A stretch of 63,411 nucleotides of DNA, counting the filler, from Folioceros fuciformis (Eukaryota): NCBI GenBank assembly GCA_049999805.1. It is 7 parts of 7 records of this genome, joined end to end, with 100 filler letters (N's around TTAATTAATTAA, not from the genome) between each part and the next. Parts side by side here need not be neighbours in the genome. Positions count along the whole stretch, not along the records: positions 38,414 to 49,902 come from JBNGIO010006410.1; positions 50,003 to 55,157 come from JBNGIO010006411.1; positions 55,258 to 59,762 come from JBNGIO010006412.1; positions 59,863 to 63,411 come from JBNGIO010006422.1; 3 more parts are not named here. The stretch is one strand, 5' to 3'. Numbering within the stretch: position 1 is the first letter of the stretch; the number at the start of each line of letters is the position of its first letter. The translations under genes were made by a program, and so were the position numbers. A model generated the notes under the pieces. That model ran no database searches. It was not told the DNA's origin and saw only the letters and a list, made by a program, of their open reading frames with translations. Below, piece by piece: positions 1 to 63,411 of this stretch.

Positions 1-95
1 ACGTATGACGGGGGAGCGTGTGGTTGTTGTATCTAGGTGGTGGAGGAAGGGGTGCGGGGAGGAGGTGTGGACGCAGGGGAGCTTGATATGGTAGG

Positions 96-2655
96 ATGAG
101 TGGGCATGATACGGCGCTGGTAGGCAGCTTCATGCGCCGCTCTGCTAGTGCTGCCTCAGGTTCTGGATTGGCGTCGGCTGCGGTGCAGCCCATTTCTCCG
201 CCCTCGCGCCGGATGGAAACTGTGTCCAAGCTGCAGGCCCGCGGCATATCGCCGTTCCCGGCTGTCCATAAGTCGCAGCTGCCGCCCAGGGCGGTTTACC
301 CGGGGCATCAGGCCGCGGGGTGGCGGGGATCGTGCCATGGAAATGTATGGCTTGTGTTTGCAGTCCTGGCCTTCTTTTCTGTCTCGCTCTATGCCTTCTC
401 AATGACAAGAGGTGTGCAGTATTCCGCCCATTTTCGGCGCTTTAGTAACCGGGGTTATGGGATAGTAATCGATGCAGGTAGCAGTGGATCAAGATTACAT
501 GTCTTCCAGTACGTTGAAGAGGGCCAGCTCCCTCGTGTAGATCCCCGGTATTCGATCTCCAAGAAGGTGACTCCTGGGTTGTCCTCGTTCAGAGATAAGC
601 CTGAGGAGGCTGGTCAGTCGCTCATTGACCTTATGGACTTTTCTAAGGGAACAGTACCTGCAAAAGAAAGGCCTGCAACTAGAATTTATCTTATGGCCAC
701 TGCTGGGTTGAGACTGCTGGACAAGGAGACGCAGGACAAGATTTTGGAATCCTGTAGAGCTGTTCTCAGGAGGTCAGGATTTCTCTTCAGGGATGAATGG
801 GCCTCTGTCATTTCAGGTCATATAGCCTGCCTCTTCGTTTTGCAACTCTTTCTGCTCCACTACGCTGTGGCGTGAATTGCTCCTGCATTGGAGTTTTCGG
901 AGGATGGTATGGTCGGGGCGTGCAGACATGGAACACTGACACAATTACCTTTGCATTCTCGAAACAGGCACCGATGAAGGGATTTATGCTTGGGTTTCCG
1001 CCAATTATGTGCTGGGCACCTTAGGACGTGATCCGCATGAAACTGTCGGTATTGTTGAATTGGGAGGCGCGTCAGCTCAGGTATGTAGCAGCCTTTTGTA
1101 TGAATTTTGTTTCCTGGCGCGTAGAAGTTTATCTTGACCAATACGCTTTGGCTTTGGCTTTGCAGGTAACATTTGTCCCTGAGACGCCCCCTCCACCACA
1201 GTATTTGCAAATCCTGGAGCTTGGTGGGGTCACCTACACTTTATACACTTACAGCTTCTTGGGCTTGGGACAGGTTACTTTAACCTTAGTTCTTGACCAT
1301 CCCAATTTGTATACATTTTCTTCTAGACCATATCTCTGAGTTGTATCCCTCGCGTTTGTGGCATTTCAGGAAGCAGCATGGACAGCTCTCTTGAAACTTC
1401 TGTATTCCGGTGCTGTCAGGGCAGGTAAGTGCTTGTTTTGCATAGCAGGTGACTTGTTGGTGTGTCGCATGCCATGACCTCTTCCATTGCTCAGCCTATT
1501 GTCTGTGTTCGCTCTGCAGGTCTGTCTCCTCCGGAGGATAACGTTGTTGTAGATCCCTGCACTCCTAAGGGCTATGTTCGGACTCTGGATGACGTGATCT
1601 TACCCTCTGTGCTACCTGGCGCGGGTGAGGATAAGCGGCCAGTTTCAAGCATCCTCTCAGCTGGGAACTTCACAGAATGCCGGAAAGCCGCTCTCTCCCT
1701 CCTTCAGAGAGGCAGAGGTGTGTGAGTATTGCATAGCACAGGCAACAAATATGTTTCAGTTGGAACCGTTGTTGCTGTTGTTGTTGCTGTTGCAGATGAA
1801 ATGTCCTTCTCTCATGAATGCTAGTTCGCAGATGACTGTCTATACCATCGGTGTGCCATCGGAACGGAATTCATTCCCACCCTTCGAGGAAAATTTTTTG
1901 GTACCGAGAATTTCTTCTACACCTCCCAAGTATGTCTCTTCACCCCAATCTGGTTTCTTTCTATGATGGAGGCAGTCAGAGAGGCACTTGTCTGTGCGTC
2001 TGCGGTTGGCAGATGGTTGCTGGCTCCGAGTACTGAAACTACTCGTGTTCGACTCATGGAATCAGTTTTTCGGGTTGCCATCCAATGCAACTTTGACGGA
2101 AATCGAGGCAGCCGGAGTGCACTACTGTGAGAAGGACTGGAGTGCCCTACAGCTACAGCACAACCAGATTCTAGAAGAAGACCTGCTGAAGTACTGCTTC
2201 TCCACATCTTACATTGTGGCGCTATTGCATGATGGCCTTGGTGTTGCTATGCAAGATGAAAGGTCTGCTCTTCTGTCCCCAGCTATGGCTATCCAGGACT
2301 GCATTTTGTGTTATTATTCTTCTCAGTGGATGATGCCTCAGAGACGTAGCTCTCAAACCTTTGTTCTTGTCCTTTGCTCTTCGCCAGAATGAAGTTCACA
2401 AACCAGGTTGGCAAAGTTGCCCTGGACTGGGCACTCGGTGCCTTCATTGTGCGAATGGGGGAAGACGGCCTCCAGCAACCGCCGGTTGGCCTGTTTGGAG
2501 ACGAGGTGGTTACCGTCCTTTCATTAATGGGCTTTGTTTGCATACTTGCATTTGTGCTATGGTTTGTCATGCGCTGGCGAAGGCCACACTTGAAAACCAT
2601 TTATGATTTGGAAAAGGGGCGGTACATTACCACAGCAACTCGGTTACATAGATGA
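96..2655 (+). CDS. APY6: Apyrase (GDA1/CD39 nucleoside phosphatase), APY6-like, 8 exons: 96-816, 968-1080, 1166-1273, 1370-1424, 1520-1717, 1832-1929, 2066-2262, 2388-2655
   Basis: GT-AG splicing joins all five apyrase conserved regions: IVIDAGSSGSRLHVF, LMATAGLRLL, ISGTDEGIYAWVSANY, IVELGGASAQ, LDWALGAF. N- and C-terminal hydrophobic helices are present, and the LKTIYDLEKGRYI tail is typical of the plant APY6 clade. Confidence 0.93.
1767..1792. repeat. (GTT/GCT)n microsatellite in apyrase intron 5
   Basis: gttgttgctgttgttgttgctgttg read directly from the sequence. Confidence 0.7.
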
Positions 2656-3243
2656 TGACGTTTTGCTTAGGTCTCAATTCAATGGGCAGTTTCACATTTT
2701 TGGGTTATCTCTGGTGACTTCGGGACTGATCCCCGTCCCATCCACGTTTGCCTACTACTCCTCCATTACTTTCTGATGCTATAACTTGAGCCATGGTTTC
2801 ATGCAGTTGCGGGCGCCAGGCTTCTGCCCAGTTGGACGTACTCACCTTTCCCCTGTATTCTTAATTTCCTGCTCTGGATCCACCTGCGACTCGTTCGATG
2901 GGGAGTGAAATCCGAAGTTCGTTCGGAGGCTCCTTTGTCTTATGCTTGGAGCGGCTGTATTATACTAGAGACCCATAGTGTGTCAGATTGGCTAGGTCGA
3001 GGAAGACGTACTGTATTATGCCGTGAGAAATGATTCCTTGAAGGAATGACTCATTACAAAATGTACCGTGACCGGTGTTCGCCCTACCAGTCTGGAGACA
3101 CCGACGAATTGTCTAGGCTGAAAATACGTTATACTACCGGTTTCGCCATTTGTAGTTTCGCCGGAACCCTTTTCAGGGTTCTGCAACAAAGTCTGGGGTG
3201 CGCGAGCGAGGCTCGGAATGCTGCGGCGGAGATCCGTGTTGCT

Positions 3244-4119
3244 ATGGCGACGTCTGCAGCGAGGCACACTGGGCTCAAGCTTCTGAAGTACCAGGCGGAT
3301 CTTCCAGCCTCCTTCCTGGCCATTCTGTCGTCCGCATCCGGGAGATCTGTAGCTGCAGGAGCAGGAGCTGGAGCTGCGGGGCCTGCCATCCACTCGGCTG
3401 CTGGCTCGGGGATCGGCGCCGGGGCCTCCAGCTTCACGCCGCTCTTGCAGCAGCGGCAACATGCATCCACATACACGGCTTCCTCGATGTTTCCATACCA
3501 TATAGAGTGGGACTACCGGGGGCAGAGGCAAATTCTTCCCATTCAGGACTGGGTGCCGGATGTGGCTGTGAATGCGTTCGTGGCTCCCAGCGCCGTGCTG
3601 GCGGGCTTGGTGGAGATACAGGACAGGGCGTCGGTCTGGTACGGAGCTGTTCTGCGAGGCGATTTGAACAAGATTTTTCTTGGCTTCCTGTCGAATGTGG
3701 GGGACAGGTGCGTGATCCACGCCGCGGCGTCGTCGCCCACGGGTTTCTCGGCTGCCACGAGCATAGGAAGGATGTGCACAGTAGGCGGCTTCAGCACCAT
3801 CAGGTCCAGCACCATCGAAAACGAGGCTGTGGTCGGGCAGAGATGCGTGTTGATGGAAGGCTCGCTTGTTGAGAAGCATGCGTACCTGGGTGACGGTTCA
3901 GTGCTCCCTCCCGGCAGGCGGATCCCTTCTGGAGAGCTATGGGCTGGCAACCCTGCTCGATATGTCCGTGACCTGACGAACGATGAGATTTTGGCCATCC
4001 CTAAACTGGCAGAGGCAATTCACGATGTGGCTGACGACCATGCTGCTCAGTTCTTACCCTACAGTACGGCGTACATCGAAGCTGAAGAACTTAGGACCTA
4101 TGCGGAACGCATAGAGTGA
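3244..4119 (+). CDS. GAMMA CAL: Gamma carbonic anhydrase-like (CAL) subunit of mitochondrial complex I, intronless
   Basis: WDYRGQRQILP motif, hexapeptide beta-helix repeats (VFVAPSAVLAG-like NAFVAPSAVLAGLVEI, SVWYGAVLRGDLNKI, GQRCVLMEGSLVE) and a LWAGNPARYVRDL...FLPYSTAY C-terminus. Ala/Ser/Arg-rich presequence from ATG 3244; the ORF is open from 3046. Confidence 0.92.
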   Translation: MATSAARHTGLKLLKYQADLPASFLAILSSASGRSVAAGAGAGAAGPAIHSAAGSGIGAGASSFTPLLQQRQHASTYTASSMFPYHIEWDYRGQRQILPIQDWVPDVAVNAFVAPSAVLAGLVEIQDRASVWYGAVLRGDLNKIFLGFLSNVGDRCVIHAAASSPTGFSAATSIGRMCTVGGFSTIRSSTIENEAVVGQRCVLMEGSLVEKHAYLGDGSVLPPGRRIPSGELWAGNPARYVRDLTNDEILAIPKLAEAIHDVADDHAAQFLPYSTAYIEAEELRTYAERIE

Positions 4120-4544
4120 GCGACTCATTTGATTTGCAGCTTAATTTCGAGCGCAGGTGGGCTGTCGGGGATTAGCAGTACTCGGAGCATCTGTGTCCGC
4201 TCTTTTTTGAAGAGCAGCCGGTGTCGTAGGCATCATTTTAGGTTTTTTGAGACACTGTTGATGTCTACTGCCGGGGCATTGGTAGCAGCCGTGTTCTGCA
4301 GCCGAAAGGCTTCATGTTTGGCGTTGTTGCATGTCTTCGTGTTGCACCTACCCATATCCATTGCACCCGACTGCCTGATAAAGTCGTTCCGTTCTTCCAT
4401 TGCGTCTCTTGGAGACATGGAAACTCAAACACATCTACAAGTGACAAGTCCGGCCTGGATGCACACCCATCCACTGCTAGCAATGAGCTTCGGTTCGGCG
4501 TATGCTGTTACCATACAACATCCTAGACTGCACTGCTTCCTGTC

Positions 4545-5313
4545 CTAACGCTTCGAGTACTGTGGGCGCTTTCGTGCCTTGTGCAGACCGTACTTCTTCC
4601 TTTCCACAACTCGAGAGTCTCGAGTGAGGAGGCCCTGTTTCTTGAGTGGATCCCTGTTTGCCTGGTTAGCAACCAACAAAGCCCGTGCAACTCCTAGGAG
4701 AATGGCTTGTGCCTGGGCTGAGACTCCACCTCCGTGAGCCTTGACGATAACGTCATACTTGGATTCAAAGCCCAGGCTTACAAGGGGGAACTTCACAGCT
4801 TGCAGCCACACTGGGTTGCCTTGAAGATAATCCTGCCAGGGCGAGAGAGATCCCGCATTGAGAAAACGCAAGCAGCCACAGACCACACAGTCTCACGGTC
4901 ACCATGACCAGCAATACATCACAAAGAACATGCACCTGCGCAGTGCGATTGTTGATGATGATCTGCCCGGTTCCCTCAACGAGGCACACTCGGGCAACCG
5001 CGCATTTGCGCCGGCCAGTACCGAGCAAGCGCTGCGCGGCGAATCCCCCCGGCAGCGACTGCTTCACGAAAGCTGCCAACTCTTCTCTCTCTGTCGTCGT
5101 AGCTACGGCGGCAGTCGCTGCCACCTCTAGAGCACAAGCAGGAGACCTTCTGGCTCTAGACTGCAGAGGAGCGATCCTCACAGCAGGCCTCAGGCTCAGC
5201 CCGCACAGGGAGGAGGACTTGCTGGAGGAGGTGGAACATTTTTCCGTAGAGCCGAGGGAAAGGGAGGCGAATGCCAGGGTCTGCGCCGCTACAGCAGCAG
5301 CTGCCATCGCCAT
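4545..5313 (-). CDS. RPS9: Plastid 30S ribosomal protein S9 precursor, 2 exons (5313-4936, 4832-4545)
   Basis: Ser/Ala-rich transit peptide, [24 protein letters not shown] and [33 protein letters not shown] intron 4935-4833. Confidence 0.95.
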
Positions 5314-5515
5314 GGCAGCGCAGAAAAGAGACAATGTACCTGGTGGAACAGATCGGATGGGGTTGTGGGTTTAGTGGTTAACTCCCCTCCTGGTAAAGAA
5401 CGAACCAGGCTAGGGCTTTTTGTCTCATAACAAGACTCTCTGGTTTTTAGCCAAGCAATGCTGTAGAAGCCTTGCACACCAAGTTGAAGCTAGGTCGAAC
5501 GGGTACATCGCAAGT
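5314..5515. promoter_or_regulatory. Putative bidirectional promoter between RPS9 and PBA1
   Basis: The two divergent start codons are only about 200 bp apart, so promoters and 5' UTRs must share or overlap this interval. No individual motif is called. Confidence 0.55.
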
Positions 5516-7037
5516 ATGGACACCATGGCGAGCGACTGGATGAACGCCGCCCACAGCATGGGCACGACGATTATGGCAGTGCAGTACAGAGATGGCGTCG
5601 TCTTGGGAGCCGATTCCCGGACCACCACTGGTAAGCTAATTTTGCCTCGACTGCGCAGGATTTTCAATGTCCCCTCATTTCTAGGGGGGTACCTTCAATC
5701 TGTTTTTCGCAGGAGTGTACGTTGCGAACCGAGCTTCGGACAAAATTACCGAGCTTACGGACAACGTCTTCCTTTGCAGATCCGGATCGGTAAGTGCCTC
5801 ATTCATTGCGCAGCTCTTGCCTAGGACGTCAACCACCTCAGGGTATTGAGAATTTGTACGTGATTCTCTTGTGTCCCAGCCAGCTGCAGTTCTTAGCTTT
5901 GCTATGTAATTGTGTGTCGTGCAGGCGGCCGATACCCAGGTTGTCTCAGATTATGTGCGGTACTTTTTGAATCAGCATACGTACGTGGTACTTCTATTTG
6001 CAAGTCATGTTTTCTTGAGGAGGATCCTGTTTCTTGATGCTGCTTTACGGAATTTGATCCATGATAGAGCTCTCGTTGTGTCCGTTTCAGAATTCAGCTT
6101 GGTCGTCCAGCGACTGTGAAGACCGCAGCTACCCTAATCCGGCAGTTGGCTTATCAGAATAAGGTTGAGTTGTGAAACAGCAAGATATTTTCTTTTCTTC
6201 TCCGTGAGAACTGGCAGTGTATATTTCTGCTTGTCTCTTGATGGAATTCCCGCTTCCTGACAGTCCATTTTACAAGCTGGCATGATTGTTGGTGGGTGGG
6301 ACAAGTATGAAGGACCAGCGGTGTATGGCATACCTCTTGGCGGCACCTTGTTGCGCCTCCCATTTGCTACTGGCGGTATGTGTCACAGGGGAACTGAATG
6401 TCATGCAAGACACTCTTACAGGTTTTACGACATTGGGACCGTACCCTGAATATGGCAAAGCTGACTAACATCTTCTTTTGCCTTTGTTTGCTCCAGGATC
6501 TGGGTCTAGCTACCTCTATGGGTTCCTGGATCATGCGTGGAGAGAAAACCTGAGTGAGGCAGAGGCAGAGGTCTGACCGGCCTCGCCGTTGGCAGAAGAA
6601 AGTGATGTCAGGTCGCAGCATTTTTCTTTTTCCTGACATTACACAGGCGTCTGCATAACAAAATCCTTGGTTGTTCAGGACTTGGTTGTGAAGGCAGTTT
6701 CCCTTGCGATGGCCAGGGACGGTGGGAGCGGTGGTGTAGTTCGGACTGTCACTGTAAGTTTGGTTTGGGGTTCTGTTGTCCACAGCCATTTGATGTTTCT
6801 CTTACTTGGTTATGCTCCCTCAACATCCTGCTTCTGTTCTTGGTTGTCCATTGGGACACACAACTGGGTTTTACTTATGTCAGACCTCACCTCTTCTGAC
6901 CCGCTCGGTTTTACTCTGTGCAGGTGAACGAAAAAGGAGTCAAACGTACCTTCCATAGTGGGGACAAGCTTCCCCTTTGGCATGAGGAAATAGCACCGAG
7001 AGAAACACCCGTTGAGGTTGATGCCATGCACAGTTGA
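5516..7037 (+). CDS. PBA1: 20S proteasome beta1 subunit, 8 exons: 5516-5630, 5713-5789, 5925-5980, 6091-6163, 6264-6375, 6497-6570, 6679-6753, 6924-7037
   Basis: Propeptide then SMG|TTIMAV (catalytic Thr), [44 protein letters not shown] and [13 protein letters not shown]. All introns are GT-AG. Confidence 0.95.
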
Positions 7038-7480
7038 TTTTCGTTTTGTCCTCCGGCAGGTAGAAAACGCAAACCAAAGTAAGGTAACCTTTCTAGGGAC
7101 TGCTTGACCGCAGTAGATGCAGAATGCACATTAAGCGCTGTTGTCCTGTGGTATTTTTGGAACAGAAGTTTAAAGGCAAGGGCAAATTGTACGATGTAGA
7201 CGACTTGCCATGGGAGCATAGCATGGCATTTGAGCCAATTCGTGTGTGATAGCCGGATGGCAGTATTAGGCAAGTGTAGGTATGGCGCGTAGGATTGTAC
7301 TGTTAGAAACAGTCGTCGACTTGCGAGGCTCGACGAAGCGCATTTGGTGTGGCCTTACCCCCCAATTCGCGGAGAGTCTTGGAAAGTCCCTATGCTAAAA
7401 TTTGTGCCCTCGACACGGAATTTGAAGTCATTGCTCGCTCAGCGACTCACAGATTACTGAACTCTCTACCGACCGATGGG

Positions 7481-7631
7481 TGAGAGAGGAGGTAGAATGT
7501 AAAAAAGAAATGATGGGGAAAAGGCGACTGGTTGTTGGGAGATGGGGTAAAATACAAAAAACAATGATGGGGAAAAGGTGACTGATGATTGAGAGAGGAG
7601 ATAAAATACGAAAAACAATGACGGGGAAAAG
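7481..7631. repeat. Tandem repeat, about 54-bp unit, 2.8 copies
   Basis: Unit approximately tgagagaggagataaaatacaaaaaacaatgatggggaaaaggtgactgatgat starting at 7481, 7536 and 7590. Confidence 0.8.
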
Positions 7632-8009
7632 CCTTTCTCATGGATTCCGAAATTCCTTACATGTACAGTGCGAAGTTCCCATACAAAAACCCTAGAAGTT
7701 CAGAAATCCCTTCCCTCAGCTGCCAACTAAGACCTTACCAAACGAACCTGCTGGCACAAGAATTTAACGTCTCATGCCTAGTCCAATCTTAATTATACAC
7801 AGCTGGCTGAGCAAAACAGCAGCTGCCTAAAAACTGAGGCCCTCTTCCTACTGGAGTGTGCACCCCCTCGCATCAAGCGGGTAAAATCCGCTATCGCATT
7901 GCCTCAAGGTGAGAAACACTACGTGAATGTGCATGATGGCCGAACGCTTCCACACAAATCCTTCCACGAACAAAGGCCAAGCGGTTGGTCGCCCAGACAG
8001 AACATGGGC

Positions 8010-9521
8010 TCAGGGATCAAGTCGGGTGTAATCTGGCTCGGAAACGTTTAATTTCGAGAGACTGAACGACCTGGAGTAAGCTGGCCCAGAATCATAAAAC
8101 TCGAACCTCGTATACGCAGGTTTCGAGCCTGCAGAATTGTCCAAACCCTGTTGCACCGGCTGCTGAGATGAATGGTCCCGGGAACTCCTACTCCAAGTAC
8201 TGGACGACTTGGGAGTGTCCGAAGGGGATTCGTCGTCCTTGATTTCCATGGCCAAAGCTTCCGTGAGCTGTTTGACAACCTCGCTCATCGTAGGCCGATG
8301 AATAGACCGAGGCTCCACACTAAACATGGCAACTTCTGCCACCTTGAGCAACGAGTCAATACCATAATCAGACCCCAGCAAGGGATCCACAATGGCTTCC
8401 GCATTGCCATCCTGCATCAGTTTCCTTGCCCATTCGCTAATTCGCCACCTCGACTTGGACTCCTCCTCTATCACAGGCTCTCGACCAGAAATGATCTCCA
8501 ACAGCACAATCCCAAAGCTATAAACATCGCTCTTCTGGGTGAGCCGCAGCGACTGGAAGTACTCCGGGTCCAAATACCCCGACGTGCCCTTCACAATCGT
8601 GGTGACGTGGCTGGCATCAGAGTCAGCAGGAGTCAACTTGGACAGTCCGAAGTCGGCCACCTTGGCCATCATATTCTCTGCCAGCAGTATGTTGCTGCTC
8701 TTGATGTCCCTGTGAATAATCGCAGGGTTGCACTGGTGCAGATACTCCAACCCCGTGGCAGCATCCAAAGCAATGGTGAGCCTGGTCCTCCAGTCCAACC
8801 CCTGGCTGTTAATCGGTTCATGCAGCTGCTCCTGCAGCGTTCCCCCGGGGCAGTACTCGTACACCAGCATTCGCTCATTGTCCTCGTTACAGTAGCCCAC
8901 CAGAGACACCAGGTTCTCGTGGTGCACTCTGGACAGCACGTGCACCTCGTTGTAGAACTCCTGCTCACCTTGCTGTGAGTCCCCCGCCTGCACCTTCACC
9001 GCCACCTTCTGCCCCGAAGGCAACTTCCCGTAGTACACCGGCCCAAACCCTCCTTCCCCGATCTTGTGAATAAAATTACGAGTGGCCTTCCTCACCTGCG
9101 CCAACTGGAAGAGTTGCGTCTCATAATGTCGCTCCTGTGACGGCGTCCGAGAGTGCGCCCGCGACCGGGACCGCGAAAGCGGCTGCGACTGCGACTGGGA
9201 CTGGGACTGGGACTGCGATGGCGTCCGAGGCCGCACCCTCGGGGGCAAGGCCCGCGGAGCCGGCACCGCCGGCCCCGCCGCTCCCCCTCTCCCCTGCCTT
9301 GCCTCCGCAGCAATCCTGAGTGCCGCCGGAGGCGGATTGAAGGCCGCGGCCGGATTGTTATGCACAGTCACCTTCTCCGGCGCTCTGCCTTTGCCCTTGC
9401 AGCACACGACGTAGAGTGCCACGGCCAGAGCCACCACAATGAGCACCAAACCTCCCGCCACTCCCCCTATCACCAGGCCGTAGGTGCTGCTGCTAGTAGA
9501 GCTCTCGCTCGTTGTTGACAT
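8010..9521 (-). CDS. Receptor-like Ser/Thr kinase (LRR-I-like kinase domain), single TM, almost no ectodomain, no introns in this span
   Basis: TM GLVIGGVAGGLVLIVVALAVALYVVCC, then IGEGGFGPVYYG, VAVK, HRDIKSSNILL, DFGLSK, GTSGYLDPEY and KSDVYSFG. First in-frame ATG is at 9521; an upstream exon is not excluded. Confidence 0.88.
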   Translation of the reverse strand: MSTTSESSTSSSTYGLVIGGVAGGLVLIVVALAVALYVVCCKGKGRAPEKVTVHNNPAAAFNPPPAALRIAAEARQGRGGAAGPAVPAPRALPPRVRPRTPSQSQSQSQSQSQPLSRSRSRAHSRTPSQERHYETQLFQLAQVRKATRNFIHKIGEGGFGPVYYGKLPSGQKVAVKVQAGDSQQGEQEFYNEVHVLSRVHHENLVSLVGYCNEDNERMLVYEYCPGGTLQEQLHEPINSQGLDWRTRLTIALDAATGLEYLHQCNPAIIHRDIKSSNILLAENMMAKVADFGLSKLTPADSDASHVTTIVKGTSGYLDPEYFQSLRLTQKSDVYSFGIVLLEIISGREPVIEEESKSRWRISEWARKLMQDGNAEAIVDPLLGSDYGIDSLLKVAEVAMFSVEPRSIHRPTMSEVVKQLTEALAMEIKDDESPSDTPKSSSTWSRSSRDHSSQQPVQQGLDNSAGSKPAYTRFEFYDSGPAYSRSFSLSKLNVSEPDYTRLDP

Positions 9522-10473
9522 TGGCCTTGAGGTACACAGGCTCCTCAACCATGAGCCATGTGCCTAAGATCGGATCCCGCTGCCTCACATTGCCGCCCCT
9601 GCCAGTTCAATCGTGCAATCACGACTCAAACTGGATGGCTTGCGCCTCAAACGCCTCCATCGCTGCCATCAGAGCTTCCTCCTCTCCCTCCGATGCAACT
9701 TCTGCTTCTCCTTCTCCTTCTACTCCAGCTTGGCTTCCAGGGCAGCTGCATTGGCTGCTTCTTGCGATACGAATGCCAAAGGAGCCGAATAAACACAGGA
9801 GGAAGGCGGGGAGTTGGCAATGGCAGCCGAGGCGGCTGACACCTGGAGGGAGCGTGCTCCACGCCTCCTCTCCCGCCCTGGGGCTCCCTCTCTTACTACT
9901 TACCCGCCGGCAACTCGATTCAGATTCGGCTACCCAAGTCCGTGCAGTCGGCCGAAGCGGGTCACGACAAGCCAGCCCCGCCAACTCCGGTCACGAATAC
10001 TGGGACGGTTATTGCTGTACTCCCTGTCACCGGCCAACGACCAAAGATGCATTCATCAGCAACCGGGACGGAGGGCTTCAGAACTCCAGGACATGGAATG
10101 CACCTCGTGATCACAGTGGCGTCCAATGCAAATGTGCTATCTTGGGACAGGCTTCGTTAGCACAGGTAGGTTGGGCAAGCAGTAGTTGGAAGATGGGAGA
10201 TATATATAGGAAAAGGGCACGGTAACAATATTCCTTCCCCACAAGAATATAGACTATCACCTACTCAGGTAACTTCTTTTATGGACCAACCCCTGCATTC
10301 CCTGAAGCCAGCCAAATGTCGTGAACACCTGTAGAGAATCTTTCGCAGAGCCAAAATTCCGAATATCCTGAGGGGTGTTTGCCTGCTGCCGGAGATATTG
10401 AGGAGCGCGCAAAACTGCAGCTTCGACTCTGCTCTCGTTTGCTATGCTGGCAGCGAACATCAGCACTATTGGC

Positions 10474-13400
10474 TCACCCCTCCGACTTGCTGGCGCTTGC
10501 CGTGAGGGATGAGAACAAGTTTGGCATCGATATCTCTCCAAAAGTGTCCTTCAATCTACCCACTTGCCCATCTGTCAATATAGAGCCCAGCTTCAAGGTG
10601 CTGCTTCCGACCTGCATCTCACGAGCAACTCGTTAGATGAAATGACTTTGGACCTATTCCAAGATACGAAGGGTCTTTCGGGCCAGCACCCAATGGAAAG
10701 TATTTGGAGGACGAGGACGTAAAGGAACACACGCTACACACCTGGGTCATGAAATTCTGGAAATTTTTAGCATTGGACGCTGACGCGGGAGAGTCCTCGA
10801 ACTGAAATGCAGAGGCATCACCCGCACTGCCGAAATGTCTTAACCGGCTCGTGTCCTCCTCCTTTCTCCTTGGCCGGGAAGGTGTTGATAACCCATTTGT
10901 TGATAGGTTTGGACCACTGCAGGTAGCAAAGTTGGTGCTCGTTACTGCTGCGAACTGTTAACACCGCTGTTGAGGAAAAGAGACAATGCTCGTGTACCAG
11001 AAAGAGATGTACCTGACTGGGAGATATGTGAATCGAGGAACTGTTGCCGACATATTCAAAACGTTGGCATCAGAAGAAGATGGTGGTCGATGCACATTGT
11101 CTTTATACAGGCGATTGAGCTGCATAAGCAACCCAAACAACACAGCTGATCTCTGGTAGAAGCGTCTCTCGTTTTCCCAGAGATGAGGTTCGTAACTGCA
11201 GCCCAGAACAGGATTGAAATCAGCACGGCATGCAACATTCACAGGCTGCTATACATGCTGGTCTCTGAAACAAAGCACCTCGGTATAGTTGCATCTAACG
11301 AAGAATCATCCGAGCAGGGATGAGAAAGATACTCACGTGGCCCAGTCAATTGGATCCAGCCTACTATGCAATTTAGACGCCAGCTTTACTGCCCATTTTT
11401 TACGGGCTGCTGCTGAAGCGTCAGACGAACTGTGGGCTTGATTTCTCCTTACATGGGAACCTGTACCAAGAGACTCAATACCTTTGTCCCCTTCAGATGC
11501 TTCCATATCTTCAGCTTTGATATTTTGGCCACCTGAAAGAACGTCTCCCATAAATCGTGCATCGAATAGGAGCTGTAGCAATCCTTTTTCTGAGATTTGA
11601 ACGCGACTTGGAGAAGTATCGTCAACAATACTTTCATATAATGAAAACGCCTGCACTACAAACAGGCATGTAAGGAAATCAGTAGTGGGAAATATATATA
11701 TATACTTATACGCACATCTGTACCATTCACATCTACTCCAGCAAAGACAGCAACCGAGGCCCTACGATTAAAAGAATTAAATCGGCACTCTGACCCAGCC
11801 GGAGAAAGTTGCGCACTTACATGTTCGCAAAGTTTCCAGGCAAACATACGTAGAACAACTCTGTCAAGCATGTGCCCACCAATCCTTCGTATTTCTTGGC
11901 ATGCGGCAAAGAGAGAAGCAACTGCATGAGCGGAAGGCATGGCTGGCAGTGCCATTTTCATCTCAACCAAACCACCCCCTTCTTCTTTTTGCTTCAGCAC
12001 CGTCTCCTCCCAACCCTTAACAGAAAGAAGTGTCAGGACGCCACAGCACAAAAGGCATAAAGGAACTACACTACAGTTCACAAGCCCACATATTTTTACC
12101 TTCAATGGATGTGTTGTTGCTAGACATTCATCTTTAAACAAGTCCCTCTTTAGGCAGGTAACGAGTTCCTCAGTGCTCCATGAAATCCAGATTTCATGGG
12201 CAGCTATGCTCTGACGCCTTAAACTCCGCTGCAGCTGTGCAAGCTTCAACGAGCCTTCATCCTCACCACCTGCACCAACCCTCCGTGCGTGCAACCGCCT
12301 CCCAGTTCCCTGTGGTTCAGAGTCCAGCCACGAATGCTGCCTCCATGACAACAAAGTTCCCCTAGAATTTGAGCTGGTGGCCTCTCTTGAGATCCAAAGG
12401 GCTGGAGGCCCAAGAATCACACAAAGAGCACATGAGTTGCGGGCCAAAGAAGCTGCTAGCCTTCCCAAAAATAGGGATCGCTCGACAATAAGTGACAAGT
12501 CTTCAACGACTGGAATAGTCGTCTCTGAATCCTTGACGGAGACCGGATGCTGCTTTGTCATATTGTTAGAGGACTTGCCCTCTGTATTCACATTCACATC
12601 GGACAGAACCCTATTTGACGTTCTGGATACGCGCTTCTTGCTCTCAGATAGAGATGTAAGTCTGGTTGAAATCTCTGCAACCACGTTTGAAATGCACTTA
12701 TGGCACTGCTCCTGAAGAAAAGGGGCAAGCTCTGTCATCCTTGCAGGAGTCTCAGGACCCTGCAGAAAGGTCACAGTGTCTTCTAGAATCTTTTGCAGTC
12801 CTCCATCAATGTTATCCTTAACCCCTGCAACATCCTCACCGTACCACAAGTTCATGCTGTCCGAGAGGTCTTTCACATCCTTAGAGGATTTCCAAAGAGG
12901 ATCCCCACAAGTTAGATTGCCCAGACCAACAGAAGCGTCCAGCCCTTTCATCGTGTGGATGTCTTGGAAGGAAGAGAACGCGCCACCTTGCAGAGCATAC
13001 GGGCTGTCCAAGCTCAGGTGCTGGACCAACGACGACGATGACTTGACAGCAGCAAGACCTTCGTCCAGCTTTGTCCCTACACCGATTTCACCAAACTTCA
13101 AGGTAATGACTCCCTTAGCCCTCCGCACGAAAACCTTCTCAAATATGGCAGTCCATATGTTAACAGGCTGGCTGAGCAACAGATCACACACACGGTCCCA
13201 CGGGGAATCAATGTCCTTGCCGAAGGCACTTTTTAGCCAATCTAAACTGGCATCCATTGCAGCATGGGTCTCCACAGCCTCTCTTATCGATTTCTCTATG
13301 TCCGCAAGCTCACTAACGCTCTTGATTTCCTCGAGCAGGAGCTTGCCCTCCGCAGATATTTCCTCCGCACACGCACTCAGCCATGAAACGCAGGCCTGTG

Positions 13401-14445
13401 ATATGTGCTCGCTACTCAGCGGAACCATGCAGATCTCCACCTTGTCTCTATGTGTCTTCCAAAGACGGACTTCCTTTTCCGGATTCGGAATGCCACCAAA
13501 GAGCTGCGACGCTGGAGGCGACGTGAGGACCGTGCTGAACAAGAGCGGTGCCTTCCCATTCGACACCTCCAGAAACAGCTCCCCGACATGACAAAGGGAA
13601 GACTGGATCATGAACACCAGTCTCTGAAGCAGAGCGGAAACGGCCGTAACCTCCAACGTGAGCGCTAAATCCGCTCCTCCGGCTCCCTTATCCCTCACCA
13701 GTCTATCCCTACCCGCAAACGCTGCCCTGAGCTGACTCCGGATCCACGATCTGCGAGTCTCCAGAAAAAGGGAGAACACCTGCCCAGACGTGAGCTCATC
13801 CGTAGTTGCCACAGCCGCAAGGGCAACGGCGTACTCAGCAACCTGCAGCCCAGGCTCCTGCAATCGCTCCCTGCTCCGCTTGGAAATCTGGTCTCGAAGA
13901 CTCTCCACCAGCGGCCCCCGTTGCTTGAGCAGCGGGCAATTGGCCAGCAACTCCGTCTTCTCCTCCGACAGCAGCGCGTGCACCTCCCTGGCCCTCCAAT
14001 ACCTCTCCGACCCCTCCAAATACATATGCTTGTCCAGACACCCCCAGATCTTTTCCGGTGTATCCACCAGAAACTTGAGCCGGCTGGCGGTCCCGTACAA
14101 TTGCTCCCTCCTGGTCCTCTCCTGGTCCGCCTCCGCAGACGTCCTCTGCACTACGATAGTCCGCTTCAAGCTTTCAAACCCGTGCTCCATTTTCCGGATA
14201 TTGTCCGCTACAGCCTCGCACGATTTCTTCATCAACACGATGGAATCAGCGCTCTCGATCAGGTCCCTGTAGCTGGCCCCAACCAGCTGACGAAGCTCCT
14301 CTTTCTTTTCCTCGATCTCCCTGCGCGTCCTGCTCTCCACTTCTCGGATCTCTGCAACCGTGCGCGTCTCGAACAGCGCCTCGGCATTCCGAACGTTGGC
14401 ATCGTCCGCCGCTCCGATCGCGGGGAGTCTGCCTCCCATCCTCAT
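10474..14445 (-). CDS. COG1: Conserved oligomeric Golgi complex subunit 1, 6 exons: 14445-12100, 12015-11821, 11650-11337, 11195-11013, 10916-10742, 10611-10474
   Basis: N-terminal Vps51-type AEALFE..EIREVE..EKKEELRQLVGASYRDLIESADSI, then LKFLVDTPEKIWG, LQLLFDARF, RLDPIDWATYEPHLW, PRFTYLPV and LKLGSILTDGQVG. GT-AG junctions keep the frame. Confidence 0.92.
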
Positions 14446-14959
14446 CCTGCTGCATCTGCTATTCCTCCTGCACCCGTCTTCCTTCACGCTGCTTTCCCGA
14501 GCAACCAACGACGGATGAATTATTTATTATTTTCGACAACCCGACCTTTATGCATACAACAGGAAGATCCAAGATTGTGCTCGAAACGAGAAGACATGCA
14601 GCAAGGGAGAGCAAAGAGAGCTCCGGGCCGCAAGACGCCGAAGAGCCCAAGCCAACGAAGGAAGGGGAGGGCCTTGACAACGCAAGCCCCGGAGAAGGAG
14701 CAACGCATCCAAGCGTACGTGGGAGGCGCATTAGAAGCCCTAAGAGCAAAGAAAGGCCCCCTCTTGCAAGCGAGTGCGTGACCGAGTTCTTTGCCTTGCA
14801 GAGGTATTCTCGGTCTTCATAGTTTTCGAGAAATCCCTTCCTCTCCCACCTTTTGTTGGGAGGGACGTGAGAATCATGTTGTTGACCGCGTGTGAGACAG
14901 CAATCAGAGTTGACAACGGGCAGTTCCACATAAAAGGTCTTGAGGTGGTGAGAAAGCAT

Positions 14960-15270
14960 GGTGCTAAGGATGAGGTGAAGAACGCCCTGGTGGCCATTGA
15001 GAAAAGCCCAGGTCGAGGTGGCATTCCCAAAGCGTTTCTGATAGTTTGCATGGGGATTGGAATTCTGGTGTAATCCTCTAATGCTGGCAAACGTAGATAG
15101 TTGCGTATAGGGACCCCATTGGAGAGAGTGTGAATCAAATTCTACCAGGCATCTCGCTAAATCGAATGCCTCTAAGTCCATGGCGTCCCATAAGAATGGT
15201 GACTACATTGATTACCAAGACCCTGGCCAATCGCATTTTGCTCTTGAAAAGCTACATGGCTGGATTGGAA
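14960..15270 (+). mobile_element. Highly decayed LINE reverse-transcriptase fragment
   Basis: DEVKNALVAIEKSPGRGGIPKAFL and LSPWRPIRMVTTLITKTLANRI align by eye with DEVLQALKGMPRNKSPGHDGIPPEFL and ISNWRPITLLTTTYKVIARVLANRI of the LINE at 30160-30450. The frames are broken. Confidence 0.7.
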
Positions 15271-15667
15271 CTGGCGACAAGCGTTGGTTTACTGAGACGG
15301 CCTACTTTTGGTCAGGGAGGCCAAGTGCAAGTGGCCAATCATCGGCTCTGGAGAACAGCAAAGTATCGTCAAGATTACCAGTACATACTAGCATGAGACT
15401 CCTCGAAATAATTTGAAATAAATATTCCGAGAGCGCCAACGTAAGGGTGTTCTGCGTTCCGACGTCGGGAAGTCTATAACAAAAGCGACTTTCTTTCTCA
15501 TCTCCACCGTACCGAGGAAACTTATATTTAGGGCTAGCCTTTCCCTACAAATATGGGTCCAGTCCCGCATCCAGCACACGCCTTGGCAGGGAGGTCTGAG
15601 GAGGGGACGCTCATGGCGTGAGATCACAAGGCGCTCGCGCGTCGGGAACAAAGCGAGCAGGTACAGA

Positions 15668-18600
15668 ATGGCCGGCTTCAAAGTTGCCGGATTCGCGCAG
15701 GGCTTGGAGCGGCTGGAGGCGGAAGCCGCGGCATCAGGAGGTCTCCAGCAGCCCTCAGGCGCTGAGCGAGTCGTGTTCAAAGTGCCCGCTGAACGGAAGT
15801 CTGTTTTAGGGCTTGATGCCCTCGCTCGAGCCAAGCGAGCATCCGAGGGAGAGCTGCCCGGAGCCGGGACTAAGCGGACGCATGTGGAATGGGGTGCAGC
15901 ATCATCGGCAGCTCAAGAGACGGGTATCGATGATCAGCAGGAACAGGAGCAGGGCGGGGACGAGGTGCAGGAGAAATTGCAGGAATGGAAGGCGCCTGGA
16001 AATGGAGCGCGCGCGGGGCCGAGCAGCAGGATCGTGGCGGGGAGGAATTACCGCAGCNNNNNNNNNNNNNNNNNNNNNNNNNNNNNNNNNNNNNNNNNNN
16101 NNNNNNNNNNNNNNNNNNNNNNNNNNNNNNNNNNNNNNNNNNNNNNNNNNNNNNNNNCCGCTCGGCACCGCGGGAGGGACGACCGGTGGAACCCAAGCGG
16201 CGACCGACACAGGCCGCCACGGAGCGAGGACAAGGGCAGGGAGCGGGACGGGGACTGGAGAGACGGGAGGGAGCTCGGTTCGCGGAGCAGCGGGAGCAGT
16301 AAGGGGTCGAATTATCAGCAGAGGAGGAACTCAAGTTCGAGCTCGGCGTGGGATGATGGGAGGTGGGAATGGGAAGACACTCCTCGGCGGGCCGGATCGT
16401 CGAGGGAGCACTCCCGGGGGCCTCCGTCGCCTGCTCCGTCGTTTATGCCGCCGTCTCCAGCAGAGTCGCTCCTCGTGTCGCCTTGGGGTGGGGACACTCC
16501 CTACGCGAGGTCGTCGGCGTGGGACATGGCGTCGCCTGCCCCGGAGAGGATACGGGCTGGTAGTGCGGCGTCGAGGGACAGTTCCGGGATCGGTGGGCGG
16601 AGGGAAAGGCATCACATGACGTTCAGACAGGAGGGGAGCTCAACGTCCGGGAACGGGCAGGAAATTGTGTTCCGAAGCAGGAGGCAGCTCACTGAGGAGG
16701 AGATGCGGGCGGAGATGGAGGCTGCGGAAATGGTGTCCGACAGGTCGTGGTACGACCGTGATGAGGGGGGTTCCGCTGCGTTCGAGTCGGAGGGGAGCGA
16801 GCCGTTTCTGGGCGACGAGGCTACCTTCAAGAAGAGGGAGGCTGAGATGGCGAAGCGGCTGACGCGGAGGGATGGGTCGCAGATGAGTCTGGCTCAGAGC
16901 AAGAAGCTCTCGCAGCTGAGTGCAGATAATGCGCAGTGGGAGGATCGGCAGCTTCTCAGGTCGGGGGCGGTGCGGAGCACGGAGCAGCAGACGGAGTTCG
17001 ATGACGAGGAGGAGAGCAGGGTGATCTTGCTGGTGCACGATACCAAGCCACCGTTTCTGGACGGGAGGGTGGTGTTTACCAAGCAGTCTGAGCCTGTGAT
17101 GCCGGTCAAGGATCCCACGTCTGACATGGCTATTATTGCGAGGAAGGGCTCTGGGCTCGTTCGGGAGATTCGGGAAAAGCAGAGCCAGAACAAGTCCCGG
17201 CAGCGATTCTGGGAGCTTGCTGGCTCAAAGTTGGGGAACATTCTGGGAGTCGAAAAGACGGAGGATCAGATTGATGCCGACAATGTTGAGGTAGGTGATG
17301 AGGGTGAAGTTGACTTCAGGAAGAACAACACATTTGCGACTCACATGAAGGATAATAAAAGTCAGGCCTCCAGTAGCTTCGCGAGGGAAAAGACTTTGAT
17401 CGAGCAGAGGCAATATTTGCCAATATTTTCTATAAGGGATGAGCTTCTCCAGGTGATTAGAGACAACCAGGTAATAGTGGTTGTTGGTGAGACGGGATCT
17501 GGAAAGACTACGCAGATGACTCAGTATCTCCATGAGGATGGATATACTAGAAACGGCATGATTGGTTGTACTCAGCCCAGGCGTGTGGCAGCAATGAGTG
17601 TTGCTAAGCGTGTCAGTGACGAAATGGATTGTGAGCTAGGCGACAAGGTTGGGTATGCTATCCGATTTGAAGATGTGACTAGTGACAAGACTGTCATCAA
17701 ATATATGACAGATGGTGTGCTTCTGCGAGAAACCTTGCGAGAGTCTGACCTCGATGGCTACAGCGTGGTGATCATGGACGAGGCTCATGAACGATCTCTG
17801 AACACAGATGTGCTGTTTGGCATTTTGAAGCAGGTTGTGGCACGTCGACGAGATTTCAAGCTCATTGTGACTTCCGCGACTCTGAATGCACAGAAGTTTT
17901 CCAACTTCTTTGGGAGTGTTCCTGTGTTTCATATTCCAGGGCGAACGTTTCCTGTGAACATTCTTTACAGCAAGACTCCTTGTGAAGATTATGTGGATGC
18001 AGCAGTCAAGCAAGCCATGGCAATACACATTACCTCTCCGGCAGGCGATATCCTCATTTTCATGACTGGTCAAGACGAAATTGAGTGCTGCTGTTTTGCA
18101 CTAGCAGAACGAATCCAGCAATTGGAGGACAGCTCGGAAAAGGCAGTGGCCCCTCTCTCAATCCTTCCCATTTACTCTCAATTGCCAGCTGACCTGCAGG
18201 CCAAGATATTTCAGAAGGCAGATGATGGTGCTCGCAAGTGTATAGTAGCAACCAACATTGCAGAAACATCCTTAACTGTGGATGGTATTTTCTACGTCAT
18301 TGACTCGGGGTATGGAAAGATCAAAGTCTACAACCCGAGAATGGGTATGGACGCCCTACAGGTTTTTCCGGTGAGTCGTGCAGCAGCAGATCAACGTTCT
18401 GGCCGAGCAGGTCGAACAGGTCCAGGAACGTGCTATCGCCTTTACACGGAAACAGCTTATCAAAACGAAATGCTGCCAAACCCGGTGCCAGAGATTCAGC
18501 GCACCAATTTGGGCAACGTTGTTTTGTTGTTGAAGTCTCTCAAAGTTGAAAACCTGCTGGATTTCGATTTCATGGACCCACCACCACAGGAAAATATTCT

Positions 18601-19516
18601 GAACTCTATGTACCAGCTGTGGGTTCTGGGTGCCCTAGACAATGTAGGTGGGCTCACATCTTTGGGACGGAAGATGGTGGAATTTCCTTTGGATCCATCT
18701 CTGGCGAAAATGCTCTTGATGGGGGATGAATTAGGCTGTGTGAGTGAGGTTTTGACCATTGTGTCCATGCTATCAGTTCCTTCAGTCTTCTTCAGGCCAA
18801 AAGACCGAGCTGAAGAGAGTGATGCTGCAAGGGAGAAGTTCTTTGTGCCAGAAAGTGACCACCTTACTCTCTTAAATGTGTACCAGCAATGGGAAGCAAA
18901 CCAATGCAGGGGTGATTGGTGCAACGATCATTATCTGCATGTGAAGGGCCTTCGCAAAGCTCGGGAAGTGCGTTCTCAGCTTCTTGACATTCTGAAGATG
19001 CAGAAGATAGCACTGTCTACGTCACCTTCTGATTGGGACATGGTGCGGAAGGCAATTTGTTCATCTTATTTCCACAACTCTGCCCGTCTCAAAGGTGTTG
19101 GTGAGTACGTGAACTGCAGGACGGGCATGCCCTGTCATCTCCACCCGAGCAGTGCCCTCTATGGGCTCGGATATACACCGGACTATATTGTCTATCATGA
19201 ACTTGTCCTGACTTCAAAGGAGTACATGCAATGTGTCACAGCCGTTGAGCCGCAGTGGCTTGCAGAGCTGGGTCCAATGTTCTTCTCAGTGAAAGACTCC
19301 AACACGTCGAGACTTCAACAGATTCGGAAGCAGCGAGAAGAAAAGACGGCTATGGAGCAGGAAATGGATGAGCTAAGGAAGAGGCAAGCTGTGGAAGAGG
19401 AGATGAAGAAGGAGAAAGAACAGGCAGCACGACTGAAGGAGAAGCAGACATTGTCTACTTTCGGCCGAAGAGAACCTGGAACACCGGCACGCACTCCCAG
19501 GCGGTTGGGCTTGTAG
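15668..19516 (+). CDS. PRP16: Pre-mRNA splicing DEAH-box RNA helicase PRP16 (DHX38), apparently intronless; spans a 100-N gap at 16058-16157
   Basis: [41 protein letters not shown] and [12 protein letters not shown], plus the PRP16-specific [14 protein letters not shown] and VKDPTSDMA motifs. Confidence 0.96.
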
Positions 19517-20127
19517 AGATGGGATCTTCAGTTTAATTGCAGACTTGCAGGCGGTCAAATTTTCACCTCTATGTGCTCCTGGGTGTGTATTGTATGTCGA
19601 AACGTTTTCCACAGCAGTTTCGGTCGATCTCTGTTTTTTTCTCGTCTGTGAGATCACTTCCTCTGATCAAATTGCTTGGAACATTCCTTCCAATCGTGGT
19701 TGATTGTGGAGGTTGACTGTGGTTTGTCAGGCACTACTCAGATTTGCCGAAGAGAAAAGGCCGTCAACGGCTGAACCAAGGGTTTATAGGTGCCAGCTAT
19801 TTGAGCTTAGGAATGTTTAACGGTGAGATTGTTAACAACCTTGAATGATTACTCATATTGTCACCGCTATGTTTGAGGTCTTGTGTGGTGGTCTGATGAG
19901 GCTGCCTATCTGTTTGCCCTCCTGTCACAGTTTTGCAGCCGCTGGAAAAGGACGGACATCGAGGTGGTCTGTATGGCAGGCTGGATTGTTGTAACGGCGG
20001 TGACTGAAAGTGTCCCGTCCAAAGCTTTTACATCCGTAGCGAAACGTTGTCTGTAGTAGCATGAGTGGGGTTTTGTTAATTCGAGCGGAGTGTTGAAGAC
20101 ACCGCAGCTGCTATTAGGCCGTGAGCC

Positions 20128-22419
20128 ATGTCCGTGTGGAGTGTGGTTGCACTCGAACCATTCAAATTGCAGGAGAATCCGTTGTGCATCCGATTGAGTG
20201 TCGTAGGAACAGCTCCCTTCCGTCCAACCTCATTCAGAAACACAGGCAGGACACGCAGGCATCTTAGGAAATGTGCCATCTCTGCAATCAGCTCTGTCCC
20301 AGCCAGTCAAGCTCCGAATGGTCGCCATGTGTGCTACGAGAGCATGCCGGAGGAGCGGCCGAGCTACGGCATGCGCGTGTCGGGTAGAACTGTGAGTAAG
20401 CTATGGGAAGACGGCCATCTCACCGAGGCCGTTGAGGCTTTGGAGTTTCTGGTGCACACCGGCCGTCCTGTTTCCAAAGCTTTCCTCTACGCAGTCCTGA
20501 AGAAATGTACAGCCAAGAAGGAGCTTGGTCTGGGAAGCCGCGTCCATGCTTTGACTGTGAGAAAGGGGTACCGAGCAGACCCGTTCCTGTGCAACCATAT
20601 CCTGCGGATGTATGCTTCTCATGGCAGGTTGCAAGACGCGATGGATGTGTTTCAAGGTGTTGCCGCACCGGACGCCTTCATGTGGTCATCTATAATCTCT
20701 GCTCATGTCAAGCATCGACGAGATGGGCTGGCCGTAGATCTGTACCATCGGATGCGCAGGTCCAGCGTGGAACCAGACGGGCATGTGTTTGTGGCAGCCC
20801 TCCAGGCTTGTGCCAGGAGCGGAGACTTGAAGTCCGGCCAGCGGGTGCATGCTGATGTGCTGGCCAGTGGCCTTGAGCCTGACCTATTTGTTTCTACTGG
20901 CTTGGTCAACATGTATGCAAAGTGTGGCAGCTTGGAGGATGCGAGGGGTGTGTTTGACGGACTTAGAGCCAAAAACGTGGTGATATGGAATGCCATGATC
21001 GCCGGCTATTCCCAGCATAACATGGGCCAGGAAGCCCTGCGTCTTTACGGTGCTATGCAAGAAGAAGGCAAGGCACCCAATGACGTTACATTTTTGGCTG
21101 TGCTGCAGGCATGCGCGAGTGTGGGCACTCCGGCACTGGAGGCGGGAAAGCAGCTGCATGCACAGATCAAGGAACTCGGACATGACGCTGATATATTTGT
21201 AGCCAGCAGTTTGGTCAACATGTATGCAAAATGTGGGAGCGTAGAAGACGCGCAGACGGTTTTCGACCTGCTTGGGCACAAAAATGTGGTCACGTGGACT
21301 GCCATGATAGCGGGCTATGCCAAGCAGGGAATGGGACACGAAGCCCTTCGTCTTTACAGTGCCATGCAACTCGAAGGATTGGCGGTACCCAACTCTGTGA
21401 CATTCACGTGCCTCCTCCAGGCATGTGCAAACGTCGCAGCTCTGAATGTAGGAAGGCAGCTTCATGCACAGATAATAGATCAAGAGCTTCAGGCTGATGT
21501 GTGTGTGGTCGGCAGTTTGATTAACATGTACGGGAAGTGTGGGAGTATGGTTGATGCACAGCAGGTGTTTGATGGGCTGCGTGAAAGAGACCTTGTCGCC
21601 TGGAGTGCACTGATAGCAGGCTACACTTATCAGGGTGAAAGTGAAGTGGTCTTTGGCTTAGCACAGAGAATGAGAAAGGATGGACACCAGCCAGACAGCA
21701 TCACATTCCTCAGTCTACTGACAGTATGCAGTCACGAAGGTCTGGTGGAGAAGGGCTGGGAGTACTTTCATGCCATGACCAACCATTACGGCATCACTCC
21801 CACAGTGGAGCACTACGCGTGCATGGTGGATATCTTGGGCCGTGCAGGACGGTTGGACCAGGCACTGGCTCTGGTGAACTCAATGCCTGTATTGCCTACT
21901 ACCGCAGTTTGGCACACACTGTTGGGCAGTTGTCGAAAGTGGAGGAACGTGGAGGTGGGACGTCATGCCTTCAATGAAGCAGTGAAGCTAGACAAGAAAG
22001 ATGCCGCAGCCCATGTATTGATGTCAAATATCTACGTTGGTGCGCACATGTGGGAGCTTGCCCGGAAGATACAGTCGAGGCGGAAACGAATCAGGGCGTG
22101 GAAGCAGCCGGCCCAAAGCTTGTGGACAGACCATGACGGTCTTGTGCACAGTTTCTTGGTTGGGGATGAACGGCTTCCGGAGGATCTGATCAGTGTCACT
22201 CTTCAACTTCTGAAGCTGAAGAATGGGCCACAGTCAGTATCGACAATGGCCCATGTTTCTGACAATTTCTGGAGGCACGGGGCCCAGCTGTCCACCGTGT
22301 ACGTGTACACCCTGAGCAACAGTTCTGAGATTGAAATAAGCACTGAGATGAAATTATCATTTTTTAGGAAAGGTCGTAAACAATTATTTAGCATAATATC
22401 TGAGCCAACTGTTCTATAA
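20128..22419 (+). CDS. PLS-class PPR protein with E domains and a degenerate WW-type DYW extension (organelle RNA-editing factor family)
   Basis: Repeated P-L-S triplets (NVVIWNAMIAGY / NDVTFLAVLQAC / DIFVASSLVNMYAKCGS), TVEHYACMVDILGRAGRL, AAHVLMSNIY and AWKQPAQSLWTDHDGLVHSFLVGD. Intronless, with a transit-peptide-like N-terminus. Confidence 0.93.
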   Translation: MSVWSVVALEPFKLQENPLCIRLSVVGTAPFRPTSFRNTGRTRRHLRKCAISAISSVPASQAPNGRHVCYESMPEERPSYGMRVSGRTVSKLWEDGHLTEAVEALEFLVHTGRPVSKAFLYAVLKKCTAKKELGLGSRVHALTVRKGYRADPFLCNHILRMYASHGRLQDAMDVFQGVAAPDAFMWSSIISAHVKHRRDGLAVDLYHRMRRSSVEPDGHVFVAALQACARSGDLKSGQRVHADVLASGLEPDLFVSTGLVNMYAKCGSLEDARGVFDGLRAKNVVIWNAMIAGYSQHNMGQEALRLYGAMQEEGKAPNDVTFLAVLQACASVGTPALEAGKQLHAQIKELGHDADIFVASSLVNMYAKCGSVEDAQTVFDLLGHKNVVTWTAMIAGYAKQGMGHEALRLYSAMQLEGLAVPNSVTFTCLLQACANVAALNVGRQLHAQIIDQELQADVCVVGSLINMYGKCGSMVDAQQVFDGLRERDLVAWSALIAGYTYQGESEVVFGLAQRMRKDGHQPDSITFLSLLTVCSHEGLVEKGWEYFHAMTNHYGITPTVEHYACMVDILGRAGRLDQALALVNSMPVLPTTAVWHTLLGSCRKWRNVEVGRHAFNEAVKLDKKDAAAHVLMSNIYVGAHMWELARKIQSRRKRIRAWKQPAQSLWTDHDGLVHSFLVGDERLPEDLISVTLQLLKLKNGPQSVSTMAHVSDNFWRHGAQLSTVYVYTLSNSSEIEISTEMKLSFFRKGRKQLFSIISEPTVL

Positions 22420-25400
22420 TAGTTCACATAGGATACACTTCCCTCCGATTGCCATTTTCCTCAATAAACCATCTACTTTAAAAAAAACTAAAACTTGGCT
22501 TGGTTTAGGATTGTGAAATGTCGTATTGGCAAAACATTCATGCTTAGGCTTGGTTGGAGTGAATCATATCAGCTGAGGGTTTTTCCCCGACCGAACGGCC
22601 CTCGGGGGACGGCGATGGCGCCGGGAATGATCTAGCCCGGTGGCTCAATGGAGTCGGCGAGCCCCCCACGGGGGGGTTCAACAGGTAGCACATGGGTGGC
22701 AGTAGTCGGTTTGTGCTTTAATAAACAGAAGGCGCAGGAGATAAACGAGGGGGAGAAGGAATCTAACCCTTCTGATGATAGCCGGAAAAATGTCGCGGCA
22801 AAGAAAGGCTCATAGGTACGATCGGATGACTTGGATTTTGCGCAGGCACAGGCACATGTGCAGCTGGGCCCTTCCCAAGAGTATGCCTCGGGTTCGACAA
22901 AGAAGGGTCAGGGTTACAGCTGGGTCCGCTCACAAATGTGCTAACTGAGGTGAGATTCTTTCAAAAGGAAGAGGACAAGCTTGCTGCCAGCTTGGTTGTG
23001 GGGAAGCTCCTATCTGGTGGTCCTCCTACCATGAAGGAATTGGAGGACTGGGTGGCTCAGGTAACGGGTTGCTCCCCTGCATATGTTTTCTTGAAAGGAG
23101 ACGGTTCCTTCCAGATAAAGTGTGACGAGGCCGTTGGGGCTCATGCCCTTTTGCAAACGACGCTGATAGTCCGAGACTCTGTCCCGATGGTGGTGGAGGC
23201 CTGGTCTCCTGGGAGTACAATCACGCAATCTAAAATCAAGCAGCATTTTTTGTAGGTGGGTCTACCAGCCTTGCCGGTTCAACTCATCCCCATGATTCGC
23301 AAAATCCTGGAGACCTGGTGGTGGAGGTCCCTAAGGTGGATTCTCGTTTCTTCGATAGCAGCAAACCACGTCGCTTTGGGGTGAGGGTGGATAGCCTTCA
23401 GGCTTTACCGGAAGGGGTTGTTGTTCGGGATCTGGAGGACCCGGCTAAGTGCTTTACTCAGCTTTTCGATTACCCTGACCTCCATATCAGGTGCGGGGTG
23501 TGTGGCTTGCAGAACCACCTTAAGCAGGCCTATCCTCTTCGAGCTAGATCGGGAGGCAATAGGGACAGGACAAAGCAGGCGCAGGTGCCGTCAGGCCCCC
23601 TGTCGGGATTCAAAGGAACCTCTATGAAGCCCGGGAAGACTACCCCTGGCACACGGCGGTGGGCAATCAAAATTCAGAAAGACTTCTTCTCGGGGAATGG
23701 TGTGGTAAATAGTGCGCAGTCTAAGCTTTGCGTGCTCCTGAGGAAGAAAGTGGACAATAAGTACTTCTATTGGATGCCGACAGGGGGAGAACTTAGAGCC
23801 TTGCCTACGCGTTCTTTCCAGATAGGGGGGTCGTCGGAGGGTCAGTTGCCTGAGCTTTGGAGAACAGTTAAGCTGAAAGTCAGAAGTATGTTGCAGGCCG
23901 GTTTGGGATTTGATGAGCAGGCAGTTGTGAGCTTAAATGGGAAGAAGATCTGATATATGAGGAGGCGGTTCCTATGGAGGAGGATCTTGGCAGGGTAGTG
24001 CTAACACGGCCAACTAGGTCGTCACCAGCAAGGGGTCCCAAAGGCCCTGCAAGTGATGGCAAGGTTATAGCCGGGGGACCTTACTAAAGGAGGGGTGCTT
24101 ATCAGCTTGCTCACCTCGAATCGCATTAGGGTTCCTCAGGTATCTTTCAGGAAGCAAGCCCGGTCGGGGTAGAAGCATGTTCTGAGCCCTTAGGAGAACG
24201 AGAGAAGGGCGAAGTACTTATGGCAGTTGATAAGGAGTCCATCCGGGGTGGGGTGAGACGGTCTTGGACATTGGTCAGCCAGGGATCGAGGCAGAAACCT
24301 GGATCAGGCCTTCAGGGGGAGCTTCAACCGGGGGGTAAAAAATCCAAGGCAGGGGAGTACACAAAAAATAGTTCTAGTTTGGAACATCGTAACCCAGTGC
24401 TACAGCAGGGGGATGTTGAGGACTGTGGGTGTCTCCCAGGCAGACACCAAGAACCAGGAGCTGAAGGTGGTTCTGTTCAGCCTGAAGGTCCAGGGGGTAA
24501 AGTGGTCCCGCAAGCCCAGCAAAGCGGGGTGAGTTTTCCCATGGGCGAAGTGCCTGCCAAGGAAAAGGAGACTCAGGAAGGTGGTACTAGGGAGTCGTCG
24601 GGGAGGGGAGGTTACGTGAAGAATTTGTCCCTGGGTGCTCCACTGCCCAGTCCCTGGATGCTAGGCTCTTCGGCTCCCGGGTGTGGGGTCCAAAAAGTTT
24701 TTCTTCTTCCTTTTTTATGGAGGAAACTGTAACCGCTCCTCGGGAGAAGCAAGAATGGGAATCCAACGGTGAGGTGGGGGGGGCCAGGCAGGAGGATTCC
24801 CAAGTCAGGAACATCCAGAGAATCTTTCAGGAGGGTGCTGGTAATTGTCAAGCTTGGGAACGGTCCAATTAGTCTTCTCCTCAAGAAGGAGATGGGTTGA
24901 TTGGGGAATTAATGCAAACTTCCCCGTCGATACCGAACTGGAAAGTGTGTGAAACCAAGGAAAACGGTGGGGACACGGCGGTGTGTCAATCAGTAGGTGG
25001 ATCTAGGGCTGTAGATCAGCCTAGGCAGCTTTTACAAATACTCAAGAGGCAGTGGGCAGATGGCGATTACTCTCCAGCGGTTCTCAACAGTGCCGGGGCG
25101 GGTAAGGTCGTTGCCTCCCAACAAGGCTATGAAGCAGAAGTGGAATTCGTAAGGGAAGGCTGGAAGGTCGAGTCCGCCTCGGATCTGGAGGCGGGGCCGG
25201 AACAAGATGATGCTAGTCGGGGGGAGTGTGGACAACACAGTGGATATGGCCAGGGGGCTTCTGGGTCCTGCTCTCAAGCCAAGTTGGGAGCACAGATACA
25301 CGTGGGAAGCGGGGTAGGGTGTGACCAGTCAGGCTGGGGGAAAACGGGAGACCAGCTGTTTTCCAGTGTCAAAGGAGATCATGTTGGGTTTTTTCAGGAA

Positions 25401-26119
25401 GAGACGCAGGTGTTGGCTGGAAGTCTCAGCGACTCGCTCCAGACGACAGCTGTTGCTGAGCATGTGGGGACGACACGGCGGGAAGACAGGGAGAGGGCTC
25501 AGCTGGCGAGCACATGATGAGATTTGGAGAGAACGACATGTTGATTGCAGGGGAACGGGAGGTTGAAAGGCAAACTAAAAGGTCCCTGGCCTTCAGAGTC
25601 GATAAGGAGGAAGGCTCTTCCACGGGCGGAGCTGCTGAAGTCGCAACCAGCTGTGGAGCTTTGTTCGGTGTGCCACCTCAGGTCCCGCACCCACAGGGCT
25701 TGGTGTTTCCGGCTCATTCGAACCAGCACTAGGGATTAGAGCTGGGTTCTTTGCACACGGCGGTGGGCGAGGTGCTGGAGAAGAACTCAGAGGTGGAGGA
25801 GCTACCGGTATCCAGGGTCAGAACTTCCCAGGCGGGGACCTCTCAGGGAGGGGAGGTGGTTTCACCTGGAATTCCCCCGGCCAGGCTCAGAAGTGTGAAT
25901 CATGTGACTGTCCTTGGGGTTGATAATGTGGGAGGTCAGGTGGAGGATCTTCTTCGTGAATAGAAGGGCAGTGGTTATGAACCCTCTAGGGGTCTGGGGC
26001 CTAGAGGCGAACTTCTGGCCTGGCAAGGGGAGAAGAGCCTCGGGTCGGATGAAGAACTAGCAAGGAGAAGGGCAGATCTGGAAGGGGATTTGGCTGGCAA
26101 CCCCACCGCCCTGCTCTAG

Positions 26120-28513
26120 GTGGAGTTTGCTAATGGCATTCGCAGGGATGCCACGATGGGAGATCAGGTGTTGCGCTCAGCTTGTGAGCAAAACACGAGT
26201 TCGGCGGTGAAGGAAGGCATGCTGGTAGGTGGTCCGATGGAAGAAGGTGTTGAAAGGTCCCAAACCTTAGGCATGGGGGAGGATGTGCGGGCGTTCATGG
26301 ACGAAGCTGCAGAAGCCAAGTCTGTTTGTGGAGTCACGTTGGGGATACACTCTCACAGCGTCCGCTTATGGGGTGTGGAGGATTTGTCTTCTTCGCACTC
26401 GAACTGGACACCAGGACAGGATGCCTCATGCCCGGGGGGTGGAGGAATTTCGAGGAAGAAGCACGAGGCGGAGGAGCCACAGGCTCTCAGGGGCGGAGCT
26501 ACCCAGGCCGATTCTGTTCAGGGAAGGCAGGTGGTGGAGGCTGAAAGTTCTCTCGTCAATCGCACCGTAACAGCGGCTGCTTCTTCCGTCCTCGAGGACG
26601 CTGTCGAGGATAACCAGGTGGTGGAATCACGTCGTGAGCTTGCGACACCCCCTGAGGTGCAGGACGCGATCCACGATGGTGAATGGGTGGCGGGAAGGAA
26701 AGGTAGATCCCTCGTCGCCGGGATCGGGGAGGAACAGTGGACATGCACGGGAGGAGAGGCAGTGGCGGTCACTCTCACTGCTATATCGCCGGGTCTTTCT
26801 TCCCAGGTGCTCAGCCCTCAAGGTGTGATGGAGCTATCTCCTTCGGGTGTCAGTAAGAGGCTGGAGTCCGGAATGCCTTCAAGGGTGGTGGATGCAGATA
26901 GTTTTAGGCGTCCAGAGGAAGAATGTCCTCAGGGCTTCAGGGGAAAGATGAGCCAAGCCGAAACCTCTCAGGGAGGGGAAGCATTGGGAGCTACTTACCT
27001 CCCTGAAGCAGTCAAGGTGGACGTCATTGAAGCAGGGTGTGGGGAGGCCGGCAGGGAAGGGATTAACAAGCCGCCTGCCTACAAGAGCATGGAGGAGGAT
27101 GGGACGACGGCCGGTGCTGCTTCCTTTGATCACGCCTGGATTGGAGATGCAATAGATGCTGCTTCTCAGGAGCTATATGTGCGTGCTTTGGAGACGCGGT
27201 TGCTACCAAGTTTCAGCTGGGGGTCAGGACCTGGGGCTCTTTCCAGGGCGGCTGGTGAGGACGTGGGGAGGAAGCGGGTCTCTATTTTCCAGGGGTTGAA
27301 GTTGCCGGGCTCCTTGGAGTCGGAGTTATCACCTGGCAGCGAGATAAAAATGGCTCCTCGGGCTTTAGTGCAAGAGCGGGATTCTAGCTGCGCTGCTGGA
27401 ATGGAACCGGGAGCGAGACCGGTCCACGCTCTCATTACTGATCAAACAACGCTTGATTCAGTTTGGGTGCCAGTAAAACAAAGTACTACGGAGGTGGCTA
27501 TGGGGCAGAGGACCCGAGTCTCAGTGAATCCGCCATCAAGGCCTCAGCGACAGGACCAGATTGATGTGGCCAAGGCCAGGAAAGAGTTGAGCAAAGTGAT
27601 ACAACGGATGGCCAAGGACATAACTTCCCCGGATGAGAAAAAGAGCAACGTGGTAGCAAAGCTGAGGGGAGGAATTCGGGAGCATGGGCAGGGCTTAACT
27701 GGGAAGATGTTGGATCTCTTGTGCGAGCGTGCAAACCGCAATTCCGATGTGGGAGTGGATTCCAGGGAAGTTGGAACAGGTTCATTGAACCTGGCAAAGC
27801 CTCGGCCTGATTGCGTTAACCCCATTATGCGAGATAACGCTGTCTATGCTTCCAAGGACGACCTGTTCTCCACTCCGAATGCAGAGGACGACGAGGATGG
27901 GGACCTTGTCTGGCATGAGGTCCAAGCCGTCTTTTCTGGGGATGAAGGCGGCTCCTCTCCATTAAGCCCATGGAAAAGGAGCTGGGACCCAGCCAGGGCG
28001 GCGCGGCAACGATGCTGTCCTTCAGGGCCGGTGGCTCCTATAGTGCTAAGTGGCCAGGAAAGCCGGACCAAGGAAGAACTAGCCAAGCGGAAAGGCAAAC
28101 AATATGCTGTCAATCTCACAGTTACGAGGAAAATCCAGGACTCTTGCTCGTATCTGGCAAAGTTGGGTGGTGAGGGGGAGTTGCTCCCCATCATCATTCC
28201 ATTGCAGAAATTGCACTCAGGGCAAGAGAGGATTTTTGGCGCCTTGGCATCCGAAGGAGTTCTTGCGGGTAAGGAAGGCAAGGAGGTGGAGTTTTTCAGC
28301 AGTATATACCAAACGGGTGACAGTTACTTCGCTAACGTCCATCTCAAACAGTCATGTGGGCCAACTTTGCCGCTTACTCCTGAACGGAGGTGGGCCCTAG
28401 ATGTGCCGCGGGCGAAGGGTAGGGCCTGGGCTCCGAACATGGTAGTTGAAGAGGCTGAGAGGCTCTCCGGAGAAGAGGGCAGAAATGTTGCACCCGGCGT
28501 CCGTAAAATCTGA
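26120..28513 (+). pseudogene. Largest open remnant (797 aa) of the extended LINE ORF1 region; mostly low-complexity Gly/Ser/Glu-rich
   Basis: Lies between the ORF1 zinc knuckle and the ORF2 endonuclease on the same strand, in the same frame as the 25514 and 25751 fragments. Confidence 0.55.
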
Positions 28514-28638
28514 GCGGCCTCAAAGAATGTCCCTGGAGCCTAAAGCTCATAATTAGCTGCCTCGATCTCAACTCTTGTCTGCAGTTAGGTTGCGTAAACC
28601 TGTTGCGGTGCGGAAGCGGTGCGGAAGCTCCCAAGCAA

Positions 28639-28718
28639 ATCCTGATAAATGGGTCTAGATCCTAGTAAATGGGTCTAAATCCTGATAAATGGTTCTAGAT
28701 CCTGATAAATGGATCTAG
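28639..28718. repeat. 20-bp tandem repeat, 4 copies, in the LINE ORF1-ORF2 spacer
   Basis: atcctgataaatgggtctag repeated four times with few substitutions. Confidence 0.9.
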
Positions 28719-30548
28719 ACACCTTAAAGGACTATGAGAGGGGGGCACACCTGTGAATCATTTTGTCAGGGGCCTGGGGAGGATGGTCAAAGATGGCTTC
28801 TAAGTGTAGGAGGTTAAAGTACCTGATAGACGAGGAGGTTATTTGGGATATTGTTTGCCTTCAAGATCACAAGCTCGGAGCATATCCAAAAAGTGAAGAA
28901 GCTATTCCTGCCAGGTAGAATTGAATGGGTGGCAGCTAGGGCAGAGCAAACAAGCAACAGTGTCCGCAACCCGGGGAGGTATTTCCATAATTGTTCACCC
29001 AGAGTATACTCATAATATCTTGGAGTCAGGTCAAGATGAGGGTGGTAGGTTTGTGTGGATGATGCTGCAAATGCATCAAGGCCTGCTCAATATCTGCAAT
29101 ATTTATGCTCCCAATGCTGTCTCCGATAGGAGTAGCCTCTGGTGTAGTCTTGGGGAACAACTGGATGAGCAGATCCTGTGGATGCTGGCCGGGGATTTCA
29201 ACTTTGTTGAAAGGCGGGAAGATATCCGAGGGGAGAGCCCAGAAGACATTCGGTTTGTGCCCATGTCCTGGCATGAGATGAGGGATACTGTCTTGGCTAT
29301 ACAGGATCCGTGGCTGGCTCTTCCAGCGCATCGTCAGCCGCAGTCCTTGAAGTTTAGCTGGTCTAACCAACAACAGCAAAATTTGGGAGCGCGTAGATTG
29401 GATAGGTTCTATGTCCCAGGTGGTTGGTTGCCACTGGTGCAATCGTATAGCATCCTCGTTGGTACGATCCTTTCGGGCCATCATCCAATCAGCTCGCACC
29501 TGAGACTTGCTCCTATCTCGAGGGCGGCAAAGGAGGCAGATGCAAACCTTTCGGATGAACACGTCCTTGCTTAGGAAGGAGTGTTCGAGGAGGTTAAAAG
29601 CATCTGGCAAGGGATAGAGAAGGGGGAAGAACTTGTTGTTTCCAGGTTGATTTGTGCTAATAACGCCGGGACTAGGTATTTGAGGAAATGGGGGGTTCAA
29701 CGGGTGAAGGAGTTGTGCCAACAAGAATGTTTTTGGAGAGGGGAACTAAGCTGGTTGCAAAGGAGCTATGAGGAGCGGGACTTCACAATTGAAGAGGAAG
29801 CTCGGAAAACGGAGGTACAATGCGCTTTGGCCAAGCTGGAAGAGGACAAAGCCAAAGGTTGGTTTAAACGGGCAAAGGTTAAGTGGGTAAGGGAAGGAGA
29901 CGGTCCGTCTAAATTCTTTTTTCATAAGGTGGTTGCAAATCAGCGCAAGTCACGTATTCATGCGCTCCTGAACGCGCAAGGAGTGGTGCAAGATTCACTT
30001 GAAGGTTTGAAAAAGCTCATCACCTTCTTCTTTGTGGGGATTTTTTTTAGCATCGGGAAGTTGACTAGGTGGGAACAGCTTTGGTCTTCTTCCTACGGGA
30101 CCTTCTCGGCTAAAGTGTCACAAGACCAGCGCACGACGTTGGATAAGCCGATCAATGCAGACGAAGTTCTCCAAGCTCTGAAGGGGATGCCAAGGAATAA
30201 GTCCCCGGGACATGACGGTATCCCGCCCGAGTTTTTGCTTTGGGTGTGGGAGTTCATAGAGCCTTTATTCATGGAGGCGGTGGACATGATCTGGGAGGAA
30301 GGTAGCATGGGGAGTTGGTTTAACATGGGGGTCACTGCCTTGCTCCCTAAGCAGGACGCCAGTCTATCAATCTCCAATTGGCGTCCAATCACGTTGCTGA
30401 CAACTACGTACAAGGTGATTGCTAGGGTTTTGGCCAACCGCATCAAGCCTTTTATGGACGACTGTATTGAGAAAGAGCAATGAGGGTTCATCCAAAATAG
30501 ATGCATCTTGGACAACCTTCTATTCTTGCGGGAAGGTAAGTATAATAC

Positions 30549-30648
30549 NNNNNNNNNNNNNNNNNNNNNNNNNNNNNNNNNNNNNNNNNNNNTTAATTAA
30601 TTAANNNNNNNNNNNNNNNNNNNNNNNNNNNNNNNNNNNNNNNNNNNN
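30549..30648. other. Artificial scaffold-join spacer N44-TTAATTAATTAA-N44 (also at 35162-35261, 38314-38413, 49903-50002, 55158-55257, 59763-59862)
   Basis: An identical 100-bp structure occurs six times, and the 12-mer supplies stops in all six frames. Confidence 0.97.
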
Positions 30649-33600
30649 TTCACTATTGCAAGGGACATCAAGCAACGGTTGGCAGATACAGACTCTAAGC
30701 CTGAGGTAATTTGTTCTTACTCAGTTGCCAGGAATGGATCTTTAAATGAGCGTGATTCAATCCAACTTTGTGCCTGCAAAATAGTAGTGACGGATTCGTT
30801 GAATGCAGCCTCCAAGCATCAAGATCAACAAGCCAGATCAGACTAAGGGTCCCAACCAGGGCAAGCAAAAGAGCGCTTGCTGCAGTTCCTGAGGCAGATT
30901 CCACATGTGGTTCAGCTGAACGGGAAACTGCTGTTTGGGGATACTTTGATGGCTGGTGGCATACACGTTTTGAATGGCCGAGTGTAGGATGCTTAGTTCC
31001 GTTGTGTCACTTGCCGTCCAGCGAGCCGCCATTCTGAGTCTTTGAAGCTGTTTCAAGCGGATTAGCGACGGACTGTTTGCATTCACAGTGCTTATTCTTT
31101 TGAGTATCATTTGGCTGTCATGAAACACTCATTCTTTCACTGCATTAGTTTCCTCCTGTCTTCTACAGGGAACTGTGCAGAAGGATGCTGTGTCACTTTG
31201 ACACGTCTATGTGCTGTTGGTAGGATTATTTTTCACCTGATGGGTGTGTGGGATTATGGTTAGCGTAAGTAAAGTCTGACGAACTTGTCGTCTACGTTGA
31301 GGTTCGACTGCACTCTGAGCAGACCCCACGAGACCCGCTAGCAAGGTAGTCTGGCACGTCTTGTGGCTAGGCGGAAGGTAAACCGCGTGGTTTCTGCCCC
31401 GTGCGAAAATGCCCATGTTGGTGCCCTTATCGTACGGCATAACCCAGTCTCATACCAACCGGAGGTCGGACTTACATGGGGAAGTACTCCTCCGAGCACG
31501 CAACGAAGAAATCAGTTGTGACAAAAGGATGGCTTTCTCTCATTGCTGGTGTTTAGTCCCGCGATCTCGTCAGGGCGCTAGAGAATCCACGCTGGGAAAC
31601 GCTTTGGACACGCTCAGGAAAGAGCAGGGTAATCCTATTTTCGCATGAGTTTCACGTAGCATCTTCTCCCCCACCACACATCTAACTTGGCTGCAGCATA
31701 CGCACTTTCGTAAGGCTATTGAGCTAGCACCCAAACTAAAGAGTGGGCGTATGGGAGGTTGGCGTTGGAGGAGGTGTGCGTAGTGATCGCGATGTACACT
31801 ACAATAACGTGACGTTTTGTGTAGGTTGACTTGTACGTCAATGGTATTGACGCATGTGACATTCATGCCAACCATGAGGGCGAAGTTGAAACAGTGGAGG
31901 CAAGTCTAGAATGGATACCGGGTGCGGCGGATGACAGTTGCAAATAAGGACATCTCACCCATGTCCTTGTGATCTCTTTCCAAGAAGAAGAGCGATTGCA
32001 GGGGTTATTGCGACCACCTCTATATGGCACACTGGATTATGACATTCGAGAGTGTGATGTTGGTGGCCCACAAGGTACGAGGCTTCGTTTGCTTCTTTTG
32101 TTGTTATTGTTACCTTGCAAATTGCAATTGCTATTAATCACTACCACACTCTTTTTGTGGGTCGTGCAAACACTATAGGTAGAATGAGAAATTTTGGGAT
32201 ACGGGATGGGCTCGTATCCTACCACTTCGAGTTTTTGCCCAATGAGTGGTTTGGATTGCTTTTCTTTTCTTTCCTTTTGTGTCTTTTGAGTCCAGTTTGA
32301 TTTTCCTTGGTCTTTGGTGGTCAACTTACAAGCTCATCATACCTATGCATATAGTAGGTTTGAGATGTCAACATTGCTGAACCATATTTCACTTGTCTAC
32401 ACTATGATTTGTATTAGGAGTAGTGGAATTGTTATAAGGGCAATTAGTTTGATTTTGTAGGTTCAACCTACGGCTATCATAGGTATAGTTTTGTAGGTGT
32501 TTGTAGTGTTGTTTAACAATTCTACAAGTCAGTAGGAAAATAAGTCCTAAGTTTAACAGGATGTCAAGAGTTAAGCGTCAATTGGTGTCAATTAAGTTTC
32601 CCGCAAATAATAAACCTACGTAGTGGGTAAGTCGAGAACCAAAAGGTCAATATGAAATTAGGCTAAATCTAGAAACATTCTCTATATGTGTGAGCTTGCA
32701 TAGTGGCAATAGGAGGCAGGAGATGAACTTGAGTGGCAAGTACAGTTTGTGGCGAGTGTAATAACAATGAACGACCTCACTTTAGACTTACTGTCTTTGC
32801 ATGCAGTGACATTGCCAATTTGCGGAGAGGCAAATGATTGATGGAGGAAGATTTTGCACACTCTTTCTTGAGGGGTTGACCTCTTTTCAATACTAGCTGG
32901 GATTTCGTAGGCCAAGGAGAACTCAGGCAAATTTCTAGGTATGCAGCAAGGAGGACTCTACTAGCTTTGGTGTTTTGGAAGCAGCCAATAGTGTCTATAA
33001 GATGGTCAAGGCTACCAAAACGACTTAAGCAAGGCATAATGACAAGACTTGCAAGAGAAGTGGGGAAACTCATACTTTAGAGGGATGACTACCAACAGCG
33101 ATCGATCGCCATGGGACTTGTTGGATTTGGAGGAGTTGGAGATGACCATGGAAGAGGAGAGAGTCCACCTACACAGCAAGATTTTAAAGACCAACCAAGG
33201 TTTGCTATAGATTGCAAGAAGGAAGGCAATCAGACCACATGATGATGACAAAGCAGGGTTCAAGAAAGCCATCCCTCCCATGTCATAGTGGAAGAAGGAT
33301 AGTGATATGGATGCTGAGGATTTTGAATGGGAGGAAGTGTCATAACAAGAGGAGAAAGAATGGGCACAAGAAGCTACAAAGATGTTGTCTAACTTGCCAG
33401 ACCCACTATATTAGAAGTGACTTACCACTGAAACACTTGCGAAGAAGGAAGGGAGTATGCGCACAAATGGTGGAGGGGGATAACCCGAGAAGGATAACAC
33501 TCCAGCGGAAGGAGGAAAGGAACCTAAGAAGCTCCAAGGAGTAGCACAAGAGGTCAATGTGTAGACAAAGAGCAAACCTATAGGCACCAAAGGTAGCCCT

Positions 33601-35000
33601 ACGCAAGTGGAAAGTCAGAAGTTGGAAAAGGGCACCCACATTGCGGTTGCGACTATCTCAGAGGTCCAAGAGGCAGGGCATCTTCCTTTGCAAAGTGATT
33701 CAATCCCAATCAGTGCCTCTGCAACAACATCCAAGGAGACTCCCTCTTCGAAGAAATCAGCGATTTCTGCTCAAACAACAAATAAAGGAGGAATATAGCT
33801 TTGCTATGGGTGACAATTGAATCTTTGGATATATAAATAGCCAATTTCCTCCTAGTTAGGTGGGATACTAACTAGACTGCTTTTTGGTTTCGCTTTAAGA
33901 ACATCATCAATTTATTGCCTCCTAGCTAAACAAGATACTTACCACATTGCTTTTAGGTTTTACTTTAATAACGCCATCGACGTCTAGGTACTTAACCTAG
34001 ATTAAATAGTAGGCCAAGAGTATAAGGTGGGCTGGGATCGCTCATCTCAATGTGGTTTTCTAGAGCTGTGAAAGGCTTTCTTGTGTGATGTTTCTAGACT
34101 TGGTTCACGGAGTCCTTGTATGCTAATTTTTGAAGGATTAAGTCTTTCATTCTGAAGGGATTATCACTCCAGCCTTTCACTCCAATTTTCTCATTGGTGG
34201 TGTTATTCAGTTTCAAACATCGAGGATAGCAACGTGCTCATAGGTAGTATATGCATTGTTGTATGTGTATACTACCTTAGAGGGTACGGACTTCCTCCTT
34301 GACATGTACCGCTTGCACCTAGCCTTGACGATCTTGTGCAAGGAGTGCATGAGCGACACGGAGCCATTAAGACTTACATATAGTTGCGAAGGGAGAGGGA
34401 GGCCACTCCTTGGACATGGACCAACATGTGTCTTCTATGGTTTCTGTAGTTGTTTGGGGTCTACAACAATGTGGCATTACCTACAAAGTCCTCATGGGGT
34501 ATTTTGGTGTGATGGCATTATACCCAATCTTGTCCTAAAGGGATATGGTAATAAGACAATGTGGCTTTCTCTCCCCCCTAGATATGTCGTACATTCATGG
34601 GCTTCTCCACTATCGATGCATCTAAGGACATGCTCTTAGGCTTTGATTAAATGGATGTGAAAGCTCCTACAATCACTTGGTCACTTGCATCGAGGGGATG
34701 GTCTTTGTTGCCATTGAAACCTTGGTAACATAGGAAACTCTAGCCTCAAACCCTGAAATAAAACATCTGATAGATGGTCATTGTTTTTGTCAAATTAAAG
34801 TGATCACACATGTGTCAAAAAGAAAATTGTGTAAGACAAGAAAGTTGTGATGGTTAGCGTGGAAGGCCCATAAGGAGACACCAAATGCATATCGTTATAT
34901 TTATGATAGATGAAAGTCCGTATGTGAGGTTACAGCAAGGGTGTTTAAATGGGAAGGTATTAGCAAGGATGTTGTGAGTGTGAAGGTCGTATTTTCTATT

Positions 35001-35161
35001 ATTGAAAAAGAGATGGAAAGTCCTATCTATTCCAAAGATTGGAGGAATAAACCCATAATAGAAAAAGAGATGGAAAGTCCTATCTATTCCAAAGATTGGA
35101 GGAATAAACCCATAATAGAAAAAGAGATGGAAAGTCCTATCTATTCCAAAGATTGGAGGAA
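35001..35161. repeat. 57-bp tandem repeat, at least 2.8 copies, running into the gap
   Basis: gaaaaagagatggaaagtcctatctattccaaagattggaggaataaacccataata starting at 35004, 35061 and 35118. Confidence 0.92.
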
Positions 35162-35261
35162 NNNNNNNNNNNNNNNNNNNNNNNNNNNNNNNNNNNNNNN
35201 NNNNNTTAATTAATTAANNNNNNNNNNNNNNNNNNNNNNNNNNNNNNNNNNNNNNNNNNNN

Positions 35262-38200
35262 GGGGCAGGCTTGGCAGTATCAAGGTGGAACCGATGCAAG
35301 GTCTCAGCAATGTACTTAGCCTGGTGCAACATAAGAGTGCCAGAATCTAGGTCACGCACAAGTTGCACTCCGAGAACAAAAGTAAGTGCCCCGATATCCT
35401 TCATATCGAATTTTTGGTGCAGCATGTCTTTGACCCAGGAGAGTAAACCCGCATCGTTGGATGCCAGAATGGCGTCGTCAACGTAAAGAGCAAGAACAAC
35501 CAGCTTACCATCCGTGAAGTAGAGATAAACATTGGCATCGCCAGGATTCTGGATGAAGCCAATGGACTTAAGGTACTTGTCAATTGTCTTATACCATTCA
35601 CGAGCTGACTGCTTCAAACCGGATATAGTTTTCTTGAGATGGCACACCCAATCTGGATGCTCGGGGTCAACAAAACCTTCGGGCTGCGACATGTAAATAT
35701 CCTCTTCCAATTCCCCATAGAGAAAAGCTGTACATACGTCCATCTGCTGAAGGTCCCATGCATTGGCAGCAGCCAGGGCAAGGATCATGCGGATAGATTG
35801 AGTTTTCACAACAGGGCTAAAAGTGTCTGTGAAGTCTATGCCAGGAACTTGGGTAAAGCCCCTGGCCACCAGTCGAGATTTGTATCTGGCGATTGCACCC
35901 TGAGCATTTAGTTTATGTTTGAAAACCCATTTGCAACTAACTACCTTCCGACCCTGAGGCAGAGGACACAACTCCCAGGTATCATTCTTGAGCAGCGACT
36001 CATACTCATCCTTGATGGAGGGGAACCAATGCTCCTTGTCAGCTCCAGTGATAGCCTCCTGGTATGTCGTGGGTTCAGGCTTGACATAGGGAGGACTAGT
36101 CATTGAGGACTTAGAAGATGGAAAGGTAACCCCAGCACGAGGACGTCTAAAATCAATGGAAGAATAGGGAGGTTCAACCCACTGAGCAGGTGGATTCCTT
36201 AGACGCTGAGGATAACGGCGTTCTACAGGTGGGTCTACAGGTAGACCCTCTTCAATCTCAGCATCAGGAGCATGGTACAGGGGAGGAACATCTAACATTG
36301 AGTCAACAGAGTGAACAGAAAGATGGTCCTCCTCTAAATCAGACCCAGCCTCTTCCAAGGCTGTAGGATGATCCTGAAACCCATTTGTAACCTCTTCCAT
36401 GTCGGGAGGCAGTGAACCAGGATTAACATGAGCAGGTAGATCTGTTTGCATAGCAGGAGCAGGGGCAGGTGATGCTGGAACAGAATTACCTGCTTGCTGA
36501 GGTGCAGCTCCTGCTACAGGGTTCTGAACAACCCCTGGCACCTGACCAAGGCTAACGTCAGGTATGTCATCCTGTGGGTAATCTGTGGAGTCATCCATAT
36601 CTGTGAGATCAACATGAGTAACAGTCTCTTGGTTATCGGGCAGATGCGCAAAATACGGCTTGGCAGGGCACACAAGCTCCTTGAAGGTCACACTCCTTGC
36701 AAACACTACCGTGTGTGTAAGTGGATCCAATAATTTGTAAGCTTTCGCCTCCTTGCCATATCCAACAAAGATGAGTGGACGAGCTCGGTCTTCTAACTTC
36801 TTTCTCCTTTCTGCAGATATATATGCGTATGCTGGAGAGCCAAAGACCCGTAAGTGCAGCAAGCTGGGCTTCCTGCGCCAAACAACTTCGAATGGAGTCT
36901 TGCTATCCACAGCACTTGTCAGGAGCCTGTTAAGGATGTAAGTCGCTGTGACTACTGCCTCCGCCCAAAAAGTTTTGCTCAGCCCAGACCACTCTAACAT
37001 GCTCCTAGTCATGCCCAACAGTGTCTGATTTCGGCGTTCAGCAACGCCATTCTGCTGTTGGGTATAGGGCACAATAAGTTGGCGCACAACACCATTCTCA
37101 AGCAAAAAATGGTTGAAGTGAGCGTGTGTGAACTCCGTTCCATTGTCAGTTCGTAACTGTTGAAGCAAGCATCCAGTCTGCCTTTGTACCATGACAAACC
37201 ATTCCTTGAAGATCTCGAAGGTATCAGACTTCAAGCGAAGAGGGTAAGTCCAGGAATATCGGCTATAATCATCAGTGAGGGTAAGGTAATATAATGCTCC
37301 GCCAAGGGAGGGAACATGGATCTTGCCTGAAATGTCTGCATGCACTAATTCAAGTATCTGTGATGCACGATGAGCAACTGAATTTTGGAAAGGGAACTTC
37401 TTTCTGTTTGGCTATAACACACGCATCGCAAAGTGGTAAGTCTTTGAAACATTTGGGTAGGGGCTCTATATAGCTACTTAGGTTAGACATTTTAATCAGC
37501 TTGTCTCTATTAGCATGTCCCAATCGAGCATGCCACAAACTAGCTTGGGCAGACTGTGATGACTGGACAGCATGCACCGACTCTGGAGGTATACAGGTGA
37601 GATCTAGCTGATATAAATCGTGAACAAGATGTCCCTTTGCTACGACTTTATTATCCCCCCCTCGCTTCTGTAGTTCGCAACTGTTAGAAGTGAAGAGGAG
37701 GTCGTACTGACGCAAAGACATCAACTGACTTACGGAAAGGAGGTGCTTTGCCATAAGTGGAACGTGCAGGACATCATCTAAATGGAGGATAGAGCCATCA
37801 TGCAAGCGAAAACGGCATGTGCATGATCCAGCAATAAGAAGACCTGTACGTGTAAGCTCATCCCCTAACAGGACCTTATCGGATGTTTGAGAAGGTCTGT
37901 AATGACTGAGAAGACGTCTATCATTGCAGATGTGCGAAGTGGCACCCGAGTCTAGGTACCAACTGTGGGGAGAGGAAGGGACTGAGGAAGATGAAAAGCA
38001 AACCGTCATCACAACAGGAGGTTTGTGAGAAGTCGAAGGTGCCTTGGCGACAGAGTGGGCCTCAACTTGCTTGGGCTTCTCGACCTTACGAGCTTCGCCA
38101 GCCTTCTTTTTTCTACAGTCACGCTCCCAATGCCCCTGAATCCCGCACCAGTTGCAAGAGCCAGTGCATTTGGTGGAAGAGGGGACAACTGAGCCGGAGC

Positions 38201-38313
38201 CAGAGGTAGATTTACCCTTCTGTCCACCCATGTGTTTCTGTCCTTTCGTGTAAAGAACTTTATCAATCTTAATTTTTCCACCAGGATGTGTGGATTGAAG
38301 TCTGCTCTGCTCC
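35262..38313 (-). mobile_element. Ty1/Copia element A, internal gag-pol fragment (same family as element E)
   Basis: Zn knuckle CNWCGIQGHWERDC, protease WYLDSGATSHIC, LWHARLGH, integrase (LTDDYSRYSW, RTDNGTEF, QQNGVAERRN) and RT (YKSRLVARGF, QMDVCTAFL, LYVDD). One frameshift near 37380. Confidence 0.95.
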
Positions 38314-38413
38314 NNNNNNNNNNNNNNNNNNNNNNNNNNNNNNNNNNNNNNNNNNNNTTAATTAATTAANNNNNNNNNNNNNNNNNNNNNNNNNNNNNNN
38401 NNNNNNNNNNNNN

Positions 38414-38460
38414 TTACGTTAGTCGTCATGTTCGGACATGGTTATTGGGACCGTCCCGCA
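38414..38460. repeat. 47-bp exact direct repeat at both ends of scaffold 38414-49902 (second copy 49856-49902)
   Basis: ttacgttagtcgtcatgttcggacatggttattgggaccgtcccgca is present at both positions. Confidence 0.95.
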
Positions 38461-39242
38461 GTCCCCAGTATAGGACAGTCCCAGCAGTCCTCAGGATAAA
38501 ACTGCACAGGGCCACATGATCCACCGCAAACAGTCGCGGGACTGCTGTCCCCGCAGTCTCGTACACCCCAGAAAAATATCGCTGGCCAGCTACGGTATGC
38601 ACAGTAGCCAACTTCATCGGTCGCTGGCTAGCAAAGGCGAATTCGCTGATTCGGACGCGAACATAACTCTGCTCTCAGCCATGGCGCAGGTCCAATCATT
38701 CTGTTTACCATTGGACAATGGTGGCAGATGCGGGTGAGGTTTTCTGTCAAGCGGGATTGCCTTAGAGAAGGCCCCGGAATATACCTCAACATACTCCGTA
38801 GGAAAGTAGTAAAGGAAAGAAAAAAAAAGGCAGCCATAGCTCAGCTTTCTGGCCGGCGAGTCGGAGAGAGAAAGGCAAAGGTAGAGCGGTCTTTGAACTG
38901 ACTATGCACAATGATGTGGATCCAGGTCTGTCAGTAACAGCTGGAAGTCGGTACGTAAGCGAATGAAGTAAGGAGGGGAGGCAGGCGTGGGATGACTGAT
39001 TGGGAGGGCAAATGGGGCTTTGTTGATAGCTGGATCGCTGGATATGCAAGGGCCCAAAAGCGGCACCCAGAAAGCGGGCATGCAAACTGCAAAGCGAACA
39101 CGGCCACGGGAGAGATATTATGACGCGCGAAAAGCGAGCTAGCCGACTGGTACAAATAGCGGGCCGTGGGGCACTGAATTCCCAGCATCCAGCACCGTAA
39201 TCCCCATCGCCTCCGCGAGTGTCTCAGTCGTCGTGTGGATCG

Positions 39243-39902
39243 ATGGCCATGGCAGCCTCCCAGCTCCTGTTCCCGCTCCTGGCCGTGGCCATGGCTGCAT
39301 TAGCCCTGGTTGCAGGGGACGCGGAAGTGGTGGTGGATTTCTGCGTCAAGGACACGAGTCCCGGCAACTCCATCCGGCCCACCGGAAGCCCATGCAAGGC
39401 TGTGGCCGACGTCACGTCCTCCGATTTCAAGTTCAAGCTAATCCCGGGCGACCCGGCCGGCCGCCTCAACTCCGCCGTCGCGCAGGGCTTCGCCGACCAG
39501 TGGGGTGGGATCAACGGCCTGCAGGCGGCCATCGCGAGGCTGGATTTCGGAAAGGACGGCCAGATCCCTCCCCATCACCACCCGCGCGCCACCGAGATCT
39601 TCTACGTGGTGGAGGGCACGGTGCTGAGCGGCTTCGTCGACTCCACCGGCACCCTCTACGAGCAGAAGGTGGGCCCGGGCGAGGCCTTTGTCTTCCCCAG
39701 AGGCCTCATCCACTACCAGCAGAACGTGGGCTATGGCCCCGCCTACGGCATCTCGTCCTTCAACAGCCAGAGCCCCGGCCTGCAGCTGACATTCAACGCC
39801 GTCCTCGACTCCAACCCCCTCATTTCATCGAAGATTCTCGCCCAAACTCTCAACGTCCAGAAGAACAAGGTGGCCTCCCTGCGCAAGGCCTTTGGAGCTT
39901 GA
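39243..39902 (+). CDS. Germin-like protein (cupin_1), secreted, intronless
   Basis: Signal peptide, VDFCV..C pair, germin box GQIPPHHHPRATEI and FVFPRGLIHYQQNVG (H,H,E,H Mn ligands). TATA-like tacaaata at about 39151. Confidence 0.94.
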   Translation: MAMAASQLLFPLLAVAMAALALVAGDAEVVVDFCVKDTSPGNSIRPTGSPCKAVADVTSSDFKFKLIPGDPAGRLNSAVAQGFADQWGGINGLQAAIARLDFGKDGQIPPHHHPRATEIFYVVEGTVLSGFVDSTGTLYEQKVGPGEAFVFPRGLIHYQQNVGYGPAYGISSFNSQSPGLQLTFNAVLDSNPLISSKILAQTLNVQKNKVASLRKAFGA

Positions 39903-40568
39903 CCGTCCGTGGAGCACCTGTCCTGTCCGCCTCCAGATGGGATAGCCTGAGGGGGCTTCCGATTCCTGCCTCAGGCCTCGCCCTAGCGTCTTCCTGTCGT
40001 TCCTGGTCCTAGTCGCGATCGAGCGACCCCAGTGATGTAATGCGCAAGCAAGCGCACCGGGCGATTAACGTTCGGTGCTGCATTGATGTGCCGCTGTTTT
40101 TCCTGGGAAGACGGGTCACTCCATGGCTGTGCCAGTGGTGGCCATCTCCCCAGCGTTTCATGTTCATGTGATTGAGATGATGTTGTGCTCACACCAATGT
40201 CCCCTCCCACAAACGCGGCGCGGGGCCCTACAATCTGCGTGCCCATGACTTCGCTCGTAAATCTGTGGTCCCGGCATGCACGTTTCTTGGCCTTCTCATC
40301 CGGCTCCTCCTACGTGAACGGGCTAGCGTTGCATTGCTTATCCAGCACACGACTTCGTCACTAATGACGGCCTCGACACGGGATGAACATGTCCAGCAGC
40401 TATGCTGGCCTTCCGGACCTCCAACAAGCTTGCAGACCGATAGATGCGATGCAGGCTGTGCAGTCAACGAATTCAGCCACATTAGGACATTGGAAGTCAA
40501 GTGGAAGGGCCCGTCGCATTGCGGGTCCGTGTCTCCCGAGCGACGAGCCACAACCGGTGTTAGATTAG

Positions 40569-41510
40569 TGTTAGAGATTCAATTCTCTGCTACTTACTCT
40601 AAGTATATTAGGATACACTAAGATATTGCACTATGAGTCAGGGGGTTACCTCCTCGATAGTTGCCTAGCCTAAGGGCTATATATGCTAGCCTAAGGGCTA
40701 TATATGCAGCACCCTGTGCACCATATTGCCTTGTACTATTGCGCCTATCTAAGCCAGTGGTGCTATTGCGTGCGCCATCCATTGCCTCTACTTATGTATG
40801 CTAACTGTGTTGATCTTGGGCGTTGCCCAGACTGTGTTGTGTCTAAGCTTGTTTCTTACATGGTATCAGAGTATTAGAACGGGAACACTAATCGCGAGAC
40901 TTGATAAGAGAGGACGGAGTTGTGATGGCAATGGGCTCAGTAACCACTGCAGCCTTGAGGACACGGGTGTTTGATGGAACGGAGTTCCATGTATGAAAAA
41001 GGTCCATGAAGGTTTTGCTAATGGCAGAGGACGCGTATGGTATGGTTGAGGGCAAAGAGCTGAAACCCGAAGATGAGGGGAGAGAGCAGAGAGAATGGAT
41101 GTGGAGAGACCACAAGGGTACAGCTCTTCTATATATGAATCTCTCTACGGCAGTCCAGCTAAAGGTTGGAGAACCAGACAATGGCGTGCCACGGAGTACA
41201 TTTGGAATCTTCTCGATGAGAAATATGGCCAAAAAGGAGCAGGTGAAGTATTTCACTTGTTTTGTCGTTTGACAACATTGAAGTATTCAGATGGAGACGA
41301 TCTGCGAAAGCACATCGACACCTTTCACGACCTGTTTATAGCGCTAGCATAAGCTAACGAGCACTTCGCTATCCAGGAGGATACACAGAAGATGTCTCTA
41401 TGTCGTTCTATGCCCGAAGCTTGGTTAGGGTTCATAGATTTCCTAATAGCACAAGACACTCTCACATGGGAGGAGGTCACCTCTAAGATGTTGGCGAAGG
41501 AGACTTGCGA
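40569..41510 (+). mobile_element. Copia element F: 5' LTR (about 40569-40860), PBS and decayed gag, truncated
   Basis: TGTTAGA...TCTTACA termini, TGGTATCAGAG (tRNA-iMet PBS) at 40861-40871 and gag remnants FDGTEFHV*KRSMKVLL...GMVEG and IWNLLDEKY. The LTR contains a 21-bp tandem duplication. Confidence 0.85.
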
Positions 41511-42915
41511 ACGAGCATGAAACACAGGATTGGTAGCCAACCTCATGCTACTCATGTTGTCACAGTAGATTGTGATATTGCTGTTCACTATATTTCCAAG
41601 ATCATGTAGCAACTTCTGCAACCAAGCTGCTTCATAGGCTGCCATTGCAGCTCCACGATACTCTGCTTCTGTGCTTGACAAAGCAACTATCGGTTGTTTC
41701 TTGCTTTGCCAACTGATCATACTACTTCCCAGACTGAATGCATATCCATTGGTTGATCTTCTATCATACGCACAACCAGCCCAATCAGCATCGGTATATC
41801 CTATCAGTTCAAGATGCTTCCTATGCTCATAGAGCAATCCAAACTCAGCAGTTCCTTTCACATATCTCATGATTCTTCTAACTGCATCCAAGTGCGGTTT
41901 CCTTGGGTTCTGCATTAATTGACTAATCAGCCCTACTGCATAACTTAAGTCGGGACGTGTGATAGTCAAGTAGATCAAACTTCCGACCATCTGTCGATAC
42001 ATGATCACATTTTCCAGCTCAGTTCCTACATCCATTTGCAGCTTGATGTTTTGCTCCAATGGTGTATCCATCGCTTTGCAATCTGCCATGCCATACTTCT
42101 GCAGCATATCCTTAGCATATTGTTTTTGCAATAGCTAGATTCCTTGAGGTGTAGACACAACCTCAATTCCTAAGAAGTATTTGAGTTCACCAAGATCCTT
42201 CACCTTGAACTCTTTGTGCAGATTTGCCTTGATATTTGCAATACCATCTGCATCATCTCCTGTGATGATTAGGTCGTCAACATAAACGACAAGACACACT
42301 TGTCCTACCTTGGTCTGTTTTACAAACAGACTGTGATCTGCATTTCCAATCACAAACCCTCGCTCCTTCAAATAGCTTGTGATACAAGCATTCCATGCTC
42401 TAGGTGCCTGTTTGAGGCCATACAATGCCTTCTTCAGTTTGCATACGTACGTTGGAAACTTAGGATGAACATAGCCTTCAGGCTGTTCCACGTACACTTC
42501 CTCCTGCAACTCACCATTCAAGAAAGCATTCTTGACATCCATTTGCCATCACTTCCATCCTTTAGCTGCTACTAATGCTATGACTATCCTTACAATTGTC
42601 ATCTTGGCTACAGGACTAAAGGTTTCCTCATAATCAAGACCATACTGTTGTGCATATCCCTTTGCAACCAACCTGGCCTTGTAACGCTCCAGCGTTCCAT
42701 CTGACTTGAACTTCAGCTTGCACACCCACTTAGAACCAATAGGAACCTTGTCATCAGGCAATTGAACCAAATCCCACGTTCCGTTCTCACCTAATGCTGA
42801 GTATTCTTCATCCATGGCTTGACACCACTTATCATTTGTTACTGCCTCAACAAACTTGGTTGGCTCCTTACAAGCTATGACCCTTGTCGTATATGCATAA
42901 TGTTGCGCATTCTAG
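41511..42915 (-). mobile_element. Copia element G: RT-RNaseH fragment with nonsense mutations
   Basis: [47 protein letters not shown] and NPVFHAR, truncated just after NPVFHAR. Confidence 0.93.
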
Positions 42916-42917
42916 CT

Positions 42918-45160
42918 TGTTGTGGGCAAGCGGGTATGGTATCCCTACCAGGCACCCGCTCACATGTATCGTGGCCACATCAATCCCACGATCGTTGTAG
43001 GTTTCCCCGAAATCGCTCCCCTCTAAGCCTGGTCAGCTACGTCTATCGCTCCCCTACACTAGTCAACTCTCCCAACCACGTACCTATCATGATATATGGC
43101 CACACGTCCCATCAGTAGGTAGGCACCATTGCTTCACTTGGAAGGGCCCCAGTACCTCCCCTACCGATTTCTACCTCCCTACACTCAATACCTTTTCCTC
43201 ACAAGGCTTCCTACGACACCTTCCTCTACCCACAATCTAGCTACTCGTCTCCCTACGCCCAGCAACCAACAAGTTTTCTTCCGAGCCTACTCTGCTCCCT
43301 CCAACTCTATTTATCGTTCGCCTATGACCTTCAACCTTTCCCGCGTACCTTCAACACGTCCAGTTAGTAGGAAGGCACCATTCCTTCACTTGGAAGGGCC
43401 CAGTACCTCCCCCTACCAACTTCCAACTACCTACAACCAACACCTTTCCCCAAAAGTCTCCTCACAACACCTTCTACACGATCCAACTCCGCGTTTCCCT
43501 ACTTTCAAGACTCCCAACCAGACATCACAAGAACCTTTGCCATTGGCAATAGAAAGGGCACTCGTAGCTCCCCCCCCCTACCAGGATGTCCACGCAGACT
43601 TACGAAAATTGGTTCTCTATTCGTCACGAAACACTTACAATCAAAGAACGGGGACCTCCTCGCTCAAGTTCTGCATTCTACTTATATAGGATGGCATACG
43701 GCTTCCTACCTACCAATAGCCGCAGCCAGCTTTAACTACGCACACCTACCAAGAGGCTAAGACCTACCAATAGTTGCTAAGGCAGTGCGCGCCGATGAAG
43801 ATTAGGACTGTCGGTGCCGCCATAGAAGATTCGTTGACCTCCTTTTTCAAAAAGGTATGGCTAGGATGGCTCCTGAAGGGAGGCAGAGTCTGAAGGCTGA
43901 GCCACTGGGCCCCCCTCCATTATTGAGATTCGTCTTCTTTTGGATCCACGAGCTTCCACCGTACCTTCCTCTGTATGGATCTCTTGGGCTATCCCTTCAC
44001 CACCACCTACAAGTTTGGTAGGGGAGGGTTCCCCTTGTTCCTCAACTTGAGGCTCCTTCCCTACGTAGGGTGGGAATGTTCCCTCCGTACGTAGGGTCCC
44101 TACCATTCCTTCCCCTCCTCTCGTAGGTGGGTTCCCTACCCCTCCTCTCGTAGGTGGGNNNNNNNNNNCTACCCCTCCTCTCGTAGGTGGGTTCCCTACC
44201 CCTCCTCTCGTAGGTAGGTTCCTTAGGGGAGTAGGTACCCCTTATTGCGTGCTCTTCCTAGCCCATAGCAGCTCCTCAGGTTCCCATTGCGAGCTCTCCA
44301 GGTCCATACTGTTGTCCTCTTGAAAGTCTGTTGGTAGGGGCACTGTCTCCAGGGCCTCACGATCGTCATCATGTGGCCCAAGATACCTTCGCCTTGCCAA
44401 TGCTGCCAGTTCCTTGTGATGAACGAGTAGACGTTGGTGTAGGTGGAGGTTGTGATTCTGTTGAGCTAGATCTATGGTATCCATGTCAACAACCCAATCC
44501 CCACCCTCGCATTTACTCTTGTAGATATCCCGTTCAACCTCCATCGCCCCTACCTTCAACTGTAGGTCAAGGTTTTCTTGATGAGTTGCATGAAGCTTGG
44601 TCATGCACCCCATCAAGTAGGCGTAGTCACCACGAAACCTACGAGCTCGAACCACCAGCATCCTGTGAATCCTTGTCTGGTGCTCAGCTTCTTGTTGTGC
44701 TTTCTTCTGCCGAAGGTCTTCTAATTGGATGGTCAATTGTTCCCTCTCCACTCGCTCTCCTTGCCCTGCTTCAAGGCGTTGCTGGAGTTCTTGGTTCGCT
44801 TTAGCATTCTATGCCTCCAACTCATCTAGCTTGCCTTGTAAATCCTTTGCAAGGTAGACTTGTTCTCGTAGCTGTTCCTCCACCACCTTCCTAGTTTCCT
44901 CAAACTGGGTGAGGTCCCTTCGACATGCAATGATCTCATGGGATAAACCTTGTTGGGAAGTCTGCAACGTGGTCACCTGCTGGGTCAACTTCTCCAGTCC
45001 TTGCCTTTGCTCACCATCCTTGAGGAGATACTGTTCTCGCTCCTTTTCCAATTCCTGCACTTTGGATTCTAGTCGTGCCTGGTTTGCATCCTGACTTATG
45101 TCCTCCTGTAGTAGGGCTTCAATCATTGCACAAGCTTGTCCCCAATTGATGGGAGAGACC
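42918..45160 (-). mobile_element. Probable LTR-retrotransposon terminal region with decayed coiled-coil accessory ORF (about 45160 to 43861)
   Basis: Starts TGTTG where element G is interrupted. Contains an about 250-bp internal duplication (43121/43373). ORF pieces 44809-45237 and 44242-44751 are in one frame, split by a single TAG. No core TE domain is visible, so the class is inferred. Confidence 0.5.
44112..44220. repeat. 27-bp tandem repeat (encodes GNPPTRGGV on the minus strand), spans a 10-N gap
   Basis: cccctcctctcgtaggtgggttcccta in about 4 visible copies. Confidence 0.85.
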
Positions 45161-45555
45161 CATGCAATTCGTTTATCGACGACTACAGCAGGAGAAGGTC
45201 TATGCAGCGACGCCACCAAGACCCAGAATCCTTGCACCTTGAGTCAGCCACCAGAGATAGTGAGGAGTCTCTTGCCGTCGCTGTACAGCACCTAAGACAA
45301 AGGCTTGACAATATCAACAACACTGCACTTTGCCGTACCCAGCTCATCCTCACTACACTTGATAGCCTTACAGATCGGATAACCCGGTTTGAGGATCACC
45401 TGCAGCAAATAGACGTCAAGCTATTTGTTTTAATGAAACCACAGCTGCAGGAGAGGAATAGGCTTACCCGAACGATTCTCTCAAATTACAGACGAGCAAA
45501 GTTAGCTGTGTGCCAATCTAGGCCAGTGGAGTCTACCAATGCGGGTAGCTGCTGA
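45136..45555 (+). CDS. Copia B accessory ORF0 (coiled coil), 5'-truncated
   Basis: Aligns without gaps over 55 aa to ORF 58557-59213 of element D (LQQIDVKLFVLMKPQL vs LYHLDYKIHVLVKPEL). Confidence 0.65.
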   Translation: MSPIDGRDPCNSFIDDYSRRRSMQRRHQDPESLHLESATRDSEESLAVAVQHLRQRLDNINNTALCRTQLILTTLDSLTDRITRFEDHLQQIDVKLFVLMKPQLQERNRLTRTILSNYRRAKLAVCQSRPVESTNAGSC

Positions 45556-48500
45556 TTCATGAGTGGACAAGGGACATACTCCACTCTAGAGTGGCTGAGG
45601 AACTAAGCCCAAGAAGTCGGGCTTATCGATTTTGATGACTATGAGGAACAAGTGACAGATGGTGACTCTAGACGAGCATCTGTAAACACAAATCTGGAAC
45701 ACGTAGATTATTCCTAGTTCTGGAAAGCCAACAAAATGGATGAGGATGATAAAGCACGAGATAACATGATTAATGCACTACAGTCATTGACCAGCGGTGG
45801 ATTCAAGGAAAAGGACCGACTGGTCACAGGTGCTGAGTACGATATCTAGGTCATGAGGATGCAAGGCGCATTAGAGGAGAAAAATCTGTGAGATATCGTG
45901 ACTGGTGATGTACCAAAACCTGCAGAGGGGTCAGCAGACTTACCTGTTTGGAAGCTGGCTGACATAAGAGCAAGGAACCTGATCAGGTCAGGTCTTGCCC
46001 CAGAGATGATGCGTCAGGCATCTGATGGACCAAGTGACTCAGCGCAGGACATGTGGAACCACCTTGCTATGATGTTTGCCTCCCATGACATGGCAGCGTC
46101 TATGTCTGCTTCTGTGAAATACCATAGCCTGCGAATGACAGAAGGGGAGACAGTTGAACATTACATTGCAAGATTTAGAATTGCCCGTGCAAGACTAAGC
46201 TCAACAAGAACAAAGATTACAGACTACGAAGCAGCCTGTAGACTGTTGAGTTCCTTACCACCAAGTTACGGCCCTTTCGTCACTGGTCAACAGGCCATGG
46301 CGAAGGTGGAGGCCAGAATTGCCAAGGTCTTGAAACTTGATGCAGAGCCGCTAACATTCAACGGAGTGGTAAGTGCGATGCTGCAGGAAGAAGCCACACG
46401 GCTGTCTTCACGCTCTGCAAAACAGCAATCACAGGGTCAGCAAGCCCTTTTTGCAGGAAGGGGAAAAACATTCAAGAGAGGCCGAGGTGGCTGGAGTGCT
46501 AATCGTGGTGGTAGGACTGCTCCCATTGAACCTGGTCAGAGTTCAGGCAGCCAGAAAAGGAGTGGCAACTGCAACTGGTGTGGTATACCAGGTCACTGGG
46601 CACGGGATTGTCGTANNNNNNNNNNATAGGATACACTAATGGCATCAAAGCCTATAAGCTGTATGACCCTGTTACAAGGGTTGTGAGTCATGCCAGGAGT
46701 GTCGTGTTTGACGAACGGAGTGTGATGCAAGCCTCTCGTTCAGTAGTACCTCAAACTGTAACTGCTGACGGACTGGTGTATGACGATACAGAAGCTGAGG
46801 AAGAAGACACCCCATATCCTGCATACAGTCATGGTGGAGGTGAAGATGCTGTAGTCTCGCATTTTGACCAGACTGCTGAGCAAGCTGAGGACACTGCTGA
46901 AATAAATGCAGAAAATGGTGTCCTCTCATCTGAGGATGAAGGTGGTGAAGAGGCTGTACCTGAGCAGACTGACATGGAAATGCTGGATCAGGAATCTCCA
47001 GATGAGCATAGGTCCATACAAGATGCCCCACCACATCGTTATAGTCTGAGAGAGCGAAATAGGCCCTGGAAGGAGCCTCCGCTGGAGATGGAGGACTGGC
47101 GTCCAAGTAAGTCTAAGTCAAAAGCAAGAACTGCAAGGAGTGAACCACTTACCTTTGTGGACACTTCGGTGGGGGCACAGGTTGCAGAGGAGTTGTCATC
47201 TGGCGCTGCAGAAATGTTAGGAGATGCACAAGTCTCGAGTGCATATGTCCAAGCTATGGTGGCAGCCAGCGTGGATCTTTTGGAGCCTGTCACACTCACA
47301 CAGGCCTTTACCAGGTCAGAAGCAAAGCAGTGAAAAAAGGCAGTGGATGACGAATACGCATCCATAATAAAAAATGGTACATGGTCACTTGTGGAGCTGC
47401 CGAAGGATAGGAAACCCATTTCCTGCAAATGGGTCTTCAAACTTAAAGAGAAGGCGGATGGCAGTATCAAGCGCTACAAAGCACGGCTCGTAGCCCGTGG
47501 CTTCTCCCAAGTACCAGGGGTAGATTTTACCGAGACATTTGCTCCAGTTGTCAAATTCACAACGTTGAGAATGGTCCTTGCACCAGCAGCCCACCTAGAT
47601 TTGGATCTCAAGCAAATGGACGTCAAGACCACCTTCCTGCATGGCGAGCTGCAAGAAGAGATCTACATGCAACAGCCGGAGGGTTATGTGAAACATGGCA
47701 AGGATCACTTAGTGTGCAAACTGAACAAAACCTTGTATGGACTCAAGCAGAGTCCAAGAGCATGGAACCAACGCATTGACGCGTACCTGAAGAAGCTAGG
47801 CTTCAAGCAGGGGATGGCTGACCATGGACTGTACATGCTGAGCGAAGATGATAGCTTTCTGATCTTACTGCTGTACGTAGACGATCTTGTCTTGGCAGCC
47901 ACCAAGGGAAAGAGCAGCCTGATGAGCAAAGTAAAGGCTCTCCTGAAGCGTGAGTTCGAAATGACCGAGCTGGGAGAGCTCACATGGTGTCTTGGCATAG
48001 AGATCTCGAGGGACAGAGCAGCCAGGAAGCTATCAATTTGTCAGAAGAAATATATTAAAGAAGGACTAAAAAGGTTCAACCTGGCTGAGGCAAACGGGTG
48101 TGCAACACCCCTGGCAACTAGCCTGAAGCTGACAAGGGTACATGAACCCTTACCATCTGAGGAAATTGTAGAAATGTCGAAGACTCCATATAGGCATGCT
48201 GTGGGCACGCTTATATATCTGGCAAATGTAACGAGACCTGATATTGCATATGCTGTCAGCCTTGAGTCGCAATTTCTTGAGAACCCAAGTCTTGAGCACT
48301 GGAGCCAGGTTAAACGCACGTTCAGATATTTAAAGAACACACCTACTGAAGGAATAGTCTATGCAGGCACAGAAAGAGAGAAACTTACCCTCGAGGGCTT
48401 TTGTGACTCAGATTGGGCTTCGGACCTGAACAACAGAAAGTCACTGTTAGCATTTGTGCTAATGTTAGCAGGAGGACCAATTTTCTGGTCAAGCAAGAAA

Positions 48501-49614
48501 CAGGCAATGGTCTCCACCTCAAGTACTGAGGCCGAGTACAAAGCATTGACAGTTGCAGCAAAGGAAATTATTTGGATGAGAAGGAACTTATCTGATGTTG
48601 GGACAGCTCAGGAAGATGCAACAGTGGTGTACTGCGATAACCAAGGCACAATTGCGCTCACCAAGAACCCGGTATTCCACTCAAAAACGAAACACATAGA
48701 GATCCATCACCACTTTATAAGAGAAGTAGTGGCAGATGGACAGATTGTGGTGACCTACATCTCAACAGCTGAGAACCCAGCCGACCTGCTGACTAAGGCC
48801 TTGTCCAAAGAGCTGCATATCAAACATGCAAGAAGACTAGGCCTGACTGCCTGTGATTTCTGAACACACAAGAAGGCTGCAAGCTGCTGGACATCAGTCA
48901 CTCAGCGGAGCTTCAGCAGAATAAAAGTTGCGGCTTACTCCCGGACATGACTCAGTATCGATCCCAATTCGTAGCAAGTAGTATCCAGTCTTCTTGCAGA
49001 TGAAGGACGGCAGTGCCCAATTGGTGCCCTTGCAGACCAGAACGCATCCGTGTGCAGTGCCTGTAGGCAAGAGGCATCGTTGAGTCAAGCTTAACAGCTG
49101 TGAAGTCGAGAAAGAGAGGGTGGCCTCAGCCTTGATTGTCTCTGAGAGCAACGCAATAGTGGCCGAGTGTGGCGGCGGGCAGTCCTGTTGGAGAGCAGCA
49201 CTTCGGGCGATTTTGAGCTCGGAGGTAAGCAGATCAATTCTCACGAGAACGTAGGCGAGGACGAAGATCAGCCATTCCAGCAGCCGCCGGAGGAAGGACA
49301 GAAGTCAGATTAGGGCTAAGCTCAAGTGGGGGTGTTGGGATGGTGTTCGCTTATCCCTTAAATAGGACATAAAATAAGGGTTAGATATATATTTATTTAT
49401 TATTTATTTTAGGGCTCCGATGACGGTTAATCGTTAGTAACTGTCGTGTCATGTGAACTACATGTGAACGCCGTTTCACAACTCACTTCTTCACTTTTGC
49501 TTTCTCGCGTGCATATGCTTCTAGTGCGCTTGTGCGCCTACTTGCTGTTCATAAACGACATGTTCTTCTCATTCACCAAACCACAAGGGACACACATCCA
49601 TTGCCCTCACAACA
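45160..49614 (+). mobile_element. Copia element B: 5'-truncated ORF0, gag (with stops), pol to 48863, 3' spacer, PPT 49324-49332, 3' LTR 49333-49614
   Basis: FKEKDRL..YDI*VMRM gag start, CNWCGIPGHWARDC, RT LYVDD, RNaseH FCDSDWA/STEAEY/YCDN/ADLLTK, AAGTGGGGG PPT, and LTR termini TGTTGGGA...TCACAACA. Confidence 0.93.
48894..49304 (-). CDS. Copia B antisense accessory ORF, small protein with N-terminal hydrophobic helix (no in-frame ATG; CTG at 49301)
   Basis: The open frame extends 20 codons upstream of the tracked GTG, reading LSFLRRLLEWLIFVLAYVLVRIDLL..., and fills the pol-PPT spacer. Confidence 0.45.
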   Translation of the reverse strand, partial: LLSFLRRLLEWLIFVLAYVLVRIDLLTSELKIARSAALQQDCPPPHSATIALLSETIKAEATLSFSTSQLLSLTQRCLLPTGTAHGCVLVCKGTNWALPSFICKKTGYYLLRIGIDTESCPGVSRNFYSAEAPLSD

Positions 49615-50008
49615 GCGTGCTCCATGTATGGCTTCGAAGACGATCACCGGCTTGGTGCCCCCCTTGCCCACGTGGAGGAGGGGTGACCTTTTAGGGTTTC
49701 CATTGGGCGATCACACTTGCTAATTTCTAGTATTTCTGTAGCTCATGTTTCTACCACGAATGTTTCCGAACACTAATTTGAAGCAAGCAAAGCCAGGTAC
49801 CACGTGATGAATCAATTAGGCGAACAAACAGCAGAGATTACTTGCCACTGCTAAATTACGTTAGTCGTCATGTTCGGACATGGTTATTGGGACCGTCCCG
49901 CANNNNNNNNNNNNNNNNNNNNNNNNNNNNNNNNNNNNNNNNNNNNTTAATTAATTAANNNNNNNNNNNNNNNNNNNNNNNNNNNNNNNNNNNNNNNNNN
50001 NNTGTGTG

Positions 50009-50467
50009 CTACAGGCGCAACTGCTTCAAGCCTGCCATCTCCGCCGTCACCTCAGGGCACCTCCAAAAGGGAGCGTACCTGAAGACAAGGTTACCTTCAT
50101 CATCGCACCCAGCAGCATCTAAAATCATTGCCAGACCAGGACATGGCGACAGCTTGCGGAAGCTCTCCTCAGACGCAGGAGACAACCCCTTGAGCTGCCG
50201 CAACTCAGCATGCTACAATCTCAACTTTTGGCGCAGCAGTTCCTCCCTGCTTAGCTTGCTCAACCTGCATGACTTCTGGGGCACTGAACTCTTCTCGGAA
50301 TATTGTCTCTGCTCCCAGGAGGCAACGCAGATTAGCAGCACAAGCAGGAGCAAGAGGGCAAAGTTGCCGTCCAAGTGGGAAACTCCTTCAACACTCAGCA
50401 TAGTTGCGCTCAGTTCTGCAGACAGAGCGTATGCGGAAGCCGAAGACTGCCGGAGTTTACGGCGCAT
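50009..50467 (-). pseudogene. Copia C-family antisense accessory ORF with TM helix, one internal TAG at 50213-50215
   Basis: ORFs 50213-50479 and 50009-50203 are in one frame. MLSVEGVSHLDGNFALLLLLVLLICVASWEQRQ... lies immediately 5' of the PPT. Confidence 0.5.
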
Positions 50468-51292
50468 GCGAGAGTTCACAACGGCGGGAATGCAGACTAA
50501 GTGGGGGTGGCGTAAAACGGTGCCCTAGTCTAGCCTGCTTCCCACGTTAAGTAGAGTTTAGGTTATGGCATATGCGCTTAGATACAAACGGGCACATACC
50601 GTGCCCTAATGAAACGCTACCCGTCAACCGTTGTACAGCTTCACGGGACACGGCCTTAAAAGGCCTCACACACATGCATATCGTATTATTAATCTATGCT
50701 GATTTCCTCCCTACGCTAAGTCCTTTGATCCTACGCTATGGTATCAGAGCAGGCCTATGGATTCCGCCAAGTCTCCTACTAGCGTCTGTGAGATCTGCAA
50801 GTCAGAGTGTTGTATCAGATACTTGTCTCATGAACAATTTCGAGCGGCCATAGCAGCACTCAGAGTTGCACTCACCCGGTTTGGAAACATGGCGGAAGCT
50901 TTCTTGGCGGAGGCCGTCAACCACTATTATTCATAGTGCTTGCGTATCTCCTGTCGAGTAGCACCTGATGGATCCGCGTACACTGGTGGGTCGTTTGCAA
51001 TTTCTTGCACAGTTTACTCGTCCTGACCTTGCCCCTCTTCTACACAGGTTAGATAAGCACAGTCAGTCTTACTCACTACCCACTCAGTCTGCACATCAAT
51101 CATAGGCGCTTAGGACGCAGTCTTTGGCAGGAAAGAAGCTAGCATAGGAGCACCAGGTTATGTACACGCATAGCCCAGTGTCTTTCCTCACACTTGGTTA
51201 CGGGTGCACATATTCTGGTGCCCCTGCTCACACAAAAGGTCAGTCTTCAATCTTGCATAAGAATGTCAATTACTACACCTCTGTTCTAAACA

Positions 51293-51907
51293 ATGCTTCG
51301 CAATGGTCGCACAAAGCGCATCTTCAACCCACAAAGACCACTAGCTTCTCCCTTTAGGAGTAGCGTAGACCAACAGTCCCTCTTTTCCAGCCTTGCCCAG
51401 CAGGACACTTCTGGCTGCACTTACCAAGCTGTGGATTCTTGCAACACCTGTGGAAGAAGTGCGCACCGGCGCCCATCTGCGAGCGCATATGAGGCCGCGA
51501 CTGGTCTGGCAGAATCGGTGCTGAGGATTGTCCGCGACCTGGTTGCCCAGGAGCGCCACCACACGCATGCGATCTTGTGTGACTTCCGCCGTATGCGTGA
51601 AGTTCAACAAGAGTACCTCAGGAACCAGATTGATGATATCAACTGCTATTGCAAGCATTTGTCTAAGGACCTGAACTTGCTCTTTACGCGGGTTGCGCAT
51701 TTGGAAAGCGCTGCAAAACAACCAAACTCAAATTTTAGAACTGCTGAGACACAAGAGCCTACACCGCAGGACGACGTTATCTCTGAAGTTGCTGCATTTC
51801 TAACTGACATGTCACTTGAGGCAAAATCAAGGAAGATGGTGTTCGAGTATGAAGGCACCTTGGGATTCAAGCCTAGCAGGGAGACCACCTCGCAGGATTC
51901 CTGCTAG
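51293..51907 (+). CDS. Copia C accessory ORF0 (204 aa, coiled coil), in frame with gag across one TAG
   Basis: ATG-initiated ORF between PBS and gag, with heptads LRNQIDDINCYCKHLSKDLNLLFTRVAHLE. Confidence 0.55.
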   Translation: MLRNGRTKRIFNPQRPLASPFRSSVDQQSLFSSLAQQDTSGCTYQAVDSCNTCGRSAHRRPSASAYEAATGLAESVLRIVRDLVAQERHHTHAILCDFRRMREVQQEYLRNQIDDINCYCKHLSKDLNLLFTRVAHLESAAKQPNSNFRTAETQEPTPQDDVISEVAAFLTDMSLEAKSRKMVFEYEGTLGFKPSRETTSQDSC

Positions 51908-54900
51908 ATTCGGAGCGAATCTTCGAGCCCGAGATCCGAAACGTCGCCAGAAAGACCCGGATCAGAAGTGACATCTGAAACGTCACCTCCCTCTGGATTT
52001 GAAAACGTATCCGAAGGGTTTGTGACATCTAGATCTGAAGAGGTGCACCGGCAACCCGTCCTTCCAGAGCATCCTTTCGATTTCTCTGAAGACTATGCCC
52101 TTCCAGATCCTCCACCAAGCTCCTCAAATACTGTTGGCACGCTAGCTTCTGGTGTCACTTTTCCTCTGCCACCTTCTCCCAACAGTGTTGCCTCTACCCC
52201 AAGGTCTTCACATTGCTCACACAGCTCACGTAGTTCCTCTTCCTTGTCTCTTGATCGCCTATTTGACCTTAGTCAAACACAGTTTAGTCAGTACACCGTC
52301 ATGGGAACTAATCCTCCTGCAAATGTTACTATCAATAATTTTAAGTACGACTTTAAGGATAGGGATAGGTTCAGTGGTCAACACTTTGATATCTGGATGA
52401 TCCGAGTTTGCACTATCCTTCAAGAACAAGAACTTTGGGATTATGTCACTGGAACTACTCCAAGACCTGCCACACTTGCAACAGGTGCAACAGCTGCAAT
52501 CATAGCTGATCAGCACGCCTGGAAACTTAAAGACCTGCGTGCCCAAAATGTAATTCAGTCCGCATTGGACTTAAGCATGATGTCTCATGCTCGGGAAGCA
52601 ACGAGCTCCAAGGCAATCTGGGATTCTCTCTGCCAAGTACATCAGAAAAAGAGTGTTACCTCTTTGGTACATGCCACACGTGACTTCTACAACTGTCGAA
52701 TGCGTGATGGTGACACTGTGGAGAATCATGTCAGCCGGTTCAGAATGCTGCGTACCAAGCTCATCACTGCAGGCGCTACTGTTTCTGAGCTTGATGCAGC
52801 AGTAGCTTTGCTGATGTCCCTTCCAGAAAAATACCAAAGCTTTGTGAGTACTCAAAACCAGCACATTACGACTGCCCAAGCTGCAGCAGTTGCTGGTACA
52901 CCGTCACCAATTACTCTTTCCGATATTATTGGTGCTCTACTGAATGAGGAGGCAACTCACCTNNNNNNNNNNTGCCAAGTCAATGTTACATCTTGCTCGT
53001 CTTCCTCGCAGCTTTTGGGCTGAAGCCGTTGCCACAGCTGTTTATGTACAGAATCGGCTCCCCACTCGTGCCTTTGCCTACTCCACCCCTTTTGAGAGAT
53101 GGACTGGCGTCAAGCCTCGGGTGGACCACTTACGTATATGGGGCTGTCCAGCTTATGTGCATACACCTGATGAAGTCCGGCGCAAGATGGACTTCAAGGC
53201 CACTAAGCATCTGTTCATCGACTACACAGAAGGCATCAAGGGTTATAAGCTTTATGATCCTTTACGACGTCGCTTCTTGCATGCCAGAAATGTAGTATTT
53301 GATGAGCAGTTCTTACTACAAGCTGCAGTCAAGGCTAGAGACGTACGTGGATTAAACCGCCTAACGTCTACCAGCCAAGATGCATCTGCAGCTGAGCTGT
53401 CTACTCATGAGGAGCACTCGGTTTCCTCACAGCCAGTGACTACCTCACAGCAAACGTCACCTCCAAATGCCTCATCTCAATCTCCAGATACATTTCCTGA
53501 AGATGAGCCTGACCTCACAGTTGATGACTCAAACTCGGAGGCAAGTGATCACTCACATGAGGCTCAGCTGGAGAATGATGATGATGATCTGGTCGATGAT
53601 AGTCCTATGTCTCATCCTTCACAAGAAGCCGTAGGTAATGAGCATGAGAACACATCTGGAGATGCTGAACATCCAGTTAATGAGCCACCAGCACCTAGGA
53701 GATCTGGTAGAAGTCATACCTCAGATCCAAGTCAGTGGACTCATAAACCCTTAAGTTATGAACTAGATGAGCAATTTCAGCAACAGCAAGCTAGTCTCAC
53801 TGACAACTCAGATAGTTCCTTACCTCACAAGTCGAGCACACCACACAGCTACATTGCCCAGGCCTTACTAGCGGCATAAGACCTTGGAGAGCCCGCTACT
53901 CTGAAAGAAGCATTGTCGTTTCCTGAAGGCAAGTTTTGGCAAGCCGGAGTTGACTCGGAGTACCAGTCTCTAATTGACAACCAAACTTGGGAGCTGGTCG
54001 ATCTGCCTCCAGGCCGCAAGGCACTTACTGGAAAATGGGTTTTCAAGAAGAAGCTTAATCCAGATGGAAGTGTGGCCAGGTATAAGGCCAGATATGTTGT
54101 ACACGGATATAAGCAAGTTGAGGGACTTGACTTTAATGAGACATTCTCACCTGTTGTACGAACTTCCTCTGTAAGAATGTTGTTTGCTCTGGCTGCGGAA
54201 TGCAAGTTGGATATCCAGCAAATGGACGTCAAAACTGCTTTCCTTCACGGTGCAATAGACGAAGAGATGTATATCACTCAGCCGGAAGGATATGTTAATG
54301 AGAAAGAACTACATAAGGTATGTAAGCTCAAGAAAAGCTTGTGCGGCCTAAAGCAAGCACCAAGAGTATGGTACAAGAAGATTCATGCTTACCTGATTCA
54401 GTCTGGATTCATTCAGAGTGATGCTGATACAAACGTCTATATCCTAAGACAAGGGCAGATTTTTGCAGTCCTAGCCCTGTATGTAGATGATGCATTGATA
54501 TTTGCTAACTCTCCTAAAATAATGAAGAAGGTCAAGTCCATCCTCACTGCCGAATTCTCCATGACAGACTTAGGTCAGCTTACCTTTTTCCTAGGCATAC
54601 AGATCTATATTAGTCCAGACAAAGGTACTATATTCTGTCATCAAGCACATTACATACGACAGATGCTAGAGAGGTTTCTTATGGTAGATTGCAAACCTGC
54701 AATTACTCCCATGGCTGTGGGTGAAAAGTTCTCCATCGAGCAAAGCCCAAAGACAGAAGCTGAGAAGCAGGAAATGGCCAAGAAACCTTACAGCATGCTA
54801 ACTGGATGCCTTATCTGGATCAGTGGGTGGACACGACCTGATGTGTCTCCAGCAACGCGAATATTCTCCAGATTCCTTGCTAACCCTGGCAATGTCCACT

Positions 54901-55257
54901 GGACAGGGGTCAAGAGAGTGTTGCGCTACCTGAAAGGCACACAGTATCTTGGAATCAGATATAAGTCACAAGGCAAGTTCCCTCTTCTTATATGCTATTC
55001 TGATTCCGACTGGGCTAGTGACGAGGACTCCAGACAATCGATCACTGCCAACTGTACAATTCTTTTTGGAGGTGCAATCAACTGGACATCAAAGAAACAA
55101 ACAGTGGTAGCACTCTCCAGTACTGAAGCAGAGTATACAGCCGCAACTTCTGCTGCANNNNNNNNNNNNNNNNNNNNNNNNNNNNNNNNNNNNNNNNNNN
55201 NTTAATTAATTAANNNNNNNNNNNNNNNNNNNNNNNNNNNNNNNNNNNNNNNNNNNN

Positions 55258-58200
55258 CCTGGAGGCTGCTGCATATATATCTCTGTGTCTAATTTCCCAT
55301 GTAGGAATGCTGTTTTAATTTCAAACATATCTAACTCATAGTCTTTGTGGGCTGCAACAGCACAGAGGATACGAAAAGTTGCCATCTTCACAACTGGAGC
55401 GAAGGTTTCCAGGTAATCTAGTCCTGGTACTTGTGAAAATCCTCGGGCTACGAGTCTAGCTTTATACCTGTCAAAGGTACCATCAGCTTTCACTTTGAGT
55501 TTGAAAACCCATTTACATGAGACCATTTTACGGCCTGGAGGTAACTTGGCTAGCTCCCAAGTTCCATTTTTAATCAAAGAGTCATATTCTGACTGTATGG
55601 CCTTTTTCCATTCAGCAGCATCAGGTCGACTAAGTGCCTCCTCATATGACTGTGGCTCTATAGGATCCAGCAATACAGAGGTGACATGTGCTGTCCGAAA
55701 ATCATGTGACTGATAAAAATCTGGAGGATGTCTTTCACGCTGTGGGTAGCGTCGTTCAGGTTGAGCAGCAGGGAGTGCTGGCTGCAGAGGTGCCGAGTTG
55801 TCATGAGCTACCTGGTCAGCATCACCAGCTTCAACTTCAGCTACTGCGTCCTCCACATCTGAGTCCACATCAAGAGGTAAAGGATCGAGAGGATGTGGCT
55901 GCTGTATTGGATCAACAGCATCCCCAAAAACTAGTACAACGCGTGCCATGTCAGGTTCAAAATCAGGTGCTGGTGGATCCTCTTGTTCCCCACCTGCAGG
56001 AGCAACATCCTCAGGAAGATCCTCAAAGTATGATACATCCTGTTCAAGATGTTCCCAACTGTCATCCTCGAGAGCATAATTGTCTGAAGCTCCCACTGGC
56101 CAGAAACGATTTTCATCAAAGGTAACGCTCCTGGAGTAGATGACATGATTGGCTGGCACATCATATAGCTTATATGCCTTGATGCCTTCAGTGTAACCTA
56201 ACATCAGCAATTTCTGGGCTTTGTTAAACAGCTTCTTGCGCTTCTCCCTGGGGACGAAGGCATACGCAACACAACCAAAAGTCCTCAAATGCAGGATCTT
56301 GGGCTTGTGTCCATAGAAGGCTTCATAGGGAGTCATCCCTTCAACAGCACTAGTAGGCAACCTGTTCCTTAGGTAGACAGAGGTTGTAAGGGCTTCTGCC
56401 CAGTAGGACAGGGGGAGGTGAGCATGATTCAGCAAGGAAGATGTCATCTCCTGCAGAGTAAAATTCATATGCTCAGCCACCCCGTTCTGTTGAGGTGTGT
56501 AAACAACTGTAAGCTGCCTGGCAATTCCTTCATCTGTACAGAAGGTCTGAAAGTCATGTGAGGTAAATTCCCCACCGTTATCTGAACGCAGGGTTTTCAG
56601 CTGCTTCCCTGTCCAGCGTTCTGCAAACTTCAAGTAAGCTTTGAAATGTGAAAAGCATTCACTCTTGGCCTTGAGGATATAGGCACTAACAAAACGGGTT
56701 TTGTCGTCTGTAAAGGTAAGGAAGTATCTCCCACCACCGAGAGAAGGCTTTGACAAGGGGCCACATAAGTCTGTGTGCACCAACTCCAAGACTTCAGATG
56801 CCCTATGAGGAGCTTTATTTCTGAAAGCTGCTTGATGGCGCTTAGCAAGAACACAAGGTTCACAAAGAGGTAAAGGCACTAATTTGCCTATAGGGCCATC
56901 TGCATAGAGATCACTTACGGCTATCTTCTGTAACTTGCTGCTGTGTGCGTGACCTAATCTAGCATGCCACAACTTAGATTTGGCTATCTGTTGTGTAGAG
57001 GCTTGGGAGTCCTCATGTGTCAGATGGGACTGAACTGCACCTCTGGAGCTGTGAAGACGAAACAGGTCATGTTCTGAAGACCCATAAGCTAAAACCTTGC
57101 TAGGATTAAAAGCATCTATCACCTTACACTCTGTATGTGTGAAAAGTATGTGACTGTTATTGTCTATGTTCAGTCGCCTAACGGAGATGAGATTTCGTGT
57201 CATCTCAGGTACATAATACACGTCTAAGAGTGACAAGATAACTCCAGATGGCACAGGCAGCTGTACTGTTCCTATGCCTGGAGAGACAAGTGATCTATTA
57301 TCACCAAGATAGACGAATTGGTCCTTTACTGACCTGTAAGTCTGAAATGCGTTTCTATCAAAACACATGTGAGCAGTGGCACCTGTGTCTAAGTACCACT
57401 CTGTAAATTGTTTAGCACTTGTTTTTGCTGACAGACATGTGGGTGCAGGGACAGAGTTTAGATACTGCCCTGTCTCAACCATAAGGGCTGATGGCGATGG
57501 CTGCTTCTTGACCACAATGTTGGTCTCAGCGTTTCCCTCCTTGCGAGGTAAGCCAGCTTGCTTTTTTCTGCATTCTCGTTCCCAGTGTCCAGGGATTTTG
57601 CACCAATTGCACACCCCTGGTTTCTTACTCTTCTTCTGCGCAGACTGTGTTGAGTGGCCTCCTTGCGAGCCACCACCTCGGGATGAACTAGATCCACCGC
57701 CTCTGGAGTATGGCCTTGCGCCACCTCGCCCACGGTTGGATGTAAACAGCGCTTGCTGCTTGCCAGCACGCCTGCCTAGTCCTCCTCTGGTCGCCTCCTC
57801 TTCTAGGAGGGACCCAACAAGCTCTGCGAATGTTAATTCTGGTACCTTAAGACCAGCTGACTTAGCTAGCTTGGCTACCTGCAACTGGGATGCATGAATG
57901 GATGTCACAAAGTGTGACCAGGATGGGGGTAAGGATAGCAACAAATAGAGTGTTAGCATCTCGTCCTTAATTGTCTCGCCAGTAGCATTTTCTAGCTTTG
58001 AGACTAATGTTCTGAATGTCATGACATGTTTTTCTACAGATTCTCCTTCACGCATCTTGCATTGCTGAAGGTTGCTAAGGGCTGACAACTGATTTGCGGA
58101 GTTCTTTCCAGCATACAATTCTTCAAGACGACCCCAGATCTCTTCTGCTGTCTTACAGCCAGCAGTTTGTCGCATCATATCTGCTGTGAGGCCGCTCCTG

Positions 58201-59762
58201 ATGAGGTACATGGCAAACTCATTTCTGAGTTGTCGTGCCTCCCTTTGCTGTGAAGTTTCTCCTTCTTCTGGCAAGTCTGACCCTGTTGTGGTGTTCCAGA
58301 GTTTTCTGCTCTGGAGTGCGCCTTTCATGCGCATTACCCATATGTCATACTGACGACCGTCGAATCTGTCTTTTTCTTTAAAGCTTTCTCCTCCTCCAAC
58401 AACTGATGAGGAAGCTGTGTCTCCCATTGCGGGAGGTATACAGAGGTGATGAGGCTACTGGCTACTACCAAGGACAGATCTACAGGAGGGCAGCTAGCAT
58501 GTTGACAGGTCTGATAACCTCATGTAAGCTAGCTGATTGTTGTGCCTCCTTTTCTGCTATCTGTTCCTTCCTAATTGTGAACCTACTGTATGTGTAGGTT
58601 GCACATGATGGACAGGAGTTAGGATCATCAAAACGCTGATTTCCACTAGTGCACTTAATTGATCTTGTTGCAAAAGTGCGAGATTCAGGGTTTTGAGCAA
58701 CTCAGGTTTCACCAAAACATGGATTTTGTAATCCAAGTGGTAAAGTTGCTCCCTCAGATCCTGTAAGTCCACACTCACGCCTGCAATGCTTTTGTTCAGA
58801 TTTACGTAGCGCCTGTCAACAAACAGGGCATGTAATTCTATTCTGGAAATGATCTGTGAAACTGTGGCTGGTGGTGCAGGCTGAGTTGTTAGGAAACCAT
58901 TAGGGTTTCCATGCACGTCCAGGGCGGGTCTGAGGCGCGGCTCCAGATGATTGGCTTCTGCTGCCTGCTCACGGGGATCAACAAACAGTTGCTGGTAGTC
59001 AGGATAGAGGGTAGAAACCAAGAAATTGTAAGCCTCCCGCAGTCGAGTGCAGTGGGCAGGCCGGTCCTGATTTCTCAACGTCCACTCTTGTGTCTGCCGG
59101 TGCAGGCGTTCAGCAACATTTCTGTCATTTAAGGGTCCCCTGAGAGATCGACTGCGCAGGTTGATGCGCTCAGCAGGTCGAGGCTGCCACATCTGGCCCT
59201 CGTTCTGTGCCATCTGTGATGGCTTGTAATCTGGTTGTAAGAATGCTAATTTTATGCATTCTGTTCATTATTATTTCTCTATTTACATAGTAATTTGCAC
59301 TATCTAGCAGGTGTTCTAGTGTAGTTCTATCAGAATTGTTATTGAAAAACAATCTGAATAGAATTGCACTAGAATACAGCTACTAGATCTGCAAATTAAC
59401 AAATTGTAAATAAGCAAATAAAGAAACAACCAGAAAACTTAAGTTCTTGATTTTGTTTTTGGTTTCATTTCAAGAAAACATTCTTAAACATAAAACAGCC
59501 AAAAACGCATGTTTGTGCGCATCCTAAGGTGCACAATTTTATGTGCATTCTCTAGAATGCAACCTGCATCATCACAGCTCTGATACCATGACAATTTTAT
59601 AAGGATAATGCAGATTTTATTAAAAACATAAATTGATGATCGAGAAAAGAAGTTAAAATAAAATTGGGGTGTGTCTTTTCGCTGAGAGTCGTAACCCTAA
59701 TGAAGAGGTATTTAACTTAAACCATGTATAGACCTAAGATATATATGTTATCTAAATAGCTA
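55258..59762 (-). mobile_element. Copia element D: partial 5' LTR (59589-59762), PBS (59577-59588), ORF0 and uninterrupted gag-PR-IN-RT from ATG 58427
   Basis: TGGTATCAGAGC on the minus strand. Protein motifs FKEKDRFDGRQYDIWVMRM, CNWCKIPGHWEREC, WYLDTGATAHM, VHTDLCGP, RSDNGGEF and YKARLVARGF. Confidence 0.96.
58557..59213 (-). CDS. Copia D accessory ORF0 (218 aa, C-terminal coiled coil)
   Basis: ATG-initiated, between PBS and gag, and homologous by eye to ORF 45136-45555. Confidence 0.7.
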   Translation of the reverse strand: MAQNEGQMWQPRPAERINLRSRSLRGPLNDRNVAERLHRQTQEWTLRNQDRPAHCTRLREAYNFLVSTLYPDYQQLFVDPREQAAEANHLEPRLRPALDVHGNPNGFLTTQPAPPATVSQIISRIELHALFVDRRYVNLNKSIAGVSVDLQDLREQLYHLDYKIHVLVKPELLKTLNLALLQQDQLSALVEISVLMILTPVHHVQPTHTVGSQLGRNR

Positions 59763-60031
59763 NNNNNNNNNNNNNNNNNNNNNNNNNNNNNNNNNNNNNN
59801 NNNNNNTTAATTAATTAANNNNNNNNNNNNNNNNNNNNNNNNNNNNNNNNNNNNNNNNNNNNTGTTAAACATTAGAGAATCTCACACTACTCACCAAGTT
59901 GTGCATAAAGATTGTTCAATTAATATCAACAAAAGTGTTTATATACAAAAACCCTCCAAGAGTCACGTCTTTTGGGAATAACTAAACTGCTCTTAATAAG
60001 TCTGACAGCTGCTATCGTTTAAATGACGGGT

Positions 60032-60040
60032 AAACCCTAA
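60032..60040 (+). promoter_or_regulatory. Telo-box AAACCCTAA in LTR E, just upstream of the antisense ORF
   Basis: Exact telo-box about 60 bp upstream of ATG 60103; function is inferred. Confidence 0.4.
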
Positions 60041-60102
60041 CGGGGTTTCTCCAAACACGCCCCCGTAAACGGAGCAGGCTGTCGGACTGCGGATCATGAG
60101 CA

Positions 60103-60402
60103 ATGACAGGATCATTGTCGCAATACCTCGGGCTCTGTGCTTTCGTGATAGCTGTGTATCTGCTGTACCAATGGCGCGGCGAGGAAAGCAGAAAACAGAG
60201 AAGAAAACAGCGAAGCAACAATGAACAAGCAGACCACCACCGCCAGGCCTGGACGGCATTCGCGACAGAACAGCGCTGGCAAATCATGAACTGGGAATTT
60301 CAGCTACTCCTCTCTGTCGCGATGAGAAAGGTGGAGGCGATGGCGGCCAGCAGAGAAATAACCCTGGAAGAGCAGCTGAAGCAAGCTGCCGCCTGCAGCT
60401 GA
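60103..60402 (+). CDS. Copia E antisense accessory ORF: 99-aa single-pass membrane protein with polybasic juxtamembrane stretch
   Basis: MTGSLSQYLGLCAFVIAVYLLYQW-RGEESRKQRRKQR...; intact ATG to TGA, fills the pol-PPT spacer and stops 14 bp from the pol stop. Confidence 0.6.
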   Translation: MTGSLSQYLGLCAFVIAVYLLYQWRGEESRKQRRKQRSNNEQADHHRQAWTAFATEQRWQIMNWEFQLLLSVAMRKVEAMAASREITLEEQLKQAAACS

Positions 60403-63400
60403 AATAACCATCTTGACTATGGTTGAGGACAGGCCTTGATACCCAGAGCTTCCATATGTAGTAAGTGCTTGTGCGCGGGTAGATACTTAGTGAGCAAATC
60501 AGCAGTGTTCAGGTCGGTTGTAACATGCTGGATGCGCACTTCGCGTTGCTCCACAGAGTGTCTAATAAAGTGGTGATGCACTTCGATGTGCTTTGTACGA
60601 GCATGAAAACGCGGGTTGGCTGTCATAGCAATCGTAGACATGTTGTCGCAATAGATAGGGGTTGGCTGCGATTGAGGAAAGCCAAGACCACCCAGAAAAC
60701 AGCGTTCCCATATGGCTTCCTTAGAGGCTTCAGTCAAAGCCTTGTACTCTGCCTCGGTTGAGGAGAGAGCCACAGAGACTTGTTTCTTCGAACTCCAGTG
60801 GACAGCTGCACCAGAGAGGACAAAGCAGTATGCGGATATGCTTCTTCGAGCATCGGGATCGGTGGCCCAGTCGGCATCAGCCCATCCAGAAACAAGGAAA
60901 TCATCTGTTTTTCGCCCCCGGAAGCATAGCCCATAATGCATTGTTCCCTTTAAATATCGCAGGATTCGTTTCACGGCACCCCAGTGTTCCTTGCCCGGAT
61001 TGTCGAGGAACTGTGAAACGGAACTGACCGCATACTGTATGTCGGGGCGTGTCCAGCAACTTATGTAGTTCAGACACCCAACAGCATGCCGGTAGGGAAC
61101 ACTGGCCATAGCTGCTGTCTCAGAAGGAGTCTGGGGACACTGTGCAGATGTCAACTTCGAACCGGCCACTCCAGGAGTAGAGACTGGCTTGGCAGAATCA
61201 AGTTGAAAACGGCGAAGGGTTTCCAAGATGTACTTAGCCTGGTGGAGCACAATAGTGTGGGAAGAGAAATCGCGAACCAGCTGGACGCCAAGCACAAAGG
61301 TCAGAGGCCCGATATCCTTCATGTCGAATTTTTGATGAAGCATTTGCTTGACCCAAGCTAACAGGGATGGATCATTTGAGGCTAGAAGTGCATCATCGAC
61401 ATAAAGGGCAAGCACCACCATGCGGCCATCCTTGGAGTAGAGGTAAACATTAGCATCACCAGGGTTCTGCAAGAAGCCGATGGACTTGAGGTAAGCGTCT
61501 ATAGTCTTGTACCACTCGCGGGCAGACTGTTTAAGGCCGTAAATTGTCTTCTTTAGTCTGCAAACCCAGTCAGGATGCTCGGGATCTACAAACCCTTCAG
61601 GCTGCTGCATGTATATATCTTCCACAAGCTCTCCGTAGAGGAAGGCTGTGCAGACGTCCATCTGCTGGAGATCCCATGCGTTGGCAGCAGCAAGGGCAAT
61701 AATCATGCGAATGGATTGGGTCTTGACAACTGGGCTGAAAGTCTCGGTGAAATCCACGCCAGGAATTTGAGTGAAACCCCGTGCTACTAAACGGGATTTG
61801 TATCTGGCTATCTCACCATCTGCATTCAATTTGTGCTTAAAGACCCACTTGGAACTAACAACTTTGCGTCCTGCTGGCAGGGGGCAGAGTTCCCAAGTGT
61901 CATTCTTCATGAGCGAGTCATACTCGTCTTTGATTGAGGGTATCCAGAAATGCTTATCTTCACCTGTGATGGCTTCTTGATATGTACGGGGCTCAGGCTT
62001 GACAGAAGCCTGAGGAATGGACACACCAGCCCTAGGTTGACGAAAATCTATCGACTGATAGGGTGGTTCAATCCATTGAGATGGAGGCAGACGGGTCCTT
62101 CGTGGATACCTAGGCTCAGGGTCAGGTGCAGCAGGAAGAATGGCCATGGGATCACCACGGGAAGGTGCCTCCGAGCTGTTGGCCTCACCAAAATCCGACT
62201 CTGCAAGTGATTCAGCGTCATCAACCACAACGTCATGCAACTCATCTTCAGGTTCCAAATAAGGGTCCTCGTCTTGAACTGCAACACCATCCGCAGGAGG
62301 AGCAACACCCTGAACATCAGGGTTTGGAGGTATGTTTCCAAACGCTGGTGCAACTTCAGAACCTGTAGGGTTTGGAACATCTGTGATAACTTCAGACGCT
62401 GCAGCTGGTGCAGGTTGGTGATCTTCTGTAGGCGGAACTAGCAGCTGATCATAAACTGCAGGTACATCATCTTGTGGAAAAACCGTGCAGTCTTCCAGAT
62501 CAGTCATGTCAACATGAGTAACAGTTTCCTGGTTATGTGGCAGAGAGTCGAAATAAGGCTTGGCAGGAGAGACCAGTTCTTTGAACGTCACACTGCGAGC
62601 AAAGATGGCTGCCTTGGTAAGTGTGTCGTATAGCTTATATGCCTTTGCCTCTTCCCCATAGCCAACAAAAATCGTAGGCTTAGCCCTATCATCCAGCTTC
62701 TTGCGCTTCTCTTCAGGAACATACACATAGGCAGGAGATCCGAAAACTCGAAGATGGAGAAGACTTGGTTTTCTACGCCAGATAATTTCGAAGGGAGTCT
62801 TGCCTTCAACTGCACTTGTTAGAATACGGTTCAAGATGTAAGTTGCCGTCACCACTGCCTCCGCCCAAAAAGCCTTGCTTAAACCAGACCATTCTAACAT
62901 GCTCCTTGTCATCCCTAACAGAGTTTGATTCCTTCTCTCAGCGACGCCGTTCTGCTGCTGAGTGTAAGGAACTATGAGCTGCCGCACAATTCCGTTGTCG
63001 AGAAGAAACTGGGTAAAGTGAGCATGGACAAACTCTGTCCCGTTATCTGTACGGAGACATTTCAAGAGCAAGCCGGTTTGCCGTTGAATCATGGCCAACC
63101 ACTCCTGGAAGACACTAAATGTGTCGGACTTCAGCCTAAGTGGGTAAGTCCAGGAGTACCTACTATAATCATCTGTGAGTGTTAAGTAGTATCTTGCTCC
63201 CCCTAAACTGGGAATGTGGATTTTGCCAGAAATGTCTGCATGAACGAGATCAAGGACTTGAGATGCACGGTGGGCAATGGTTCTAGGAAAAGGGACTTCT
63301 TTCTGCTTGGCTATCACACAAGCATCACACAGGGGTAAGTCCTTAAAACACTTAGGCAGAGGCTCTCGGTAACATGTGAGGTTGGACATTTTTATCAGTT

Positions 63401-63411
63401 TGGCCCGATTA

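Follow-up and report, generated by a model that had tools for sequence, protein, structure and literature searches.

Three diverged Ty1/copia elements of Folioceros fuciformis carry an extra open reading frame (ORF0) ahead of gag. On balance, our analysis favors the view that these ORF0s encode, or once encoded, a helical protein, that antisense ORFs found near the 3' ends of two elements result from chance or decay, and that the two do not form a two-gene system. The window analyzed is a stretch of 63,411 nucleotides, filler included, from assembly GCA_049999805.1. A sequence-only reading of it had proposed a Copia lineage with a 5' coiled-coil ORF0 and a 3' antisense membrane-protein ORF. 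The 5' part stands as a positional and structural feature of three diverged Copia families; the 3' antisense gene does not.

Element fragments in the window

The range 45136-60417, previously read as one 15-kb system, is neither contiguous DNA nor a single locus. It consists of four unplaced and unlinked assembly pieces with artificial linkers between them (Table 1). Each piece contains one incomplete element (B, C, D and E), and Pfam identifies all elements as Ty1/copia (Retrotran_gag_2, rve, RVT_2). No whole element or LTR pair was found in any of the four pieces, and no tandem repeats in the range. One copy each of the B, C and D families was examined. These elements are far apart, with pairwise identities of 32.4-38.5% in gag and 47.7% between the RTs of B and C, and their common layout is therefore not due to recent copying. 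The CNWCxIxGHWxRxC knuckle reported for A, B and D occurs exactly three times in the six-frame translation. The gag-start motif reported for B, C and D is found in C and D; in B, a stop replaces its W codon.

Table 1. Positions of features, counted along the whole window
Feature	Position	Strand	Remarks
Linker N44-TTAATTAATTAA-N44	49903-50002	none	artificial; joins two assembly pieces
Further linkers, inside range	55158-55257; 59763-59862		N44-TTAATTAATTAA-N44
Same linker, outside range	at 30549, 35162, 38314
A knuckle	38156-38115	-	CNWCxIxGHWxRxC
F PBS	40861		1 mismatch; gag domain from ~41000
B ORF0	45202-45555	+	117 codons from ATG; 146 stop to stop from 45115; heptad stretch; ends ..GSC-stop
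B gag, copia-type	45736-46615	+	2 in-frame stops; CCHC knuckle 46570-46611
B gag-start motif	~45800		W codon = stop
B scaffold gap	46616-46625		N10
B pol remainder	46626-48863	+	integrase C-terminal SH3 part, then RT-RNase H
B antisense ORF	48894-49304	-	136 codons stop to stop; hydrophobic/heptad stretch, residues 2-36
B PPT-like AAGTGGGGG	49324-49332	+
B putative 3' LTR	49333-49902	+	TG..CA
C putative 5' LTR	50003-50738	+	contains 103-codon antisense ORF and 174-codon sense-open stretch
Antisense ORF near C	50524-50213		103 codons
C PBS	50739-50750	+	exact 12/12 match to tRNA-Met-type motif
C ORF0	51293-51907	+	204 codons; heptad stretch 109-143; ends ..DSC-TAG
C Ser/Pro-rich stretch	51908-52300	+	131 codons, open, in frame, ORF0 stop to gag ATG
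C gag, integrase C-terminal part, RT	52301-55157	+	RT cut by piece end
C gag-start motif	52340-52396
C gap in gag	52963-52972		N10
D gag-pol	55258-58427	-	1056 codons; cut in RT by piece end
D knuckle	57611-57570	-	CNWCxIxGHWxRxC
D gag-start motif	58382-58338
D ORF0	58557-59213	-	218 codons; heptad stretch 123-157
D PBS	59577-59588	-	exact 12/12
D partial 5' LTR	59589-59762		AT-rich
E putative short 3' LTR	59863-60057
E PPT-like run	60060-60066
E antisense ORF	60103-60402	+	99 codons from ATG
E pol (IN-RT-RH)	60417-63410	-	open to window end

The copies differ in preservation. B is a decayed, 5'-truncated copy with no 5' LTR or PBS and one internal in-frame stop in pol (47331-47333). Its putative 3' LTR follows the PPT-like run, and no second LTR was found. 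The 47 nt at the end of this putative LTR are identical to those that open the piece (38414-38460). C is also decayed, with an N10 gap in gag and one in-frame stop in pol. In D, an intact ORF0 adjoins an intact gag-pol.

ORF0 and its possible product

As had been noticed, B, C and D each contain an extra sense ORF ahead of gag (117, 204 and 218 aa, respectively). Its product, present or past, is most likely a fast-evolving α-helical protein with a heptad-repeat (coiled-coil-type) segment. A doubtful alternative, which still carries some weight, is a lack of function: the ORF0s would be stretches that happen to stay open in long, AUG-rich untranslated leaders, their helical, heptad appearance arising from composition or from RNA-level constraint. 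Length argues against it in D and B: among 2000 dinucleotide-preserving shuffles of each leader, the ORF0 length was reached by none for D and by 7 for B. However, the 29 shuffles that reached it for C are matched by a control, the sense-open stretch in the C LTR, which is equally ‘significant’ (22/2000). The three elements agree in the strand of ORF0, in its place and in its frame with respect to gag. That all three ORF0s share the frame of gag, for which chance is 1/27, also argues against non-functional stretches.

Heptad periodicity, as the coiled-coil character claimed for ORF0 would predict, is present in all three. With a home-made heptad score, calibrated by shuffles and other window ORFs only, 2, 1 and 3 of 500 shuffles reached the values of the B, C and D ORF0s, compared to 374 of 500 for the E antisense ORF used as a control. 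Five of the 74 window ORFs of 110-240 codons had scores reached by at most 3 of 300 shuffles, and three of these five are the ORF0s. Their heptad stretches occupy the same columns in a three-way alignment. An AlphaFold2 single-sequence model of the B ORF0 is a single helix of 99 residues (8-106), predicted with confidence (mean pLDDT 89.6). At the start of the D ORF0, GC steps up sharply to 0.50 from 0.28-0.31 in the LTR and leader (0.31 directly upstream). GC by codon position there (0.62/0.37/0.50) is coding-like, resembling RT controls (0.57/0.40/0.54). The heptad signal, the B helix and the GC pattern of D argue against non-functional stretches. In near-identical DNA contigs (runs X1/X2), the D ORF0 stays open, with two conservative residue changes and no stop.

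Other results are more easily accommodated by non-functional stretches. The model of the D ORF0 is poor and lacks a long helix (mean pLDDT 34.5), and its Atlas recognition is low (1230). Homologue searches were empty: there was no relative of the D ORF0 among 1,835,955,588 representative proteins, none of the C ORF0 in a word-based search, and none in two metagenome scans. In pairwise Smith-Waterman comparisons of the ORF0s, 20, 45 and 19 of 1000 shuffles scored at least as high, and the alignments are mutually inconsistent. In the three-way alignment, 8 of 300 shuffles reached the sum-of-pairs score, and identity is at chance (145/300). The ORF0 ATG is preceded by 11 AUGs in D and 6 in C.

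The shared frame also fits an N-terminal Gag extension, in which one long gag frame with a start far upstream has since been broken by stops as the copies decayed, or is read through into a longer Gag isoform. We regard this explanation as improbable. Glyco-Gag of murine leukaemia virus, an upstream in-frame Gag extension, provides an analogy. In C, one stop, a TAG, stands between ORF0 and 131 more open codons running into gag, and B and C are decayed with stops elsewhere too, as this explanation would predict. However, three stops separate ORF0 from gag in B, as they do in D. All three in D fall within the 44 codons that lead from the ORF0 stop to the start codon of gag, whereas none is found in the 1056 codons of gag-pol; this clustering is not a random-decay pattern. 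The B and C ORF0s both terminate in ..SC-stop after a similar 8-residue tail, suggesting a conserved terminus. In addition, the ORF0s gave no Pfam gag signal at E values up to 10.

If ORF0 encodes the helical protein that we favor, it would be translated from the full-length RNA, and the D ATG has a good context (A-3/G+4). The protein may self-associate through its heptad segment and act with Gag or RNA. As 16-23 upstream AUGs precede gag-pol, translation of ORF0 would imply that ribosomes get to gag-pol by shunting or reinitiation, or from an RNA that is spliced or shorter.

Antisense ORFs

The most likely origin of the 3' antisense ORFs is chance or decay in GC-rich 3' regions, not a shared gene. 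The sequence-only reading had placed an antisense ORF with an N-terminal hydrophobic helix between pol and the PPT in B and E, and a third adjoining C. The positions in B and E are as described; in E, the ORF has the pol stop (60417) on one side and the PPT-like run on the other. Of the antisense ORFs adjoining C, just the 103-codon one has a hydrophobic stretch, and taking it as the third example is a guess. Since it is upstream of the exact C PBS, it is located in the 5' LTR and not between pol and a PPT, and its hydrophobic stretch is mid-protein, at residue 51. In B and E, the stretch is near the start (KD19 2.06 at residue 8 and 1.70 at residue 3). Among the 139 window ORFs with 90-160 codons, 5 have such a stretch in the first 30 residues; those of B and E begin within the first 10.

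These hydrophobic starts would suit a single Copia lineage in which an oligomerizing 5' ORF0 acts together with a single-pass membrane protein encoded antisense at the 3' end. Particle targeting, cell-to-cell movement and anti-silencing, suggested as functions of such a pair, are conjectural. The two-ORF reading would also suit the presence of both ORFs on the B scaffold, the length of the B antisense ORF (longer than 1957 of 2000 shuffles, reached by 43), and a sub-threshold Pfam match of the E antisense ORF to DUF6766 (E 4.6e-5, 23.2 bits, cut-off 27). However, the B antisense ORF contains no Met anywhere, and the E one has a length at chance (156/2000 shuffles; 638/2000 counting either strand) and gave no homologues when searched. 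Similarity between the antisense ORFs is at chance (reached by 371, 795 and 257 of 1000 shuffles), and Atlas scores are at chance as well. The two ORFs in B flank the N10 gap, directly after gag, that replaces PR and most of IN in this decayed copy. Their co-occurrence was seen once, because the E 5' end and the C and D 3' ends lie outside the window. Such a two-ORF system is therefore very improbable.

Relation to known accessory ORFs

ORF0 is most likely a lineage-specific 5' extra ORF, of a kind already catalogued in LTR retrotransposons. Extra ORFs of plant LTR retrotransposons, Copia included, are on record, and ORF0 adds no more to these than a new 5' variant of small size. In the accessible parts of the REXdb survey (Neumann et al., 2019; PMC6317226), eORFs are reported in 582 Ty1/copia elements in 45 mutually dissimilar groups, and are classed by position and orientation as eORF-5'F, 5'R, 3'F and 3'R. 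Their proteins are highly divergent and mostly without known domains (PMC6317226). The cut-off given there is 250 codons, so ORFs of 117-218 codons would escape the survey.

The 5' extra ORFs of Ty3/gypsy chromoviruses (Tekay group 2, Retrosat-2 ORF0, RIRE3/8) are similarly sense, located between the 5' LTR/PBS and gag, and without a known domain. Unlike the ORF0s here, which belong to Ty1/copia, have 117-218 codons and share the frame of gag, they are found in Ty3/gypsy and are larger (Tekay ~400 aa). According to the accessible text, the sunflower Tekay 5' aORF protein has a few well-predicted α-helices with the rest disordered, and 500 of the 523 members of the family conserve the aORF (PMC11728184). 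Retrosat-2 is described, in the part of the source available, as carrying an ORF0 of unknown function (PMC3485330).

Grande, RIRE2 and Retand of the Ty3/gypsy Tat clade have an antisense aORF that lies 3' of pol and ahead of the 3' LTR. As far as the accessible text describes, it is conserved across copies and species (PMC7264820). In contrast, the B and E antisense ORFs are dissimilar, that of B has no start codon, that of E is of chance length, and their hosts are Copia. The sense 3' eORF of SIRE is the only Copia eORF termed characteristic in the available parts of the survey (PMC6317226). The SIRE/Sirevirus env-like ORF also gives a Copia lineage an accessory ORF, but it is sense and 3' of pol, where the longest sense-open stretches here are 56 codons in B and 77 in E.

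By description, ORF0 may be a functional analogue of the caulimovirus virion-associated protein (ORF III product), from a different virus family. This protein is small, has a coiled-coil segment and is encoded directly upstream of the Gag-like capsid gene. Caulimoviruses are plant reverse-transcribing elements, whose RNA has a long leader with many AUGs. In the window, B, C and D have unusually long leaders, measuring 1550 nt from PBS to gag ATG in C and 1149 nt in D, compared to ~130 nt from PBS to gag in element F, the element with a short leader that had been put forward as an internal control.

Assembly pieces and element anatomy

Six identical 100-nt linkers are found in the window, each consisting of 44 N, TTAATTAATTAA and 44 N. 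The 12-base core is a palindrome (its own reverse complement) and carries stop codons in all six frames. The linkers are artificial spacers that string together separate unplaced assembly pieces. From ~30.5 kb onward the window is a concatenation of such short pieces, so features that span linkers do not represent real linkage. The sequence-only reading had described a 15-kb system, in which Copia elements carry a 5’ coiled-coil frame and a 3’ antisense membrane-protein frame. As one locus, this system is an artefact of the concatenation.

Self-BLAST found no LTR pair anywhere in the window. Each element is truncated where its piece ends, which makes the missing LTR pair uninformative. The piece containing element B has an identical 47 bases at its two ends (38414-38460 and 49856-49902), which correspond to the end of the putative 3’ LTR of B. 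Sharing of 20 or more bases is not seen for any other pair of piece ends, and no primer binding site (PBS) directly follows 38460. The repeat has the appearance of an overlap of the assembly graph at a repeat edge, or of a further LTR from this family immediately upstream. B and C have their N10 gaps at structurally equivalent positions. Each gap falls after the gag knuckle region and before the C-terminal part of integrase, with the protease and integrase core missing. The B and C scaffolds may each combine 5’ and 3’ parts from different copies.

All large frames in the region (45136-60417) match Ty1/copia families in Pfam, namely Retrotran_gag_2, Pol_BBD, gag_pre-integrs, rve, SH3_retrovirus and RVT_2. 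The E-values for Retrotran_gag_2 are 9e-20 in B, 2e-32 in C and 2.2e-31 in D. The domain order is gag, Pol_BBD, gag_pre-integrs, rve, SH3, RVT_2 in D and rve, SH3, RVT_2 in E. The presence of RVT_2 and the position of integrase before reverse transcriptase (RT) identify the elements as Ty1/copia (Pseudoviridae). The six-frame translation contains the CCHC knuckle pattern attributed to A, B and D exactly three times, once in each of these elements; the equivalent region in C coincides with its N10 gap. The proposed shared gag-start motif is intact in C and D and is also found in B, where the tryptophan codon is a stop.

The tRNA-Met-type PBS motif, which we take to be the complement of the tRNA-Met 3’ end, is matched exactly (12/12) in C and D and with one mismatch in F, and is absent in B. 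Allowing up to two mismatches, it has 9 matches across the window against 5.67 expected. A half-tRNA PBS is reported for Bryco and Osser (PMC6317226). The exact full-length sites in C and D are a weak hint against these lineages.

The gag sequences are 38.5% identical between B and D, 32.7% between B and C and 32.4% between C and D, and the RTs of B and C are 47.7% identical. Residues 1-300 of D gag gave a single match at 23% identity in a word-based search of 5.8 billion proteins (5075 candidates), which neither placed D in a lineage nor revealed a relative with an extended N-terminus. A and E are 61% identical in integrase and 74-75% identical in nucleotides over two stretches of ~0.8-0.95 kb. 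Directly adjoining F, in inverted orientation, is a Copia RT-RNase H fragment (42911-41325, minus strand) with 41-42% identity to the B and C RTs; F and this fragment are a nested or rearranged pair. F had been offered as an internal control without the 5’ frame. As a frameshifted gag fragment in such a pair, it is a weak one.

Features of the Ty1/copia elements (A-F) and of the assembly pieces that contain them
Feature	Position	Strand	Remarks
Linkers	30549-30648, 35162-35261, 38314-38413, 49903-50002, 55158-55257, 59763-59862		last three inside the region
Unlinked pieces under the region	38414-49902, 50003-55157, 55258-59762, 59863-end		four pieces
A	38313-35262	-	E-like
F	~40997-41352	+	gag fragment, frameshifted, behind one-mismatch PBS at 40861
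Coiled-coil ORF beside B	44242-45126	-	293 codons, one in-frame stop, head-to-head with truncated 5’ end of B
B	~45136-49902	+	without 5’ LTR or PBS
B ORF0	45202-45555	+	
B gag ATG	45736	+	two in-frame stops within first 52 gag codons
B knuckle	46570-46611	+	N10 gap 46616-46625 replaces protease and most of integrase
B RT-RNase H	ends 48863	+	one internal stop in pol
B antisense ORF	49304-48894	-	136 codons, no Met
B PPT-like run	49324-49332		then putative 3’ LTR to 49902
C	50003-55157	+	putative 5’ LTR first, then exact PBS 50739-50750
C ORF0	51293-51907	+	ends at single TAG
C ORF0-gag interval	TAG to gag ATG 52301	+	131 open Ser/Pro-rich codons in the frame of ORF0
C 3’ end		+	RT cut by piece end; N10 gap 52963-52972
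D	59762-55258	-	partial AT-rich LTR; exact PBS 59588-59577
D ORF0	59213-58557	-	
D gag-pol	from 58427	-	1056 codons, no stop, up to piece end
E	window end to 59863	-	IN-RT-RH only; pol stop 60417
E PPT-like run	60066-60060	-	then short putative LTR
E antisense ORF	60103-60402	+	99 aa

The reading frame upstream of gag

The extra sense frame proposed to precede gag (ORF0) is present in B, C and D and is separate from gag in each. In C and D the PBS is followed by ORF0, one to three stops and the gag ATG, and the order in B is the same without a PBS. ORF0 is in the frame of gag in all three elements, an agreement expected by chance with a probability of 1/27. Given how strongly the elements have diverged, their common layout does not stem from recent copying. 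Each family is represented by one copy.

From stop to stop, ORF0 measures 146, 205 and 235 codons in B, C and D, respectively. These lengths were compared with the open sense stretches in 2000 dinucleotide-preserving shuffles of each leader, the stretch upstream of gag, and were reached by none of the shuffles in D, 7 in B and 29 in C. The putative 5’ LTR of C (50003-50738), analyzed as a control, contains a 174-codon sense-open stretch (22/2000 shuffles) and an antisense stretch of 103 codons (226/2000). Because shuffles match this control about as rarely as they match C ORF0, length alone is weak coding evidence for C. No tandem repeats were found in the region.

Composition in D is consistent with a coding frame. 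GC content is 0.28-0.31 across the LTR and leader and steps up to 0.50 where ORF0 begins, the values by codon position (0.62/0.37/0.50) resemble those of RT controls, and the start codon is flanked by A at -3 and G at +4. A codon-usage log-likelihood favored the open frame for every ORF tested, the antisense ones included, partly since the other frames contain stops, and is not discriminating. Contigs from two DNA sequencing runs (X1 and X2) cover 58305-59618 of D with four differing letters. Two of these are in ORF0, where both cause conservative residue changes and neither creates a stop. Each DNA run gave one near-identical contig over ORF0, and low-depth relatives differ between 58560 and 58762. 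A presumed RNA run (X4) matched D in five short pieces, less than 95% alike and confined to conserved parts of gag and RT, and is uninformative on expression. In a further run from the sample of X1 and X2 (X3), 327 C>T and 436 G>A differences were found over 55258-59762, against 61 others. The X3 library looks bisulfite-converted, so cytosine-methylation data for these elements may exist.

Heptad periodicity marks all three ORF0s, and a long helix is modeled for B. Heptad periodicity was measured by a home-made a/d score over 35 residues (five heptads) and calibrated against shuffles. The scores of B, C and D were reached by 2, 1 and 3 of 500 shuffles, respectively, compared to 374 of 500 for the E antisense ORF used as a control. 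Among 74 window ORFs of 110-240 codons (stop to stop), five had scores reached by at most 3 of 300 shuffles: the three ORF0s, the antisense ORF of B and, unrelated to these, a coiled-coil ORF on the minus strand beside B. AlphaFold2 run without an alignment modeled B ORF0 as one helix over residues 8-106 (mean pLDDT 89.6). The model of D ORF0 has a pLDDT of 34.5 and short helices only.

Homology among the three ORF0s is not established by sequence comparison. Their heptad stretches share columns in a three-way MAFFT alignment. Of 300 shuffles, 8 attained the sum-of-pairs score of this alignment, while its number of identical pairs is no better than chance (145/300). For the pairwise Smith-Waterman scores, 20, 45 and 19 of 1000 shuffles did as well, and the three pairwise alignments are mutually inconsistent. 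B and C end in a similar 8-residue tail with the same SC before the stop, a likeness noticed post hoc.

Searches for relatives were negative. None was found for D ORF0 among 1.84 billion representative proteins, none for C ORF0 among proteins of near length in the word-based search, and neither matched in two metagenome scans. An Atlas search with D ORF0 was blank, with a low ‘recognition’ value of 1230. B ORF0 had no match among PDB sequences (best E 0.045). A sub-threshold Pfam match of C ORF0 to BPS1 (21.7 bits, cut-off 23.5) was discounted, and B and D gave nothing to this family even at E up to 10.

The minus-strand ORF beside B is also strongly heptad-periodic (2/300 shuffles), with sub-threshold Pfam matches to ATG16 and the CENP-F zipper. 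We rejected it as an inverted ORF0 relative, as its scores against the three ORF0s were reached by 122, 43 and 545 of 1000 shuffles. Downstream of it on the same strand are proline/glycine-rich repeats (43100-44240) and an inverted Copia RT-RNase H fragment.

One possibility is that ORF0 once extended Gag at its N-terminus. The shared frame agrees with this, as does C, where a single TAG is followed by 131 codons open into gag. However, D has three in-frame stops within the 44 codons that run from the ORF0 stop up to the gag ATG, followed by a gag-pol frame free of stops over 1056 codons, and B also has three stops between ORF0 and gag. This pattern in D and B led us to read ORF0 as a separate cistron. 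Counting against ORF0, its ATG is preceded by 11 AUGs in D and 6 in C. The gag ATG is preceded by 23 and 16, respectively, which would place gag out of reach by plain scanning of the full-length RNA. Gag might instead be reached by reinitiation, by shunting or from a spliced or shorter RNA.

We lean toward ORF0 being a lineage-specific, fast-evolving 5’ helical extra ORF, present in three divergent Copia families with long AUG-rich leaders. A stronger reading, which we hold only tentatively and consider rather unlikely, is that a deep, poorly sampled Ty1/copia clade kept a small coiled-coil accessory gene between PBS and gag, in the frame of gag, while gag itself diverged to ~35% identity.

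The 3’ antisense frames

Antisense ORFs are indeed present between pol and the PPT-like run in B and E. They do not behave as a shared gene. The length of the B ORF was reached by 43 of 2000 shuffles, or 86 counting either strand, and that of the E ORF by 156, or 638 for either strand. Both 3’ regions have a GC content of 0.54, which favors long chance ORFs. For C, the only antisense ORF beside it with a hydrophobic stretch (50524-50213), presumably the one proposed, is located inside the putative 5’ LTR, upstream of the PBS, and its hydrophobic stretch is at residue 51. Pairwise similarity among the antisense ORFs is at chance, with scores reached by 371 (B versus E), 795 and 257 of 1000 shuffles. 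The E ORF had no relatives among longer proteins in the protein search, and its Atlas scores were at chance level. Its sole Pfam match, to DUF6766, is sub-threshold (23.2 bits, cut-off 27) and was discounted.

A point in their favor is that both the B and E antisense ORFs have a hydrophobic stretch within the first 10 residues. Of the 139 ORFs of 90-160 codons in the window, only 5 have such a stretch starting within the first 30 residues. The heptad signal of the B antisense ORF comes from the same stretch as the hydrophobic one and is not independent evidence. ORF0 and the antisense ORF do occur together on the B scaffold, as had been pointed out. They are on opposite sides of the N10 gap, which makes their linkage in one copy uncertain. 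Most likely, the antisense ORFs are frames that are open by chance or have decayed, and a real shared antisense gene is very doubtful.

The antisense half of the proposed system thus fails simple controls. The original observation is confirmed in part, and support for its interpretation is partial and limited to ORF0. The main lesson at present is one of caution, given the concatenation artefact and the failure of the antisense half.

Known extra frames and other contents of the window

The usual description of Copia elements is one of gag-pol units with a uniform structure (Neumann et al., 2019; PMC6317226). The same study classed extra ORFs as 5’ or 3’ and forward or reverse, and reported ORFs of at least 250 codons in 582 Ty1/copia elements, in 45 dissimilar groups. 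The characteristic Copia example there is the sense 3’ ORF of SIRE. The ORF0s of B, C and D match the eORF-5’F (5’ aORF) class in place, strand and separation from gag, but all are shorter than its cut-off of at least 250 codons. B and E lack a SIRE-type sense 3’ env-like ORF, their longest sense-open stretches between pol and the 3’ LTR being 56 and 77 codons, respectively.

Sense and antisense 3’ ORFs were reviewed by Vicient and Casacuberta (2020; PMC7264820), and the antisense examples in the sections covered are all from Ty3/gypsy. Unlike the antisense ORFs of Tat/Retand/Grande, which are conserved between copies or families and are hosted by the Ty3/gypsy Tat clade, those of B and E show no mutual similarity and are located in Ty1/copia elements. 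Conserved 5’ ORFs with few helices and long disorder are described in sunflower Tekay (Ty3/gypsy; PMC11728184), rice Retrosat-2 carries an ‘ORF0’ (PMC3485330), and a 2025 review notes extra ORFs in most LTR-retrotransposon lineages (PMC12786077). Our literature search, which covered the main text of PMC6317226, found no description in Copia of a small 5’ coiled-coil ORF or of a 5’ ORF0 combined with a 3’ antisense ORF; the per-lineage eORF lists that supplement this paper may include such cases.

If ORF0 is a conserved gene, one Copia clade would possess a helical protein dedicated to an accessory role and encoded 5’ of gag. A kept ORF0 would also be the first such conserved 5’ gene to be described in Copia. 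Its conservation would imply a non-scanning route to gag, with the long many-AUG leader needing shunting, reinitiation or splicing. It would also provide a simple handle on the regulation of Gag supply or on particle assembly in plant retrotransposons. Caulimoviruses encode a small coiled-coil protein just upstream of the capsid gene, and the glyco-Gag of murine leukaemia virus is an in-frame upstream extension. These functional parallels serve as leads only; as a kept coiled-coil gene, ORF0 would be a structural counterpart of the small proteins of such plant pararetroviruses.

Outside the elements, 1-30548 consists of host DNA that is rich in genes and has long frames without interruption. 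These frames include a protein kinase (8010-9563, minus strand), a 955-codon frame with a Vps51-like N-terminal domain (11656-14523, minus), a DEAH helicase of more than 1100 codons (16160-19516, plus) and a PPR protein with an E motif (20125-22419, plus). A 797-codon frame without a Pfam match (26120-28513, plus) is located just upstream of frames that match RVT_1 faintly (28897-30483). The piece containing F and B also carries a germin-like cupin gene (39201-39902, plus; Cupin_1 E 1.4e-32). At the end of the otherwise unannotated piece 30649-35161, a 57-nt unit is repeated three times (34854-35161), with copies 98% identical by self-BLAST.

Follow-up and report, generated by a model that had tools for sequence, protein, structure and literature searches.

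An intact orphan open reading frame, hereafter ORF0, lies in the sense orientation in the interval from the primer-binding site (PBS) to gag of a Ty1/copia retrotransposon in the genome of Folioceros fuciformis. The gag-pol of this element is intact as far as it is visible, and the codon usage of ORF0 resembles that of gag-pol. On balance, we regard ORF0 as a genuine extra ORF of the element, of the kind called eORF-5'F in plant LTR retrotransposons. The earlier note on this DNA had read ORF0 as a coiled-coil domain under purifying selection in two divergent copia families. The likeness behind that reading appears to span no more than about 18 residues, where a putative amphipathic helix ends, and it is borderline, being close to what chance would give.

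The window, i.e., the whole stretch of 63,411 nucleotides analysed here, consists of seven parts, and each spacer between them is made of 44 N, TTAATTAATTAA and another 44 N. According to Pfam searches with 53 long ORFs, its first third carries host genes (a PPR protein with an E motif, a DEAH helicase, a kinase and a VPS51-like protein), and at least five copia-type fragments are found in the window. The 5' internal part is visible in three copia elements, designated D, B and C, and all three possess a long ORF in the sense direction, placed upstream of gag and sharing its frame. Element D, which carries ORF0, occupies a contig of 4505 bases (positions 55258-59762). Element B belongs to a contig (38414-49902) with scaffold gaps inside and identical 47-base ends. 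The PBS of element C is at 50739-50750.

Table 1. Features of copia elements D, B and C, in positions of the window
Feature	Position	Strand	Remarks
3' end of 5' LTR, element D	59591..59762	-	AT-rich, GC ~0.30; ends ...GTCA directly before the PBS
PBS of element D, TGGTATCAGAGC	59577-59588	-	12 bases; exact match
Leader, element D	59214..59576	-	363 bases, AT-rich, GC 0.28-0.32; 11 ATGs; long hairpin at ~59271-59421
ORF0, element D	58557..59213	-	ATG 59213-59211, TAG 58559-58557; 218 codons + TAG; 235 codons stop to stop
55-residue block, element D	58698-58862	-	ORF0 residues 118-172; best local likeness to B at residues 155-172
Spacer between ORF0 and gag, element D	58428..58556	-	129 bases; codon-usage score negative in 3/3 frames
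gag-pol, element D	55258..58427	-	gag ATG 58427; open frame to contig end within RT
Upstream ORF, element B	45202..45555	+	ATG 45202, TGA 45553-45555; 117 codons; open frame back to 45115
55-residue block, element B	45283-45447	+	letter-for-letter match to the earlier note
gag, element B	45736..46615	+	decayed: two in-frame stops near start, then 10-N scaffold gap
Upstream ORF, element C	51293..51907	+	204 codons + TAG, then 131 open codons, then gag ATG 52301 in the same frame

The polyprotein of element D is of the copia type. Its frame is open over 1082 codons and carries six copia Pfam families above cut-off in the copia order, namely Retrotran_gag_2, Pol_BBD, gag_pre-integrs, rve, SH3_retrovirus and RVT_2, with the integrase (rve, residues 556-654) ahead of the RVT_2-type reverse transcriptase (RT; residues 963-1065). 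Retrotran_gag_2 was recognized with 109 bits (E 2.2e-31) against a cut-off of 27, which denotes a copia-type Gag. The closest library proteins are merely 21-28% identical to the Gag-Pol of D, suggesting that the host lineage is poorly sampled; the relatives listed come from Citrus, Centaurea, Ranunculus, an Arabidopsis hybrid, the alga Closterium and the arachnid Cordylochernes.

The contig of D ends inside the 5' LTR, which is cut at position 59762, and inside RT, so that the PBS and one LTR end are in view. We infer that positions 59591-59762 belong to the LTR of element D, the second LTR being absent from the contig. Sequences matching the PBS with at most one mismatch occur three times in the window against an expectation of 0.34, and we take TGGTATCAGAGC in element D to be a PBS for tRNA-Met. 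This tRNA primes most copia lineages, according to a survey of plant elements (Neumann et al. 2019, PMC6317226). The leader between the PBS and ORF0 forms an inverted match to itself in the region of its hairpin. The predicted RNA fold of positions 59200-59480 reached -87.5 kcal/mol (z -9.5), and none of 200 shuffles was as stable.

ORF0 had been placed correctly by the earlier note, down to its first and last bases. It forms an independent ORF in the interval between the PBS and gag, its ATG lying 364 nt after the PBS. A spacer of 129 nt separates its stop from the gag ATG, and the two ORFs share a frame in which three stops, that of ORF0 included, occur within the 44 codons that lead up to the gag ATG; the claim that ORF0 is distinct from gag is thus sound. 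At the ORF0 ATG, the GC content rises abruptly, from ~0.28 to 0.54, and the GC content by codon position is.62/.38/.50. A codon-usage score trained on the gag-pol of D, which gave +0.045 for a held-out half of gag-pol, was +0.07 to +0.12 in the frame of ORF0 and -0.07 to -0.58 in the other five frames. A run of 235 open codons was reached by none of 2000 shuffles of the leader and by none of 2000 shuffles of the ORF0 stretch itself. The start codon is in a good context (ACAGATGG), and Tandem Repeats Finder (score >=30) reported no tandem repeats in the ORF. The deduced product is basic (pI 9.2), its residues 1-115 containing 15 Arg and no Lys.

The ORF0 stretch was also recovered as one contig in two DNA runs of one sample, with four differences in 1314 bases. 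Both differences between the window and the run contig that fall within ORF0 are non-synonymous (E35D and V168L). Some contigs of closer relatives of D join across 58560->58726, 58560->58762 and 58524->58762, which takes in most of the motif discussed below, with intervening letters being possible. Purifying selection, as claimed previously, finds no support in these two observations. The summed depth of related DNA contigs beyond that of D itself is about +24 to +25 in two bins, 58429-58579 and 58731-58881; the remaining ORF0 bins have about 0 to +2, and the uncovered parts are not counted as evidence. A run presumed to be RNA yielded just five contigs, all less than 95% alike and all on conserved parts of gag-pol.

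Structure prediction was uninformative for ORF0 of D. AlphaFold, run on the single sequence, returned a mean pLDDT of 34.5 with no confident fold and no long helix, and the 'recognition' value of a protein language model was low (1531). Self-association predicted for two copies of residues 110-205 scored 0.02 against a mark of 0.32, a result that counts neither way. Three further features were considered and rejected. The joints of the related contigs do not resemble an intron, the ends on the plus strand being CT..TT, CT..CC and TA..CC against CT..AC expected for a minus-strand GT-AG intron. An internal repeat in ORF0 was no stronger than in 1443 of 2000 shuffles. A C-terminal membrane anchor was dismissed in D, where the highest Kyte-Doolittle mean over 19 residues is 1.63, for a stretch (residues 186-204) that contains a Glu, and B lacks such an anchor.

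No relative of D ORF0 emerged from the libraries searched. Pfam gave no family at E up to 10, and the PDB sequences gave no match at E up to 1. None of the 376 candidates from a word-seeded homologue search attained E <=0.01, HMMER found no match at E 0.001 among 1,835,955,588 representative proteins, a library that includes plant and algal copia polyproteins, and a protein atlas returned no usable match. Profiles of the canonical copia Gag N-terminal domains (DUF4219 and Retrotran_gag_2) did not match ORF0 and are matched in the next ORF. In Pfam, the motif does not map to a known Gag N-terminal domain, and the earlier statement that ORF0 is not part of canonical copia Gag agrees with these searches. 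Neither did Pfam match ORF0 to the plant mobile domain (PF10536) or Ogre ORF1. As for the upstream ORF of B, a homologue search with residues 44-146 yielded five candidates, none of which was scored, and the protein atlas gave top scores of 0.86-0.85, which shuffled proteins often reach, for unnamed streptophyte clusters and a phage scaffold family. Searches of the openly accessible literature turned up no account of a coiled-coil ORF ahead of gag in copia.

Elements D and B represent divergent families, as had been stated, their gag being 40.6% identical over 293 aa and their pol ~38%. The upstream ORF of B looks coding (codon score +0.016 in frame vs -0.47 and -0.55), and AlphaFold, again on the single sequence, predicts one ~100-residue helix over residues 8-106 with a mean pLDDT of 89.6. 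The long helix predicted for B speaks for the coiled coil proposed for both ORFs, and the model of D does not. The upstream ORFs of D and B both end 129-180 nt before gag and in the frame of gag. In C, one stop alone separates the upstream ORF from the 131-codon linker, which itself scores as coding. The upstream ORF of C has a near-threshold Pfam match to BPS1 (E 1.9e-4, 21.7 bits vs a cut-off of 23.5), which D and B lack, hinting at separate origins.

The two 55-residue strings singled out by the earlier note were found letter for letter at their loci. They align without gaps with 11 identities (BLOSUM62 score 30), and both fit the motif [LI]DxK[IL]xVLxKPxL, exactly as reported. BLASTP between the two ORFs gave 10.8 bits and E 18. 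The best Smith-Waterman segment covers 18 residues with eight identities (score 45), a score reached by 36/2000, 27/1000 and 16/2000 shuffles in three tests. For the phmmer scores of 5.8 and 6.8 bits, 11 and 17 of 3000 plain shuffles did as well, as did 18 and 31 of 3000 shuffles with the hydrophobic pattern preserved; overall, the shuffle p for D and B ranges from 0.004 to 0.03. In the fixed register, a score of 30 was reached by 1/20000 plain and 145/20000 pattern-keeping shuffles, figures which ignore the choice of register. A control pair, the upstream ORF of C and an unrelated minus-strand coiled-coil ORF (44812-45132), has a likeness reached by 19 of 1000 shuffles, which is the level of D and B. 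By these tests, the D-B likeness exceeds chance only marginally.

Outside the short segment, nothing alike was detected. The N-terminal half of D was no more similar to B than 870 of 2000 shuffles, and neither the N-terminal 117 residues of D nor the tails of D and B showed any D-B likeness. The weak D-C, B-C and D-B alignments fall on different parts of D, and searching 1865 ORFs of the window with a profile built from the D and B blocks yielded no further member (best other E 3.8). Within the window, D and B are nevertheless reciprocal best non-self phmmer matches (E 0.58-0.75; 853 ORFs of >=40 aa), and tblastn with D over the whole window in six frames also gave the B ORF as the best non-self match (E 0.92-1.6). 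Just 14 of the 853 ORFs are located on the sense strand upstream of the gag of another copia element, which sets the chance of such a placement for the best match of D at ~0.016.

Nucleotide identity between the D and B blocks at codon positions 1, 2 and 3 is 22, 30 and 15 of 55, respectively, and nine of the 11 identical residues are encoded by different codons. Given these differing codons and the low third-position identity, the likeness is not at the nucleotide or RNA level. High identity at the second position would also arise by convergence between two unrelated amphipathic helices. Regarding the hydrophobic heptad, the register proposed earlier gives 17 of 55 positions hydrophobic in both ORFs, the best of 43 shifts (16 at shift -4, and 15 each at +7 and +14). 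The period-3.5 hydrophobic power of D and B, by a home-made measure, exceeds that of shuffles only weakly; it was reached by 96/500 shuffles for D, compared with 16/500 for B and 2/500 for C.

That the upstream ORFs of D and B stem from one ancestral gene, with a coiled-coil domain under purifying selection, appears unlikely to us. The reciprocal best matches, the agreement of tblastn, the rare placement upstream of gag, the phmmer shuffle tests (p 0.004-0.010), the shared frame and distance of both stops relative to gag, the restriction of the likeness to the protein level, the top rank of the register and the long helix predicted for B all speak for common ancestry. Weighing against it are the BLASTP E value, the unrelated coiled-coil pair that does as well, the confinement to ~18 residues, the scatter of the D-C, B-C and D-B alignments over D, the missing third member, the want of a confident helix or heptad excess in D, and the contigs of D relatives that join across most of the motif. 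Since the likeness is borderline above chance, and the rest of the two ORFs shows none, 'conserved at the protein level' and 'purifying selection' are too strong as descriptions of D and B. Common descent of the two ORFs as such is a serious possibility, albeit one that we would not presume. We are doubtful of the broader proposal that a single helical accessory gene gave rise, by divergence, to the upstream ORFs of D and B and perhaps to the N-terminal Gag extension of C.

Other explanations dispense with a separate functional protein, or with a separate origin of the ORF. ORF0 might be untranslated and functionless, having been captured recently or having arisen in the leader without time to decay, in which case the resemblance to B would be a chance similarity of two amphipathic helices. 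We consider this improbable, albeit the missing relatives, the 11 ATGs and the hairpin upstream, the low-confidence fold and the two non-synonymous differences are all in keeping with it, and plant eORFs are described as highly heterogeneous and of doubted function in PMC6317226. It does not readily accommodate codon usage and codon-position GC like those of gag-pol, a length unmatched in any of the 2000 shuffles, or the long sense ORFs ahead of gag in all three elements. Alternatively, ORF0 could be the remnant of an N-terminal Gag extension, still almost continuous in C and severed by stops in D and B. The three upstream ORFs all share the gag frame (by chance 1/27, or 1/9 given the first), and in C a single stop interrupts 204 and 131 open codons, the latter coding-like, on the way to gag. 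Nevertheless, D has three stops in 44 codons and a non-coding spacer despite its intact gag-pol, and the BPS1 near-match is confined to C; we hold this origin to be very unlikely. It is more improbable still that ORF0 is a long upstream ORF which throttles the translation of gag-pol, with the peptide itself irrelevant. Such a role would suit an ORF that precedes gag on the genomic RNA and starts in a good context (ACAGATGG), yet protein-like codon usage is superfluous for it, and scanning would already be blocked by the 11 earlier ATGs. The reading of ORF0 as a genuine extra ORF has its own difficulties, and we counted against it the upstream ATGs and hairpin, the pLDDT of 34.5, the low recognition value, the two non-synonymous differences out of two and the length below 250 codons.

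To our knowledge, extra ORFs are common in plant LTR retrotransposons and almost none of them has a known role. Retrosat2, RIRE3 and RIRE8 of rice are Ty3/gypsy elements and differ in this respect from D, a copia element, and no likeness to them appeared in the library searches with D ORF0. They resemble D in that their ORF0 lies between the 5' LTR and gag-pol, has no assignable function, diverges fast and is restricted to one plant lineage (PMC3485330). Similarity among the three is 30-34% for ORF0 and 69-70% for ORF1, the polyprotein, according to that paper (Gao et al. 2012, PMC3485330), which for RIRE3 and RIRE8 cites a study of gypsy-type rice retrotransposons. This divergence is a precedent for a fast-evolving ORF0 and may be compared with the 40.6% identity of the D and B gag. 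Ogre elements (Ty3/gypsy, Tat clade) likewise have a separate ORF upstream of gag, for instance one of 1527 bp in Medicago Mtr70 (PMC2533021). They differ from D in superfamily and in that their ORF1 often contains a plant mobile domain (57% of Ogre eORFs in PMC6317226), which Pfam does not find in D ORF0.

Extra ORFs of plant LTR retrotransposons, 5' forward ones included, form a described class, for which PMC6317226 and PMC7264820 report no common domains and express doubt about function. According to Neumann et al. (2019, PMC6317226), eORFs are present in 582 of 5410 copia elements and are highly heterogeneous, falling into 45 similarity groups, and a CDD domain occurs in just 21.4% of eORF proteins; for copia, the text of that paper stresses only the 3' eORF of SIRE. 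ORF0 of D agrees with the eORF-5'F kind in its forward orientation, its location in the interval between the 5' LTR and the polyprotein, and the absence of a conserved domain and of tandem repeats. It differs in length, its 218 codons (235 stop to stop) being below the threshold of 250 codons given in that text for an eORF, and it has no domain in common with the named examples of the class.

If ORF0 is a genuine extra ORF, as we favour, it would be an accessory gene peculiar to its element, with a much higher rate of evolution than gag-pol. Considering the 11 ATGs and the very stable hairpin ahead of its start, translation of ORF0 may use a shorter or shunted RNA and not plain scanning. The product, which is basic, Arg-rich and perhaps partly helical, may act in cis, together with the RNA or the Gag particle of the same element, a suggestion that we put forward tentatively. 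The virion-associated protein P3 of caulimoviruses and LINE-1 ORF1p are small helical or oligomerising proteins encoded beside the capsid gene of a reverse-transcribing element. They could be compared with ORF0 by functional analogy alone.

At present, ORF0 is of value as an annotated example of an orphan ORF and as a lead for the full genome. If it were conserved across copia families that are ~40% identical in Gag, it would make a good candidate for a true accessory function, and as a marker it could help to classify a deep copia clade. Should D, B and perhaps C indeed share a single helical accessory gene, that gene would mark an undescribed copia clade in a poorly sampled plant lineage, and its product, which has stayed in the gag frame since it split from Gag, may serve the particle or the element RNA as an oligomerising partner.

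The leader of element D, a Ty1/copia element on the minus strand, was found to carry a near-perfect hairpin, past the end of which the start codon of ORF0 (the ORF between its primer-binding site [PBS] and gag) is located by ~58 nt. RNA folding of the leader region at 59200-59480 yielded an MFE of -87.5 kcal/mol (z = -9.5), and searching Rfam with the hairpin returned miRNA-precursor families only below threshold, the best scoring 37.7 bits (gathering score, 119). This leader also contains short upstream ORFs, with ends at ~59484 and ~59439.

Features located in the element D leader and around copia elements C and B
Feature	Position	Strand	Context
Near-perfect hairpin, ~150 nt	59271-59421	-	element D leader
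204-codon ORF, then 131 Ser/Pro-rich open codons	51293-52300	+	element C, gag frame
Third PBS-like site, one mismatch	40861-40872	+	4.3 kb upstream of element B ORF
Two adjoining coiled-coil ORFs	44242-45243	-	head to head with element B upstream ORF

In element C, the third copia element, only a single stop interrupts the frame that the 204-codon ORF and the following 131 codons share with gag. The 204-codon ORF showed a near-threshold match to Pfam BPS1 (21.7 bits; cut-off, 23.5), and may be either a fragment captured from the host or a long extension of Gag.

The contig of element B, a decayed copia copy, bears the same 47 bases at both ends (38414-38460 and 49856-49902), as would result if the assembly graph had cycled through a repeat, and is broken by 10-N gaps at 44159 and 46616; therefore, the order of its parts may differ from that in one real element. 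The interval between the third PBS-like site and the element B ORF contains proline-rich repeats and a copia RT fragment on the minus strand (41328-42911), an arrangement that may reflect nested insertion or chimeric assembly. For the second of the minus-strand coiled-coil ORFs (44245-44808), tblastn identified a clear relative at another site in the window (33118-33381, plus strand; E = 1e-12), which places this ORF in a repeated family of genes or elements. The contigs of the window are linked by N44-TTAATTAATTAA-N44 spacers (at 30549, 35162, 38314, 49903, 55158 and 59763); reading frames entering these spacers are artefacts.

Over the element D contig (55258-59762), DNA run X3, generated from the same sample, displayed C>T changes at 344 places and G>A changes at 442 but few other changes, so that the run looks bisulfite-converted. 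Its reads are consequently a possible source for the methylation state of element D.
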